From: a candidate division TA06 bacterium
GTDB taxonomy: Bacteria; Ratteibacteria; UBA8468; MWAK01
Assembly (NCBI GenBank): GCA_022704925.1
Contig: JAKJFK010000001.1
Coordinates: 1 to 41,948, forward strand
Direction of reading: 5' to 3'
Length of the DNA stretch: 41,948 bases
In this document: positions 1 to 41,948 of the stretch, piece by piece
How positions within the stretch are numbered: position 1 is the first letter of the stretch
Layout: the number at the start of each line of letters is the position of its first letter
Notes under the pieces: model-generated
What the model was told of the DNA's origin: nothing
What the model saw: only the letters and a program-made list of their open reading frames with translations
Database searches by the model: none
Program-made: the position numbers and the translations under genes

Positions 1-2
1 TG

Positions 3-1040
3 CGCGCCGAGGAGCCCGAGGTTATCAGCGGGCTGCGTTCCACTCCGTCGGCCGCGCTTGGCAGCTGCCGCCGCAAGCTCAAGGCGGACGATTACCAGAA
101 GATCCTGGACGTGCTGAAGAAGTACGAGGTGCGCTACTTTCTCATCGCCGGCGGCAACGATTCCATGGACACCGCCCTCCAGATGCACAAGCTGGCCAGG
201 TCGAGCGGCTACGAGCTCTTCTCGGTGGGCGTGCCCAAGACGGTCGACAACGACCTGCGGGTAACCGACCACTGCCCCGGCTACGGCAGCGTGGCCCGCT
301 ACTGGGCGATCTCGGGCCGGGACGCCGGCCGGGACACCGACGCCATCTATCACCCGGACACGGTCAAGATCCTGGAGACCATGGGGCGGGATACCGGCTG
401 GATCACCGCGGCCGCCGGCCTGGCCTGCGAGGCCGGGGACGACGCCCCGCAACTCGTTTATGTTCCGGAGATCCCCTTCGACCAGGAGCAGTTCCTGGGC
501 GACGTGGACCGGGTCTACCGGAAGCTCGGCCGGGTGGTGATCGCCGTCTGCGAGGGACTCAAGGACAAGAGCGGCGAATTCGTGACCGCCTCCGGCCGCA
601 AGACGGACACCGACTCCTTCGGCCACAAGCAGCTGGGCGGTGTCGGTGACGTGCTCTGCGATCTGATCGCCGAAAAGCTGGGCCTCAAGTCCCGCTTCGA
701 CAAGCCGGGCACCATCCAGCGCATGGCCATGGTCTGCGCCTCGGAGGTCGACCGGGAAGAGGCCTACCAGGTCGGCAAGCAGGCGGTCCGGCTGGCCCTG
801 GCCGGCCGCAGCGGCGTGATGGTCACGATCGAGCGCCAGCCGGGTGCCGAGTACCGGGTGGCCTACGGGACCGGGGACCTGACGGAGATCGCCAACCTGC
901 GCAAGGACCTGCCGCGGGAGTTCATGAACGCCGCCGGCAACCATGTTTCCCAGGCCTTCCTGGATTACGCCCGGCCCCTGGCCGGCGGGCCGCTGCCGCC
1001 CTACGTGCGGTTGAAGAAGGTGGCGGTTCCCAAGCGGTGA
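3..1040 (+). CDS. phosphofructokinase family protein (ATP- or PPi-dependent), N-terminus outside window
   Basis: The frame is open from the window edge, with no stop between nt 3 and 111. PFK-type motifs are present: FLIAGGNDSMDTA and GVPKTVDNDL. The GTG at 111 in the ORF track is therefore internal. Confidence 0.85.
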   Translation, partial: RAEEPEVISGLRSTPSAALGSCRRKLKADDYQKILDVLKKYEVRYFLIAGGNDSMDTALQMHKLARSSGYELFSVGVPKTVDNDLRVTDHCPGYGSVARYWAISGRDAGRDTDAIYHPDTVKILETMGRDTGWITAAAGLACEAGDDAPQLVYVPEIPFDQEQFLGDVDRVYRKLGRVVIAVCEGLKDKSGEFVTASGRKTDTDSFGHKQLGGVGDVLCDLIAEKLGLKSRFDKPGTIQRMAMVCASEVDREEAYQVGKQAVRLALAGRSGVMVTIERQPGAEYRVAYGTGDLTEIANLRKDLPREFMNAAGNHVSQAFLDYARPLAGGPLPPYVRLKKVAVPKR

Positions 1041-1075
1041 AACGGCATGCAAACCAAAATCGAAAGGATGGTCCG

Positions 1076-3007
1076 ATGATCAAGGAAAGATTTGCCGCGG
1101 AACGCCTCTCCGACGAACAGCTCCGGGAACTGGCCGAACTCTCCCGGGTCTGCAAGGGGGACATTCTGAAGATGACTACCCTGGCCGCCTGCGGCCATCC
1201 GGGCGGTTCCATCTCCTCGCTCGACCTCTACCTGGTTCTCTTTAAGTACGCGGCGGTCGATCCCGGCGACCCGGACAACCCGAACCGCGACCACATCCTG
1301 ATCAGCCACGGTCACACCTCGCCCGGGGCTTACGCAACGCTGGGCCGGCTGGGCTTCTTCTCCATTGAGGCGGCCGTGAGCGGCTTCCGCAAGATCGACA
1401 CCCCCTTCGAGGGACACGTGGTCCGCGAACTGCCCGGCCTGGACTGGTCCAGCGGCAACCTGGGTCAGGGCCTCTCGGCCGGTTGCGGTTTCGCGCTGGC
1501 CTCGCGGATCCTGAAGCGCGGCTTCCACGTCTTTGTGGCCATGAGCGACGGCGAGCATGCCAAGGGGCAGATCGCCGAGTCCCGGCGCTTCGCCGCCAAG
1601 TACGGTCTGGACAACCTTACCGTGGTCATCGACTACAACCACATCCAGATCAGCGGCAAGATCGAGGATGTCATGCCCCAGAATATCAAGGGCAATTACC
1701 TGGCCGACGGCTGGCGGGTCCTGGAGGTTGACGGCCACGACCACCAGGCTATCTACCAGGCCTGCCGGGAAGCGGCCTCCGACGGGAAGCCGACGGTCAT
1801 CCTGGCCGAGACGGTCATGTCCAGGGGCATCTCCTTCATGGAAGGCCTGCCCAAGTACCACGGCGCGGCCCTCAAGCCGGACGACTGCCGGAAGGCCCTG
1901 GCCGAACTCGGCCTGGAGGACGACCTGGACCGGCTGGGACAGCTGCGCAAGAACTGGTCCTTCCAGGTGCCGGTCCGCCGTTTCGAGTATCCGGTAAGCC
2001 TCAACCTCGGCGAGCCGGTTCTTTACCCGGCCGGCTCCGGTGCCGACAACCGGGGCGCCTTCGGGAAGGCCCTGCTGTCGATCGCTTCGGCCAGCTGCGG
2101 TTCGGATGACAAAACCCCGCTGGTGGTGGTGGATTGCGACCTGGCCACCTCGGTCCGGACCGAGGATTTCGCCAAGCTGGCCCCCTGTTCCTTCTACGAG
2201 GCCGGCGTCCAGGAGCATACCGCGGCCACCCTTTCCGGGGCCCTCTCGGCCAGCGGCGTGGTCGTCTTCTTCGCCGATTTCGGCGCCTTCGGGGTTGACG
2301 AAACTTACAACCAGGAGCGTCTCAACGACCTCAACCACACCAACCTGAAACTGGTCTCCACCCACTGCGGACTTGACGTGGGCGAGGACGGCAAGACCCA
2401 CCAGTGCATCGATTACCTGGGACTCTTCAACAATCTCTTCGGCTTCAAGGTGATCGTGCCGGCCGATCCCAACCAGACCGACCGGGCCGTCCGGTATATG
2501 GCCGGCGCCTGGGGAAACTTCCTGATGACCATGGGCCGTTCGAAGGTGCCGGTGGTGACCCGTGAGGACGGGACTCCCTATTACGACGCCGCCTACCGGT
2601 TCGAGTACGGCCAGGGTGACTGGATCAGGCGCGGCCGGCAGGCGACCGTCGTCTGCATGGGCGCCCCGATGACCGCCTACGCGGTGGCCGCCAGCGACCA
2701 GCTGCGGGCGGAAGGCGTCGAGGTGGGCGTCCTCAACCTGGCCTCCCCGCTTCAACCCGACATCGCGGCGCTCCGGGAGGCGGCCGCGACCGGCTGCCTG
2801 CTGACGCTGGAGGACCACCACATCCGGACCGGGCTGGGCGCGGTTGTGGCCAATTTCCTGGCCGAAAACCGGCTGGCGGTGAAGTTCCAAAAACTGGGCA
2901 TCAAGGGTTACGGGCAGAGCGGCACGCCCGAGGCGCTCTACGCCAAGGAAGGGATCGATACCGAGGGGATCAAGGCGGCGGTCAAAAAGCTGCTGGCCGT
3001 CCGCTGA
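1076..3007 (+). CDS. tkt: transketolase (N- and C-terminal halves fused)
   Basis: TPP-enzyme motifs GHPGGSISS, SHGHTSPG, GNLGQGLS and SDGEHAKGQ are followed by a pyrimidine-binding half (FYEAGVQEH). ATG 1076 follows AAAGGA. The ORF-track start at 1037 would overlap the pfk stop. Confidence 0.9.
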   Translation: MIKERFAAERLSDEQLRELAELSRVCKGDILKMTTLAACGHPGGSISSLDLYLVLFKYAAVDPGDPDNPNRDHILISHGHTSPGAYATLGRLGFFSIEAAVSGFRKIDTPFEGHVVRELPGLDWSSGNLGQGLSAGCGFALASRILKRGFHVFVAMSDGEHAKGQIAESRRFAAKYGLDNLTVVIDYNHIQISGKIEDVMPQNIKGNYLADGWRVLEVDGHDHQAIYQACREAASDGKPTVILAETVMSRGISFMEGLPKYHGAALKPDDCRKALAELGLEDDLDRLGQLRKNWSFQVPVRRFEYPVSLNLGEPVLYPAGSGADNRGAFGKALLSIASASCGSDDKTPLVVVDCDLATSVRTEDFAKLAPCSFYEAGVQEHTAATLSGALSASGVVVFFADFGAFGVDETYNQERLNDLNHTNLKLVSTHCGLDVGEDGKTHQCIDYLGLFNNLFGFKVIVPADPNQTDRAVRYMAGAWGNFLMTMGRSKVPVVTREDGTPYYDAAYRFEYGQGDWIRRGRQATVVCMGAPMTAYAVAASDQLRAEGVEVGVLNLASPLQPDIAALREAAATGCLLTLEDHHIRTGLGAVVANFLAENRLAVKFQKLGIKGYGQSGTPEALYAKEGIDTEGIKAAVKKLLAVR

Positions 3008-3036
3008 GCGGCCGGCCGCCGGTTCGAAAAGGCCGG

Positions 3037-3675
3037 ATGAAGATCAAGATCTGCGGCCTGCGCCAGCCCCGGGAGCTGGACTGGGCCCGGGAATTGGGCG
3101 CCGACCTGGTCGGCTTCAACTTTTACCCGGCCAGTCCCCGTTATCTCGCGGCCGAAGCACTGGAGAAGATGGCGGCCGCCGGACCGGGTCCGCTTCGGGC
3201 CGGGGTCTTTGTCAATCCGGGCTGGGAGGAACTGGGCGCCCTCGTCCGTGCCGCCGGGCTGGACCTGGTCCAGCTGCACGGGGATGAGTCCCCGGACTTC
3301 TGCCGCCGGGTCCGTTCCGAACTGGGCCGGCCGGTTATCAAAGCCTTCCGGCTCGGCGGGTCCCTGGGGCCGGCTTCCCTTGCCGCCTACCTGGGGGCGG
3401 CCGATTACTTTCTGCTTGACGGGGGGGCCGCGCCCGGCCTCTACGGCGGCGGCGGCCGTTCCTTTCCCTGGGACCTGGCGGCGCCCTTCAAGGCGCTGGG
3501 GGTTCCGTTTTTCCTGGCCGGAGGCTTGACGCCGGAGAATGTCGCCGCGGCGATTGAAAGGGTTGCCCCCTACGGGGTCGACGTCGCCAGCGGGGTGGAG
3601 TCCGCGCCCGGCCGGAAGTCCCGTTTCAAGATGGAGGCCTTCATCCGGGCGGCCCGTTCGGCCGCCGGCGACTGA
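3037..3675 (+). CDS. trpF: phosphoribosylanthranilate isomerase
   Basis: N-terminus MKIKICGL, then GADLVGFNFYPASPRY, VQLHGDE and FFLAGGL. This is the typical PRAI layout at about 210 aa. Confidence 0.9.
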   Translation: MKIKICGLRQPRELDWARELGADLVGFNFYPASPRYLAAEALEKMAAAGPGPLRAGVFVNPGWEELGALVRAAGLDLVQLHGDESPDFCRRVRSELGRPVIKAFRLGGSLGPASLAAYLGAADYFLLDGGAAPGLYGGGGRSFPWDLAAPFKALGVPFFLAGGLTPENVAAAIERVAPYGVDVASGVESAPGRKSRFKMEAFIRAARSAAGD

Positions 3676-3696
3676 CTGGAACAAGGAGATGACGCG

Positions 3697-4461
3697 ATGA
3701 CCAACCAGGTGGCCCTTCAGCTTTACACGCTCCGGAATGAACTCAAGACCCCGGAGGATATCAGCCGCACCCTGGCCGAGGTGGCCCGGATCGGGTACCG
3801 CGCCGTCCAGGTTTCCGGGGTCGGCCCGATCGAACCGGCGGCAATGAAGAAGATCCTGGAACGGGAGAACCTGACCGCCTGTTCCAGCCATATCCCGTAC
3901 CAGCGGCTGGTCGGCGAAACGGAGAAGGTCATCGAGGAGGCCCGCTTCCTGGACCAGGATTCGGTGGCCTGCCCGCAGCTGCCGGGCGAGTTGAGAACCT
4001 CCGCCGCCGGCTTCCGGCAGGCGGCCCGGGAACTTTCGGAGGCCGGGAAGGCCTTTCAGCAGGCCGGCCTGGTCCTGCTTTACCACAACCACGCCCTGGA
4101 GTTCGAGCGCTTCGAAGGACGCACCGGCTACCAGATCCTGGTCGAGGAGAGCGACCCCCGCTTCCTGCAGATGGAGATCGACACCTACTGGGTCGCCTTC
4201 GCCGGCGCCGACCCGGTTGACTGGTGCCGGAAGCTGGCCGGCCGCATGCACCTGGTGCACTTCAAGGACATGGGCATCCAGGCCGGCAAGCAATTCATGG
4301 CCGAGGTGGGCGAAGGTAACCTCAACTGGCCGGCCATCCTGACCGCCTGCCGCGACGGCGGCGTCCGCTGGTACGCGGTGGAACAGGACACCTGCCCGCG
4401 GCCGCCCCTGGAGAGCGCCCGCATCAGTCTCGAGAATCTCAAGCGGATGGGGCTGGAGTGA
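3697..4461 (+). CDS. sugar phosphate isomerase/epimerase (xylose-isomerase-like TIM barrel)
   Basis: LQLYTLR start, LLYHNHALEF, EIDTYW and HFKD metal-ligand-like motifs typical of the AP-endonuclease-2/xylose-isomerase-like fold. Confidence 0.8.
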   Translation: MTNQVALQLYTLRNELKTPEDISRTLAEVARIGYRAVQVSGVGPIEPAAMKKILERENLTACSSHIPYQRLVGETEKVIEEARFLDQDSVACPQLPGELRTSAAGFRQAARELSEAGKAFQQAGLVLLYHNHALEFERFEGRTGYQILVEESDPRFLQMEIDTYWVAFAGADPVDWCRKLAGRMHLVHFKDMGIQAGKQFMAEVGEGNLNWPAILTACRDGGVRWYAVEQDTCPRPPLESARISLENLKRMGLE

Positions 4462-4511
4462 CCGGAAGCCGGTTGGCCGGAACGGCCCGGAAGCGAAGGG
4501 GAGCCAAGGCG

Positions 4512-5525
4512 ATGGGCATGGATTACCGGAAGGCCGGCGTCGACATCGCGGCGGCCGGCAGTTTTGTCGATTCCCTCAAGGAACTGGCCGCCCGGACCCG
4601 GGTCAAGGGCCAGCTGGGCGATATCGGTCTCTTCTCCGGTCTCTTTTCCCTGCAGCCGCTCCGCTACCGGCAGCCGGTGCTGGTCTCCGGCATTGACGGG
4701 GTCGGGACCAAGATCCTCCTGGCCGAGGCGGCCGGGATCTATGACACGGTCGGCATCGACCTGGTGGCCATGAATGTTAATGATATCCTGACCGCCGGGG
4801 CCCGGCCGCTCTTCTTCCTGGACTACCTGGCCGTGGGACGCCTCGACCGGAAACGGGAACTGGCCCTGATCAAGGGCATCGTCGAAGGATGCCGCCAGGC
4901 CGGCTGCGCCCTGATCGGGGGCGAGACCGCCCAGATGGGAGATGTTTACGGGCCGAAGGGTTTCGACCTGGCCGGCTGCGCGGTCGGCGTGGTGGAGAAG
5001 GCCCGGATCGTCTCCGGCGCCGGGATCCGGCCCGGGGACCGGTTGCTGGCCCTGCCCAGCAGCGGCCTTCACAGCAACGGCTTTTCGCTGGTCCGAAAAC
5101 TATTCAGCCCGAAGGAAATCAAGCGCGATCCGGAATTGGCCCGCCGCCTGCTCACCCCCACCCGCATCTACGTAAAGACGATTCTCAATCTTCTGGAAAA
5201 GGTGAAGGTGAAAGGCATGGCCCACATCACCGGCGGCGGCCCGGTCGGCAACATCCGGCGGGTGCTGCCGGACGGTACCCGGGCGGTCCTGGAGGCCGGG
5301 ACCTGGGAGATGCCGGCGCTCTTCAAGGAAGTCCAGGCCCGGGGCCGGGTCAGCCGGTTGGAATTGGCCCGCACCCTGAACCTCGGCCTCGGTTTCGTGC
5401 TGGTCCTGTCACCGGCCGAGGCCGGCCGGGCGGTCCGGGTTTTGCGCGGGCTCCGGGAGCCGGTCCTGGAGATCGGCCGGATCGAGGCGGCGCCGGGCGG
5501 CCCCGACTGCGTAATATCCTGGTAA
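4512..5525 (+). CDS. purM: phosphoribosylformylglycinamidine cyclo-ligase (AIR synthetase)
   Basis: MGMDYRKAGVDI start as in PurM, DGVGTK, GGETAQM and HITGGG motifs. ATG 4512 follows an AAGGGGA/AAGGCG Shine-Dalgarno-like sequence. GTG 4458 in the ORF track is probably too far upstream. Confidence 0.9.
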   Translation: MGMDYRKAGVDIAAAGSFVDSLKELAARTRVKGQLGDIGLFSGLFSLQPLRYRQPVLVSGIDGVGTKILLAEAAGIYDTVGIDLVAMNVNDILTAGARPLFFLDYLAVGRLDRKRELALIKGIVEGCRQAGCALIGGETAQMGDVYGPKGFDLAGCAVGVVEKARIVSGAGIRPGDRLLALPSSGLHSNGFSLVRKLFSPKEIKRDPELARRLLTPTRIYVKTILNLLEKVKVKGMAHITGGGPVGNIRRVLPDGTRAVLEAGTWEMPALFKEVQARGRVSRLELARTLNLGLGFVLVLSPAEAGRAVRVLRGLREPVLEIGRIEAAPGGPDCVISW

Positions 5526-5532
5526 TCCGTTT

Positions 5533-5561
5533 TTGCGCCCGTTTTATATTTGGGTTATACT
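5533..5561 (+). promoter_or_regulatory. candidate promoter TTGCGC-17-TATACT just upstream of argH
   Basis: Hexamers read directly from the sequence. The -10 element ends 11 nt before the ATG and no Shine-Dalgarno-like sequence is visible. Confidence 0.3.
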
Positions 5562-5572
5562 TTTAACTGTAA

Positions 5573-6955
<1,383 letters not shown>

Positions 6956-7032
6956 CCCTCCCCCCCGCTTTAAATTTTACTTATCCTTTGCCTGTTTTCT
7001 TTAACCCGGCGGTTTCGAAAGGATCGGTTTTG

Positions 7033-8712
7033 ATGAAAGTAAAAATCAGGCTGAAAGATCCCGGCAATCAGGCCCTGGCCCGTCCGGCCGCCATACTGGC
7101 CCGCCAGCTGGCCGAGCGCTCCGGTGCGGAAATAATTTCGGCCGGCCCGGAAACCGGTTCGGAACTTGCGGTGGCGCTGGCGATTGACCCGGCCGCCGGC
7201 CGCGAGGGGTACCGGATCGCCGACGGCGCCCCGGGCGAAATAATCGTCGCCGGCGGCGACCGGCGCGGCCTGATTTACGGGGTCGGCCGCCTCCTTCACG
7301 AGGCCGTTTACTCCCCGGGTGAATTCCGGCCCGGCCCCTGGCGGGGCGCCTCGGTCCCGGATAAGCCGGTGCGCGGCCTCTACTTCGCCACCCATTTTCA
7401 CAACTACTACCACGACGCGCCCCCGGCCGAGATCGAAAAGTATCTCGAGGAGCTCGTCCTCTGGGGTTACAACGCCCTGGTGGCCTGGTACGACATGAAC
7501 CACTACCGGGGCCTGGACGACCCGGACAGCCGGGCGATGATCGAGCGCCTGCGCCACCTGTTTTCCTTCGCGCGCGAGCTGGGCCTGGATATCGGGCTGG
7601 TGACGGTTGCCAACGAGTCCTACCGGAGCAGCCCGCGGGAACTGGGCCGGGTTCCGGAGTATGCTTTCATGCCGGGACTGCTCTGTCCGAATAAGCCCGG
7701 CGGCCGGGAACTGATCCTGAAGAACATGGCCGGCGAATTTGAGGCCTTTGCCGGTTTGAAGCTTGATTTCATCTGGACCTGGCCCTACGATCCCGGCAGC
7801 TGCTTCTGCGAAAAATGCCGCCCCTGGGGCGGGAACGGCTTCATCGAAATGAGCCGGGAGATCGCCGGGCTCGCCCGCCGTTACCACCCGTCGGCCCGGC
7901 TGGTCCTCTCCACCTGGACCTTCAAGCCGGAGGATTGGGAAGGGCTGGCCCGGGCCTTCCGGGAGCGGCCCGACTGGGTCGATTACATCATGGCCGATGC
8001 CCACCGGGAGTTCCCCGAATTTCCCCTGAAGCACGGGGTGCCCGGCGGCCTGCCGCTCCTCAACTTTCCGGAGATCAGCATGATCGGCATGAAGCCCTGG
8101 GGTGGCTTCGGCGCCACGCCGACGCCGGAACGGCTGCAGGGTTTCTGGCCGGCGGCGGCCGACCGGATCGCCGGCGGCTTCCCCTACTCGGAGGGGCTGC
8201 ACGACGACATCAACAAGGTCATCATCAGCCGCTTCTACTGGAACCGGAAGACCTCTGCCCTCGAGGCGCTCCGGGAGTACGCGCATTTTGAATACGGCCC
8301 CGGGGCGGTCGAACGGGTGCTGGAGGCGGTCGGGATCATCGAGGCCAATCATGGCCGCTACTGGGACGTCGTTCCCCAGGCGCCCGGGTTCATCCGCAAG
8401 AGAGAGGCGCCCGAGGTGCGCGATTCCGGCCGCGCCGCCCGGCTGCTGGAAGAGGTTGACCGGGAACTTCCCGAGGCGCGGCGCCGGGGCTGGCGCTGGC
8501 GGCTGCTGCTTCTGCGCGGCCGGATCGAGCGGGAGTTGCGAAGTAACGGCGGCGTGCCCAACGACGCCTGCGACGAGGCCTTCGAGGAGTTGATCGCCAT
8601 TCTGCACGCCGAACGGGCCGAGTGGCGGGTGGCGCCGCTGAGCCGGCGCCTGGTGGCCCGCCTGGACCGCGAGAAGAAACAGGCCGAGGATTTCGACGGC
8701 CTGGGTAAGTAA
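7033..8712 (+). CDS. putative glycoside-hydrolase-like TIM-barrel protein, unknown specificity
   Basis: The N-terminal alpha/beta domain ends in GDRRGLIYGV. It is followed by VRGLYFATHFHNYY...LWGYNALVAWYD and a Cys cluster WPYDPGSCFCEKCRPWG, resembling GH20b/DUF4838-type proteins. Family assignment is from memory only. ATG 7033 was chosen over TTG 6988. Confidence 0.6.
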   Translation: MKVKIRLKDPGNQALARPAAILARQLAERSGAEIISAGPETGSELAVALAIDPAAGREGYRIADGAPGEIIVAGGDRRGLIYGVGRLLHEAVYSPGEFRPGPWRGASVPDKPVRGLYFATHFHNYYHDAPPAEIEKYLEELVLWGYNALVAWYDMNHYRGLDDPDSRAMIERLRHLFSFARELGLDIGLVTVANESYRSSPRELGRVPEYAFMPGLLCPNKPGGRELILKNMAGEFEAFAGLKLDFIWTWPYDPGSCFCEKCRPWGGNGFIEMSREIAGLARRYHPSARLVLSTWTFKPEDWEGLARAFRERPDWVDYIMADAHREFPEFPLKHGVPGGLPLLNFPEISMIGMKPWGGFGATPTPERLQGFWPAAADRIAGGFPYSEGLHDDINKVIISRFYWNRKTSALEALREYAHFEYGPGAVERVLEAVGIIEANHGRYWDVVPQAPGFIRKREAPEVRDSGRAARLLEEVDRELPEARRRGWRWRLLLLRGRIERELRSNGGVPNDACDEAFEELIAILHAERAEWRVAPLSRRLVARLDREKKQAEDFDGLGK

Positions 8713-8742
8713 AGTAAACCCCGGATAAAAGGGAGAACCGCG

Positions 8743-9807
8743 ATGAACCAGCTGGAAATCTTCCGGGCGACGGTTGCGCACCAGCCGCACTCGGGATTTC
8801 TCTACAAGGTCGGTTTCACCAATGACCTCTACCGGCGCCTGCTGGAGCGTTACCGGCTTCCGGCCGACGCCAGGCTTGACGACTACTACGAGTGCTTCCG
8901 GCCGGCGGCGGTCCAGCCGGCGCCGGCCGGGCCGGTGGCGACGCCGGACTTTTCCCGCTACTTCGCCGGCGAGGCGTGGCCGGAGGGCTCGCTGATCAAC
9001 AAGCTGGGCGTGCTGGAGATCCCGGCTCATTTCTACCACTTCACCGGCTACGTCAGCCCGCTGCGGAAGGCCGCCTCCCTGAAGGAGCTGGAGGAGTTTC
9101 CCTATCCCTACGCCGGCGCTTTCGACGAGAGCGGGATGGCCGAAAAGGTCCGGGCGGCGCACGAAGCGGGCAAGGCGGCCATGACCGGCATCGTCCACCT
9201 CTACGAGCATGCCTGGCAGATCCGTGGATACGAGGAGTTTCTCCAGGACATGATCGAGCGGCCGGAGTGGGTCGAGTGCATCCTGGACCGGCTGGCCGAG
9301 CGCAATCTGAAAATCGCCGAGGTCGGCGCCCGGGCCGGCGTCGATTACCTGGTGACCGGCGACGACATCGCCAACCAGCAGAACCTGATGTTCTCCCCCG
9401 GGATGTGGTGGCGCTTCATCGGCTCCCGCTGGGCCCGGATTTACGCGGCCGCCCGCCGGATCAAGCCGGACATCCAGATCTGGTACCACAGCGACGGCAA
9501 CGTTTACTCCCTGATCCCAAAACTGATCGAGATCGGCGTCACCATCCTCAACCCGCTCCAGCCCGAGTGCCTGGACGTGGTCCGGGTCAAGCGTGAGTTC
9601 GGCCGCCACCTGGTCTTCGACGGGACCGTCGGTACCCAGTCCACCTTTCCCTTCGGCACCCCCGAAGAGGTGACGCGGGTGGTCCGGGAGCGGAAACGGA
9701 CGCTCGGCTGCGACGGCGCGCTCATCCTGGCGCCGACCCATACCCTGGAGCCGGAGGTTACGCCCGAGAACATCGAGGCCTTCGTGGCCGCCTGCCGCGA
9801 GGAATAA
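8743..9807 (+). CDS. uroporphyrinogen decarboxylase (URO-D) family protein, paralog 1
   Basis: URO-D/MtaA-like length and layout: ...VTGDDIANQQ..., IWYHSDGNV...ILNPLQPEC, ILAPTHTLEPEV. GGGAGA Shine-Dalgarno-like sequence before the ATG. Confidence 0.8.
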   Translation: MNQLEIFRATVAHQPHSGFLYKVGFTNDLYRRLLERYRLPADARLDDYYECFRPAAVQPAPAGPVATPDFSRYFAGEAWPEGSLINKLGVLEIPAHFYHFTGYVSPLRKAASLKELEEFPYPYAGAFDESGMAEKVRAAHEAGKAAMTGIVHLYEHAWQIRGYEEFLQDMIERPEWVECILDRLAERNLKIAEVGARAGVDYLVTGDDIANQQNLMFSPGMWWRFIGSRWARIYAAARRIKPDIQIWYHSDGNVYSLIPKLIEIGVTILNPLQPECLDVVRVKREFGRHLVFDGTVGTQSTFPFGTPEEVTRVVRERKRTLGCDGALILAPTHTLEPEVTPENIEAFVAACREE

Positions 9808-9829
9808 CCTTGAACCGGAGAGGCCTGTC

Positions 9830-10954
9830 ATGCCGGAGATAAAACCGATCCGCCCCAAGTGGAAGGGGACCATGAGCGACCGGGAGCGCTTCGTCAGCCA
9901 GCTCCATTACCGGCCGGTGGACCGCTCCTTCAACATGGAGTTCGGCTACTGGAACGAGAACTTCAAATCCTGGCCGATCTTCGTGGAGAATGGAATCAAG
10001 AACAACGCCGAGGCGGACCTTTTCTTCAGCTTCGACCGGATCGAGACCATTGGGGGCCGCGTCTGGCTCTCGCCTCCCTTTCCGGCCGGCCTGGTCGAGG
10101 AGACCGCCGCCACCCGGATCGTCCAGAACTCCGACGGCCTGCTGGCCGAGGTGCCCCGGGACGGCCACGACACCATTCCCCATTTCATCCGGGCCTCGGT
10201 GCGTACGCCCGACGACTGGCGCCGCTGCAAGGCCGAGCGTTTCCGCCTCGACGACCCGGCCCGCCGGGTTGACGTGGAATCCCTGAAGCGGGCCCACCCG
10301 GCCGGCCGCGATTACCCCCTGGGCATTCATTGCGGTTCGATGATCGGCCGGATTCGCGACCTGCTTACCATGGAGGGGCTGGTCTACGCCATTTACGATT
10401 ACCCGGAGATGGTCGAGGAGATGGTTGAGACCGCCTGCCGCCTGGTCGAGCATTTCCTGGACCAGGTGCTGGGCCGGATCGATTTCGACTTCGCGGCCGG
10501 CTGGGAGGATATCTGCTCCAAGAGCGGTCCGCTGGTGCCGGTCCGCTTCTTCCGGGAAGTGGTGGTGCCCCGCTATCGGCGCCTCGGCGACCGGTTGCGG
10601 GCGGCCGGCGTCGACATCTGGTATACCGACTGCGACGGCGACGTGCGGCCGCTGCTGCCTTACTTCCTCGAAGGCGGCATCAACTGCATCTTTCCCTTCG
10701 AGGTCAACAGCAGCGGCCACCCGGCCGAATCCCTGGCTAAACACGCTCCCGAACTGCGCATCATGGGCGGCGTGGACAAGCTCCAGCTGCGGAGCGGCCG
10801 GCCGGCCATCGACGCCTGTCTCGAGAGGCTGATCCCCCTGGTGCAGGCCGGCGGCTACATTCCCTTCTGCGATCACCGCTGCCCGCCCGACGTCAACCCC
10901 GACGATTACCTCTACTACCTGGACCGCAAGGAAGAACTCTTCGGGATGAAGTAG
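9830..10954 (+). CDS. URO-D family protein, paralog 2
   Basis: SDRERF...PVDR N-terminus, WYTDCDGDV, GGYIPFCDHRCPPDV. It shares these motifs with the paralogs at 30452 and 39105. An alternative start at 9872 (MSDRERF) matches the paralog N-termini. Confidence 0.8.
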   Translation: MPEIKPIRPKWKGTMSDRERFVSQLHYRPVDRSFNMEFGYWNENFKSWPIFVENGIKNNAEADLFFSFDRIETIGGRVWLSPPFPAGLVEETAATRIVQNSDGLLAEVPRDGHDTIPHFIRASVRTPDDWRRCKAERFRLDDPARRVDVESLKRAHPAGRDYPLGIHCGSMIGRIRDLLTMEGLVYAIYDYPEMVEEMVETACRLVEHFLDQVLGRIDFDFAAGWEDICSKSGPLVPVRFFREVVVPRYRRLGDRLRAAGVDIWYTDCDGDVRPLLPYFLEGGINCIFPFEVNSSGHPAESLAKHAPELRIMGGVDKLQLRSGRPAIDACLERLIPLVQAGGYIPFCDHRCPPDVNPDDYLYYLDRKEELFGMK

Positions 10955-11050
10955 GCCCGGCCTTTACCGGGCTCAGTCCCCCGAATTATAATATTCATGT
11001 CCGCCGGCGGCTCCGTCGGGGCCGTGATCGGCGCGGGCGACCGAACGAGG

Positions 11051-12283
11051 ATGGAGATGACCGAAAACTACCTTTCCTGGCCGGAGGGCCGGGGCCGGCT
11101 GGAAGAGTGCTTCCTGGACGAGCTGGCCGACCGATACGGGACGCCGCTCTACCTCTACAGCGAAACCGGGCTGCGCCGGCGGCTGGGCCGTTTCCGGGCC
11201 GCCTTTAAGGACCTGGACCCGCTGGTCCGCTACAGCTGCAAGGCCAACGCCAACACCCACCTGCTTTCCATCATCCGGGCCGAGGGCGGCGGCGCCGACG
11301 TCATCTCGGCCGGCGAACTGATGCTGGCCCTGGCGGCCGGTTTCGAGGCCGCCGACCTGATTATGGAGGGTCCGGGCAAGCGGCCGGATGAGATGGCCCT
11401 GGCCCTCGAGAACGGGGTCGCCTTCTTCAGCGTCGAGTCGGAGGCCGAGCTGGAGAGCCTGAGCCGGCTGGCCGCCGAACGGAAGCTCAAAGCCACCATC
11501 CTGCTGCGCCTCAACCCCGATATCGCCGCCGGCGGCCATCAATACATTTCCACCGGCCGTAAGGAGAACAAGTTCGGCCTGACCGAGGCCGAGGTGATTT
11601 CCATTTTCAAGGCGCCGGAACGCTACCGGCCGCTGCGCATCGGCGGCCTGCACCTCCACCTCGGTTCCCAGATCGACACTCCCGAACCCTACCTGAAGGC
11701 GGTCCGCGAGGCGAAGCGCCTCCACGCGAGCCACCCCTTCGAATATCTCGACCTGGGCGGCGGTTTCCCGGTCGTTTACGACAAGGAAGTCACCGAGCTG
11801 GAGCTCTTCGCCGAGGCCATCGGCCGCGAGCTGGACGGACTGCCGGTGCGGGTCATCTTCGAGCCGGGCCGCTACCTGGTGGCGCCGGTCGGTTTCCTGT
11901 TGACCCGGATCACCTACCGGAAGGACCGGCCGCACCGCCGCTTCCTGGTGGTGGATGCCGGCATGAACGACCTCATCCGCCCCTCCCTTTACGAGGCCTT
12001 CCACCAGATCTGGCCGGTCCGGAGTTCCGGGGCCGCCCCGGAGAATTTCGACGTGGTCGGACCGATCTGCGAGTCGGGCGATTTCCTGGCCAGGGAGCGG
12101 CCCCTGCCCGCGGACCTGGCCGCCGGCGGCCTCCTGCTGGTCGGCCAGGCCGGCGCCTACGGTTTTGCCATGTCCTCCAATTACAACGGCCGCCTGCGGC
12201 CGGCCGAGGTGCTGGTCCGCGGCTCCGAGAGCCGGGTCATCCGCCGCCGCCAGAATTACGAGGATTTGCTGGCGGGCATGTAA
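11051..12283 (+). CDS. lysA: diaminopimelate decarboxylase
   Basis: YGTPLYLY, the PLP-lysine context YSCKAN, HLHLGSQ, DLGGGFPV, ICESGD, about 410 aa. The start is ATG 11051 or 11057. Confidence 0.92.
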   Translation: MEMTENYLSWPEGRGRLEECFLDELADRYGTPLYLYSETGLRRRLGRFRAAFKDLDPLVRYSCKANANTHLLSIIRAEGGGADVISAGELMLALAAGFEAADLIMEGPGKRPDEMALALENGVAFFSVESEAELESLSRLAAERKLKATILLRLNPDIAAGGHQYISTGRKENKFGLTEAEVISIFKAPERYRPLRIGGLHLHLGSQIDTPEPYLKAVREAKRLHASHPFEYLDLGGGFPVVYDKEVTELELFAEAIGRELDGLPVRVIFEPGRYLVAPVGFLLTRITYRKDRPHRRFLVVDAGMNDLIRPSLYEAFHQIWPVRSSGAAPENFDVVGPICESGDFLARERPLPADLAAGGLLLVGQAGAYGFAMSSNYNGRLRPAEVLVRGSESRVIRRRQNYEDLLAGM

Positions 12284-12390
12284 AGCGCGGCGGTTTTCGG
12301 TTCGCGTCCACTCTGCGTCCGGGGCAAAAGCTACGCGACTCGGGAACGAGGACTCTCCGTGTTCGCGGCCCTGGTAAAGCGGGCCGCGCC

Positions 12391-12427
12391 CCGGATACTC
12401 ATTCCCTCGTTTCGCTTGTTTTGCACC
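12391..12427. repeat. copy A of a degenerate ~37-nt direct repeat (ccggNtactcattNcctc-N7-ttgtttt-..acc)
   Basis: Aligns by eye with 12646-12683: blocks ccgg, tactcatt, cctc, ttgtttt and acc at the same spacing, about 26 of 37 positions. Confidence 0.4.
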
Positions 12428-12645
12428 CGGACTACGCGACGCCGGTGGTTTTTACCGGCGTGGGGGTGAGAGAGGGGGGCAGTGGCCCCTTCTCGTGGTC
12501 GTATCCGGGGAGGGGGAATCAGGGGAGGGAAGCTCCTTCCCCTGAAAGCGAGCCCCGATTGCGTTTCGGGGCGTAGCGACGCTGTTCACCGAAGACCGCC
12601 GCTTAAGGGGAACAGACGAAAGACAACTACATAACGGCCCGGGTC

Positions 12646-12683
12646 CCGGCTACTCATTGCCTCACACTAATTGTTTTATTACC
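12646..12683. repeat. copy B of the same direct repeat, abutting the IS3 remnant
   Basis: See copy A. Copy B ends 8 nt before the point where transposase homology begins (12692). Confidence 0.4.
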
Positions 12684-12691
12684 ATCGCTAA

Positions 12692-12871
12692 GAAATCGAC
12701 AACACCACCGCGGAAAGATTCTTCAAGACCTTGAAAACGGAAGGAGTTTATCTATGGGAATACGGAAACCTCACAGATGTTCAGGAATGGATTCCATACT
12801 TTCTGGAGGTGGTGTATAATAGGAAACGATTGCTCTTTTCTCTGGGATATCTGCCCTCGGAGAAATTTTAA
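12692..12871 (+). mobile_element. IS3-family transposase (rve integrase core) C-terminal remnant, 5-prime truncated
   Basis: The in-frame translation is EIDNTTAERFFKTLKTEGVYLWEYGNLTDVQEWIPYFLEVVYNRKRLLFSLGYLPSEKF-stop. It matches the conserved IS3 OrfB tail (YDNA..E.FF.TLK.E......EA...I..FIE.YN..R.HS.LGY..P..F). There is a TAA stop immediately upstream at 12689, with no N-terminal part and no start codon. Confidence 0.8.
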
Positions 12872-12907
12872 AACCATCTGCTTGTCAAAGAACAAGGGCT
12901 TCGGCCG

Positions 12908-12932
12908 CAGACAGATTATTTTAATCTGCCTG
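12908..12932. repeat. imperfect inverted repeat cagacagatta-ttt-taatctgcctg
   Basis: 10 of 11 arm positions are complementary. It lies between the IS remnant and the methyltransferase start. It could be an IS-end feature, a terminator or an operator. Confidence 0.4.
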
Positions 12933-12997
12933 TCCAAATAGGTGTTCACTTCAATCCCGACTTGTTCGGCAGGCAGGAGTGTTGACACTATCGGCCC

Positions 12998-14218
12998 ATG
13001 CTAAAGAAGAGAAAAGAACCCCTGCGATATGACATGCTGGCCGACAATGAATCGGTCTATCGTGCCAGACAGAAGGGACTACTGCGGGAGTCCGTTCGGA
13101 CATACCGACTCGTTGACCTTTTCGCTGGCGCAGGCGGTCTGACGCTAGGCTTCACCAAGACACTAGGCCAGGTCTTCGTGCCGGTGTGGGCCAACGATTT
13201 CAACACCTACGCCGCCAGAACTTACAACGTTAACTTCGGGGATCACTGCACCACGGACGATATTCTGGAAATTGTCGAGAACCGAATTGACGAAATACCC
13301 AAAGCAGACGTTGTGATCGGCGGTCCGCCATGTCAGGGGTTTAGCCTCTTGAACAAACAACGAGAAGGTGATCCCCGGAAGCAACTTTGGCGGCCTTATT
13401 TTCGCATTGTAGAACGCACTGGTGCGGAAGTGTTCGTGATGGAAAACGTTCCGCAACTTCTCGGTTCTGAGGAATACGAGGAAATTGCGGAGGTTGCGCA
13501 TTCCCTCGGTTTCAAGATGGCATTTGCGAAACTGTGCGCAGCCGACTACGGCGTGCCGCAAACGCGCTGGCGCGCGTTCATTATCGGATGCAAATTCGCA
13601 CATCCGGGTAAGTTTTTCCCCCCGAAGAAAACACATAAGCGTCCTGCCGACGTAAACACAGGCATGTTGTTTTCAGAGGAATTCGATCAGTACGTTTCGC
13701 GGGCTAGACCTTGGCGAACGGTACACGATGCGATTGGCGATCTGCCACCCCCGAAGGGAACCGAAATCCGAAATGAACCACCACCACTTGACCTGCATTT
13801 CGGACGGACTCCTACGCCCATGAGCATGAAGCGTTACCTGTCGATTCCCAAGGAAGGAATGAACCGGTTCGATTTGCAGAAGCGGGCACCAGAATTGACT
13901 CCCGCTTGCTGGATCAGAAAAACGGAGGGAGGGACCGACCTTTTTGGTCGGCTTTGGTGGAATCGGCCAGCCTTCACGATCCGCACGGAGTTTTTTAAAC
14001 CGGAAAAGGGACGTTATCTTCACCCTTGTCAGCACCGGCCTATCACACACCGGGAAGCCGCTCGGCTGCAATCCTTTCCGGATTCCTTTAAGTTTATCGG
14101 ATCGAAGATCGAAATCGCCAAACAAATCGGCAATGCCGTGCCGCCCATGCTGGCGGCCCGAATTGCCGACTGCGTGTTTGCGCTACTGGCGACCAAAGAG
14201 GAAGGGGATGTCGGATAA
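12998..14218 (+). CDS. dcm: DNA (cytosine-5)-methyltransferase
   Basis: The canonical C5-MTase motifs appear in order: DLFAGAGGLTLGF (I), GGPPCQGFS (IV), VMENV (VI), GVPQTRWRAFIIG (VIII), a long variable region, QSFPDSFKF (IX) and GNAVPPMLA (X). Confidence 0.93.
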   Translation: MLKKRKEPLRYDMLADNESVYRARQKGLLRESVRTYRLVDLFAGAGGLTLGFTKTLGQVFVPVWANDFNTYAARTYNVNFGDHCTTDDILEIVENRIDEIPKADVVIGGPPCQGFSLLNKQREGDPRKQLWRPYFRIVERTGAEVFVMENVPQLLGSEEYEEIAEVAHSLGFKMAFAKLCAADYGVPQTRWRAFIIGCKFAHPGKFFPPKKTHKRPADVNTGMLFSEEFDQYVSRARPWRTVHDAIGDLPPPKGTEIRNEPPPLDLHFGRTPTPMSMKRYLSIPKEGMNRFDLQKRAPELTPACWIRKTEGGTDLFGRLWWNRPAFTIRTEFFKPEKGRYLHPCQHRPITHREAARLQSFPDSFKFIGSKIEIAKQIGNAVPPMLAARIADCVFALLATKEEGDVG

Positions 14219-14621
14219 ATTTCCACCGGAAAAACGAAGCCAGATAATGGCAAACGTCAAAGGGCGGAATACGTCGCCTGAGCGTGTTGTCAGAGGATGT
14301 TTGCGCCGGTTGCGGTGTCGATTCCGGGGAAACGTCAAGGCGCTTCCTGGCAAGCCAGATGTGGTTCTTACCGGGAGGGGCAAAGTTATTTTTGTCCACG
14401 GTTGCTTCTGGCACGGCCACAGGCGTTGTCGTCGATCAAAACGTCCGACAACGAACGAAATGTTCTGGAACAAGAAAATCGACGGCAACATTCAAAGAGA
14501 CAAGAAGGTGCGCCGCGCTCTCACTCGTTTGGGATGGAAAGTCCTTGTGGTATGGGAGTGTGGAACTCGCAATCCGACGAAGTTACTCGCGATTCTGGAA
14601 AGGTTCGTAAATGCGAGATAG
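14208..14621 (+). CDS. vsr: very short patch repair endonuclease
   Basis: MSDKFPPEKRSQIMANVKGRNTSPE...LPGKPDVVL...IFVHGCFWHGH...W..KI..N..RD...L...GW.VLVVWEC is the Vsr layout. GAGGAAGGGG Shine-Dalgarno-like sequence. The ATG overlaps the dcm stop by 11 nt. Confidence 0.9.
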   Translation: MSDKFPPEKRSQIMANVKGRNTSPERVVRGCLRRLRCRFRGNVKALPGKPDVVLTGRGKVIFVHGCFWHGHRRCRRSKRPTTNEMFWNKKIDGNIQRDKKVRRALTRLGWKVLVVWECGTRNPTKLLAILERFVNAR

Positions 14622-15543
14622 AACTAGAAAAGAAACGAACAGCACCCCCGAAGCCATTCGATGTCAGCTTGAGGAACTGATAAGCAACTTCGAACTGCAT
14701 CTTCGTGCAGGTGAGCTACGCCCTAAAGTGCTCGCCTTGGTTAGCATTTTTCAAGGTTTGAGAAACCTTGGTAAGGCAATCATTCCTCAGAAGTATGCAT
14801 CAGCAGCAAGAGATCGCATCTTGTACTACTTCCGCAAGTACCCGAATGTAATCATAAACGGTGATGAATTACTCGTCGTTTCCGGAATTCAGGAATATGC
14901 TCGTCGCTTACGCGAATTACGCATTCAGCAGGGTTGGGCAATTGCCAGCGGCGTAACAATTAAAGACATGTGCGAGACCGAATCGGACGAAGTTCCCGAT
15001 GATCTGAAGGCCATGAAGCCGGATGATTATGTGCTTCTTTGCGATACCCAAGATCGCGATGCCGCATACCGCTGGCATCTAGCCAATACCATTCGTAAGG
15101 AGCGATCGTCTGTACGCGACAAGATTCTCAAGTTCATGCGCGCAAGCGTTGGGCAAGGGGTTACTAACGAAGAACTGCGTTACGTAGCCGGAGACAAAAC
15201 GGAATGGGCTAGACGTGTTCGGGAACTGAGAACGGAATTCGGTTGGCCAATAGTTACGAAAACAACAGGCCGCCCTGATTTGGACATTGGCGTCTACGTT
15301 CTCCAAGCCGATAGGCAAAGTCCCGAGCACGATCGAACGATTCCAGACGACGTACGTAGGCATGTGATGCGTCGTGATGGTTACAAATGCACGAAGTGCG
15401 CTTGGTCCCATGCAGAATGGAATCCGTCTGATCCGAGACACCTAGAAATTCATCATGTGAAACACCATGCCAAAGGTGGCGATAATGAGGAACAGAATCT
15501 CACAACACTCTGTATAGCCTGTCACGACGCAATCCACAGATAG
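14611..15543 (+). CDS. HNH endonuclease-domain protein with duplicated N-terminal (winged-helix-like) domain; candidate restriction endonuclease
   Basis: The C-terminal beta-beta-alpha-Me/HNH motif is RRDGYKCTKCAW...LEIHHVKHHAKGGDNEEQNLTTLCIACHDAIH. Two internal repeats are RILYYFRKYPN..INGDELLVVSGIQEYARRLRELRIQQGWAI and KILKFMRASVGQGVTNEELRYVAGDKTEWARRVRELRTEFGWPI. The ATG overlaps the vsr stop by 11 nt. Confidence 0.8.
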   Translation: MRDRTRKETNSTPEAIRCQLEELISNFELHLRAGELRPKVLALVSIFQGLRNLGKAIIPQKYASAARDRILYYFRKYPNVIINGDELLVVSGIQEYARRLRELRIQQGWAIASGVTIKDMCETESDEVPDDLKAMKPDDYVLLCDTQDRDAAYRWHLANTIRKERSSVRDKILKFMRASVGQGVTNEELRYVAGDKTEWARRVRELRTEFGWPIVTKTTGRPDLDIGVYVLQADRQSPEHDRTIPDDVRRHVMRRDGYKCTKCAWSHAEWNPSDPRHLEIHHVKHHAKGGDNEEQNLTTLCIACHDAIHR

Positions 15544-15672
15544 GCGAGTCAGAGAAGCGAACAATCGGTTCCTGCGTACGGCTCACCGCCGTTGCAGAGC
15601 CGTGATGAACAGGAATCGTCCGTTAGGTTGACCTTCTCCTCCACTCCCATCCACAGTCAATCTTATCTTCAA

Positions 15673-15700
15673 TTGACAAATTACGAAAGGGGACTAAAAT
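15673..15700 (+). promoter_or_regulatory. candidate sigma70-type promoter TTGACA-16-TAAAAT
   Basis: Hexamers read directly from the sequence, about 60 nt upstream of the ATG at 15758. Confidence 0.4.
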
Positions 15701-15757
15701 ATTAAGCGTGGAAAAGGTTGAAGGCCAAAGGTTTTCGCTTGATCAAGGAGGGGGAAG

Positions 15758-16240
15758 ATGGAAGGCCAGGCGATAAAACCGACCGGCTGCTGCGATCCGT
15801 TCGATCCCGGCCCCTGGCAGGAGAAGGAGATCACCTGGCGGGAGAAGCTGTTCGTGAAGGATCACGTGACGAGTTTCCTTCACGTTCCGCTGAATATGGG
15901 CGGGAAGATAGTGAAAAACCTGGGATTGATCGAGAAGGCCAGCGCCCGGGCAACCCGGTTGATGCTGACCGACGAGAAATCCACCTGGGGTTCCGACATC
16001 TACATCGACGTCGCCCGGGAGGTGCCGGGCGCGCAGATGGCCACTATTTCGGGCACCTTCCTGACGAAGGTCTTCGAAGGTCCGTATCGAAACGCCGGCC
16101 AGTGGGCGGAAGAAATGAAGGCGTACGTGAAGGGCCAGGGCAAACAGTTGAAGAAACTCTATTTTTCATACACCACCTGTCCGAAATGCGCCAGGGCCTA
16201 TGGGAAGAATTACGTCGTGCTCTTTGCGCAGGTAGACTGA
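15758..16240 (+). CDS. conserved hypothetical protein (CC...CPKC family)
   Basis: A strong AGGAGGGGG Shine-Dalgarno-like sequence precedes the ATG. Features are N-terminal GCCDPFDPGPW, FLTKVFEGPY and C-terminal YTTCPKCARAYGKNYVVL. I recall homologs in anaerobes and methanogens annotated only as hypothetical or hydrolase. Preferred over the overlapping frame 15718..16266. Confidence 0.65.
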   Translation: MEGQAIKPTGCCDPFDPGPWQEKEITWREKLFVKDHVTSFLHVPLNMGGKIVKNLGLIEKASARATRLMLTDEKSTWGSDIYIDVAREVPGAQMATISGTFLTKVFEGPYRNAGQWAEEMKAYVKGQGKQLKKLYFSYTTCPKCARAYGKNYVVLFAQVD

Positions 16241-16287
16241 AGCGGGTCCGCCGTCAGGCGGATTGAGCGGTTGCCAGGGAGGGAAGC

Positions 16288-16602
16288 ATGTCGAAATCTT
16301 GCCGGGCCTGCGGAATGCCGCTGATCGAAAAGGAGGATTTCGCCGGGGGTAAGGAAGACGCCCTTTTTTGCCGTCACTGCGTAAACGCCGACGGCAGCGT
16401 CAAGTCCGGCGAGGAGATCTTCGAGGGCGGGGTGCGGTTTTTTATCAGCCAGCTCGGTGACGACCGGAAGCTGGCGGAGAGGATAACGCGAAAGAACATG
16501 GCCGGGCTGCCCTACTGGCAGGGCAAAAACTGCCGGGTCCTGCAGGGCGAAATGGCCACCGACGAAGAATTTGCCGAGGTTTTAAAAAAGCTGGGCGCGT
16601 AG
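16288..16602 (+). CDS. zinc-ribbon domain protein
   Basis: CRACGMP...CRHCVNADG, a CxxC...CxxC ribbon at the N-terminus followed by a helical tail. Resembles the putative zinc ribbon (Zn_ribbon_2-like) small proteins. Confidence 0.65.
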   Translation: MSKSCRACGMPLIEKEDFAGGKEDALFCRHCVNADGSVKSGEEIFEGGVRFFISQLGDDRKLAERITRKNMAGLPYWQGKNCRVLQGEMATDEEFAEVLKKLGA

Positions 16603-16737
16603 TCTGAACTGCCCGGGCCGCTTCCCGGGCGACGCAACAGCAAGAAACGCCGAATATTCGATTTGGCGAAGTTCCGTTCTTCCCCGGCTTTGCTTTCCGG
16701 AATCCGTTTCTCCCCATTTCCGACCGTTGGAGGAGCC

Positions 16738-17853
16738 ATGAAGAAGGTTTCGATCGTTTCCACCAGCAGGGGAACGGCCGCCGGACTGCAGGAGGCCCTG
16801 GACCGGCTCGGCGGCCTGGCGCGTTTCGTCACCCGGGGCGACCGGGTCATGGTTAAGCCCAACCTGAACGGCGACTGCGTCACCGACCTCGGTCTTACCG
16901 AGGCGCTTATCCGCCTTCTGCTCGATCTGGCGCCGAAGGAGGTCTTTATCGCCGAGTCGACTTTCGGTGACGCCGCCAATACCCGCTTCTTCTTCCAGAA
17001 GAGCGGGTACGCCGAGCTGGCCGGCCGCTATGGGCTCCGGCTGGTCAACCTGAACGAGTCGGAGGCCGTCGAGACGCCGGTGGCCCGGCCGCTGGCGCTG
17101 GAGAAGCTCAAGCTGGCCCGGGAGGTCTTCGAGGCCGACCGCCTCATCAACCTGCCCAAGATGAAGGTCCACTACGCCACCGGCGTCTCCCTGGCCCTGA
17201 AGAATCTCAAGGGACTGCTGGTCGGCGATGAGAAGAAACATTTTCACGACGTCGGCCTCGACCGGGCCATCGTCGACCTGAACAACACCGTTCCGGTCCA
17301 TCTCAACATAGTTGACGCGATCACCGGCATGGAGCGCCTGGGTCCGCATGGCGGCGACCTGGTCCGGCCGGACCTGCTGATCGCCGGCGCCGCGGCCTGG
17401 CGGACCGACTGCGTCGGAATCCGGGTCATGGATTACGAGCTGAAAGAGGTCGGCCACCTGGCCCGGTATCTTGAGGTCAACGGGCTCGACCCGGCGGATG
17501 TCGAACTGGCCGGCCTCGGGATCGAGGCGGCGCGCCATCCCTTCAAGAAGGTGAACATGGCCAACCTGCTGCCGCCGAATATCAGGGTGCGGCAGCGGAA
17601 CGCCTGCTGCGCCTGCCTGAACGCCCTCATCCTCTCCGGCCGATTCCTGGAGCGGCCGCCGGCCGCACCGGTTGAGGTTTGCCTTGGCTCCCTCCCGGAG
17701 GCGTCCGTGGCCGGCTGTCCGCAGATTGCCTTCGGCAACTGCGCCGTCAAAAGGTGCGGTCCGGGTCTGCCGAAGGTCGAAGGCTGCCCTCCTTATCCCT
17801 TCGAGTTGAAGAAGGTGCTGGAAAGAAATTTCAAAAAAGCCGAAGGGAATTGA
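16738..17853 (+). CDS. DUF362 domain-containing protein with Cys-rich C-terminus
   Basis: MKKVSIV...GDRVMVKPNLNG...INLPKMKVH..TGVSLALKNLKG is the DUF362 core. The C-terminal tail is CCACLN...C..C..C. GGAGGA Shine-Dalgarno-like sequence before ATG 16738. Confidence 0.8.
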   Translation: MKKVSIVSTSRGTAAGLQEALDRLGGLARFVTRGDRVMVKPNLNGDCVTDLGLTEALIRLLLDLAPKEVFIAESTFGDAANTRFFFQKSGYAELAGRYGLRLVNLNESEAVETPVARPLALEKLKLAREVFEADRLINLPKMKVHYATGVSLALKNLKGLLVGDEKKHFHDVGLDRAIVDLNNTVPVHLNIVDAITGMERLGPHGGDLVRPDLLIAGAAAWRTDCVGIRVMDYELKEVGHLARYLEVNGLDPADVELAGLGIEAARHPFKKVNMANLLPPNIRVRQRNACCACLNALILSGRFLERPPAAPVEVCLGSLPEASVAGCPQIAFGNCAVKRCGPGLPKVEGCPPYPFELKKVLERNFKKAEGN

Positions 17854-17910
17854 AAAAAGGAAATCAATTCCTATGTTACCGATTTCCAATCACTGTTGAC
17901 GGAGCAGGAA

Positions 17911-19053
17911 ATGTCGATACTGGATAACCTGCGTGAAAAACACCGGGTTAAATTGTCAGAATCGTCCAGGCGCAAAGAGATATCCTTTTCATTCCGGGAG
18001 CCGGACCGGGTCCCCATCCGGATAAGCGCCGCCGGCAGTTATTACGCTCACATGTTCGGGTACAACATCAAGGATTATTACCAGGAAGCGGATGTCCAGG
18101 TGGATACCCAGCTGCGCGGAATAGAATGGCGGTTGGAGAATCTTAAGGATGATAACACCGACACGGAAATACACCTTGACATCGGTCCGATTTCGGAAGG
18201 CCTGGTCTTCGATTGCCCGATCGAAAGGCCCGACGGGACTTCTCCACGGATCGTGCCCATTCTTAAGGATGAACATGATTTCGCGGAATTGCGGGTCCCG
18301 GACCCGAAACGTCTCAAGGGACTGGAGTGGTTGGACCGCCGGTTCGAGGATTTTTACCGGGCGGCGGCCCGAAGGGGAGTCAACCTGTCCAGAAGCGGTC
18401 CCCGGTTGAATATACACCCACCTTTGTCCGCCGCCTGCGCCATCATGGAACCCGCCCGGGTGTACTTGTTGATGGCTTTGAAGCCGAAAACCGTGAAAGA
18501 GTTGTTCGCCAAGATGTTTGACACCTTCTGCGCACTGGTTGATTATTACGACGAACGTTATGGCGTCCGGACCGAAACCCTGGGGCTTGCCAACGACAAC
18601 ACCTGTTTTATTTCCAACGCCATGTATGTCTGCCAGGTCCTTTCGTACGACAAGGCCCTGTACGAACGATACGGGTTGAAAGGCCGCTCGATGCATACCG
18701 ACGGTCCCTCGGACCATAACTTCAAGACGTTTTGCGAGGAATTCAAGCTGAACGTTATGGACATCGGCGGTTGGAGTTCCATCGACGCCGCCGTTGCGGC
18801 CATGAAGGGCAAAGTCGTCATTCACGGCGGTCTTAATTGCAAGGACGTTTACGGGTCCTTGACCGACGCGGTCAAAAGAAAGATCAGGCATGCGATAAGG
18901 GTGGCCGGACCGGGCGGCGCGTATGAATTTGCCATCGGCGGGGAAACTTATGTGGGCGTCCCCGCGGGAACGCTCATCGACCTGGTGAATTACGTAAAGA
19001 CGGTCGGTAAATATCCGTTAAGCGGCGGGACGGAATCAACTCCTGGTTCCTGA
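17911..19053 (+). CDS. URO-D family protein, paralog 3 (compositionally atypical)
   Basis: URO-D-like length and motifs (EPDRVPI near the N-terminus, MHTDGPS, VIHGGLN). GGAG Shine-Dalgarno-like sequence before ATG 17911; TTG 17896 in the ORF track is less likely. Noticeably more A/T-rich than its neighbours by eye. Confidence 0.7.
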   Translation: MSILDNLREKHRVKLSESSRRKEISFSFREPDRVPIRISAAGSYYAHMFGYNIKDYYQEADVQVDTQLRGIEWRLENLKDDNTDTEIHLDIGPISEGLVFDCPIERPDGTSPRIVPILKDEHDFAELRVPDPKRLKGLEWLDRRFEDFYRAAARRGVNLSRSGPRLNIHPPLSAACAIMEPARVYLLMALKPKTVKELFAKMFDTFCALVDYYDERYGVRTETLGLANDNTCFISNAMYVCQVLSYDKALYERYGLKGRSMHTDGPSDHNFKTFCEEFKLNVMDIGGWSSIDAAVAAMKGKVVIHGGLNCKDVYGSLTDAVKRKIRHAIRVAGPGGAYEFAIGGETYVGVPAGTLIDLVNYVKTVGKYPLSGGTESTPGS

Positions 19054-19166
19054 CGGTTCGGTTCCCGGCCCGCCGCCGGATTGAAACGCGCCCTCCGGTA
19101 CGGTTTCCCGCCTGTCAGCCGATCGTTTCAAGTATCGTTTCGCCGGCCGCCCGGTTCCGCTCTTTT

Positions 19167-19319
19167 TTAAAGCAGTTCCTGCTCTGTCCCGGCAATGGCC
19201 GCCTCGATCATCCCGACGCCCTTGAGGGCCAGCTCCTCTTTGATGACCTTGAGGGTGGCGGCGGCCGACAGGGTTGAAGGCCGGCCCCGGGCCGGTACCC
19301 CAGCCATCACCCTGACTTT
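19167..19319 (-). pseudogene. decayed 3-prime remnant of a class III aminotransferase paralog
   Basis: The minus-strand translation is KVRVMAGVPARGRPSTLSAAATLKVIKEELALKGVGMIEAAIAGTEQELL-stop. It parallels ...VTVMAV...ACAAALATLKVIKEE[87 aa]LALKGVGMIEEAIAETERELL-stop of the intact gene at 24613..25959. About 82 nt (19167-19248) are roughly 90 percent identical to 24613-24694. TGA lies immediately upstream at 19320-19322. Confidence 0.8.
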
Positions 19320-19334
19320 TCAAGGCTGGTTTTC

Positions 19335-19363
19335 TTGACCACCGGCTTTCGGGATGATAGTAT
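19335..19363 (+). promoter_or_regulatory. candidate promoter TTGACC-17-TAGTAT upstream of the sensor kinase
   Basis: Hexamers read directly from the sequence. This would give a leader of about 140 nt. Confidence 0.35.
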
Positions 19364-19506
19364 TAAAAGATAGCCTGCCGCCGATTTTCAGCCCGATTGA
19401 CGTTTTCAGCCCCGGGCAAAGGGCCGGTTTTGGCAGTCCCGGTGAAAGGCCGTTTCCGGGACCGGCGGCCCGGGTTCAATCTTACTGAGGTGTCCGAGGC
19501 GATAGC

Positions 19507-21471
19507 GTGAAACTTAAGACGAAGCTCTTCCTTATCTTCACCTCCACCTCCATCCTGATCATTTTCACCTTCGGAACGATTATCTACAAGCGGCTCTGGA
19601 ACGAGCAGCTGGCCCTGATCCAGGCGAACCTCTCCCAGCAGCTTCAGAATTTCGATTTCTCCCTGAAGAATTTCTTTGCCGAGGTGGAGGGCGACGTCAA
19701 CGCCCTGGCGCAGAATGAGGTGGTCCGTTCCCGGGATGACAGCCAGTTCACCAGTTTCCTGCAGGCCAACGAAAAGAACTTCCGGTATAACTACTCGGAA
19801 CTCGAAAAAAAGATCATCCGGATCTTCAATGCCTACCGGCTTACGCACCCTTACGTGAATTCGGTTTACATGGGCCGGGAGAACGGCAGCATGGTGCGCT
19901 CCCATCCCTGGAACCGACCCATCCGCTACGATCCCCGGCAACGCCCCTGGTATATTCTGGGAAAGAAGAATCCGGCCCGGGTTGTTACGACCGAGGCCTA
20001 CCCGTCCCTGACGACCAGCGACATCAACCTCGGTTTCGAGAAGGCCCTTCTTGACGAAAAGGGACGCGTGTACGGGGTGGTGGGCATCGACGTCACGCTG
20101 GTCAACCTGACCGATTACATGGTCAACTTCCAGGTCCGTCCCGCCGGAACCATTTTTCTGGTTGACCGGAACGGCGTGATCATGGCCAGCCAGGCGGCCG
20201 GCCTGCAGGGCCGGAAGATCGGTGAGTATGCGCCGGCGCTCCCGTCCCTCCTGGCCCGGGACGAGCGCGAGATCGCTCCCATCGAGATCCGGGGGCGCCG
20301 CCATTTCCTCTTTCACCGTAAATTTGCCGAGCAGGATTGGAGAATCGTCGTTCTGATCCCGGCGGCCAACATTGAAAAAATGATCGGCGATCACGTCCTC
20401 TGGATGGTTCTGAGCCTTTGCCTGGGCCTGGCCCTGCTCAGCCTGCTCACCCTTTCGGGTCTCCACCTTTTTGTCATTCATCCGCTCAAGAAGCTCACCG
20501 AAGGGGTCGATTTCATAACCCGGACCGGTGACCTGGGCCGCCGCATCGGCATCGCCTCACGCGATGAGCTCGGCACCCTGGCCAGCTCCTTCGACCAGAT
20601 GGTCGCCACCCTGGAAGAATCCCAGCGTTCGCTTCAGGTGAAGGAGAAGGTCCTGACCGAATACCGCGACCATCTCGAGGAACTGGTTCGGCAGCGGACG
20701 CGGGAACTGGAGGCGACCCTCGGAGAACTGGCGGTGGCCAAGGAAAAGGCCGAGGCGGCCGACCGCTTGAAGTCGGCCTTCCTGGCCACCATGTCGCACG
20801 AATTGAGGACGCCGCTTAACTCGATCATCGGATTCACCGGGATTATTCTCCAGGAATTGGCCGGCCCCCTGAACGAGGAGCAGCGCAAGCAGCTCGGCAT
20901 GGTGCGCGACAGCTCGCGCCACCTGCTGGCCCTGATCAACGATGTCCTGGATATCTCGAAGATAGAGGCGGAGCAGCTGGAGATACGCAACGAACCTTTT
21001 GACCTGCGGGCCTCGATTCTCAAGGTCGCCGGAATCGTGAGGCCGCTGGCCGAAAAGAAACAGGTTGACCTGCGCCTGGAAATTGCCGCGGAGATCGGGA
21101 GGTTCTCGAGCGACTCGCGCCGGGTCGAGCAGGTGCTGCTGAACCTGCTGAACAACGCCATAAAATTTACCGAGCGGGGGTGGGTGCAGCTCACGGCCGC
21201 CCTTGCCGCGGAAGGGAACGGCACCGCGGTCCGGATCTCGGTTGCCGATACCGGCATCGGAATCAAGGCCGAAGACCTCGGCAAATTGTTCCAGCCCTTC
21301 CGGCAGATCGATTCCGGCCTCGCGCGCCAGCACGAGGGTACCGGGTTGGGGCTGGTCATCTGCCGGCGGCTGGCCGGGTTGCTGGGCGGGGAAATCCGGG
21401 TGACCAGCGAGTTGGGCAAGGGGAGCGTTTTCACTTTCATCCTGCCGGTACCGTCAGCGGAGACCCCATGA
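19507..21471 (+). CDS. sensor histidine kinase (TM - Cache-like periplasmic domain - TM - HAMP - HisKA - HATPase_c)
   Basis: GTG start after GAGG. Two hydrophobic segments flank a Cache-like region (DPRQRPWY). HAMP-like LKKLTEGVDFI...DELGTLASSFDQM, H-box FLATMSHELRTPLNSIIGF, N-box LLNLLNNAIKFT, G-boxes DTGIGI and GTGLGL. Confidence 0.9.
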   Translation: MKLKTKLFLIFTSTSILIIFTFGTIIYKRLWNEQLALIQANLSQQLQNFDFSLKNFFAEVEGDVNALAQNEVVRSRDDSQFTSFLQANEKNFRYNYSELEKKIIRIFNAYRLTHPYVNSVYMGRENGSMVRSHPWNRPIRYDPRQRPWYILGKKNPARVVTTEAYPSLTTSDINLGFEKALLDEKGRVYGVVGIDVTLVNLTDYMVNFQVRPAGTIFLVDRNGVIMASQAAGLQGRKIGEYAPALPSLLARDEREIAPIEIRGRRHFLFHRKFAEQDWRIVVLIPAANIEKMIGDHVLWMVLSLCLGLALLSLLTLSGLHLFVIHPLKKLTEGVDFITRTGDLGRRIGIASRDELGTLASSFDQMVATLEESQRSLQVKEKVLTEYRDHLEELVRQRTRELEATLGELAVAKEKAEAADRLKSAFLATMSHELRTPLNSIIGFTGIILQELAGPLNEEQRKQLGMVRDSSRHLLALINDVLDISKIEAEQLEIRNEPFDLRASILKVAGIVRPLAEKKQVDLRLEIAAEIGRFSSDSRRVEQVLLNLLNNAIKFTERGWVQLTAALAAEGNGTAVRISVADTGIGIKAEDLGKLFQPFRQIDSGLARQHEGTGLGLVICRRLAGLLGGEIRVTSELGKGSVFTFILPVPSAETP

Positions 21472-21839
21472 AGAAAAGGATTCTCCTTATTGAAGACAAC
21501 GAACAAAACCGTTACCTGGCCGCTTTTCTGCTCGAAGCGCGCGGCTATGAGGTCCTCCAGGCCGCCGATGGAATCCGGGGCATCGAAATGGCCGGCAGCC
21601 TCCGGCCGGAGTTGATCCTGCTCGACATCCAGCTTCCCGGAATGGACGGGTACGCGGTCGCCCGCGAATTGCGCGCCAACCCCGCGCTCAAGACCATCCC
21701 GATCGTGGCGGTGACCTCTTACGCGATGGCCGGCGACCGGGAAAAATCGCTGGCCGCCGGCTGCAACGGCTACATCGAAAAACCGATCAACCCGGAAACC
21801 TTCGCGGCCGAAGTGGCATCTTACCTGGAAAAGGATTGA
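21468..21839 (+). CDS. single-domain response regulator (REC only)
   Basis: [14 protein letters not shown]...[13 protein letters not shown]...VTSYAM...GYIEKP. ATGA overlap with the kinase stop. Confidence 0.9.
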
Positions 21840-21853
21840 AAGGAGATCTCTTC

Positions 21854-22997
21854 ATGAAGAAGCGGATAATGATCGTGGACGACAAGGAGGAAAACCTTTA
21901 TTTCCTGAACGCTTTGCTGCAGGGGTACGGCTACGAAGTTGTTGCCGCCGCGCACGGCGCCGAGGCTCTCGAAAAGGCCCGGTCGCAGCCGCCGGATCTG
22001 ATTATTTCGGATATCCTGATGCCGGTGATGGACGGGTTCGCCCTCTGCCGGAACTGGAAGAAGGACGAGCGATTGAAGCCGGTGCCGTTTGTTTTTTTAC
22101 ACCGCCACCTACACCGACGAGCGGGATCGGGATTTCGCGCTCAGCCTGGGCGCGGAGCGTTTTGTCGTCAAGCCGACGGAGCCCGACTCGCTGATGGGGA
22201 TCATCGAGGAGACCCTTCGGCAGAGCGCGGCGGCCGTTCCGAAGACGCCGCCCCGGCCCGCGGGCAAGAAGTCCCAAGAGGAGACCGTTTACCTGAGGCA
22301 ATACAATGAAGCGATTATCCGCAAGCTGGAAGACAAGATGGAGCAGCTGGAGCAGGTCAACCGAAAGCTGGAACAGAACATTGCCGAGCGGAAGCGGGCC
22401 GAGGCGGGTTTGCAGACCAGTTACGAAAAGCTGCAGAAAATGATAGACGAGACGATCGAAGCCCTGGGCAAAATGGGTGAAATGCGCGATCCGTACACGG
22501 CCGGACACCAGAGCCGGGTGGCCAGGCTGGCGGTGACCATCGCCCGGGAGACGGGGGCGCTGGAAAAGGAGATGATGGTCATCGGCTTGCTTCATGACGT
22601 GGGCAAGATAATCGTACCGGTCGAAATCCTGACCAAGCCCGGCAAGCTGACCGAGGTGGAGTTTCAGATGATCCAGCCCCACAGCCAGGCCGGTTATGAC
22701 ATCCTGTACGGCATTGAATTTCCCTGGCCGGTCGCGCTTACGGTATTGCAGCACCACGAACGCATGAATGGTTCCGGATATCCCAACCGGCTGGCCGGGA
22801 ACCAGATAATCATGGAAGCCAGAATACTGGCGGTGGCCGACGTGGTGGAGGCCATGGCTTCGCATCGTCCCTACCGGCTGGCGGTGGGTACTGAGAATGC
22901 CCTGGAAGAAATCTCCGGAAACCGCGGCGTGCTTTACGATCCCAGGGTCGTGGATGCCTGCCTGGGGGTCTTCCGAAAAGGGTTCAAGTTCGATTGA
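21854..22997 (+). pseudogene. response regulator with HD-GYP phosphodiesterase output domain, interrupted by +1 frameshift in a T7 run
   Basis: The REC domain [10 protein letters not shown]...[14 protein letters not shown]...LKPVPFVF is in one frame. It continues as [26 protein letters not shown], a coiled coil and HD-GYP motifs (HDVGK, HHERMNGSGYP) in the +1 frame. The junction is the homopolymer at 22092-22098. GAAAGGAG Shine-Dalgarno-like sequence before ATG 21854. Confidence 0.8.
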
Positions 22998-23090
22998 GGC
23001 CTTTGCAGCCGGGCGGGTCTTCCACCGGGGGCGTTGTGATTTCGGGGTCCCGGTTTGGCCGGCCGGACTGATTACTTGAGGAGACCGGGC

Positions 23091-23960
23091 ATGCCTCTCA
23101 ACAAAATACTGCACCTGACCAGCGGCGACTGCGCCGGCGGTCTTCTGGCCCGATCCGGCCTCGAGGGTGAGATCTTCGTCTGGCACGACATCCTTTACGA
23201 CGGCCCCCGCCGGCCCGGCTGGCCGGACGAGGCGATCCTGGCCGCCCGGGCGCGGTTCATCGAGGCGCAGACCGGCCGGGGTTTGAGCCGGGAGAAAATC
23301 CTGAAGTCCTTCCGCTGCCAGTACGCCAGGCTCCGAACGGAAGCCGGGTACGGGAGGATCGTGCTCTGGTTTGACGCCTGTCTCTTCGACCAGTCCATGC
23401 TCGTCCACATCCTGGTCTGCCTGCTGGAGCTGAACCGGACCGAAAATGTCGAATTGCTCTGCCTGGACGCTTTCCCAGGCATTGTTCCCTTCCACGGTCT
23501 CGGACAGCTGACGGCCGCCCAGCTGCTCTCCGTGTACGGCCGGCGCCGGCCGGTGACCGAAGCCCAGTTTCTCTTCGCGAAGCGGGTGGATGCGGCCTTC
23601 GCCCTCCAGGATAAACAGGCCTTCGCCGAACTGGCGGCCGGCGTCGGCGCGCCCCTGCCCTGGGTGCCGGCCGCCGTGGCCCGCTGGCTGCAGGAACAGC
23701 CGGACGGAGCGGACGGCCTGGGCCGGCTGGAACGGCTGGCGCTGGAGGCGGTCCGCAACGGGAAGAACCGGCCGCGCGAGATCTTCGCGGCGGCGGCCGC
23801 CGGCGACACCCCGCCCCAGTTCTGGGGTGACACGACGCTCTGGGCGAAGATAAACTCGCTGGCTGACAAGGAGCTGGTGTTGATAGAAGGTCCGTCGCCG
23901 CGCCTGCCCCAGTGGGAGGCCGGCCTCGACCTGGACCGTTTTCAGATAACCCCGGCTTGA
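23091..23960 (+). CDS. DUF1835-like domain protein
   Basis: ILHLTSGDCAGGLL...IFVWHDILYDGP...IVLWFDACLFDQ resembles the DUF1835 N-terminal domain, with a C-terminal helical domain. GAGGAG Shine-Dalgarno-like sequence before ATG 23091. Family name is from memory. Confidence 0.65.
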   Translation: MPLNKILHLTSGDCAGGLLARSGLEGEIFVWHDILYDGPRRPGWPDEAILAARARFIEAQTGRGLSREKILKSFRCQYARLRTEAGYGRIVLWFDACLFDQSMLVHILVCLLELNRTENVELLCLDAFPGIVPFHGLGQLTAAQLLSVYGRRRPVTEAQFLFAKRVDAAFALQDKQAFAELAAGVGAPLPWVPAAVARWLQEQPDGADGLGRLERLALEAVRNGKNRPREIFAAAAAGDTPPQFWGDTTLWAKINSLADKELVLIEGPSPRLPQWEAGLDLDRFQITPA

Positions 23961-23978
23961 TAAGAACTTATTTCCGCT

Positions 23979-24500
23979 TTATTCCTTTTTGACCAAACCC
24001 GCCCGATCATTTTCAGCCCTTTTACCGCCGGCCGCCTGGAGGTAGAGGACAGCGGCCGGGATGAAGGCCAGCAGACAGACCAGGTAAACGGCGCCGCCGC
24101 TGATTTTTCCGTGGAGCGGGTTGGCCGTCAGCGGATAGAAGGGGCGGATGTCGGAGTAGAGGGGGGCGTCCAGCAGGACGTGGAACCAGGCGCCGAGCAG
24201 GGCGGAGATCGCCATGATCCGAAAATCCGGCCGGTAGGGGAGGCGCAGGCGGTTCATCAGCCGCCGGAGGTGTCTTCGACCCGCGAAGGCGAGGGCCGCC
24301 CAGCCGATTCCCACCAGGCTCCCGAAGAGGAGGGTGTGGGCGTAACCGTGGAGGGGATACTTCAGGCCGAATGAGATCACGGCCAGGGGTTCCAGGTCGA
24401 TCGCCAGGTTGGAGAGCAGGAAGACCGGCAGGTCGAGGCGTTCTTTCAGGGGCAGGGCGAGGCAGGCGCCGGGTCCGAAGTGGAACGGAGTGAAAGGCAT
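23979..24500 (-). CDS. integral membrane protein of unknown function (possible membrane-bound metal-dependent hydrolase-like)
   Basis: MPFTPFHFGPG start, several hydrophobic helices, conserved-looking His residues (HGYAHT, WFHVLLD). Family assignment is uncertain. Confidence 0.55.
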   Translation of the reverse strand: MPFTPFHFGPGACLALPLKERLDLPVFLLSNLAIDLEPLAVISFGLKYPLHGYAHTLLFGSLVGIGWAALAFAGRRHLRRLMNRLRLPYRPDFRIMAISALLGAWFHVLLDAPLYSDIRPFYPLTANPLHGKISGGAVYLVCLLAFIPAAVLYLQAAGGKRAENDRAGLVKKE

Positions 24501-24612
24501 CGGCTTCTTCCTTTCTTCAAGCGGACCGACGGCCCGGGCTTCCCGGCCCCGGGCGGCCGTCAGGATTCCGGCCGCCCGGGACTGCTTCGAAGCGGTTTTC
24601 TCCGCCGAAGCC

Positions 24613-25959
24613 TTAAAGCAGTTCCCGCTCCGTTTCGGCGATGGCCTCCTCGATCATCCCGACGCCCTTGAGGGCCAGCTCCTCGTTGATGACCAGGGGC
24701 GGCGACATGCGCAGGATGTGGCCGGCCGGTATCCAGGCCAGCCCCTTGCGGAAGGCCTTCTGGTAGACCAGCTTCCCGGCCGCCTCGAAGGGCTCCTTGC
24801 TCTGCTTGTCCTTGACCAGCTCGACGCCGAAGAGGCAGCCGCGGCCGCGGACGTCGCCCACGATGCGGTACTTCTGTTTCATCGCCTCCAGCCGCTTCAT
24901 GATCACGGCCTCGATTTTCCGGGCGTTCTCCAGGAGCTTCTCCTCCTTGATGACCTTGAGGGTGGCCAGGGCCGCCGCGCAGGCCAGCGGGTTGCCGCCG
25001 AAGGATGAGGAGGCGCTGATCTTCTCCAGGTGCTCCTTGTAGGGTTCGCGCACCGCCATCACCGTCACCGGGAAACCGTTGCCCAGGCCCTTGCCCAGGG
25101 TGATGATGTCCGGCACCACCCCGTAATGGTCGCAGGCGAACCAATCGCCGGTGCGTCCCATGCCGGTGAGGATCTCGTCCAGGAAGAGGAGGATGCCCAG
25201 CTTCTCGAGGCGCTTCTTCAGTTCCGGGATGAACGCCTCGGGCGGGAAGACGCTGCCGGCCCAGCCCTGGATGGGTTCCATCACCACCGCCGCCACCCGG
25301 CCGGTGGTCTCCTCGCGGAGCACCTTTTCGGTGAAGTCCACGCAGTAGAGGTTGCAGGCGGGATGCTCCATCTTGAAGGGGCATCGGTAGCAGTTGGGCC
25401 GGGGCGCCAGGAAGAAGCCGGGGGAGCGGATGCCCTTGTCCGGGCTCATGCCGGCCAGGGAGACCGAGCCGAGCGTCTTGCCATGGAAGTCCTTCCAGAA
25501 GGAGAGAAACTCGAAGCGGCCGGTGATGGCCCGGGCGGCCCGCAGGCCGGCCTCGACCGCCGGGGTCCCGTCGGAATAGAACTGGACGCCGCTGATGTCC
25601 CCGGGCAGGACGTCCACCAGCAGTTCCAGCGCCTCGACTTTGACCGAGGCGGTGAAGTCATGGGCGTTCCAGAGCCGGTCGGCCATCCGCTTGAGCGCCT
25701 CGGCGATCTTGGGATGGGCGTGGCCGCAGCCGGTCACGTAGATGCCGGAGGAGAAGTCGATGTAGGTGTTGCCGTCGGCGTCGCGCAGGAAAGGACCGCG
25801 CCCCTCCTCGAAGACGACCGGGAAGAGCTGGACCTGGGAGGAGAAGCCCTTCATGTACTTCTCGGCCCGGCCGTGGATCTCCCGGGATCGGGGCCCGGGC
25901 AGTTCCGGGCTTACTATCCGGGGTGGGTTCTGCACGTAGTCGGAGTACCATTCAGCCAT
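24613..25959 (-). CDS. class III (GabT/ArgD-like) pyridoxal-phosphate aminotransferase
   Basis: PGPRSREI..., DFSSGIYVTGCGHAHP, EPIQGWAGSV, LFLDEILTGMGRTG, ITLGKGLGNGFP (PLP-Lys context), about 448 aa. Confidence 0.88.
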   Translation of the reverse strand: MAEWYSDYVQNPPRIVSPELPGPRSREIHGRAEKYMKGFSSQVQLFPVVFEEGRGPFLRDADGNTYIDFSSGIYVTGCGHAHPKIAEALKRMADRLWNAHDFTASVKVEALELLVDVLPGDISGVQFYSDGTPAVEAGLRAARAITGRFEFLSFWKDFHGKTLGSVSLAGMSPDKGIRSPGFFLAPRPNCYRCPFKMEHPACNLYCVDFTEKVLREETTGRVAAVVMEPIQGWAGSVFPPEAFIPELKKRLEKLGILLFLDEILTGMGRTGDWFACDHYGVVPDIITLGKGLGNGFPVTVMAVREPYKEHLEKISASSSFGGNPLACAAALATLKVIKEEKLLENARKIEAVIMKRLEAMKQKYRIVGDVRGRGCLFGVELVKDKQSKEPFEAAGKLVYQKAFRKGLAWIPAGHILRMSPPLVINEELALKGVGMIEEAIAETERELL

Positions 25960-27367
25960 CGTTTTCTCCCTCTTTTTCGAGTTGCCGCTTGAGACGGCGG
26001 TAGAGTTCGTATTTTTTGACGTAAGCTTCGGTCCGGCCGGGGTGGGGCCGGAAACGGCGCCCGGCCAATTTGAAGCGGCTCTCCGGATGGCGTCCGGAGA
26101 GGCCGGCCAGGGCCAGCCGGGCCGCGCCGCGGCCGGCCGCCTCGCTGATCTCCGGCACCGTCACTTCCAGGCCGGTGATGTCGGCCAGGAGGCGGGGCAG
26201 GCTGGTTTGCCGGACCGGGCCGCCGATGGCGACCAGTTTTCTGACCCGGTCCCCGCCCAGCCGGGGGGCGGCTAAATCCAGGTACTCCCGGATCTGGAGG
26301 CCGAGTGTTTCCATGACCGCCCGGAGGATCTCGGCCGGTCCGTCGGCCAGGCCCAGGTTCAGGAGTCCGCCCCGGCCCCGGATGAAGTTGGGCAGGACCA
26401 GGACCGGCGAGGGCGTTTCGCCTTCGGCCGGCCGGGTTTGTTTCAGGTTGCGGCTGAACCAATCGTAAAGAATTCCGCCGTTGCTGGCCGCACCCATCAG
26501 GCCGAAACGGCCCGGCAGCAGGTGCGGCCCGGGCGCCAGCCGCCGGGCCGGGTCGTAGACCGGCCGCCGGGTGGTGATCAGGATTACCCAGGCGGTGCCG
26601 CAGGAGACCAGGGCGGTTCCGGCCGCCGCGGCCCCGGCGCCCAGTGCGGCGCAGTACTGGTCGTGACCGCCGGCGAAGACCGGCGTGCCCGCGGACAGGC
26701 CCAGTTGGCGGGCGGCCGCCGCGGTCAGCCGGCCGCCGCAGGCGTCGGCCGGGATGACCTCCGGCAGCATTGAGCTTTTCAGGCCGGCCAGGTCGAGCAG
26801 TTCCGGATCCCAGCGGCCGGTCCGGATGTTGAAGAGATTGGTCATGGCCGCCGAGGTCGGATCGAGGAAGAATTCGCCGGTGAGTCGATAATTCAGGTAA
26901 TCGGCCACGAAGGCCAGCCGCCGGGTGTGCCGCCAGACCTCCGGTTCCTCCTGCTGCAGCCAGCGGCAGAGGGTGAGCGGCGAGCCGCCGTAGAGTCGCC
27001 AGCCGGTTTTCCGGTAGAAACGGCCGGCCCCGAAGCGGCGGTTGAGCTCCGCGGCGATGTCGGGCGCGCGGTTGTCGAGCCAGGTGACGGCCGGTCGCAG
27101 GGGGCGCCCGTTCCTGTCGAGCGGAACGAAGGTGCCGCCCTGGGAACTGCCGGCCAGGCCGATGGTTCCCAGGCGCGTTTTCAGGCCGCGGAGACTCCGG
27201 GCCAGGGCCAGGAACCAGTCATCGGCCGGCTGTTCGGCCCAGCCGGGCCGGGGAAATTTCAGGCCGGTCGGTCGGGCGGCCGCGGCCTTCAAGACCAGCC
27301 GGTCGTCGTAAAGGAAGGCCTTGGTGTTGGTGGTGCCGCTGTCGAAGCCCAGGAAGAGATCGGCCAT
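25952..27367 (-). CDS. FGGY-family carbohydrate kinase (xylulokinase/glycerol-kinase-like)
   Basis: LGFDSGTTNTKAFL, PGWAEQPADDW, the GGHDQYCAALGAG motif, about 470 aa. Its stop overlaps the aminotransferase start by 8 nt. Confidence 0.85.
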   Translation of the reverse strand: MADLFLGFDSGTTNTKAFLYDDRLVLKAAAARPTGLKFPRPGWAEQPADDWFLALARSLRGLKTRLGTIGLAGSSQGGTFVPLDRNGRPLRPAVTWLDNRAPDIAAELNRRFGAGRFYRKTGWRLYGGSPLTLCRWLQQEEPEVWRHTRRLAFVADYLNYRLTGEFFLDPTSAAMTNLFNIRTGRWDPELLDLAGLKSSMLPEVIPADACGGRLTAAAARQLGLSAGTPVFAGGHDQYCAALGAGAAAAGTALVSCGTAWVILITTRRPVYDPARRLAPGPHLLPGRFGLMGAASNGGILYDWFSRNLKQTRPAEGETPSPVLVLPNFIRGRGGLLNLGLADGPAEILRAVMETLGLQIREYLDLAAPRLGGDRVRKLVAIGGPVRQTSLPRLLADITGLEVTVPEISEAAGRGAARLALAGLSGRHPESRFKLAGRRFRPHPGRTEAYVKKYELYRRLKRQLEKEGENDG

Positions 27368-27370
27368 CTT

Positions 27371-28774
27371 TTATCCTTCTTCTCCGACTTCGAAGGCCGG
27401 CCGGCCAAGTTGTTCCGCCAGCAGCCGCAGGGCCGGCCGCTGGTCTCCGTAAGCCAGGCCCAGGTGATGGGTGCCCCCCAGCCGGCTGTAGCCGGTGAGA
27501 AAATTCTCCACCCGGCCGGGGATTTTCAGCATGAAGTTGGGAACGTCCAGCCCGGGGAACCAGGGTTTGGCCAGGACCCGGCCGCGGGCCATGATGAAGT
27601 TCAATCCGTCGCGGCCGGGCGCCAGGTTGAGAAGCGTGACCGGCCCCGGCTTGAGCTGGAAGAGCAGGCTGGTGGTGGCCAGGCCGGGCTTGATCAGCGA
27701 CATCTCCTTGCGGGCCAGCCGGACCGATTTCGGGTCGCGGGCCAGGTTGGGATTGCTTTCGCCCATGTGGGACATGAAGATCCGGTCGTTCCGGTAGTCG
27801 GTGGTGAACATCTCGACGAAGTTGCCGGCGCCGGCCAGGCCGTGCAGAATCAGCACCGCCGCCGCGCAGAGGATATCGCCCTCGCCGCCGTAGCCCAGTC
27901 CTTCGGCCATCAGCTTGGAGATGGCGGCGAAGGGAATCGCCTCGGCCCCCTCCGCTCCCTCGAAGGCCATGAAATTGATGCCCAGTCCGTTCAGGCGCTC
28001 TTCGGCCACCAGGCGCCGCAGGCCCAGTTCCAGGCGGGCCGCCTGCCGGCGGGTGGCCGGGTCAAGCTTCGGGTCCACCCGGAAACGCCGGTTCTCCGCG
28101 GCCACCAGCCCCTGGATTTCCTTCTCCGGAACCGCGCGTGAGCATTCGGACAGACGGCTTACCGGCAGGTCGACCGCCTGCGGTCCGAGTTGTTCGCGCA
28201 GCCGGCGGTCGTCCCAGGCGAAATCGCCCATGTCTTCAAAACGGCCGCCCAGCCGGCCCAGGCGCGCGCGGCCCAGCCGGCCGGCCGCGGCGGCCGCCCG
28301 GCACCAGTCGTTCACCCCGGCCCGGGCCGCGGCGTCCCGGTAGTGGCCGGTGATCAGGTGGAAGGCCAGGCCTTCCCGCCGCATGACGCTGGCCAGATCC
28401 TGGACGCCGTGCATGCCATGGTTTTTGAACATGTCCGCGCCCGAAAATTCCGTTCCGACCGTCTCCAGTTTCTGGGTGTTCCAGACCAGGATCGGCCGGC
28501 CTCCGAGTTTTTTGAGCGCCGGCGCGATGATCAGGCTCGGGCTGTAGGAGAGGAAGACCAGGATTACCCCGTCGACGCCGGCGGCGGCCAGTTTTTCGAC
28601 GGCCGCCTCCATCTCCGGCCGGGTGCAGACGACCGGCACGTGGGTCAGCTCGAGTTCCCGTTCGAGGCGGCCGGCCAGTTCCCTGGAGAAGGTCTCCAGT
28701 CCGGCTACCAGCTCCGGGACCTTCCGGCGGTAAAGTTCGGCGGTCAGGCCGATCAGCCCGATCCGGGGTTTCAT
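27371..28774 (-). CDS. L-fucose/L-arabinose isomerase family protein
   Basis: About 467 aa. N-terminal Rossmann-like part (IGLIGLTAELY..., VDGVILVFLSY) and C-terminal GGTHHLGLAYGD typical of the fucose/arabinose isomerase superfamily. Specificity is unknown. Confidence 0.7.
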   Translation of the reverse strand: MKPRIGLIGLTAELYRRKVPELVAGLETFSRELAGRLERELELTHVPVVCTRPEMEAAVEKLAAAGVDGVILVFLSYSPSLIIAPALKKLGGRPILVWNTQKLETVGTEFSGADMFKNHGMHGVQDLASVMRREGLAFHLITGHYRDAAARAGVNDWCRAAAAAGRLGRARLGRLGGRFEDMGDFAWDDRRLREQLGPQAVDLPVSRLSECSRAVPEKEIQGLVAAENRRFRVDPKLDPATRRQAARLELGLRRLVAEERLNGLGINFMAFEGAEGAEAIPFAAISKLMAEGLGYGGEGDILCAAAVLILHGLAGAGNFVEMFTTDYRNDRIFMSHMGESNPNLARDPKSVRLARKEMSLIKPGLATTSLLFQLKPGPVTLLNLAPGRDGLNFIMARGRVLAKPWFPGLDVPNFMLKIPGRVENFLTGYSRLGGTHHLGLAYGDQRPALRLLAEQLGRPAFEVGEEG

Positions 28775-28812
28775 GTCATCTCCTTTTTTCGAGGTCTGAT
28801 GAGAGCCGTTTT

Positions 28813-29577
28813 TCAGACGGCCGCGGCCGCCTTCAGCTGTTGGATGAACCGGTCCGGTTTCCGGGCCTGGATGACGTTGCGGCCGAAGACCAGCCCGGCG
28901 GCGCCGGCCCGGAAGGCATTGCGGGCCAGGGCCAGGGCGTCGGCCTCGTTTTTGAACTTGGCCCCGCCGAGGGCGAAGACCGGGATCGGCACCCCGGCGA
29001 CCACCTCGTTGAAGCGCGGGCCGGTGTAGTAGGTTTTGATCAGGTCGGCGCCCAGCTCCCAGGCGATCCGGATCGCCTCCTTGATGTGCCGGTGCAGGCG
29101 TTCGGTCTCGGTGAGGGGGATGAGCGGAATGACCTCCCCGACGAGCGGCAGGCCGGCCCGTTCCTTCTGGCGGGCGATCTTGGTGAAGACCCTGACGTTC
29201 TCGGCGTCGGTCTTTTCGCAGCCGCTCTGGAGGGTCAGGTTGGCCAGGACCAGGTCGGCGCCCAGCGCCAGGGCCTCTTCGGCCTCCAGGGTCGGGTGGG
29301 TGTGGGCCTCCCGGTATTGCCAGGGCATGCAGAGGGCGGTCGTCCAGTTGACCCGGAGGATCAGCGAGGGGCCCTCCTTCCGGTAGAAGACCGGCTTGAC
29401 GCGCGAAAGCACGAAGGGACTCATCAGGATGGCGTCGGCCGAGGCGACCTGGCGGGCGGTTTCAGCCAGGTCGACCAGGCCGGGAATGGGACCGAAGTAC
29501 TGGCCATGGTCGATGGCCACCACGATCGGCTTGCCGTTCGAGAAAAGGCGGGCGGTTCGGATTTCCTTTCCGGTCAT
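28813..29577 (-). CDS. class I aldolase, DhnA/FbaB/LsrF (DeoC/LacD superfamily) type
   Basis: IVVAIDHGQYFGPIPGL, ADLIKTYYTG (Schiff-base Lys context), PVFALGGAK, about 254 aa. Confidence 0.8.
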   Translation of the reverse strand: MTGKEIRTARLFSNGKPIVVAIDHGQYFGPIPGLVDLAETARQVASADAILMSPFVLSRVKPVFYRKEGPSLILRVNWTTALCMPWQYREAHTHPTLEAEEALALGADLVLANLTLQSGCEKTDAENVRVFTKIARQKERAGLPLVGEVIPLIPLTETERLHRHIKEAIRIAWELGADLIKTYYTGPRFNEVVAGVPIPVFALGGAKFKNEADALALARNAFRAGAAGLVFGRNVIQARKPDRFIQQLKAAAAV

Positions 29578-30350
29578 TTTCCCTCCGTGAGGATGATTTT
29601 CAACCCGGCCCGCCGCAGGCGGCTCAATTCCCGCGGGTCGGCGCCCCGGTCGGTGATCAGGCAGTCGATCTTCTTAAGCGTGCCGTAAGGGATGAGCGTT
29701 GTGCGGCCGATCTTGCTGCGGTCGGCCAGCACCACCACCACTTGGCTGATCCGCATGGCGGTCTCCTCGATCCGGGCCGAGTCGACGTCGGTGGTGGTCA
29801 GGCCGTCGGCGGCGGTCAGGCCGTCGATGCCCAGGAAGGCCTTGTTGAGATGAAACTTTTCCAGCTCGGCCAGGACGGCCGGGCTGAAGAAATCGAGCAG
29901 CTCCCGGCGCAGGAAGCCGCCGAGCAGGAAGATCTTCAGGCTTTGATTGCGCTGGAGTTCGCCGGCGGCCGGCAGCGAGTTGGTGACCACGGTGAAGGTC
30001 CGGTCGGTCCGGCCGATGAGCCGGGCCATTTCCCGGGCGGTGGTGCCGGAGTCCAGGAAGATGGTGTCCCCCTCTTTCAGCAGGGCCAGGGCGCGCCGGG
30101 CGATGGCTGCCTTGGCCGCCCGGTTCCGCTCGGCCTTGCGCGGGAAGAGAAATTCGTCCGGAATGTCCTGACGGACCGCCCCGCCGTAGGTGCGGACCAG
30201 GAAACCGGTCTTCTCCAGGCGTTCCAGATCGCGGCGGATCGTGGCCGTGGAAGCGCCGGTCCGGCGGACCAGCGCCGCCACCGAAACCAGGTTTTCCTCT
30301 TCCAGCGCCCGGCGGATCAGGTCGGTCCGGCGCAGTTGGCCGATGCCCAT
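29574..30350 (-). CDS. DeoR-family transcriptional regulator
   Basis: N-terminal HTH VSVAALVRRTGASTATIRRDLERLEKTG and a C-terminal DeoR sugar-phosphate sensor domain (FLDSGTT..., AFLGIDG). ATGA overlap with the downstream aldolase gene. Confidence 0.9.
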   Translation of the reverse strand: MGIGQLRRTDLIRRALEEENLVSVAALVRRTGASTATIRRDLERLEKTGFLVRTYGGAVRQDIPDEFLFPRKAERNRAAKAAIARRALALLKEGDTIFLDSGTTAREMARLIGRTDRTFTVVTNSLPAAGELQRNQSLKIFLLGGFLRRELLDFFSPAVLAELEKFHLNKAFLGIDGLTAADGLTTTDVDSARIEETAMRISQVVVVLADRSKIGRTTLIPYGTLKKIDCLITDRGADPRELSRLRRAGLKIILTEGK

Positions 30351-30361
30351 ATGGATTATAT

Positions 30362-30390
30362 TATTATCTTTTTGTTTGTTTTATGTCAAG
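30362..30390 (-). promoter_or_regulatory. candidate promoter of the DeoR operon, TTGACA-17-TAATAA (minus strand), start codon only about 10 nt downstream
   Basis: Read on the minus strand as TTGACAtaaaacaaacaaaaagaTAATAAtataatccatATG. There is no Shine-Dalgarno-like sequence before the ATG at 30350, so the mRNA may be leaderless or nearly so. Confidence 0.4.
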
Positions 30391-30391
30391 T

Positions 30392-30410
30392 TTTGATTGA
30401 TTTTGATTGT
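30392..30410. repeat. tandem direct repeat TTTTGATTG-A-TTTTGATTG immediately upstream of the -35 of the DeoR operon promoter
   Basis: A perfect 9-mer is repeated with 10-nt phasing (30392-30400 and 30402-30410). Confidence 0.6.
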
Positions 30411-30451
30411 TTGGCAAACCGGCCCGTTTCGGCCGGGAGTGAGCCTTGTTT

Positions 30452-31441
30452 TCAGCCGGCGGCCCGGCGGCACCAGCCGGCCAGGCGGACGAGATAGTCG
30501 CGGTATTCGGCCAGGGAGACGCCCGGGGGTGTCTGGTGGTCCACGCCGGGAACGTAGCCGCCCCCGGCCATGACCGGTCGGAGGCGTTCGAACTCGGCCT
30601 CCACGGCCGCCTCACCCCGGTTGAGGACCATCTTGTCGAAGGCGCCGATGAATCGGTGGCGTGGATGGCGCCGGCGCAGCTCGACGATGTCCACGCCGGC
30701 CTGGTGCTCCAGGGGCAGGAAGGCATCCACGCCGGTCGGCGCGAACCACTCCAGCAGGGGGCCGATCTGGCCGTCGGAGTCGATTACCGCCGGCCAGCCG
30801 AACTCCTTCAGGCGGGGGACGATGCGCCGGTAGTAGGGGGAAATGAACTCGTCGAAGGTCTTGCGGGAGAGCATCGGGCCGTGGTTGTACGACATGTCCT
30901 CGCTGAAGAGGACCAGTTCCGGGCGGATTGTTTGCCGGGCCGCCTCGAGGATCCGGAGGTGGTAATCGGCGAGGTCCTCGATTATCAGGCGCATCGCCTC
31001 CGGGTGATCGTAGAAGGCGTAGAGGTGGGCCTCGATGCCGAAGAGTATGCGCGGAAACCAGAAGGGGCCCTCGAGGATCAGGCCGGTGACGATGTCGCGG
31101 TTTCGCTGGGCGTCGGCCGCTTCGGCCAGCCAGGCGGTGGCCTGGCCGGTGCCGGGGTAGAGGAAGTCCTTGAGGCGCCGGTAGCCTTCCAGGTCGGCGA
31201 TCAGCCGGTCCGCTTTTTCGAGCTGGCCGTACTCGGGGCGCATGGCGCTGAGTTTCCTTATCTGGAAACGGTCCAGTCCGAACCAGTCCTGGATCGCGAC
31301 CACGGCGGTAAGCTCGGCCGGCAACCCCTCGGTCCGCCAGCGCTTGATGGTCTGGTCCCACCAGGGGGCCCACTCGACCACCGGCAGCCGGTCGACCGGC
31401 TGGAATTCGAACGTCCGGGTAAAGCGTTCGCGGTTGGTCAT
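30452..31441 (-). CDS. URO-D family protein, paralog 4
   Basis: MTNRERF...PVDRLP, VIDSDGQIGPLL, GGYVPGVDHQTPPGV. Same subtype as the paralogs at 9830 and 39105. Confidence 0.8.
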   Translation of the reverse strand: MTNRERFTRTFEFQPVDRLPVVEWAPWWDQTIKRWRTEGLPAELTAVVAIQDWFGLDRFQIRKLSAMRPEYGQLEKADRLIADLEGYRRLKDFLYPGTGQATAWLAEAADAQRNRDIVTGLILEGPFWFPRILFGIEAHLYAFYDHPEAMRLIIEDLADYHLRILEAARQTIRPELVLFSEDMSYNHGPMLSRKTFDEFISPYYRRIVPRLKEFGWPAVIDSDGQIGPLLEWFAPTGVDAFLPLEHQAGVDIVELRRRHPRHRFIGAFDKMVLNRGEAAVEAEFERLRPVMAGGGYVPGVDHQTPPGVSLAEYRDYLVRLAGWCRRAAG

Positions 31442-31448
31442 CGGCCGA

Positions 31449-32879
31449 TCATCCTTTCACCAGTTCGCGGGGGAAGATGGTGTCCAACCCCAGGATTCCG
31501 GCCGGGTCGAGGACCTTCTTGACCGCCACCATCTGGGCGATGCCCTCCCGGCCGTACATGAGTTCCAGCCACTGGTACTTGATTTTGCCGATCCCGTGCT
31601 CGGCGGCGATGGTGCCTCCCAGCGCGATGACCTTGAGGGCCGCCTCCCGGTAGAGACCGTAGGCCTCCTCCCGTTCGGCCTCGTTCTTCGGGAAGAAGTT
31701 GAAGTGGAGGTGATTCTCGCCGATGTGGCCGAAGAGGACCGTCTCCAGATGGCGGTTGGCGGAACGCATCTCCTGGTAAAAGCGGTAGAGCTCGTGGAAG
31801 TGGCGGCCCGGCACGGCGAAATCAAGCGAGACCTTGAGCGACTTGATGGTTTTGAAGTAGTTGTTGATGTTCTCCGGGAGCCGGTGACGGAAGCCGATCA
31901 GCTTTTCGTAGGCGGCCGGGTCGGCCCCGACCCAGGTATCGACCAGCGGGTACTTCTCCAGGATCTCCAGCCAGGTTTCCAGTTCGCCGGCCAGACCCTC
32001 GACGTAGAAGGCGAACCGGGCTTCGGCCGGGATCTGGGGGAAATCCTGGACCAGGAAGTCCAGGCTGTGCCGGTCGAAATACTCCAGGGAGAGGGTTTCG
32101 AGTTTCCGCTGACCGCGGATCTCCTCCAGCAGCGGCAGCATTCGTGCCTCGTCGGAGAGGAAGAGAAGCATGATCATGCGCGGCGGCAGGGCCGGGATCA
32201 GTTTCACCTCGACCTCGGTGAAGACGGCCAGCGTGCCTTCCGAGCCGATGAAGAGGTCGATGGCGTCCAGGCCCGGGCGCGAGAAGTAACCGGCCGAGCA
32301 CTTGATTTCCGGCGTGCGGTAGTCGGGGATCCGGATCACCTTGTTCCCGATTTCCAGACGGCCGTTGGCATCGGCCCTGACCTCGCCCCGGCGCAGGTCG
32401 ATCACCTCGCCGTCGGAGAGGACCAGGCGCAGGCGGTTTACGTACTGGCGGGTCGGTCCGAAGCGGTAACTGTACTCGCCGGAGGCGTTGGTGGAGACAT
32501 TGCCGGAGATCATGGCCGTGCGTTCGGTGGGGAAGGGCGGATAGAAGCGGCCGACCCGGTCGATCGCCGCCAGGAACTTCTCGACCACCACGCCGGCCTG
32601 GAGAGAGGCCCGCTGCGCGGCTGGATCGATCGTCAGGATGCGGTCGAGCCGTTCCACTGAAATGATGCGGCCGCCGACCGGGATGCGGCCGGCCACGGTC
32701 CCGGTGCCGCCGGCCGAGATGGTGAGCGGCTGTCCGGCCTCACTGCATTCCGTCAGCACCCGGACAACTTCGGATTCGTTTTCAGGCAGATAGAGACCGT
32801 CGGCCGCGCCCCGGCGGAAGTTGGAACTGTCCTCCAGGTAGCCGGCGATTTCTTCCGGAGCGTTCTTATAGATTATCAT
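31449..32879 (-). CDS. FAD-linked oxidase (GlcD/D-lactate dehydrogenase-like, FAD_binding_4 plus C-terminal oxidase domain)
   Basis: LTISAGGTGTVAGRIP, GSEGTLAVFTEVEVKL, GGTIAAEHGIGKIK, about 476 aa. Its stop lies 7 nt before the URO-D paralog start. Confidence 0.85.
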   Translation of the reverse strand: MIIYKNAPEEIAGYLEDSSNFRRGAADGLYLPENESEVVRVLTECSEAGQPLTISAGGTGTVAGRIPVGGRIISVERLDRILTIDPAAQRASLQAGVVVEKFLAAIDRVGRFYPPFPTERTAMISGNVSTNASGEYSYRFGPTRQYVNRLRLVLSDGEVIDLRRGEVRADANGRLEIGNKVIRIPDYRTPEIKCSAGYFSRPGLDAIDLFIGSEGTLAVFTEVEVKLIPALPPRMIMLLFLSDEARMLPLLEEIRGQRKLETLSLEYFDRHSLDFLVQDFPQIPAEARFAFYVEGLAGELETWLEILEKYPLVDTWVGADPAAYEKLIGFRHRLPENINNYFKTIKSLKVSLDFAVPGRHFHELYRFYQEMRSANRHLETVLFGHIGENHLHFNFFPKNEAEREEAYGLYREAALKVIALGGTIAAEHGIGKIKYQWLELMYGREGIAQMVAVKKVLDPAGILGLDTIFPRELVKG

Positions 32880-32901
32880 TTTTATATTTTAACCCAAACG
32901 A

Positions 32902-32930
32902 TTGACGGAAACCAAAATTTCTGTTATCTT
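32902..32930 (+). promoter_or_regulatory. candidate promoter TTGACG-17-TATCTT
   Basis: Hexamers read directly from the divergent intergenic region between 32879 (minus-strand gene) and 32968 (plus-strand gene). Confidence 0.35.
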
Positions 32931-32934
32931 TTTT

Positions 32935-32949
32935 GCGTTGGACCAACGC
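32935..32949. promoter_or_regulatory. perfect palindrome GCGTTGG-A-CCAACGC between the putative -10 and the Shine-Dalgarno-like sequence; candidate operator
   Basis: 7-1-7 perfect dyad. A 1-nt loop is too small for an RNA hairpin, so a dimeric repressor site is more plausible. Confidence 0.4.
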
Positions 32950-32967
32950 GAAAAAGGAGATGGAGTG

Positions 32968-33951
32968 ATGATCAAGGTGGCATTGGTTGGCGCTGGTTTC
33001 ATGGGTGGCATGCATTCGGCCTGTTACCAGGCCGTCGAGGGGGCCGAACTGGCCTGGGTGGTGGACACCGACGCGGACCGGGCCGCCAAGCTGGCCGGCC
33101 GGCACGAGGCCCGTCCGACCGTTGACCTGGACGAGGCGCTGGCCGATCCGGCCGTTTCGCTGGTGGATGTCTGCCTGCCGACCGACCAGCACCCGGAGAA
33201 CGTCATCCGGGCCTGCCGGGCCGGCAAGAACGTCATCTGCGAGAAACCGATTGCCCTTACCCTGGCCGAGGCCGACCGCATGATCGCCGCCGCCCGGGAG
33301 AACCGGGTCAGGTTCATGGTGGCCATGGTGATAAGATTCTGGCCGGCTTACCAGCGGTTGACGGAAATTTACCGGAGCGGAGAACTCGGGAAACTGCAGG
33401 CCCTGACCCTGCAGCGGGTCTCTTCGCTGCCCACCTGGACCTGGAAGGATTGGATCCTCGACCGGAAGCGCAGCGGCGGCGCGGTGCTGGACATGCACAT
33501 CCACGATACCGATTTCGCCTACCACCTGCTCGGTCTTCCCCGGCAGATCGAGAGCCGGCTGGCGCCGACCAACCACGGTTTCATCTACTCGGTTTTCAGT
33601 TACCCGGGGACCACGGTGATGATCGAGGGCGGCTGGCACGAGGCCCGGAGCTGTCCTTTCTTCTCGGCCTACGAGGCGGTCTTCGAGAAAGGCGTGGTCA
33701 GTTACGACACCCGGCTGGTCCCGGACTTCACCATCTACCGGGAGGACCGGAAAGAAAACCCGGTTCTGCCCAGCCGCAAGGGGGGCGGCGACAGCGGCGG
33801 AAATATCTCCGACCTGGGCGGTTACTACAACGAGATCGCCTACCTGATCGACTGCCTCGAACGGGGCCGGGAACCCGAACTGGCCAGCGCTCAGAGCGCC
33901 CGCGAATCGCTGGCTCTGCTGCTCCAGGAGCTGGAGCAGGCCGGTCTCTGA
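32968..33951 (+). CDS. Gfo/Idh/MocA family oxidoreductase
   Basis: MIKVALVGAGFMGGMH Rossmann start, the ICEKPIALT motif, about 327 aa. AAGGAGA Shine-Dalgarno-like sequence 7 nt before ATG 32968. Confidence 0.85.
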   Translation: MIKVALVGAGFMGGMHSACYQAVEGAELAWVVDTDADRAAKLAGRHEARPTVDLDEALADPAVSLVDVCLPTDQHPENVIRACRAGKNVICEKPIALTLAEADRMIAAARENRVRFMVAMVIRFWPAYQRLTEIYRSGELGKLQALTLQRVSSLPTWTWKDWILDRKRSGGAVLDMHIHDTDFAYHLLGLPRQIESRLAPTNHGFIYSVFSYPGTTVMIEGGWHEARSCPFFSAYEAVFEKGVVSYDTRLVPDFTIYREDRKENPVLPSRKGGGDSGGNISDLGGYYNEIAYLIDCLERGREPELASAQSARESLALLLQELEQAGL

Positions 33952-34068
33952 CGCCGCCAACAAAGCTGGCCGGGCCGAAGGCGGACCGTCAAGTTTCAGG
34001 TCTCGAATTCGGACCGGAATCAGCTCTGGGAATTACCTTGAGTAATCCGGACCGAAGGCGGACCGGGA

Positions 34069-35586
34069 TCAGCGGGCAAAGGGCCGGGCGTGCCTTCCCA
34101 GGTGCTTGGCCAGGCACCGGTAGTGCTCCAGTTCCTCGGCTTCCAGGGTTCGGTAAAATTCCGTCCGGAACCGGTAGGAACCGTCTTCCGTCCGGGCGGT
34201 GAGGACCGAGCCGAAGGTTACGTGCAGCATCTGCCGGGTATGAAAATCATCGAGGGAAGCTTCCAGGTCTCCGTTTGAGAGTGCGTTCTCCGGCGGCACC
34301 CGGTCGATTTTGGCCGAGACGTGGTAGGAGGCCCGGTCGGTCTCGTAACGTTCGCGGGCGAAACGGTAGATGGCCCGATAAAGTTCCGGGTTGGTGTCGG
34401 CAATGGTCCGGACCGCCTCCAGATAGCTGGTGCCGGCCGTCTTCAGGTGAACCCTTCCTTCGGTTACCTCGGCGATCGTCGGGTAGAGGCTGAATTTATC
34501 CGAGCCGGAGTGGATGGAAATCTTGTAATTCCCGAGCTGCCGGGCCACCGCCCGGTGGCGGATCAGCTCCTTCCGGAATTCATCCAGGTTACCGATGTAG
34601 TCCACCCCTTTTTCGAAGCGGCCGACGAAGCGCGGCGCCAGGCTGACCCAGGTCACCCCGGCCCGGGCCAGTTCCGAGGCCACGAAATAATGTTCGCCGA
34701 CGGTGGTGGGCGTCAGTGTTTCGTCGACCGACATCTCGAGTTCGAAGGTGCGTCCGGCCGCGGCCGATTTCAGGGTCTGGTACATCATCACCGTGTGTTT
34801 GATGGCCCGGCCGTATTTGACGGCGGCCCGGAGCAGTTCGGTCTCCGAAAACTCCAGGCTGCTTCCGCCGGGCAGTTTTACCTTGCCGGACAGGTATGAT
34901 TTGCGCAGGCGGTCCAGGTTGAGGTCGGGCGCCTCGGCCCCCAGGCCGCGGCACTTGGAAAGCAGCGTTTCGGGGGCGTCGGTGTCGGCCTGGTTGTCAA
35001 CCTGGTCGCCGGGGTCGATCGTAAAAAGGGTGAAGCCGGCCCGCAGGCAATCGGCCAGATCGGCCGGGGTCTTGAGATGGTCGGCGTCCGAACCGAAGCC
35101 GTCGGTGTAGCCGGTCTGGAAGATGCCCCAGAGGGCCTCGTCCATGACCTGCTGCGGGTGGCGGCCGGTGCGAGCCATCTCCCGGATGGACTGCTGGGCC
35201 AGGTAAGGAAAGAGGTTGGTTCCTTCGATGGCCCGGATGTGGCCGGGCGTGGCCAGGCCGAGCCGGTCGCCCAGGCCGATCGAGGTCCGCCCTTCCGAAC
35301 GGACCGGCCGCAGGTAATCGAGGGCCTTCCGAAGCGCGGCGGCGTTGGCCGGCGTGAGTTCTCCCACCAGTATCCGGCCGGCGATCATCGTTCCTTCAAA
35401 GCCGGCCCGGCGCAGGTCAGTCTCATCCCCTTTGACCAGCAGCTGTTTCCCCTTTTCGGAACGGGCCAGCGCGTAGGTTCGCCCGGCCGTGGCCACCGTG
35501 GAATCCGGGTAGACCTCCAGGTTCGTGAACTCCGCCTGGAGTTCGGTCGTTCGGCCGGGTGCCTTCTGAAATTCAAGTTCGGCCAT
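34069..35586 (-). CDS. uxaE: tagaturonate/fructuronate epimerase (UxaE) family protein
   Basis: GLGDRLGLATPGHIRA, FGSDADHLK, FTIDP, SVDETLTPT, KISIHSGSDKFSLYP, HLKTAGTSYLEA. These match my memory of the Thermotoga UxaE family at about 500 aa. Confidence 0.75.
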   Translation of the reverse strand: MAELEFQKAPGRTTELQAEFTNLEVYPDSTVATAGRTYALARSEKGKQLLVKGDETDLRRAGFEGTMIAGRILVGELTPANAAALRKALDYLRPVRSEGRTSIGLGDRLGLATPGHIRAIEGTNLFPYLAQQSIREMARTGRHPQQVMDEALWGIFQTGYTDGFGSDADHLKTPADLADCLRAGFTLFTIDPGDQVDNQADTDAPETLLSKCRGLGAEAPDLNLDRLRKSYLSGKVKLPGGSSLEFSETELLRAAVKYGRAIKHTVMMYQTLKSAAAGRTFELEMSVDETLTPTTVGEHYFVASELARAGVTWVSLAPRFVGRFEKGVDYIGNLDEFRKELIRHRAVARQLGNYKISIHSGSDKFSLYPTIAEVTEGRVHLKTAGTSYLEAVRTIADTNPELYRAIYRFARERYETDRASYHVSAKIDRVPPENALSNGDLEASLDDFHTRQMLHVTFGSVLTARTEDGSYRFRTEFYRTLEAEELEHYRCLAKHLGRHARPFAR

Positions 35587-35596
35587 GTTGCCTCCC

Positions 35597-36841
35597 TTAG
35601 CGTTTGCGGTAGTCGGCCAGCGGAACGTGATCCTGGATGCGGATCGCCCGGCCCCTGGCGATGGAACGGTTGGCCGCCGCCCCGATCAGCATCGAGATGG
35701 CGCCCTCGTATGAACCGGCCATGTGGTTCAGGGGATCGGGCAGGTCGCCCCGGAAGAGCATCCGCCGCAGCCGGGTATCGCCGCCACCATGGCCGCCGGT
35801 GGCCTTGGGCACCTGGTAGGTGATCCGCTCGTTCCGCCGGTTGAAGAAGGTGACCGTCTGGTGCGTGCCGCCGGTGCTGTCGCCGCTCTGGTACTCGGCG
35901 ACCTCGATCCGGCCGTCGGTGCCGCTGACGCTGGCCCGGAATCCCTCGTAGGGGGAGTGGGCGACCAGCGAGTAAGTCAGCAGGGCGCCGCCGGAATACC
36001 GGACGTTCACGCTCATGCTGTCCTCGATGTCGATTTCTTCGGAGAAGACGCAGCCGTCGCGGTGGTACCCGTCATGTTTCTCCGCTTCCAGGTACATCTT
36101 GACCATTCTTTCGTTGGCGGTGAGATCGAAGTAAAACTCGCAGCTGGAACGGTGGCGGCAGGTCAGGCAGCGCTGGCCGCGTTTTTTCCGGTTCGGCCCG
36201 TAAAAGCGCAGGCTGCCGAAGGCGTTGACCACTTCCGGTTCTTCGCCCACCCACCAGTTAATGGCGTCAAAATGGTGGGTGGCCTTGTGGACCAGCAGCC
36301 CGCCGGAGTTTTCCTTGCGCCGGTGCCAGCGGCGGAAATAATCGGCGCCGTGGCGGGTGTCCAGCAGCCACTCGAAATCGACGTTGAGGATGGTGCCGAC
36401 CAGGCCGTCCCGGAGCAGTTCCCGGATCCTGGTTATGTAGGGGGTGAACCGGTAATTGAAGGTGACAATGACCTTGCGGCCGGTGCGGGCCTCGGTCTCC
36501 AGGATCTGGCGGCACTTCTCCAGGTCAACGGTCATCGGCTTCTCGGTGATCGCGTCCAGGCCGGCCTCCAGGGCCCGGATGATGTACTCGTGGTGGTACC
36601 GGTCGACCGTGGTGACGATGACCGTTTCCGGCCGGGTCTCCCGGATCATCCGGTCGTAATCGGTGTAGGTCCGGCAGTCCAGCCGGCAGAATTCCTTGAC
36701 GTAGGCGGACCGGACCGGGTTGGGGTCGAAGATGCCGACCACCTCGGCGACATCGGCGTACTCTTCCTTGAGTGGATAGGCGTACATGCCCAGGCCCCGG
36801 CCGCTGGCACCGACCAGGGCGTAGCGTTTGCGCTGCTTCAT
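35597..36841 (-). CDS. Gfo/Idh/MocA family oxidoreductase (long form)
   Basis: RYALVGASGRG Rossmann start, the ITEKPMTV motif, LVHKATHHFD, about 414 aa. Confidence 0.85.
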   Translation of the reverse strand: MKQRKRYALVGASGRGLGMYAYPLKEEYADVAEVVGIFDPNPVRSAYVKEFCRLDCRTYTDYDRMIRETRPETVIVTTVDRYHHEYIIRALEAGLDAITEKPMTVDLEKCRQILETEARTGRKVIVTFNYRFTPYITRIRELLRDGLVGTILNVDFEWLLDTRHGADYFRRWHRRKENSGGLLVHKATHHFDAINWWVGEEPEVVNAFGSLRFYGPNRKKRGQRCLTCRHRSSCEFYFDLTANERMVKMYLEAEKHDGYHRDGCVFSEEIDIEDSMSVNVRYSGGALLTYSLVAHSPYEGFRASVSGTDGRIEVAEYQSGDSTGGTHQTVTFFNRRNERITYQVPKATGGHGGGDTRLRRMLFRGDLPDPLNHMAGSYEGAISMLIGAAANRSIARGRAIRIQDHVPLADYRKR

Positions 36842-36884
36842 CCTTTTTTTCCTCGTTCCTTAGCGTGATCGGGCGCCCGCGTTT

Positions 36885-37922
36885 CTACAGGTACTTCTTG
36901 AAGAAGTCGAAGGCCCGGCGACCGCTGAAGGCGTGCGGTCCGGGATGGATGTCGGTCCAGAGATCGGCTGCGGCCTCGGCGGCCCGGTAGATCCGTTCCA
37001 CGCCCCGGTAGCCCTCGAGCTGGTCCTGGATAAAGAAGCAGGTGTCGTAGATGCCCATTTCCAGCAGCAGTGGCCGTGGGGCGATGAGTCCGGCGATATC
37101 GTCGGTGTCGAAGTATCGGTAGAGGTTGGGGACCATCTGGGAGCCGCACCAGTTGGCGCGCTCGATGGCAAAGCCCCGCCAGGAATTCACATAGCCGATG
37201 ATATCGGCGGCCCGGATGCGCGGTTCGACGGCCGTGGTGAAGGTGGTCATGGTGCCGCCCTGGGAGAGGCCCATCATCCCGATCCGGTCCGGATCGACCT
37301 CGGGCCGGGTCTGGAGATAGTCGACGCAGCACTTCATGTCCCAGATATTCAAGGTCAGCGTGTAGACACCCAGCATGGCTCCCTTGAGAAAATTGATATT
37401 GCAGGGATCGCGGCCGGGGAAGGGGTCGGCGCCGTCGCGCCGTTCGCCGAAGACGCGCAGGTCGGGCGCCAGGGTGATAAAGCCGGCCCGGGCCATCTGC
37501 TCGGCGTAATTATAATTGTGCGCGGCGATGTTCTGCTCGACGGCCGCCGAGCTCCGGAATCCGGCCACGGCATCCTTGCCGTGGAGGCCGTGGCCGTGGC
37601 TGCAGAGAATGGCCGCCTGCTTACGGTCGGCGGCCATCCGGCGCGGCTTGAGCAGTAGGCAGGGAACCGACATGAACGCCTCGGAATTGAGCACTACCCG
37701 TTCCCGGACCAGATCGCCCTCGGTTACCGAGTATTCCACCTCGGCTTGCAACGGCACCGGTTTCGGGAAATCGCCCAGCAGTTCCAGCAGTTTCGGCAGC
37801 GCCTTTTTCCGCCAGGTCCGCCAGTCGTTCCGGCTCCGGCCCCGGAAAGCCAGCAAAGGTTTCCAGTCTTCGAATTTCCGGTTCCAGTAAGACTGCATCG
37901 AGAAATTCCGTCGGGCGGACAT
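36885..37922 (-). CDS. alpha/beta hydrolase, acetyl-xylan-esterase/dienelactone-hydrolase-like
   Basis: CSHGHG, nucleophile elbow GMMGLSQGG, and a C-terminal His region, about 345 aa. Confidence 0.8.
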   Translation of the reverse strand: MSARRNFSMQSYWNRKFEDWKPLLAFRGRSRNDWRTWRKKALPKLLELLGDFPKPVPLQAEVEYSVTEGDLVRERVVLNSEAFMSVPCLLLKPRRMAADRKQAAILCSHGHGLHGKDAVAGFRSSAAVEQNIAAHNYNYAEQMARAGFITLAPDLRVFGERRDGADPFPGRDPCNINFLKGAMLGVYTLTLNIWDMKCCVDYLQTRPEVDPDRIGMMGLSQGGTMTTFTTAVEPRIRAADIIGYVNSWRGFAIERANWCGSQMVPNLYRYFDTDDIAGLIAPRPLLLEMGIYDTCFFIQDQLEGYRGVERIYRAAEAAADLWTDIHPGPHAFSGRRAFDFFKKYL

Positions 37923-37954
37923 GTTTCGATAGCCTCGGATTCGGGTTGCCCGTT

Positions 37955-39061
37955 TCAGGCGGGCCGGTAGTTGTTGACCAGGTCGGCGACGATCTTCACC
38001 CGGTCGAAATCGGCGTCGGATGGAACATTGTCGCTCATGCCGAGCGCGAAAAGGTTTCCATGCGGCACCCGGGGCAGCAGGTCTTTAATATAGGCGGCCA
38101 GGTCCCGGCGGTCGCCGCCCTGGGGGCACATCAGGACCGAGGGTACGCCGCCCTGGATGACCACCTCCGGCCCGACCGCCTCCAGCGCTTCGGGAATGGT
38201 CAGCCGGGCCATCGGGGCCACCGAGACCGCCTCGATCACATCCAGGCCGCTGCCGGGCACCAGTGGCAGCAGGTGTTCGGTTCGGCCGCACCAGTGGCCC
38301 TGGTAGATCTTGCCGGCCCGGTGCAGGATTTCGGCCACCCGGCGGAAGTAAGGGACGGCCAGGCGCTTGAAGAGGTTCGGCGGCGTGGTCCACTCGTCCA
38401 TATTGTCGCCCTGCTGAACGACCAGCGCCGGTCCGCTTGCCAGCAATTCGGCCCCGGCCAGATTAACCCGCGCGATCACCTCCATCAGTTCCTCGACCAG
38501 CTCCGGGTAATCGGCGTAGAGATAGATGCCGGCCTGGTAACCGGCTTCCTGCTTGGCAAAATGTATGTAAGGGAAGCAGAATGGAAGTCCGACCAGAGAG
38601 ATGCCGTCCTCGCCCACTTCCGCTTCGCTCTCGAGGAAAGAAGTGAAATCGGCCTTGAGGCTGGTATGCTCGAAGAGGTATTTGACCACCGGGATATCCT
38701 CGGCCCGCTTGATCCGGTGCTCCATCAGGTAACAGGTGCGTGCCGAGTCGTCGGCGTACTCGTGCAGGGTGCTGACGGTTCCGACCGGCGTCCGGTATTC
38801 GGTCCGGCGCCGCCGCCCGTCATCCCGCTCGGTCACCTCGACCGTCGGGTCCAGCACCGGCTCCAGGACGTTGGTGCGGACCCAGAGGGTGGCACCGACC
38901 GCCCGGACCAGGTCGTTCCGGCTCAGCCCGGCGTAGGCTTCCGGTATCCGGCCGTTGGCCCGGTTGACCCGGTACCAGTAGTCGAAATTAGGCACGAAGG
39001 GCAGGCGGTCGCCGTTGCCCCTGGTCAGAATACGGGTATAATTTTCCCGCCTGGTAAGCAT
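37955..39061 (-). CDS. URO-D family protein, paralog 5 (retains an H-x-C-G motif)
   Basis: MLTRRENY...GDRLPFVP N-terminus, QQGDNMDEW, YQGHWCGRTEHLLP, LFALGMSDNVP. Confidence 0.8.
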   Translation of the reverse strand: MLTRRENYTRILTRGNGDRLPFVPNFDYWYRVNRANGRIPEAYAGLSRNDLVRAVGATLWVRTNVLEPVLDPTVEVTERDDGRRRRTEYRTPVGTVSTLHEYADDSARTCYLMEHRIKRAEDIPVVKYLFEHTSLKADFTSFLESEAEVGEDGISLVGLPFCFPYIHFAKQEAGYQAGIYLYADYPELVEELMEVIARVNLAGAELLASGPALVVQQGDNMDEWTTPPNLFKRLAVPYFRRVAEILHRAGKIYQGHWCGRTEHLLPLVPGSGLDVIEAVSVAPMARLTIPEALEAVGPEVVIQGGVPSVLMCPQGGDRRDLAAYIKDLLPRVPHGNLFALGMSDNVPSDADFDRVKIVADLVNNYRPA

Positions 39062-39104
39062 GGGTTTTCTGCCTCGCGGTTTTTCAGGCCGGCCGCGGCC
39101 TTTT

Positions 39105-40232
39105 TCAGAGCCAGCCGGTCAGTTTCGCCAGTTCCCGGCTGTAATGGATGAAGTCGGCCCAGGAGATGTCGGGCGGTACGCCGTGGTCACACGAGGGAAC
39201 GTAGCCGCCGTCAACCAGCATGGGCGGTATCACGCGCTGGAGTTCGGCCTCGATCACCGCTCCGCCCTTGGCGATGGCCCGCTTGTCGATGCCGCCGTGG
39301 TAGGCCATGCTGCGGCCGAACTGCTTCCGGTAGGCGGGCAGGTCATTGCCGGCGGCCACTTCGATCGGCTGGCAGGAGTTAATGCCCGACTCGATCCAGA
39401 GCGGAATCAGTTCGCCGATGTAGCCGTCGGAGTCGACGTCGATGATCCGGCAGCCGCTCCGGCGGGCCGCCGCCGACCAGGTCTGCCAGCAGGGCATCAG
39501 GAAACGGCGGGCCATGGCGGGTGAGATCATGCTCTTGGCCTTATAGGCCATGTCCTCGGAGAAACCGAAATGATCCGGGGCGACGCGGGCAAAGATCCGG
39601 TCCAGGATCGTCATGATGAAATCGCGCCAGAAGAGGGCCATCTCCTCGACCAGTTCCGGGTCCTCGGCCATGAAGAGGCAGAGATTTTCAAAGCCGCACC
39701 AGTTGCGCAGCTGCCAGAAGGGGCCGTTGAACCAGATGCGCAAAACGTAATCCCGGTCGGCCAGCTGCCGGCAGCGGACCTCGAAGTCCTCGGGAAAACG
39801 GCCGGGCGTGTCGGGGTTGAAGCGTTTTTTCATGGCATCCCAGTCGGCCCGGTTTTCGACCGGATGGCGGTGGTACTTGCGGGTTACGAAGTCCTTGGCG
39901 CTGCGCAGGTAGGTAAAATCGTACCGGTCGGAGACCTCGACGATCTCGCCCCGGATGGTCTGCATCAGGTAATGGCCGTCGCGGTGCTCAAGAATCTTCT
40001 CTTCGAAGGCCGGCATCAGGTCGAAGTTGACCCCCAGGTTGACCTGCGGCTTGGTTGTCTCCGGTTGGATCCCCAGCGTTTCCATCAGGACTTCAGACCA
40101 GGGGCGGTCGGCCGGGAGGCCCTCCTGGTGCCAGCGCTTGAGCGTGGATTCGCGGGGGCCGCCCGGCAGCAGCGGTAACCGGTCCGGTTTGCCAAAGGTG
40201 AGCGCCTCGATCCATCTTTCTCTTGCGTTCAT
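39105..40232 (-). CDS. URO-D family protein, paralog 6
   Basis: MNARERW...PDRLPL, IDVDSDGYIGELIP, GGYVPSCDHGVPPDI. Same subtype as the paralogs at 9830 and 30452. Confidence 0.8.
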   Translation of the reverse strand: MNARERWIEALTFGKPDRLPLLPGGPRESTLKRWHQEGLPADRPWSEVLMETLGIQPETTKPQVNLGVNFDLMPAFEEKILEHRDGHYLMQTIRGEIVEVSDRYDFTYLRSAKDFVTRKYHRHPVENRADWDAMKKRFNPDTPGRFPEDFEVRCRQLADRDYVLRIWFNGPFWQLRNWCGFENLCLFMAEDPELVEEMALFWRDFIMTILDRIFARVAPDHFGFSEDMAYKAKSMISPAMARRFLMPCWQTWSAAARRSGCRIIDVDSDGYIGELIPLWIESGINSCQPIEVAAGNDLPAYRKQFGRSMAYHGGIDKRAIAKGGAVIEAELQRVIPPMLVDGGYVPSCDHGVPPDISWADFIHYSRELAKLTGWL

Positions 40233-40406
40233 TGTTTTCCCCCCGGTTTTTTCCGTTGATGGTTTAAATAGCGGCCCGGCCGGCTGATCCAGCCGTGATT
40301 ATTTATCCTCAATTTTAACATTTTAAGTTTTTTTTGCCTATTTATCACGGCGAACGGGGAAGGATTGGACGTTGGATCCGGGGCGAAGCTGGAGGCCGGC
40401 CGGGTT

Positions 40407-41510
40407 TCAGCGGGCCGGGGTTGGGCCGGGACAGTTAAGGTGGCGAAGCTGGATTCTTTCTTCGAGGCGGATGGGGTGACCGCCGGCATCCTCTCCCTCC
40501 CAGGTGAAAATGGCGACCCCGTTGCACAGCAGGTGGGGGCGCGAGGAGATCCAGTAGGTGTCCCGGGCGCTGCCGCCGGCCTCCACCCTGATTCTCGGTC
40601 TTGGAATCCGGGCGTCATTCTCTCCCATCCAGAGGCCGCCGCGGGGATCGAGGATGAATCCCTGTCCGCTGACCCGGTAACCGATCTGCCCGCCGCGTTC
40701 GTAGAGTTGGGTTGTCCACCTCCAGCGGGGTCCTGGGGCGTTGACGTCTCCGTCGTCGGCGTCGACCACGGCCGAAACGACGATCTCCGGGACCGCCTTC
40801 CGCCCGGCCAGCCAGGCCAGCCTTTCCCGGGCCGCGGCCGCGTGTTCTCCGGACGGGAATTGTTCCAGGTAGGCCCGGTAATCCGAGTGCCAGTCGGTCT
40901 CCCGCGCCTCCCGGAAGCGGAGCGGATCGAGCCGCTCCCTGGCCAGTCCGGCGGCCGGCCCGGCCGGGTATTCCGAAAGGTACCGTTCGCAGTTCTCGAT
41001 GGTCGCCTTGCTTCTGATCTGCCCGGCCAGGGCGGCTTCCCCGGCCGGTTCGGTGTTGGACACGGCCGCTTCCGCCGGCGGCGCCGGGGCGGCCGGTTTC
41101 TTCAACCTCGACCGGGCCGCGCCGGCGAACTTTCCGGCCGGGTAAGCCTTCAGGTAATCCCTGAGTGCGGCCGGCGTCTTTTCAGCCAGGCAGGCCCGCC
41201 AGAAGACATTCTCCGGGATTTTGATCAGTTCTCCCAGAACCCAGCCGGAGCCGCCGGCGTGCTCCACCCGGAACCATTCCTTCTTCTTCTCGAGGAGCCG
41301 GATTTTTTCGCCCTGGTTGACCTTGGCCAGGATATCCGAATGGAGATCGGGCATGGCCCGGACCCGGGCCGCCGAGACGCGTACCGTGGCTTCGCCGAGC
41401 GGCTCGGCCGCCGGGCAGCCGGTCAGCCGGAATAAAAGGATGCTTCCGGTCAGCACGGCTGCGGTGACCTTGAGAAATCTGGTTCGGAGGGAGCGGAAAC
41501 GGTCCGTCAT
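40407..41510 (-). CDS. lipoprotein with bacterial SH3 domain and three YL..YP.G...A..A+.RL repeats
   Basis: Signal peptide plus lipobox LTGC. SH3-like VRVSAARVRAMPDLHSDILAKVNQGEKIRLLEKKKEWFRVE. Three repeats: RDYLKAYPAGKFAGAARSRL, ERYLSEYPAGPAAGLARERL and RAYLEQFPSGEHAAAARERL. ATG 41510 was chosen; the upstream extension in the ORF track overlaps thiL. Confidence 0.7.
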   Translation of the reverse strand: MTDRFRSLRTRFLKVTAAVLTGSILLFRLTGCPAAEPLGEATVRVSAARVRAMPDLHSDILAKVNQGEKIRLLEKKKEWFRVEHAGGSGWVLGELIKIPENVFWRACLAEKTPAALRDYLKAYPAGKFAGAARSRLKKPAAPAPPAEAAVSNTEPAGEAALAGQIRSKATIENCERYLSEYPAGPAAGLARERLDPLRFREARETDWHSDYRAYLEQFPSGEHAAAARERLAWLAGRKAVPEIVVSAVVDADDGDVNAPGPRWRWTTQLYERGGQIGYRVSGQGFILDPRGGLWMGENDARIPRPRIRVEAGGSARDTYWISSRPHLLCNGVAIFTWEGEDAGGHPIRLEERIQLRHLNCPGPTPAR

Positions 41511-41948
41511 TTTCGGAAATGGTCGTAGCCGGGATGCCGGGGCCGGTAAGGGCGGCCGTTGGCGGTCACCCTTACGCCCCGGCCGGCCGGCAGCACCTCG
41601 CCCACCACGAAGCATCCGGATCGGCGGGCCGCCCCGGCTTGGGAGGCAGGGATCGTGAAGAGCAGTTCGAATTCCTCGCCGCTGACCAGGGCCTCTCCAG
41701 GTGCGGTCCCGGGCACGACGGGTATCTCCTCCAGCCGGATGATTCCGCCGACCCGGCTCTCTTCCGAAATCCGGGTGAAGTCGCCCAGCATTCCGTCGGA
41801 GATGTCGATCATGGCGGTGGCTTTCAGTTCCCGCCTGATCCGGCGCGCCTCACTGACCCTGGGCAGGAAGGAGAGGTGGCTTTTCGGGCCGCGGCCCAGC
41901 GGGCCCGAGACGCAGATCAGGTCGCCCGGCCGGGCGCCCGAGCGGCGG
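41507..41948 (-). CDS. thiL: thiamine-monophosphate kinase, N-terminus outside window
   Basis: The minus-strand frame is open to the window edge. It reads ...PGDLICVSGPLG...AMIDISDGMLGD...EFELLFT..., the AIR-synthase-related/ThiL C-terminal layout. ATGA overlap with the lipoprotein gene start. Confidence 0.8.
   Translation of the reverse strand, partial: RRSGARPGDLICVSGPLGRGPKSHLSFLPRVSEARRIRRELKATAMIDISDGMLGDFTRISEESRVGGIIRLEEIPVVPGTAPGEALVSGEEFELLFTIPASQAGAARRSGCFVVGEVLPAGRGVRVTANGRPYRPRHPGYDHFRK

Follow-up and report, generated by a model that had tools for sequence, protein, structure and literature searches.

We identified six genes for UroD-fold proteins, here designated U1 to U6, among approximately 35 genes in a 41,948-nt stretch of DNA (the window) from a candidate division TA06 bacterium (GCA_022704925.1, contig JAKJFK010000001.1, forward strand), a number of PF01208 genes far beyond chance expectation. 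They are old members of the UroD superfamily whose functions have diverged; they fall into four uncharacterised clades, and neither HemE nor a canonical methyltransferase of the MtaA type is among them. In the clade formed by U2, U4, and U6, the metal site looks re-tooled to Asp/His ligands rather than lost. Our preferred reading, which we put forward tentatively, is that these proteins are corrinoid-independent, metal-dependent cytoplasmic enzymes that act on oxidised sugars or uronates.

Table 1 UroD-fold genes and surrounding features of the window.
Feature	Position	Strand	Description	Basis
U1	8743..9807	+	UroD-superfamily paralog, nearer MtaA than HemE	PF01208, 63.3 bits
U2	9830..10954	+	D-x-D-G/D-H clade (TDCDG, CDH)	PF01208, 24.7 bits
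U3	17911..19053	+	Most divergent of the six UroD-fold paralogs (MHTDG)	PF01208, 38.9 bits
U4	30452..31441	-	D-x-D-G/D-H clade (IDSDG, VDHQTPP)	PF01208, 51.2 bits
U5	37955..39061	-	UroD-fold paralog with H-W-C-G	PF01208, 47.2 bits
U6	39105..40232	-	D-x-D-G/D-H clade (VDSDG, CDHGVPP)	PF01208, 22.3 bits
Xylose-isomerase-like TIM-barrel protein	3697..4461	+	AP_endonuc_2, weakly IolE-like	Pfam and NCBIfam
559-aa protein	7033..8712	+	Family unassigned; directly upstream of U1	
DUF362 protein	16738..17853	+	Directly upstream of U3	PF04015, 143 bits; 371-aa public gene call
DeoR-regulated sugar unit	24613..30350	-	Context	Pfam and NCBIfam
GlcD-like FAD-linked oxidase	31449..32879	-	Directly upstream of U4	Pfam and NCBIfam
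Second Gfo/Idh/MocA oxidoreductase	32902..33951	+	Strand opposite to first	Pfam GFO_IDH_MocA, 98 bits
UxaE-family epimerase	34069..35586	-	Tagaturonate/fructuronate-type	PF16257, 533 bits
Gfo/Idh/MocA sugar dehydrogenase	35597..36841	-		Pfam
Esterase	36885..37922	-	Alpha/beta-hydrolase, Abhydrolase_7; weak AXE1 and glucuronoyl-esterase similarity	Pfam
Promoter-like site cluster	40298..40348	-	Upstream of U6	Consensus match only

All six ORFs lie where a preliminary description had placed URO-D-fold genes, and all matched PF01208 in a Pfam scan, five of them above the curated gathering score of 23.9 bits and U6 slightly below it. Pairwise identity among the paralogs does not exceed 28%, with U2, U4, and U6 grouping together and U1 (nearer MtaA), U5, and U3 each standing apart. 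A search with family HMMs did not find a seventh paralog in the window. No signal peptide was obvious in any of the six N-termini when read by eye, which would place the enzymes in the cytoplasm. U1, U4, and U6 each have orthologs of 50–66% identity in many phyla, all unnamed. Those of U6 (58–66%) occur in Omnitrophota, Armatimonadota, Planctomycetota, Latescibacterota, Anaerolineae, Bacillota, and others, and those of U1 (53–66%) are spread over several phyla, one coming from the isolate Caldicoprobacter guelmensis; U4 homologs number thousands, the closest being approximately 50% identical.

The preliminary description had left room for the D-x-D-G/D-H subtype to fall inside HemE or the MT2 methyltransferases. 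The six proteins lie outside both, as NCBIfam scores were at most 47 bits, compared with cut-offs of 235–400 for HemE and MtaA-type families. Structure models told of a shared fold: the AlphaFold models of U6 (pLDDT 93; E ~1e-9) and U1 (pLDDT 90) matched HemE and MtaA only in Foldseek, and the top matches of U1 were 4ay7 and 4ay8 (TM ~0.65). MtaA 4ay7 is the best structural match of U1 and among the best for U6. The MT2 proteins MtaA, MtbA, and MtsA have the UroD (beta/alpha)8 fold in common with the window proteins but are only 11–16% identical to them. HemE shares the fold, the Pfam family, and an N-terminal P-x-D-(R/V)-x-P element, and the Asp of FDTW/SEDM and the His of LGHG/CDHG are common to both. 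The HemE pocket is Arg-rich, whereas the window proteins carry conserved acidic pocket residues and have no heme-pathway context.

U2, U4, and U6 are mutual best matches (26–27% identity, E ~1e-32), the remaining pairs being far weaker, and the subtype proposed previously therefore stands. The clade comprises 842 clusters (50% identity, E<=1e-30), and its HMM scored 394 bits for U2 as compared with 2.9 bits for U3. Every motif quoted previously was found in the translations, namely SDRERF..PVDR, TDCDG, and GGYIPFCDHRCPP in U2; NRERF..PVDR, DSDG, and GGYVPGVDHQTPP in U4; ARERW..KPDR, DSDG, and GGYVPSCDHGVPP in U6; and GHWCG in U5. The N-terminal RER..P-x-DR element is, however, not specific to the subtype, with variants of it also present in U3, U5, and further paralogs as well as in CdmB and HemE. 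The near-invariant signature of the clade consists of E-D, D-x-D-G, P-x-E, D-K, and D-H plus an Arg: among 139 diverse members (median identity to U6, 33%), E226, D227, D267, D269, G270, P289, E291, K317, D349, H350, and R176 are each kept in at least 131. Strand prediction puts these residues at, or just past, the ends of successive barrel strands.

In alignments, D-x-D and D-H of the clade fall on the three zinc-ligand positions of MtaA, where invariant Asp/Asp/His is found in place of His/Cys/Cys. The metal site therefore appears to have changed its ligands, rather than to have disappeared from U2, U4, and U6. Potential metal ligands are present at all three positions in U1, U2, U4, U5, and U6. 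U1 has His/Asp/His (YHSDG ... PTH); in a weak sequence match to 4ay7, H-S-D lies opposite H-I-C and T-H-T opposite G-C-G, a placement with which paralog and HemE alignments agree, and H249, S250, D251, G252, and H333 are invariant among 26 orthologs. Comparison of the U6-clade and U1-family profiles with hhalign (probability, 98.5%) aligned DSDG with HSDG and CDH with PTH. U5 has His/Cys/Asp, the Asp of GMSDN corresponding to the third MtaA position in the paralog and HemE alignment, and an Omnitrophota ortholog of 59% identity keeps both HWCG and GM[SG]DN. For U3, the third position is uncertain in the alignment. The zinc-free methyltransferase CdmB differs, its S-F-Q-G being aligned opposite D-S-D-G in a match to the U4-family profile with an E value of only 0.31.

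The six genes are arranged in at least four transcription units: the unassigned gene with U1 and U2, DUF362 with U3, the FAD oxidase with U4, and an array led by U6 and continuing with U5, the esterase, Gfo, and UxaE. U2 starts 23 bp downstream of U1, and U4 begins 7 bp downstream of the FAD oxidase. The neighbours named in the preliminary description (Abhydrolase_7 esterase, two Gfo/Idh/MocA genes, UxaE, and GlcD-like FAD oxidase) were all recovered; the esterase showed no obvious signal peptide when its N-terminus was read by eye. A 365-aa minus-strand ORF at 32866–33963, which had no family or structure match, was set aside as a shadow of the second Gfo/Idh/MocA gene. The gene upstream of U1, said to encode a glycoside-hydrolase-like protein, is real; its only family match, GH20b, is sub-threshold (E 4e-4), no PDB sequence match was found, and the public gene call carries no Pfam entry. 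Embedding among carbohydrate genes holds for U4, U5, and U6 but is a poor description for U1-U2, which are flanked by argH and a lysA-like gene, and for U3, which follows the DUF362 gene and is adjoined by a low-GC methylase island. U3 starts at ATG 17911 or, alternatively, TTG 17896, and the public gene call (380 aa) is consistent; its PF01208 match spans nearly the full model, and it gave no NCBIfam match and no significant PDB sequence match. The DeoR-regulated unit encodes DeoR, a DhnA/DeoC-type aldolase, an AraA-like isomerase, an FGGY kinase, and a class-III aminotransferase, and the strongest promoter-like site of the region (30389–30360) lies upstream of DeoR.

We surveyed 80 U6-ortholog loci and 80 U4-ortholog metagenome loci (+/-10 kb each, 1.63 Mb in total); 37 of the U6 loci were well flanked, having 3 kb or more of sequence on either side. 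The Gfo, esterase, UxaE, and xylose-isomerase-like TIM (XylTIM) families of the window recur among the U6 loci, at least one of them being present in 14 of the 37. Gfo domains were the most frequent Pfam family among immediate neighbours of U6 orthologs, and Gfo orthologs (590–652 bits) were co-directional and mostly directly adjacent at 8 of 80 loci; as the most recurrent neighbour, Gfo was found in 6 of the 37 well-flanked loci (~16%). Esterase homologs occurred at 8 of 80, including a Planctomycetota locus (L007) where a 298-bit homolog adjoins the U6 ortholog. UxaE homologs adjoin U6 and Gfo at three loci (L015/L177, L020, and L026), and XylTIM orthologs (224–258 bits) lie 1–3 kb downstream of U6 orthologs at six Anaerolineae/Chloroflexota loci. 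The Omnitrophota locus L177 contains the whole U6, U5, Gfo, UxaE, and Abhydrolase_7 set. Other contexts of U6 include Zn-ADH-FGGY kinase-class II aldolase-U6 in Latescibacteria, GalK/AP_endonuc_2/sulfatase/GH42-like genes in Armatimonadota, and a CE15-like esterase in Bacillota; one Omnitrophota context of U1 is GH172-Amidohydro_2-U1. Paralogs of different clades repeatedly adjoin each other. The U6 signal is only moderate. Neighbourhoods of U4 were highly variable, with no conserved neighbour across 80 loci and no conservation of its pairing with the FAD oxidase. Both the low frequency of Gfo and the variability around U4 count against the function that we prefer.

The main alternative is that the proteins are corrinoid-dependent methyltransferases whose carrier protein (and activase) is encoded elsewhere and shared among many paralogs, with the D-x-D-G/D-H clade as substrate-specific MTI and U1 and U5 as MtaA-like partners; anoxic O-demethylation of methylated sugars or uronates would be an example. 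We regard this as unlikely, albeit a serious contender. To our knowledge, the characterised members of PF01208 other than HemE are corrinoid methyltransferases (PMC10418091, PMC13222342), so that the prior favours methyl transfer and counts against our preferred reading. MtaA/MtbA/MtsA, OdmB/VdmB/MtvB/MtoB, CmuA, and CdmB all have the UroD fold, and U1 is the paralog closest to MtaA in both sequence and fold. The U1-U2 and U5-U6 pairs could reflect MTI/MTII pairs, which also speaks against a corrinoid-independent function, and substrates such as 4-O-methyl-glucuronate would be in keeping with the CE15-like or Abhydrolase_7 esterases found beside U6 orthologs. OdmB, VdmB, MtvB, MtoB, and CdmB (PMC13222342), UroD-fold methyltransferases that serve as MTI in O-demethylase and dehalogenase systems, resemble the window proteins in superfamily, bacterial hosts, absence of zinc from some members, and a typical multiplicity of paralogs per genome. 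Given that UroD-fold methyltransferases without zinc exist (CdmB and a Moorella O-demethylase; PMC13222342), and that zinc is thus dispensable in some MTIs, the missing H-x-C...C is no argument against a corrinoid methyltransferase, as it had been taken to be. At one locus (L008), four paralogs of window types, a 50%-identical U4 ortholog and U2-like, U1-like, and H-S-C-G-type proteins, are tightly arranged around a canonical DxHxxG corrinoid protein, as in OdmB-type systems and contrary to our preferred reading.

L008 is the single exception. Carrier proteins and activases have been described as "frequently colocalized" with corrinoid methyltransferases (PMC10418091), and in OdmB-type systems the cluster or genome also encodes the corrinoid protein, an MTII, and an activase, whereas no corrinoid protein was adjacent in the 160 surveyed loci or in three U1-ortholog contexts. 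A Pfam scan of all plausible genes detected no heme-pathway, B12-binding, MtaB/MttB, or activase domains in the window, and neither phmmer with a canonical query nor a DxHxxG..SxL..GG regex found a corrinoid protein among its ORFs, in agreement with the preliminary description. Neither RACE activase nor pterin-type MTII was found in the window or in the Pfam-annotated contexts. Unlike MtaA, MtbA, and MtsA, the window proteins have bacterial hosts, and the window showed no genes for methanogenesis. According to record titles, U6 orthologs also occur in Gemmatimonas, Poribacteria, and Planctomycetaceae, mostly aerobic lineages, and Co(I) attacks alkyl methyl ethers far less readily than aryl methyl ethers. 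Type I mlp gene clusters, which encode MtaA-like proteins, likewise group several UroD-superfamily paralogs in non-methanogens, with a function that is only proposed and methyl-sulfur or methyl-selenium compounds as proposed substrates (PMC10418091); the window proteins have no such partners and lie mostly among sugar genes.

Slightly less probable still is that the six genes are functionally unrelated and share no pathway, having arisen by a genome-wide expansion of a versatile TIM-barrel family with incidental carbohydrate neighbours. The low identity and four clades, the separate transcription units with differing neighbours, the unconserved surroundings of U4 orthologs, and the position of U1-U2 among amino-acid biosynthesis genes would all be expected, but recovery of the U6-U5-Gfo-UxaE-Abhydrolase_7 set in another phylum, the repeated adjacency of different-clade paralogs, and contexts dominated by sugar dehydrogenases, TIM isomerases, and kinases argue otherwise. 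That one or more of the six is the true HemE of the organism, for heme or siroheme-related tetrapyrroles, is highly improbable despite the PF01208 matches, the top rank of UROD among Foldseek matches of U6, and a weak match of the U4-family profile to Pseudomonas aeruginosa HemE (E 1.5e-4), given that U4 alone matched TIGR01464 (hemE; 17.8 bits versus a cut-off of 303), identity to Escherichia coli HemE is 13–21%, the substrate-binding motif WMMRQAGR is missing from all six, and the window has no other heme-pathway gene.

The observation in the preliminary description is thus confirmed and its interpretation partly supported, the two reactions it put forward, O-demethylation and uronate decarboxylation, being speculative. 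Oxidation-assisted sugar and glycoside modules, such as DgpA-DgpBC and levoglucosan LgdA/LgdB, combine Gfo/Idh/MocA proteins with xylose-isomerase-like TIM proteins, and Gfo/Idh/MocA and AP_endonuc_2 TIM-barrel proteins similarly recur beside U6 orthologs. The Gfo of the window, whose distant matches include DgpA, levoglucosan dehydrogenase, and glucuronide 3-dehydrogenase, is nevertheless only distantly related (46–64 bits), and we know of no UroD-fold component in these systems; such modules may be linked to UroD-fold proteins. In our preferred reading, the zinc site that MtaA builds with soft thiolate ligands would have become a hard-ligand divalent-metal site. The enzymes would convert an imported sugar derivative once the neighbouring NAD-dependent dehydrogenase (Gfo/Idh/MocA or Zn-ADH) had oxidised it, and their substrate would most likely be a keto-sugar or uronate. 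The likeliest reactions would be decarboxylation of a beta-keto uronate, beta-elimination (of a methoxy group, for example), or isomerisation, with the esterase, UxaE-type epimerase, and xylose-isomerase-like TIM proteins acting before or after the UroD-fold step.

All six open reading frames that had been assigned the uroporphyrinogen decarboxylase (UroD) fold, here designated U1 to U6, matched the Pfam family PF01208, and every motif quoted in the preliminary description was found in the translations. Five of the proteins scored above the gathering score of 23.9, with U6 lying 1.6 bits under it at 22.3 bits (E = 7.5e-5). Comparison of AF2 models of U6 (pLDDT 93) and U1 (pLDDT 90) with the PDB by Foldseek yielded exclusively UROD and MtaA as top matches (E values of 1e-9 to 1e-10, TM scores of approximately 0.6–0.67), and the presence of six UroD-fold proteins was thus confirmed. 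A seventh copy was not detected in the window by a family HMM search. A sequence search of the PDB gave nothing usable for U6, U5, U3, the 559-aa protein encoded upstream of U1, or a minus-strand ORF at 32866–33963. The latter was dropped as a gene, being a high-GC shadow of a plus-strand Gfo/Idh/MocA gene without a family match of its own.

Only U4 reported a match to the HemE family TIGR01464 (equivalog cut-off of 302.95 bits), with a score of 17.8 bits. The W-x-M-R-Q-A-G-R motif of UROD binds substrate carboxylates. Alignment with E. coli HemE, to which U1–U6 are 13–21% identical, revealed that this NH2-terminal motif is missing in all six proteins and that the preceding P-x-D-x-x-P element alone is common to them. 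The low NCBIfam scores, together with the lack of the MRQAGR motif, led us to reject HemE identity. For the MtaA/MtbA families (TIGR01463, NF040654, and NF041608, with cut-offs of 235–600 bits), the best scores were the 46–47 bits of U1, and U3 and U6 gave no match; canonical MtaA identity was rejected on these scores and on the ligand residues described below. CdmB (9rui), the sole characterised substrate-side methyltransferase (MTI) compared, matched the U4-family profile with an E value of 0.31 and scored 6.9 bits on the clade HMM over a 110-residue fragment. By sequence comparison, none of the six belongs to HemE or to the canonical MT2 enzymes, all of their NCBIfam scores falling well short of the HemE and MtaA/MtbA cut-offs, and the clade formed by U2, U4, and U6 therefore does not fall inside either group.

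Pairwise BLASTP identity among U1–U6 was at most 28%, and the six proteins are, as judged from their sequences, ancient paralogs. The subtype proposed for U2, U4, and U6 proved to be one clade, with mutual matches at E values of approximately 1e-32 and scores of 313–445 bits on the clade HMM, compared with 93 bits for U1, 33 for U5, 23 for E. coli HemE, and 3 for U3; MtaA and CdmB were scored on this HMM as fragments only, taken from printed alignments. The NH2-terminal R-E-R..P-x-D-R element put forward as a mark of the subtype did not hold up as such, given that HemE, CdmB, U3, U5, and other paralogs carry variants of it too. Profile comparison showed the U1 family to be homologous to the U2/U4/U6 clade (hhalign probability of 98.5%), and this family is nearer to MtaA than to HemE. 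The window samples four uncharacterised clades of the UroD superfamily.

To compare active sites, we aligned U1 with MtaA (4ay7) by HMMER, which placed H-S-D of U1 on H-I-C of MtaA and T-H-T on G-C-G. The D-S-D-G and C-D-H motifs of the clade fall in the same columns in paralog and profile-profile alignments. The three zinc-ligand positions, which are H/C/C in MtaA, are thus H/D/H in U1; D/D/H in U2, U4, and U6; H/C/D in U5 and in its 59%-identical ortholog; and H/D in U3, in which the third position is uncertain. Zinc-free CdmB has S-F-Q-G at the first motif. The His-x-Cys...Cys zinc site of MtaA/MtbA is not matched in full by any of U1–U6. The earlier statement that the subtype lacks this site is literally true, but it overlooks the Asp/Asp/His ligand swap, and the missing site has no diagnostic value, since some UroD-fold methyltransferases are free of zinc (PMC13222342). 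Residues R176, E226, D227, D267, D269, G270, P289, E291, K317, D349, and H350 were each retained in at least 131 of 139 diverse full-length clade members (median identity to U6 of 33%), and in the U6 model they occupy the ends of successive strands or the positions immediately following. The clade signature is sharply defined and near-invariant and would re-use the MtaA metal site with different predicted ligands. The residues and their placement in the model suggest that the clade has a putative divalent-metal site with hard ligands, set in an acidic pocket of the sugar type.

The gene map of the window was based on Pfam and NCBIfam scans together with public gene calls for the same contig (GCA_035341535.1, DAOQVL010000002.1). 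A ROK-family gene is located just upstream of PFK, beyond the window edge. The G+C content is approximately 66%, with a low-GC island at 12–16 kb (0.52–0.56, compared with approximately 0.66 around it). The methylase of this island is a 132-aa remnant accompanied by different small ORFs in two sister contigs (L171 and L173) and is intact in a third (L172), and the island looks like a strain-variable restriction-modification-like cassette. The starts of the plus-strand Gfo/Idh/MocA gene and the divergent FAD oxidase gene are separated by approximately 22 bp. U6 and DeoR are each preceded by promoter-like sites, which are consensus matches only. No obvious signal peptide was apparent in any of U1–U6. 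The carbohydrate setting previously ascribed to the six genes is real for U4, U5, and U6 and less clear for U3 and for U1 and U2, the last two being flanked by argH and lysA.

Features of the window, with minus-strand units listed in order of transcription
Feature	Coordinates	Strand	Remarks
PFK	111–1040	+	Truncated by window start; 400 aa in full contig
Transketolase, PRAI		+	After PFK
Xylose-isomerase-like TIM protein (XylTIM)	3697–4461	+	
AIRS-family protein, ArgH		+	
559-aa protein	7033–8712	+	No family assigned; precedes U1
U1	8743–9807	+	
U2	9830–10954	+	Followed by LysA-like PLP decarboxylase
Low-GC island	12300–16300	+	Dcm, Vsr, HNH
Dcm C5-cytosine methylase	12998–14218	+	Low-GC island
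Vsr	~14.2–14.6 kb	+	Low-GC island
HNH endonuclease	14611–15543	+	Low-GC island
Bact_hydrolase (PF20603), Zn_ribbon_2 protein, DUF362 protein, U3	15758–19053	+	After low-GC island; first three directly precede U3
U3	17911–19053	+	
dCache histidine kinase, response regulators, HD-domain protein		+	After U3
U6	40232–39105	-	
U5	39061–37955	-	
Abhydrolase_7 esterase		-	
Gfo/Idh/MocA	36841–35597	-	
UxaE		-	
Second Gfo/Idh/MocA	32902–33951	+	Between minus-strand units
GlcD-like FAD oxidase		-	
U4	31441–30452	-	After FAD oxidase
DeoR, DhnA-type aldolase, AraA-like isomerase, FGGY kinase, class-III aminotransferase		-	

We surveyed 80 loci containing U6 orthologs (985 kb, taken from within 10 kb on either side of the ortholog). 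Gene calling in the surveyed loci was crude and produced clusters of antisense shadow ORFs on high-GC loci, so the analysis was based on hits confirmed by homology and on Pfam scans. Orthologs of the minus-strand Gfo/Idh/MocA gene (590–652 bits) were present in 8 of the 80 loci at a threshold of at least 300 bits, a looser count of 16 having taken in distant paralogs, and they were co-directional with and usually abutted the U6 ortholog. Esterase homologs were found in eight loci, XylTIM orthologs in six, and UxaE in three. Thirty-seven loci had 3 kb or more of sequence on each side, and 14 of these contained at least one of the four partners. Among 132 immediate U6 neighbours, Gfo domains were the most common family, with additional URO-D paralogs and AraC regulators ranking next. 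The module of the window is repeated in the Omnitrophota locus L177, which contains U6 and U5 orthologs, Gfo, UxaE, another URO-D protein, and Abhydrolase_7. A diversity-generating retroelement (bAvd, reverse transcriptase, and target proteins with an FGE-sulfatase domain) and a ParE-type toxin-antitoxin pair lie between the U6 and U5 orthologs in this otherwise syntenic module (L177:5508–10036, JAZDPL010000039.1).

Other contexts of U6 orthologs comprised Zn-ADH, FGGY kinase, class II aldolase, and U6; GalK, AP_endonuc_2, sulfatase, a GH42-like protein, and U6; and URO-D, U6, and a CE15-like esterase, with Abhydrolase_7 adjoining U6 elsewhere. A U1 ortholog was found after GH172 and Amidohydro_2. 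Amidohydro_2 (PF04909) also adjoins URO-D paralogs in two unrelated genomes (L175:12354–15424 and L176:7207–9056) and occurs among the U6 neighbours, and it may be a further recurring partner. The XylTIM orthologs lie 1–3 kb downstream of U6 orthologs in six loci from Anaerolineae/Chloroflexota (L071, L077, L079, L080, L083, and L089). Extracellular solute-binding proteins are encoded in some of these loci, and a very large sensor kinase (approximately 1220 aa) ends just upstream of U6 in L077, L079, L080, and L083. No conserved neighbour of U4 orthologs was detected across 80 metagenome loci. The FAD oxidase–U4 and GH20b-like–U1 arrangements were rejected as functional pairings because neither is kept elsewhere.

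The preliminary description had reported no heme or corrinoid partner in the window, and Pfam scans, phmmer searches with a canonical corrinoid protein, and motif regex searches likewise detected no B12-binding, MtaB/MttB, activase, or heme-pathway domain there. Nor was a corrinoid protein (PF02310/PF02607) found within 10 kb of the orthologs at 160 loci (1.63 Mb; phmmer at E ≤ 1 or regex) or around three U1 orthologs whose surroundings were annotated with Pfam, and a corrinoid protein is therefore not a consistent neighbour of these genes. Gene clusters combining a corrinoid protein with an acceptor-side methyltransferase (MTII), an activase, or both were missing from the window and the 160 loci. 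The exception among approximately 170 loci was L008, which harbours a canonical corrinoid protein (DLHDIG) and no other part of such a system. In this locus, closely spaced genes (L008:4451–10005) encode a U1-like protein (divergently oriented), a U2-like protein (35% identity), an H-S-C-G-type paralog, the corrinoid protein, and a U4 ortholog (50% identity). The cluster is preceded by genes for a PAS histidine kinase and a sigma-54 response regulator. The clades may be corrinoid dependent, with the carrier protein normally encoded elsewhere; alternatively, the carrier may serve the zinc-type paralog, with the others adjoining it since paralogs cluster, as they do in the window. We gave more weight to the second explanation because the genes for corrinoid methyltransferases are usually found together with those for carrier proteins and activases (PMC10418091).

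With the clade profile as query, 842 clusters (50% identity) were retrieved from 1.84 billion representatives at E ≤ 1e-30, and 5402 at the looser limit of E ≤ 1e-10. The clade is distributed among little-studied phyla including Omnitrophota, Armatimonadota, Latescibacterota, Planctomycetota, and Anaerolineae. Homologs of U6 number in the thousands, with at least 567 relatives in species-representative genomes, and U6 orthologs with 58–66% identity occur in these groups as well as in Bacillota, Kiritimatiellae, Atribacteria, and others. Orthologs of U4 are approximately 50% identical, and those of U1 53–66%, the latter including a protein of the isolate Caldicoprobacter guelmensis (57% identity; L174:9007–12396, JAFBDW010000003.1). 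Upstream of the gene for this protein is one for a shorter URO-D paralog of the H-S-C-G type (297 aa), and downstream is one for a Zn-dependent alcohol dehydrogenase; the organism, a cultured xylanolytic thermophile, is tractable for experiments. Wherever a source names these proteins, the label is "hypothetical" or "uroporphyrinogen decarboxylase (family protein)". Our literature search found no paper on the U1–U6 clades and no description of the clade signature or its dehydrogenase-linked context. U1–U6 are new, uncharacterised variants inside a known superfamily.

The best-supported reading, which we hold tentatively at somewhat under even odds, is that U1–U6 are corrinoid-independent, metal-dependent cytoplasmic enzymes that act on a dehydrogenase-oxidised sugar derivative. 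It builds on the fold, the clade structure, the conserved residues, the ligand correspondence, the recurring neighbours, and the absence of a nearby corrinoid protein, and it would add to them metal binding, corrinoid independence, a substrate class, and a reaction type. The adjacent NAD-dependent dehydrogenase would oxidise the sugar derivative and the UroD-fold enzyme would then act on the product, by decarboxylation of a beta-keto uronate, by elimination of methoxy or another beta-elimination, or by isomerisation. The esterase, the UxaE-type epimerase, and the xylose-isomerase-like TIM proteins may work in the same route. That the six are instead corrinoid methyltransferases with a distant carrier protein is unlikely: the arrangement in L008, with a U4 ortholog and paralogs of the window types around a canonical corrinoid protein, favours this explanation, although no such protein was detected in the window or the 160 loci and these systems usually co-localise (PMC10418091). 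Slightly less probable is that U1–U6 are functionally unrelated paralogs with no common pathway, and an identity as HemE can be dismissed as extremely improbable on NCBIfam scores far below the cut-off and the missing WMMRQAGR motif.

If the corrinoid-independent reading is followed, the D-x-D-G/D-H clade of U2, U4, U6, and their relatives might represent a third UroD-fold chemistry, neither tetrapyrrole decarboxylation nor corrinoid methyl transfer, a proposal about which we are slightly more guarded. This chemistry would be the corrinoid-independent, hard-metal-dependent decarboxylation, demethoxylating elimination, or isomerisation of keto-sugars or uronates made by the dehydrogenase, and would take place in cytoplasmic glycan catabolism. 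Present understanding of the UroD superfamily comes chiefly from HemE and the corrinoid methyltransferases. Should U1–U6 prove to be methyltransferases served by a corrinoid protein encoded at a distance, this would suggest that methylated sugars are demethylated under anaerobic conditions, a step for which we know of no established enzymes. If they are corrinoid-free sugar enzymes, they would represent a new reaction type in glycan catabolism, and thousands of "uroporphyrinogen decarboxylase" annotations would be corrected.

Follow-up and report, generated by a model that had tools for sequence, protein, structure and literature searches.

Five ORFs follow one another on the minus strand of the window (the whole 41,948-nt stretch of candidate division TA06 DNA analysed), each with an ATG start and with intergenic gaps of 43, 32, 43 and 10 nt in the ORF listing (Table 1). 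They encode two URO-D-fold proteins (A and B), a serine esterase, a large Gfo/Idh/MocA oxidoreductase and a member of the UxaE epimerase family. The coordinates, strand and gaps of the original prediction all match this listing, and its gene identities and operon-like layout are correct. A 174-nt gap separates the promoter-like region from the SH3-domain gene upstream, and a Shine-Dalgarno-like GGGGGG run lies 7 nt ahead of the URO-D A start codon at 40232. At the other end a convergent gene at 33951 closes the unit; the five-gene transcription unit probably stops in the intergenic region there, which contains a hairpin (z = -2.0) and two copies of the direct repeat CCGAAGGCGGACCG.

Table 1. 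Features of the locus and its surroundings, in window coordinates
Feature	Coordinates	Strand	Remarks
Promoter-like region, AT-rich, 5' of URO-D A	40298-40348	-	three overlapping sigma-70-like hexamer pairs
URO-D A	39105-40232	-	375 aa
URO-D B	37955-39061	-	368 aa
Abhydrolase_7 serine esterase	36885-37922	-	345 aa
Large Gfo/Idh/MocA NAD(P) oxidoreductase	35597-36841	-	414 aa
UxaE, tagaturonate/fructuronate epimerase family	34069-35586	-	505 aa
Convergent intergenic region	33952-34068	.	long imperfect hairpin and 14-nt direct repeat
Second Gfo/Idh/MocA oxidoreductase	32902-33951	+	domain matches; divergent from FAD oxidase gene
FAD-linked oxidase, GlcD / D-2-hydroxyacid dehydrogenase type	31449-32879	-	476 aa
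URO-D C, third URO-D paralogue	30452-31441	-	329 aa; Pfam 51.2 bits
DeoR-family sugar repressor	29574-30350	-	profile matches
DhnA/LsrF-type class I aldolase	28813-29577	-	candidate lower-pathway cassette
AraA-like isomerase	27371-28774	-	candidate lower-pathway cassette
Xylulokinase-like FGGY kinase	25952-27367	-	candidate lower-pathway cassette
Transketolase	1037-3007		>30 kb from cluster

The locus is transcribed in situ at a low level, as read from low-depth contigs for which DNA carry-over is possible: metatranscriptome-run contigs span the URO-D A/B junction (39040-39347) and the Gfo/UxaE junction (35390-35745), and such contigs are deepest over the convergent intergenic region. The host, a bacterium of activated sludge and anaerobic digesters, is uncultured and probably anaerobic.

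Several neighbours were missing from the original prediction, namely the FAD oxidase, the third URO-D, the DeoR repressor, the aldolase, the isomerase and the FGGY kinase on the same strand, and the second Gfo gene on the opposite one. The true start of this second Gfo is likely the ATG at ~32968 (MIKVALVGAGFMGG). URO-D C lacks the zinc motif discussed below and is distant from URO-D A (27% identity by pairwise BLAST). The DeoR gene has a strong promoter-like site of its own (TTGACA-18-AATAAT, 30389-30360). Among the scanned ORFs of the window (at least 150 aa, picked per overlapping set), none encodes UxaB, UxaC, UxuA/B, KdgK or KdgA, and none a transporter, glycoside hydrolase or lyase. The earlier remark that the window holds no Ashwell genes or transporter is thus literally right for these ORFs, while "no lower pathway" is an overstatement, because a cassette of isomerase, kinase and aldolase genes follows a short way downstream.

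The UxaE-family epimerase and its four partners

UxaE is clearly, by its sequence, a bona fide member of the tagaturonate/fructuronate epimerase family with catalytic motifs intact. Family membership had been named in the original prediction as a refuting test, and the protein falls firmly inside: it matches PF16257 over residues 26-499 with 532.6 bits (cutoff 27.1), finds 9lhu (E=6.5e-121) and 6il9 (E=1e-108) in the PDB, and keeps the invariant motifs GDRLGLATPGH, AQQSxRE, DxDH, SVDET, HSGSDKF and KTAGTS. Structures of the family include those from Cohnella laeviribosi (6IL9/6ILA/6ILB) and entries 9LHU/9LHW. By homology the enzyme would interconvert D-tagaturonate and D-fructuronate; UxaE uses a metal-dependent retro-aldol/aldol epimerase mechanism (PMC11194214). 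The resemblance to the hexuronate pathway of Thermotoga maritima lies in the full-length PF16257 domain with all its invariant motifs, and in the pectinesterase and SDR genes beside the closest homologues of the window UxaE (locus L065). The window UxaE differs in lacking UxaC, UxuB, UxuA, KdgK and KdgA, and in having Gfo/Idh/MocA, FAD-oxidase, esterase and URO-D-fold proteins as partners.

The four other proteins belong, as judged from sequence, to uncharacterised subfamilies (the esterase, a four-cysteine Gfo and two URO-D-fold TIM barrels): they have no close PDB relatives, and literature searches found no characterised member. In the large Gfo both the N- and C-terminal Gfo/Idh/MocA domains are detected and the EKP motif is present. 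Its best PDB matches, all weak, are 6z3b/6z3c, followed by YjhC, DgpA and glucuronide-3-dehydrogenase; the first pair, entered simply as Gfo/Idh/MocA family oxidoreductase, we take to be the 2,7-anhydro-sialic-acid oxidoreductase (NanOx) of R. gnavus. With these proteins, the glycoside 3-dehydrogenases and GH109 it shares the Rossmann and GFO C-terminal domains, EKP and a carbohydrate context, but it belongs to a distinct 411-414 aa subfamily with an invariant CxxCx5C...C insertion (C225-x2-C228-x5-C234...C264), and the PDB matches span only its N-terminal half (E ~1e-14).

The esterase is best matched by Abhydrolase_7 (46.9 bits) and has GLSQGG (Ser220), HGHG and GPHAF (His330) motifs. Matches to AXE1 (21.4 bits) and, below cutoff, to GCE_fung (23.3 bits) are both confined to the nucleophile elbow, and similarity to CE7 and CE15 esterases is limited to ~45 residues. 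GxSxG and the catalytic His are shared with these and with the putative acetyl-xylan esterases of Bacteroides (ESTHER Abhydrolase_7; 3NUZ, 3G8Y); unlike them, the window protein appears to be cytoplasmic, with no N-terminal signal peptide visible by eye. Abhydrolase_7 is only putatively acetyl-xylan esterase, outside CAZy and without demonstrated activity (PMC12103068), which weakens the likeness to acetyl-xylan or carbohydrate esterases drawn originally.

URO-D A scores 22.3 bits against Pfam URO-D, under the gathering cutoff of 23.9, and its fold assignment holds because the AlphaFold2 model (pLDDT 91) finds UroD and MtaA structures as best Foldseek matches (TM ~0.6). More than 5500 homologues exist; the 120 matches listed show 60-67% identity and cover at least six phyla (Omnitrophota, Armatimonadota, Planctomycetota, Latescibacteria, Anaerolineae, Firmicutes). 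In alignment ~100 columns are invariant. The protein carries the motifs SEDMAY, DSDG and GGYVPSCDH but no HxC zinc motif, and its C-D-H motif aligns to the G-H-G motif of UroD. HemE/UroD thus shares with these proteins the fold and, in URO-D A, the C-terminal G/C-(D)-H-G motif, but identity is 9-17%, TIGR01464 matches neither A nor B and gives URO-D C only 17.8 bits (cutoff 303), and four paralogues within a 42-kb window stand in no haem-biosynthesis context.

URO-D B (47.2 bits against Pfam URO-D) is rare, with only ~120 homologues. The HxCG motif that the original prediction had picked out is borne out: H256-W-C258-G shows no variation in 27 homologues, and in the alignment with MtaA (4ay7) it falls on the H-I-C-G zinc ligands, which suggests a putative MtaA/MetE-like zinc site formed by the invariant residues H256-x-C258, E277 and C312. 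Its AlphaFold2 model (pLDDT 95) has the URO-D fold with an additional N-terminal beta subdomain. The TIM barrel and H-x-C-G...E...C motif are those of MtaA/MtbA/CmuA, O-demethylase methyltransferase I and MetE, which presumably fall in one Pfam clan, URO-D_CIMS; URO-D B differs from this group by identity of at most 15%, equivalog HMM scores far under cutoff, the extra subdomain, a carbohydrate context and the lack of a corrinoid partner among the genes found.

These features bear on the reading in which a decorated uronate is handled by a self-contained operon of the five genes: deacetylation would fall to the esterase, the URO-D paralogues would act as corrinoid-type O-demethylases on 4-O-methyl-glucuronate, and Gfo and UxaE would feed the product into an Ashwell-like pathway. 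The zinc motif shared with MtaA, a methylcobalamin:CoM methyltransferase, argues for it, as do the weak NCBIfam matches of URO-D B to MtaA/CmuA, its weak profile match to CdmB of Acetobacterium, the faint similarity of the esterase to AXE1 and glucuronoyl-esterase, and a CE15-like GCE_fung esterase gene (with Macro) beside URO-D genes in locus L004. A corrinoid-binding protein and its reductive activase would be needed for O-demethylation, as would a second methyltransferase. None of these is found among the scanned window ORFs, in the Omnitrophota locus described below, or among the top 25 recurrent neighbour clusters of 57 URO-D-B loci (where a small corrinoid protein could escape), so that O-demethylation, and with it the proposed processing of an O-methylated substrate, is weakened. 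URO-D A and C also lack the zinc motif, TIGR01463 reaches 21.9 bits (cutoff 235), the Ashwell genes to be fed are absent, and the unit is not self-contained, as the FAD oxidase and second Gfo co-migrate with it (below). We regard this reading as very unlikely.

A reshuffled gene neighbourhood

Comparative genomics of the five-gene block, proposed originally as a check, gave a divided answer: the set does recur elsewhere, but as pairs and triplets in variable order rather than as a fixed unit. With URO-D B as anchor, one of 55 species-level genomes contains all five genes (Omnitrophota MAG JAZDPL01, in another order); with the esterase as anchor, none of 80 metagenome loci does, and the esterase homologues in these loci are 43-76% identical. 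The Omnitrophota genes (L006/L009) have identities of 62% (URO-D A), 60% (URO-D B), 66% (Gfo) and 70% (esterase), while the UxaE-family gene, at 38-40%, may represent a different subfamily, recruited independently. On a syntenic sludge contig (L064), the esterase (70%), URO-D A (66%), UxaE (57%), FAD oxidase (59%) and second Gfo (59%) are found downstream of a ThiL gene (57% identical), the same arrangement as in the window. The FAD oxidase gene there overlaps the UxaE stop codon and is followed by the second Gfo orthologue. The five-gene extent given originally is therefore too small; the functional unit reaches at least 31449.

Other instances are partial. Most recurrent is the pairing of the esterase with an orthologue of the large Gfo (52-67% identity), adjacent in 12 of 82 loci. 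Such orthologues also adjoin UxaE in the Omnitrophota locus and in L066, where UxaE (52%) is next to Gfo (53%) and genes for an alpha/beta hydrolase and an FGGY kinase are close by. URO-D genes lie beside a CE4-type deacetylase (L149), beside GalK, a sulfatase and a GH42-like gene (L001), and beside ADH, FGGY and class II aldolase genes (L002), where URO-D A overlaps the aldolase gene end by a few bases; FGGY kinases adjoin URO-D genes also in L034, L037 and L038, and in L029 a URO-D-B gene has homologues of both the isomerase and the kinase in its vicinity.

Chance juxtaposition of five independent sugar-metabolism genes, with no common pathway in a paralogue-rich genome, would fit a gene order that differs in every instance, the unrelated contexts in which most homologues of each component are found, and the four URO-D and two Gfo paralogues in the window alone. 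We think this quite unlikely, given the 10-43 nt gaps on a single strand, the two junctions bridged by RNA-run contigs, the orthologous set (60-70% identity) in another phylum, and the syntenic relative with its UxaE/FAD oxidase overlap. The families are a loosely conserved neighbourhood module, reshuffled across genomes, that in this lineage also takes in the FAD-linked oxidase, the second Gfo and the third URO-D paralogue.

The recurrence of the esterase-Gfo pair raises another reading, in which this core processes an O-acylated glycoside or amino sugar in an NAD-dependent way through a keto intermediate, as in NanOx/YjhC, DgpA, GH109 and glycoside-3-dehydrogenase systems, with UxaE and URO-D acting on a neutral or amino keto-sugar. 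In Firmicute-like loci (L107-L113) the pair lies inside an operon with an ABC transporter, NagA, NagB, AraC and two further large Gfo paralogues, a setting that speaks for amino sugars and not for uronates. Across 140 ORFs neighbouring the esterase, the most frequent Pfam families include Gfo, URO-D and xylose-isomerase-like TIM barrels; barrels of this last type are usual partners in 3-keto-glycoside pathways. The weak PDB matches of the large Gfo point the same way, and fructose and tagatose are reported substrates of UxaE-family enzymes. Against this stand the window UxaE, nearest to deposited or annotated tagaturonate/fructuronate epimerases with all family motifs kept, the pectinesterase and SDR beside its close homologues, and the absence of NagA and NagB from the window; overall we consider it unlikely.

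A candidate sugar-acid route

The best explanation of the layout is a sugar-acid catabolic locus of ~14 kb (25952-40232), with the five ORFs as its promoter-proximal half. We tentatively favour, at somewhat less than even chances, a cytoplasmic locus in which UxaE works with uncharacterised enzymes and passes products to the DeoR-linked cassette. The substrate would be imported in esterified form, as a sugar acid or small glycoside and most likely as a hexuronate carrying acetyl or methyl esters, and the esterase would first remove the ester groups. The Gfo/Idh/MocA enzymes would then oxidise or reduce ring or keto positions in an NAD-dependent manner. The large Gfo, which neighbours UxaE in three genomes, is the strongest candidate to stand in for the absent fructuronate/tagaturonate reductase. 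UxaE would equilibrate the two keto-uronates, and the URO-D-fold proteins may provide a metal- or acid-base-dependent step without known counterpart: decarboxylation, demethylation, or the isomerisation of uronate that UxaC, absent here, would otherwise catalyse. Products would enter the adjoining isomerase, kinase and aldolase cassette and not the Ashwell enzymes. The scanned window ORFs include no substrate-specifying gene, and the complete set of five was found in just one other genome, both of which count against the pathway.

Should the URO-D proteins be true decarboxylases, the Gfo would oxidise a (keto-)uronate to a beta-keto acid, URO-D would decarboxylate it to a pentulose, and the FGGY kinase would route this into the pentose-phosphate pathway. 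UDP-glucuronate decarboxylase and the decarboxylation of 3-keto-L-gulonate provide chemical precedent. URO-D A retains the C-terminal His motif of UroD and has no methyltransferase zinc site, the kinase is closest to XylB (235 bits), and transketolase genes are found beside URO-D in the Omnitrophota locus (split) and in the window. This support is purely analogical, URO-D genes occur also in contexts without any uronate gene, and the window transketolase lies far off the cluster; we hold true decarboxylation to be highly improbable.

For the favoured sugar-acid locus, a decorated uronate (acetylated or 4-O-methylated) as substrate is a plausible conjecture. The candidate module itself is real, expressed and partly conserved. 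Since the genes turn up again in rearranged form in a small number of further genomes, a new sugar-acid route is plausible.

Layout of the five-gene block and its surroundings

The ORF listing returned five ATG-started minus-strand genes exactly where the original prediction had placed them, with gaps of 43, 32, 43 and 10 nt: URO-D A, URO-D B, an esterase, a large Gfo/Idh/MocA protein (large Gfo) and UxaE. Their GC content (0.63-0.65) is like that of the flanking sequence. A 174-nt AT-rich spacer upstream of URO-D A, the first gene, holds a G-rich ribosome-binding site and three overlapping sigma-70-like hexamer pairs. At the other end UxaE (stop at 34069) converges on a plus-strand gene, a second Gfo/Idh/MocA (second Gfo; stop at 33951), with 117 nt between the two stops. 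A long hairpin (z = -2.0) could form in this convergent spacer, where two copies of CCGAAGGCGGACCG make up a 14-nt direct repeat; apart from the hairpin, no canonical terminator was found after UxaE.

The sequence of the window occurs in metagenomes of activated sludge and anaerobic digesters, and 11-19% of its sampled words were found in four biofilm metatranscriptome runs. Contigs from the RNA runs, at low depth and with DNA carry-over possible, fall in all parts of the locus and bridge two of the four junctions (URO-D A/URO-D B and Gfo/UxaE); co-transcription of the block is supported, not proven. These contigs are deepest at 33300-34550, that is, at the 3' ends of the second Gfo and UxaE and the convergent spacer between them, where convergent transcripts may overlap or a stable RNA may derive from a 3' end.

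The five-gene boundaries first drawn were too narrow, as the second Gfo, a FAD oxidase and other genes lie beyond them. With TTG as its start, as listed, the second Gfo would lie only 22 nt from the divergent FAD-oxidase start; its Rossmann motif begins at an internal ATG at ~32968 (MIKVALVGAGFMGG); this ATG is the more likely start, and the divergent promoter region would then measure ~88 nt. Pfam scans across the window (one ORF of at least 150 aa per overlapping set) bore out the reported absence of Ashwell genes and transporter, with no UxaC, UxaB/UxuB, UxaA/UxuA, KdgK, KdgA or transporter detected. Despite the missing Ashwell genes, an alternative isomerase, kinase and aldolase cassette exists in the window.

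Three further features of the window are noted. (i) A class-III aminotransferase was considered as an amino-sugar gene and rejected, since it looks like an ArgD-type acetylornithine aminotransferase. (ii) A low-GC island (GC 0.52-0.56 vs ~0.65 elsewhere in the window), encoding a cytosine methylase and two endonucleases, was probably gained by horizontal transfer as a restriction-modification or very-short-patch-repair cassette. (iii) Rfam and tRNA scans of the window gave no matches.

Features of the window and of homologous loci (L-numbers)
Feature	Sequence	Coordinates	Strand	Remark
AIRS gene	window	4458-5525
Low-GC island	window	~12300-16300
Dcm-type C5 cytosine methylase	window	12998-14218		low-GC island
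Vsr mismatch endonuclease	window	13944-14621		low-GC island
HNH endonuclease	window	14611-15543		low-GC island
DUF362 gene and fourth URO-D	window	16663-19053	plus	DUF362 16663-17853; URO-D 17896-19053
Class-III aminotransferase	window	24613-25959
Xylulokinase-like FGGY kinase	window	25952-27367	minus
AraA-like isomerase	window	27371-28774	minus
DhnA/LsrF-type class I aldolase	window	28813-29577	minus
DeoR regulator	window	29574-30350	minus	own strong promoter-like site
URO-D C	window	30452-31441	minus	third paralogue
GlcD-like FAD oxidase	window	31449-32879	minus
Second Gfo/Idh/MocA	window	32902-33951	plus	convergent with UxaE
UxaE	window	34069-35586	minus	ATG ORF
Large Gfo/Idh/MocA	window	35597-36841	minus	ATG ORF
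Esterase	window	36885-37922	minus	ATG ORF
URO-D B	window	37955-39061	minus	ATG ORF
URO-D A	window	39105-40232	minus	ATG ORF
Sigma-70-like hexamer pairs	window	40298-40348		upstream spacer
ThiL-like (AIRS-domain) gene	window	41507-41948	minus	runs off right end
Diversity-generating retroelement	L006	5453-9981		between URO-D-A and URO-D-B homologues
URO-D-B homologue and DUF362/4Fe-4S protein	L007	10001-12150		DUF362/4Fe-4S protein follows
URO-D-B homologue and DUF362/4Fe-4S protein	L008	184-2333		DUF362/4Fe-4S protein follows
ThiL-like gene	L064	1810-2787		directly upstream of esterase
Four-gene UxaE row	L065	8515-13231		Phycisphaerae-like
Four-gene UxaE row	L147	6511-11332		Phycisphaerae-like
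Four-gene UxaE row	L148	6454-11320		Phycisphaerae-like
Esterase-Gfo locus	L108	1669-16162		Firmicute-like

Proteins of the block

By its sequence, UxaE is unambiguously a member of the tagaturonate/fructuronate epimerase family. The possibility, allowed for in the original prediction, that it groups outside that family is countered by a PF16257 score of 532.6 bits (cutoff 27.1), residues 26-499 matching profile positions 1-471 of 475, and by matches to PDB structures named tagaturonate/fructuronate epimerase (9lhu, E = 6.5e-121; 6il9, E = 1.1e-108). Six motifs (GDRLGLATPGH, AQQSxRE, DxDH, SVDET, HSGSDKF and KTAGTS) are invariant in a nine-sequence alignment, and the putative catalytic or metal motifs among them (AQQSxRE, DxDH and HSGSDKF) are also kept in the pairwise alignment with 9lhu. 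The UxaE mechanism is a metal-dependent retro-aldol/aldol epimerisation, with family residue roles described for Glu126 and Asp159 (PMC11194214); by alignment position these would be the Glu of AQQSxRE and the Asp/His of DxDH. In Phycisphaerae-like contigs the closest UxaE homologues belong to a conserved row in which UxaE lies between a 6-phosphogluconate-dehydrogenase-like gene and a short-chain dehydrogenase, with a 296-aa protein as the fourth member; in one of these contigs (L065) a pectinesterase adjoins the row. Such an operon with a pectinesterase next door fits a classical uronate role; the row differs from both the Thermotoga context and the window context.

The esterase matches Abhydrolase_7 (Pfam/ESTHER) with 46.9 bits, and the invariance of GLSQGG (Ser220) and GPHAF (His330) in a four-sequence alignment is as expected for the predicted alpha/beta-hydrolase serine esterase with GxSxG elbow and His. 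Its proposed likeness to carbohydrate esterases is weakened: as an acetyl-xylan esterase family Abhydrolase_7 is putative only, with no CAZy family (PMC12103068), and similarity to CE7 and CE15 is confined to the nucleophile elbow (AXE1, 21.4 bits over residues 196-239 only; GCE_fung, 23.3 bits, below the cutoff of 27; CE15 structures in PDB, E >0.09).

Assignment of the large Gfo to Gfo/Idh/MocA was confirmed for both domains (PF01408, 74.4 bits; PF02894, 83 bits), and its EKP motif (E100-K101-P102) is invariant in the alignment. This 414-aa protein represents a distinct subfamily, 53-67% identical across phyla, with invariant cysteines (C225-x2-C228-x5-C234...C264) in an insertion in the C-terminal domain (residues 225-264). 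The Cys4 insertion is probably a structural zinc or iron-sulfur site, and we know of no report of it in characterised Gfo/Idh/MocA members. PDB matches (6z3b/6z3c, YjhC, DgpA and glucuronide-3-dehydrogenase) are weak and involve the N-terminal half only (best E ~1e-14). No characterised close relative was found for the esterase, the large Gfo, URO-D A or URO-D B.

Against Pfam URO-D (PF01208), URO-D B scores 47.2 bits, above the gathering score, and URO-D A 22.3 bits, under the cutoff of 23.9. AlphaFold2 models of URO-D A and B (pLDDT 91 and 95) have UroD and MtaA as their best Foldseek matches (E 1e-9 to 5e-13, TM 0.58-0.63), and predict a UroD-like (beta/alpha)8 barrel for both, to which the URO-D B model adds an N-terminal beta subdomain. 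Membership of the HemE or MtaA/CmuA families was rejected on scores below the cutoffs: HemE equivalog TIGR01464 matches neither protein (URO-D C reaches 17.8 bits vs a cutoff of 303), and TIGR01463 for MtaA/CmuA gives 21.9 bits for URO-D B vs a cutoff of 235 and no match for URO-D A. No haem-pathway neighbours of the URO-D genes were found. A PDB sequence search with both proteins gave no informative match, and profile searches against PDB gave marginal UroD/MtaA/CdmB matches only, which served solely for motif alignment.

The two proteins represent families of very different size. URO-D A has homologues in >5500 database clusters, and the matches listed are 60-67% identical, the closest about 62-66%, and come from at least six phyla, with Omnitrophota, Armatimonadota, Planctomycetota, Latescibacteria, Anaerolineae and Firmicutes among the taxa. 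It is 9-17% identical to UroD/MtaA structures (TM ~0.6); at its C terminus a C-D-H motif lines up with G-H-G of UroD, and the HxC zinc motif is absent from its alignment. The URO-D B family is small (~120 clusters) and carries the HxCG motif that had been noticed in one of the two proteins: H256-W-C258-G and E277 are invariant, C312 occurs in at least 90% of sequences, and in the alignment HWCG falls on the zinc ligands H-I-C-G of MtaA 4ay7.

This MtaA-like zinc motif favours one elaboration of the original prediction, the URO-D proteins as corrinoid-type O-demethylases, which we nevertheless consider quite unlikely, down-weighting corrinoid-dependent O-demethylation because no corrinoid protein was found. 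Neither a corrinoid protein (B12-binding domain) nor an activase was found in the window, in the homologous loci L006-L008 or among the top 25 neighbour clusters of 57 URO-D-B loci, and a second methyltransferase is likewise missing from the window and from the listed neighbour families of the 57 loci. The HMM scores, too, are far under the methyltransferase family cutoffs.

The fourth URO-D paralogue of the window lies directly 3' of a DUF362 gene. In both L007 and L008 the URO-D-B homologue is followed by a DUF362/4Fe-4S ferredoxin-domain protein, with GH172 and sulfatase genes adjoining, and URO-D and DUF362 may form a recurring functional couple.

Conservation of the gene set

Orthologues of genes in the set are co-located in two other lineages. 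The best matches of the window's proteins point only to Omnitrophota, Planctomycetota and related uncultured lineages. URO-D B, the rarest gene, was chosen as anchor, and GTDB was scanned with a single genome for each species; this gave 55 loci, which were searched by tblastn with all window proteins. The full set occurs in one of them, an Omnitrophota MAG (L006/L009), with identities of 62% for URO-D-A, 60% for URO-D-B, 66% for Gfo, 38-40% for the UxaE-family gene and 70% for the esterase. Its order differs from that of the window (URO-D-A, diversity-generating retroelement, URO-D-B, Gfo, UxaE-family gene, another URO-D, esterase). Besides bAvd and an RVT_1 reverse transcriptase, the inserted retroelement has a ParE-type toxin-antitoxin pair and what is likely its target, a protein with an FGE-sulfatase domain. 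Most of the 55 loci are without the other four genes. Large Gfo orthologues adjoin URO-D-B in two further genomes (L042 and L056), and the commonest true neighbour of URO-D-B is an A-like URO-D (10 of 57 loci), followed by an apparent aldo-keto reductase (8, the call being inferred from N-terminal sequence), a 148-aa protein (8), DUF362/4Fe-4S (5) and GH172 (5).

The context of the closest UxaE homologue (L064) holds three of the five genes and two neighbours: esterase (70%), URO-D-A (66%), UxaE (57%), FAD oxidase (59%) and second Gfo (59%). L064 is taken as a syntenic relative because its block lies directly downstream of a ThiL-like gene 57% identical to that at the right end of the window. 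Its UxaE and FAD-oxidase genes overlap, and the FAD oxidase and second Gfo are one evolutionary unit with the esterase, URO-D-A and UxaE. Local rearrangement is indicated by three genes of the window that L064 does not have: an SH3-domain gene, URO-D-B and the large Gfo. The other AIRS gene of the window was rejected as a synteny anchor, at only 27% identity. In a 2.9-Mb genome (L066) the large Gfo (53%) comes after UxaE (52%), and an alpha/beta hydrolase and an FGGY kinase are close by.

An esterase-anchored search gave 80 metagenome loci (43-76% identity) in mostly unrelated contexts; none of the 80 holds all five genes, many contigs being short. The large Gfo orthologue is the top real neighbour (12 of 82 loci), and URO-D-A is near the esterase in 6 loci and UxaE in 4. 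Among 140 esterase-neighbour ORFs the commonest Pfam families are Gfo/Idh/MocA, ABC permeases, URO-D, xylose-isomerase-like TIM barrels and sulfatases, the counts being lower bounds, as greedy ORF picking in high-GC DNA also took antisense ORFs. Other contexts of URO-D-A, carbohydrate-related as well, include (i) GalK, a sulfatase and a GH42-like gene, (ii) ADH, FGGY and a class II aldolase whose gene end is overlapped by the URO-D gene, (iii) a set of URO-D, Macro and CE15-like esterase, and (iv) a CE4-type deacetylase with another URO-D.

On the conservation expected of the block the evidence points both ways: pairs, triplets and one full set recur, but the block is not a fixed operon, and we reject "conserved five-gene operon" as a general statement. 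It is better described as a neighbourhood module with loose coupling, its members being found together repeatedly in groups of two to five. Chance juxtaposition of the five genes, conceivable in a paralogue-rich genome, is an unlikely account, since the same orthologues recur across phyla.

Firmicute-like loci (L107-L113) encode an AraC regulator, NagB, an ABC transporter and orthologues of the esterase and the Cys4 Gfo, as well as an MFS transporter and a NagA-like amidohydrolase. They also have additional large Gfo paralogues: one immediately downstream of the esterase-Gfo pair and, in L108, another ~7 kb upstream. The pair, these loci suggest, can act in the catabolism of amino sugars. A module in which acylated glycosides or amino sugars are processed through keto intermediates, with UxaE acting on another ketose, is favoured by the NagA/NagB loci and by the TIM-barrel neighbours; for the window we find this doubtful.

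A candidate route for esterified hexuronates

The pathway that we favour, held tentatively as a whole, would begin with an imported esterified sugar acid being de-esterified in the cytoplasm, the likeliest substrate being a hexuronate esterified with acetyl or methyl groups, or a small glycoside of such a hexuronate. Gfo/Idh/MocA redox chemistry would follow, with the large Gfo as the best stand-in for the missing keto-uronate reductase, and UxaE would equilibrate tagaturonate and fructuronate. The URO-D-fold proteins might carry out a step for which no enzyme is annotated here, be it the isomerisation otherwise due to UxaC, a decarboxylation or a demethylation. Products would go on to the FAD oxidase and second Gfo, and from there enter the DeoR-linked cassette of isomerase, kinase and aldolase. 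Substrate and URO-D chemistry are conjecture; a URO-D decarboxylation leading to a pentulose, suggested by analogy, seems very unlikely.

A bolder version, to which we give rather little credence, makes the URO-D folds a new sugar-acting class of TIM barrels that, with UxaE, the Cys4 Gfo and the Abhydrolase_7 esterase, form an undescribed non-Ashwell route for esterified hexuronates. URO-D A could then act as a uronate/aldose isomerase of non-orthologous type or decarboxylate keto-uronates, and URO-D B could be a zinc-dependent, corrinoid-independent de-alkylating or Lewis-acid enzyme; hosts of the route could be uncultured anaerobes of the Omnitrophota, Planctomycetota, Armatimonadota and relatives.

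Each fold is already known and the theme of sugar-acid catabolism is ordinary; the five-gene combination and its four uncharacterised subfamilies (esterase, large Gfo, URO-D A and URO-D B) are undescribed, and our literature search found no paper linking URO-D-family proteins to carbohydrate loci. URO-D-family proteins without a known role are very common in uncultured polysaccharide-degrading anaerobes, where they are routinely mis-annotated as uroporphyrinogen decarboxylase. Here two of them are joined in a tight unit with UxaE, the sole functionally anchored gene. The esterase and oxidoreductase of the same unit have orthologues that stay together in different phyla. If the association is incidental, the locus is one more poorly annotated sugar island. 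As a concrete entry point, with five soluble cytoplasmic enzymes and few candidate substrates, it could allow functions to be assigned to several "dark" families, and could reveal how digester and sediment anaerobes deal with uronates from pectin or glucuronoxylan when the classical Ashwell enzymes are missing.
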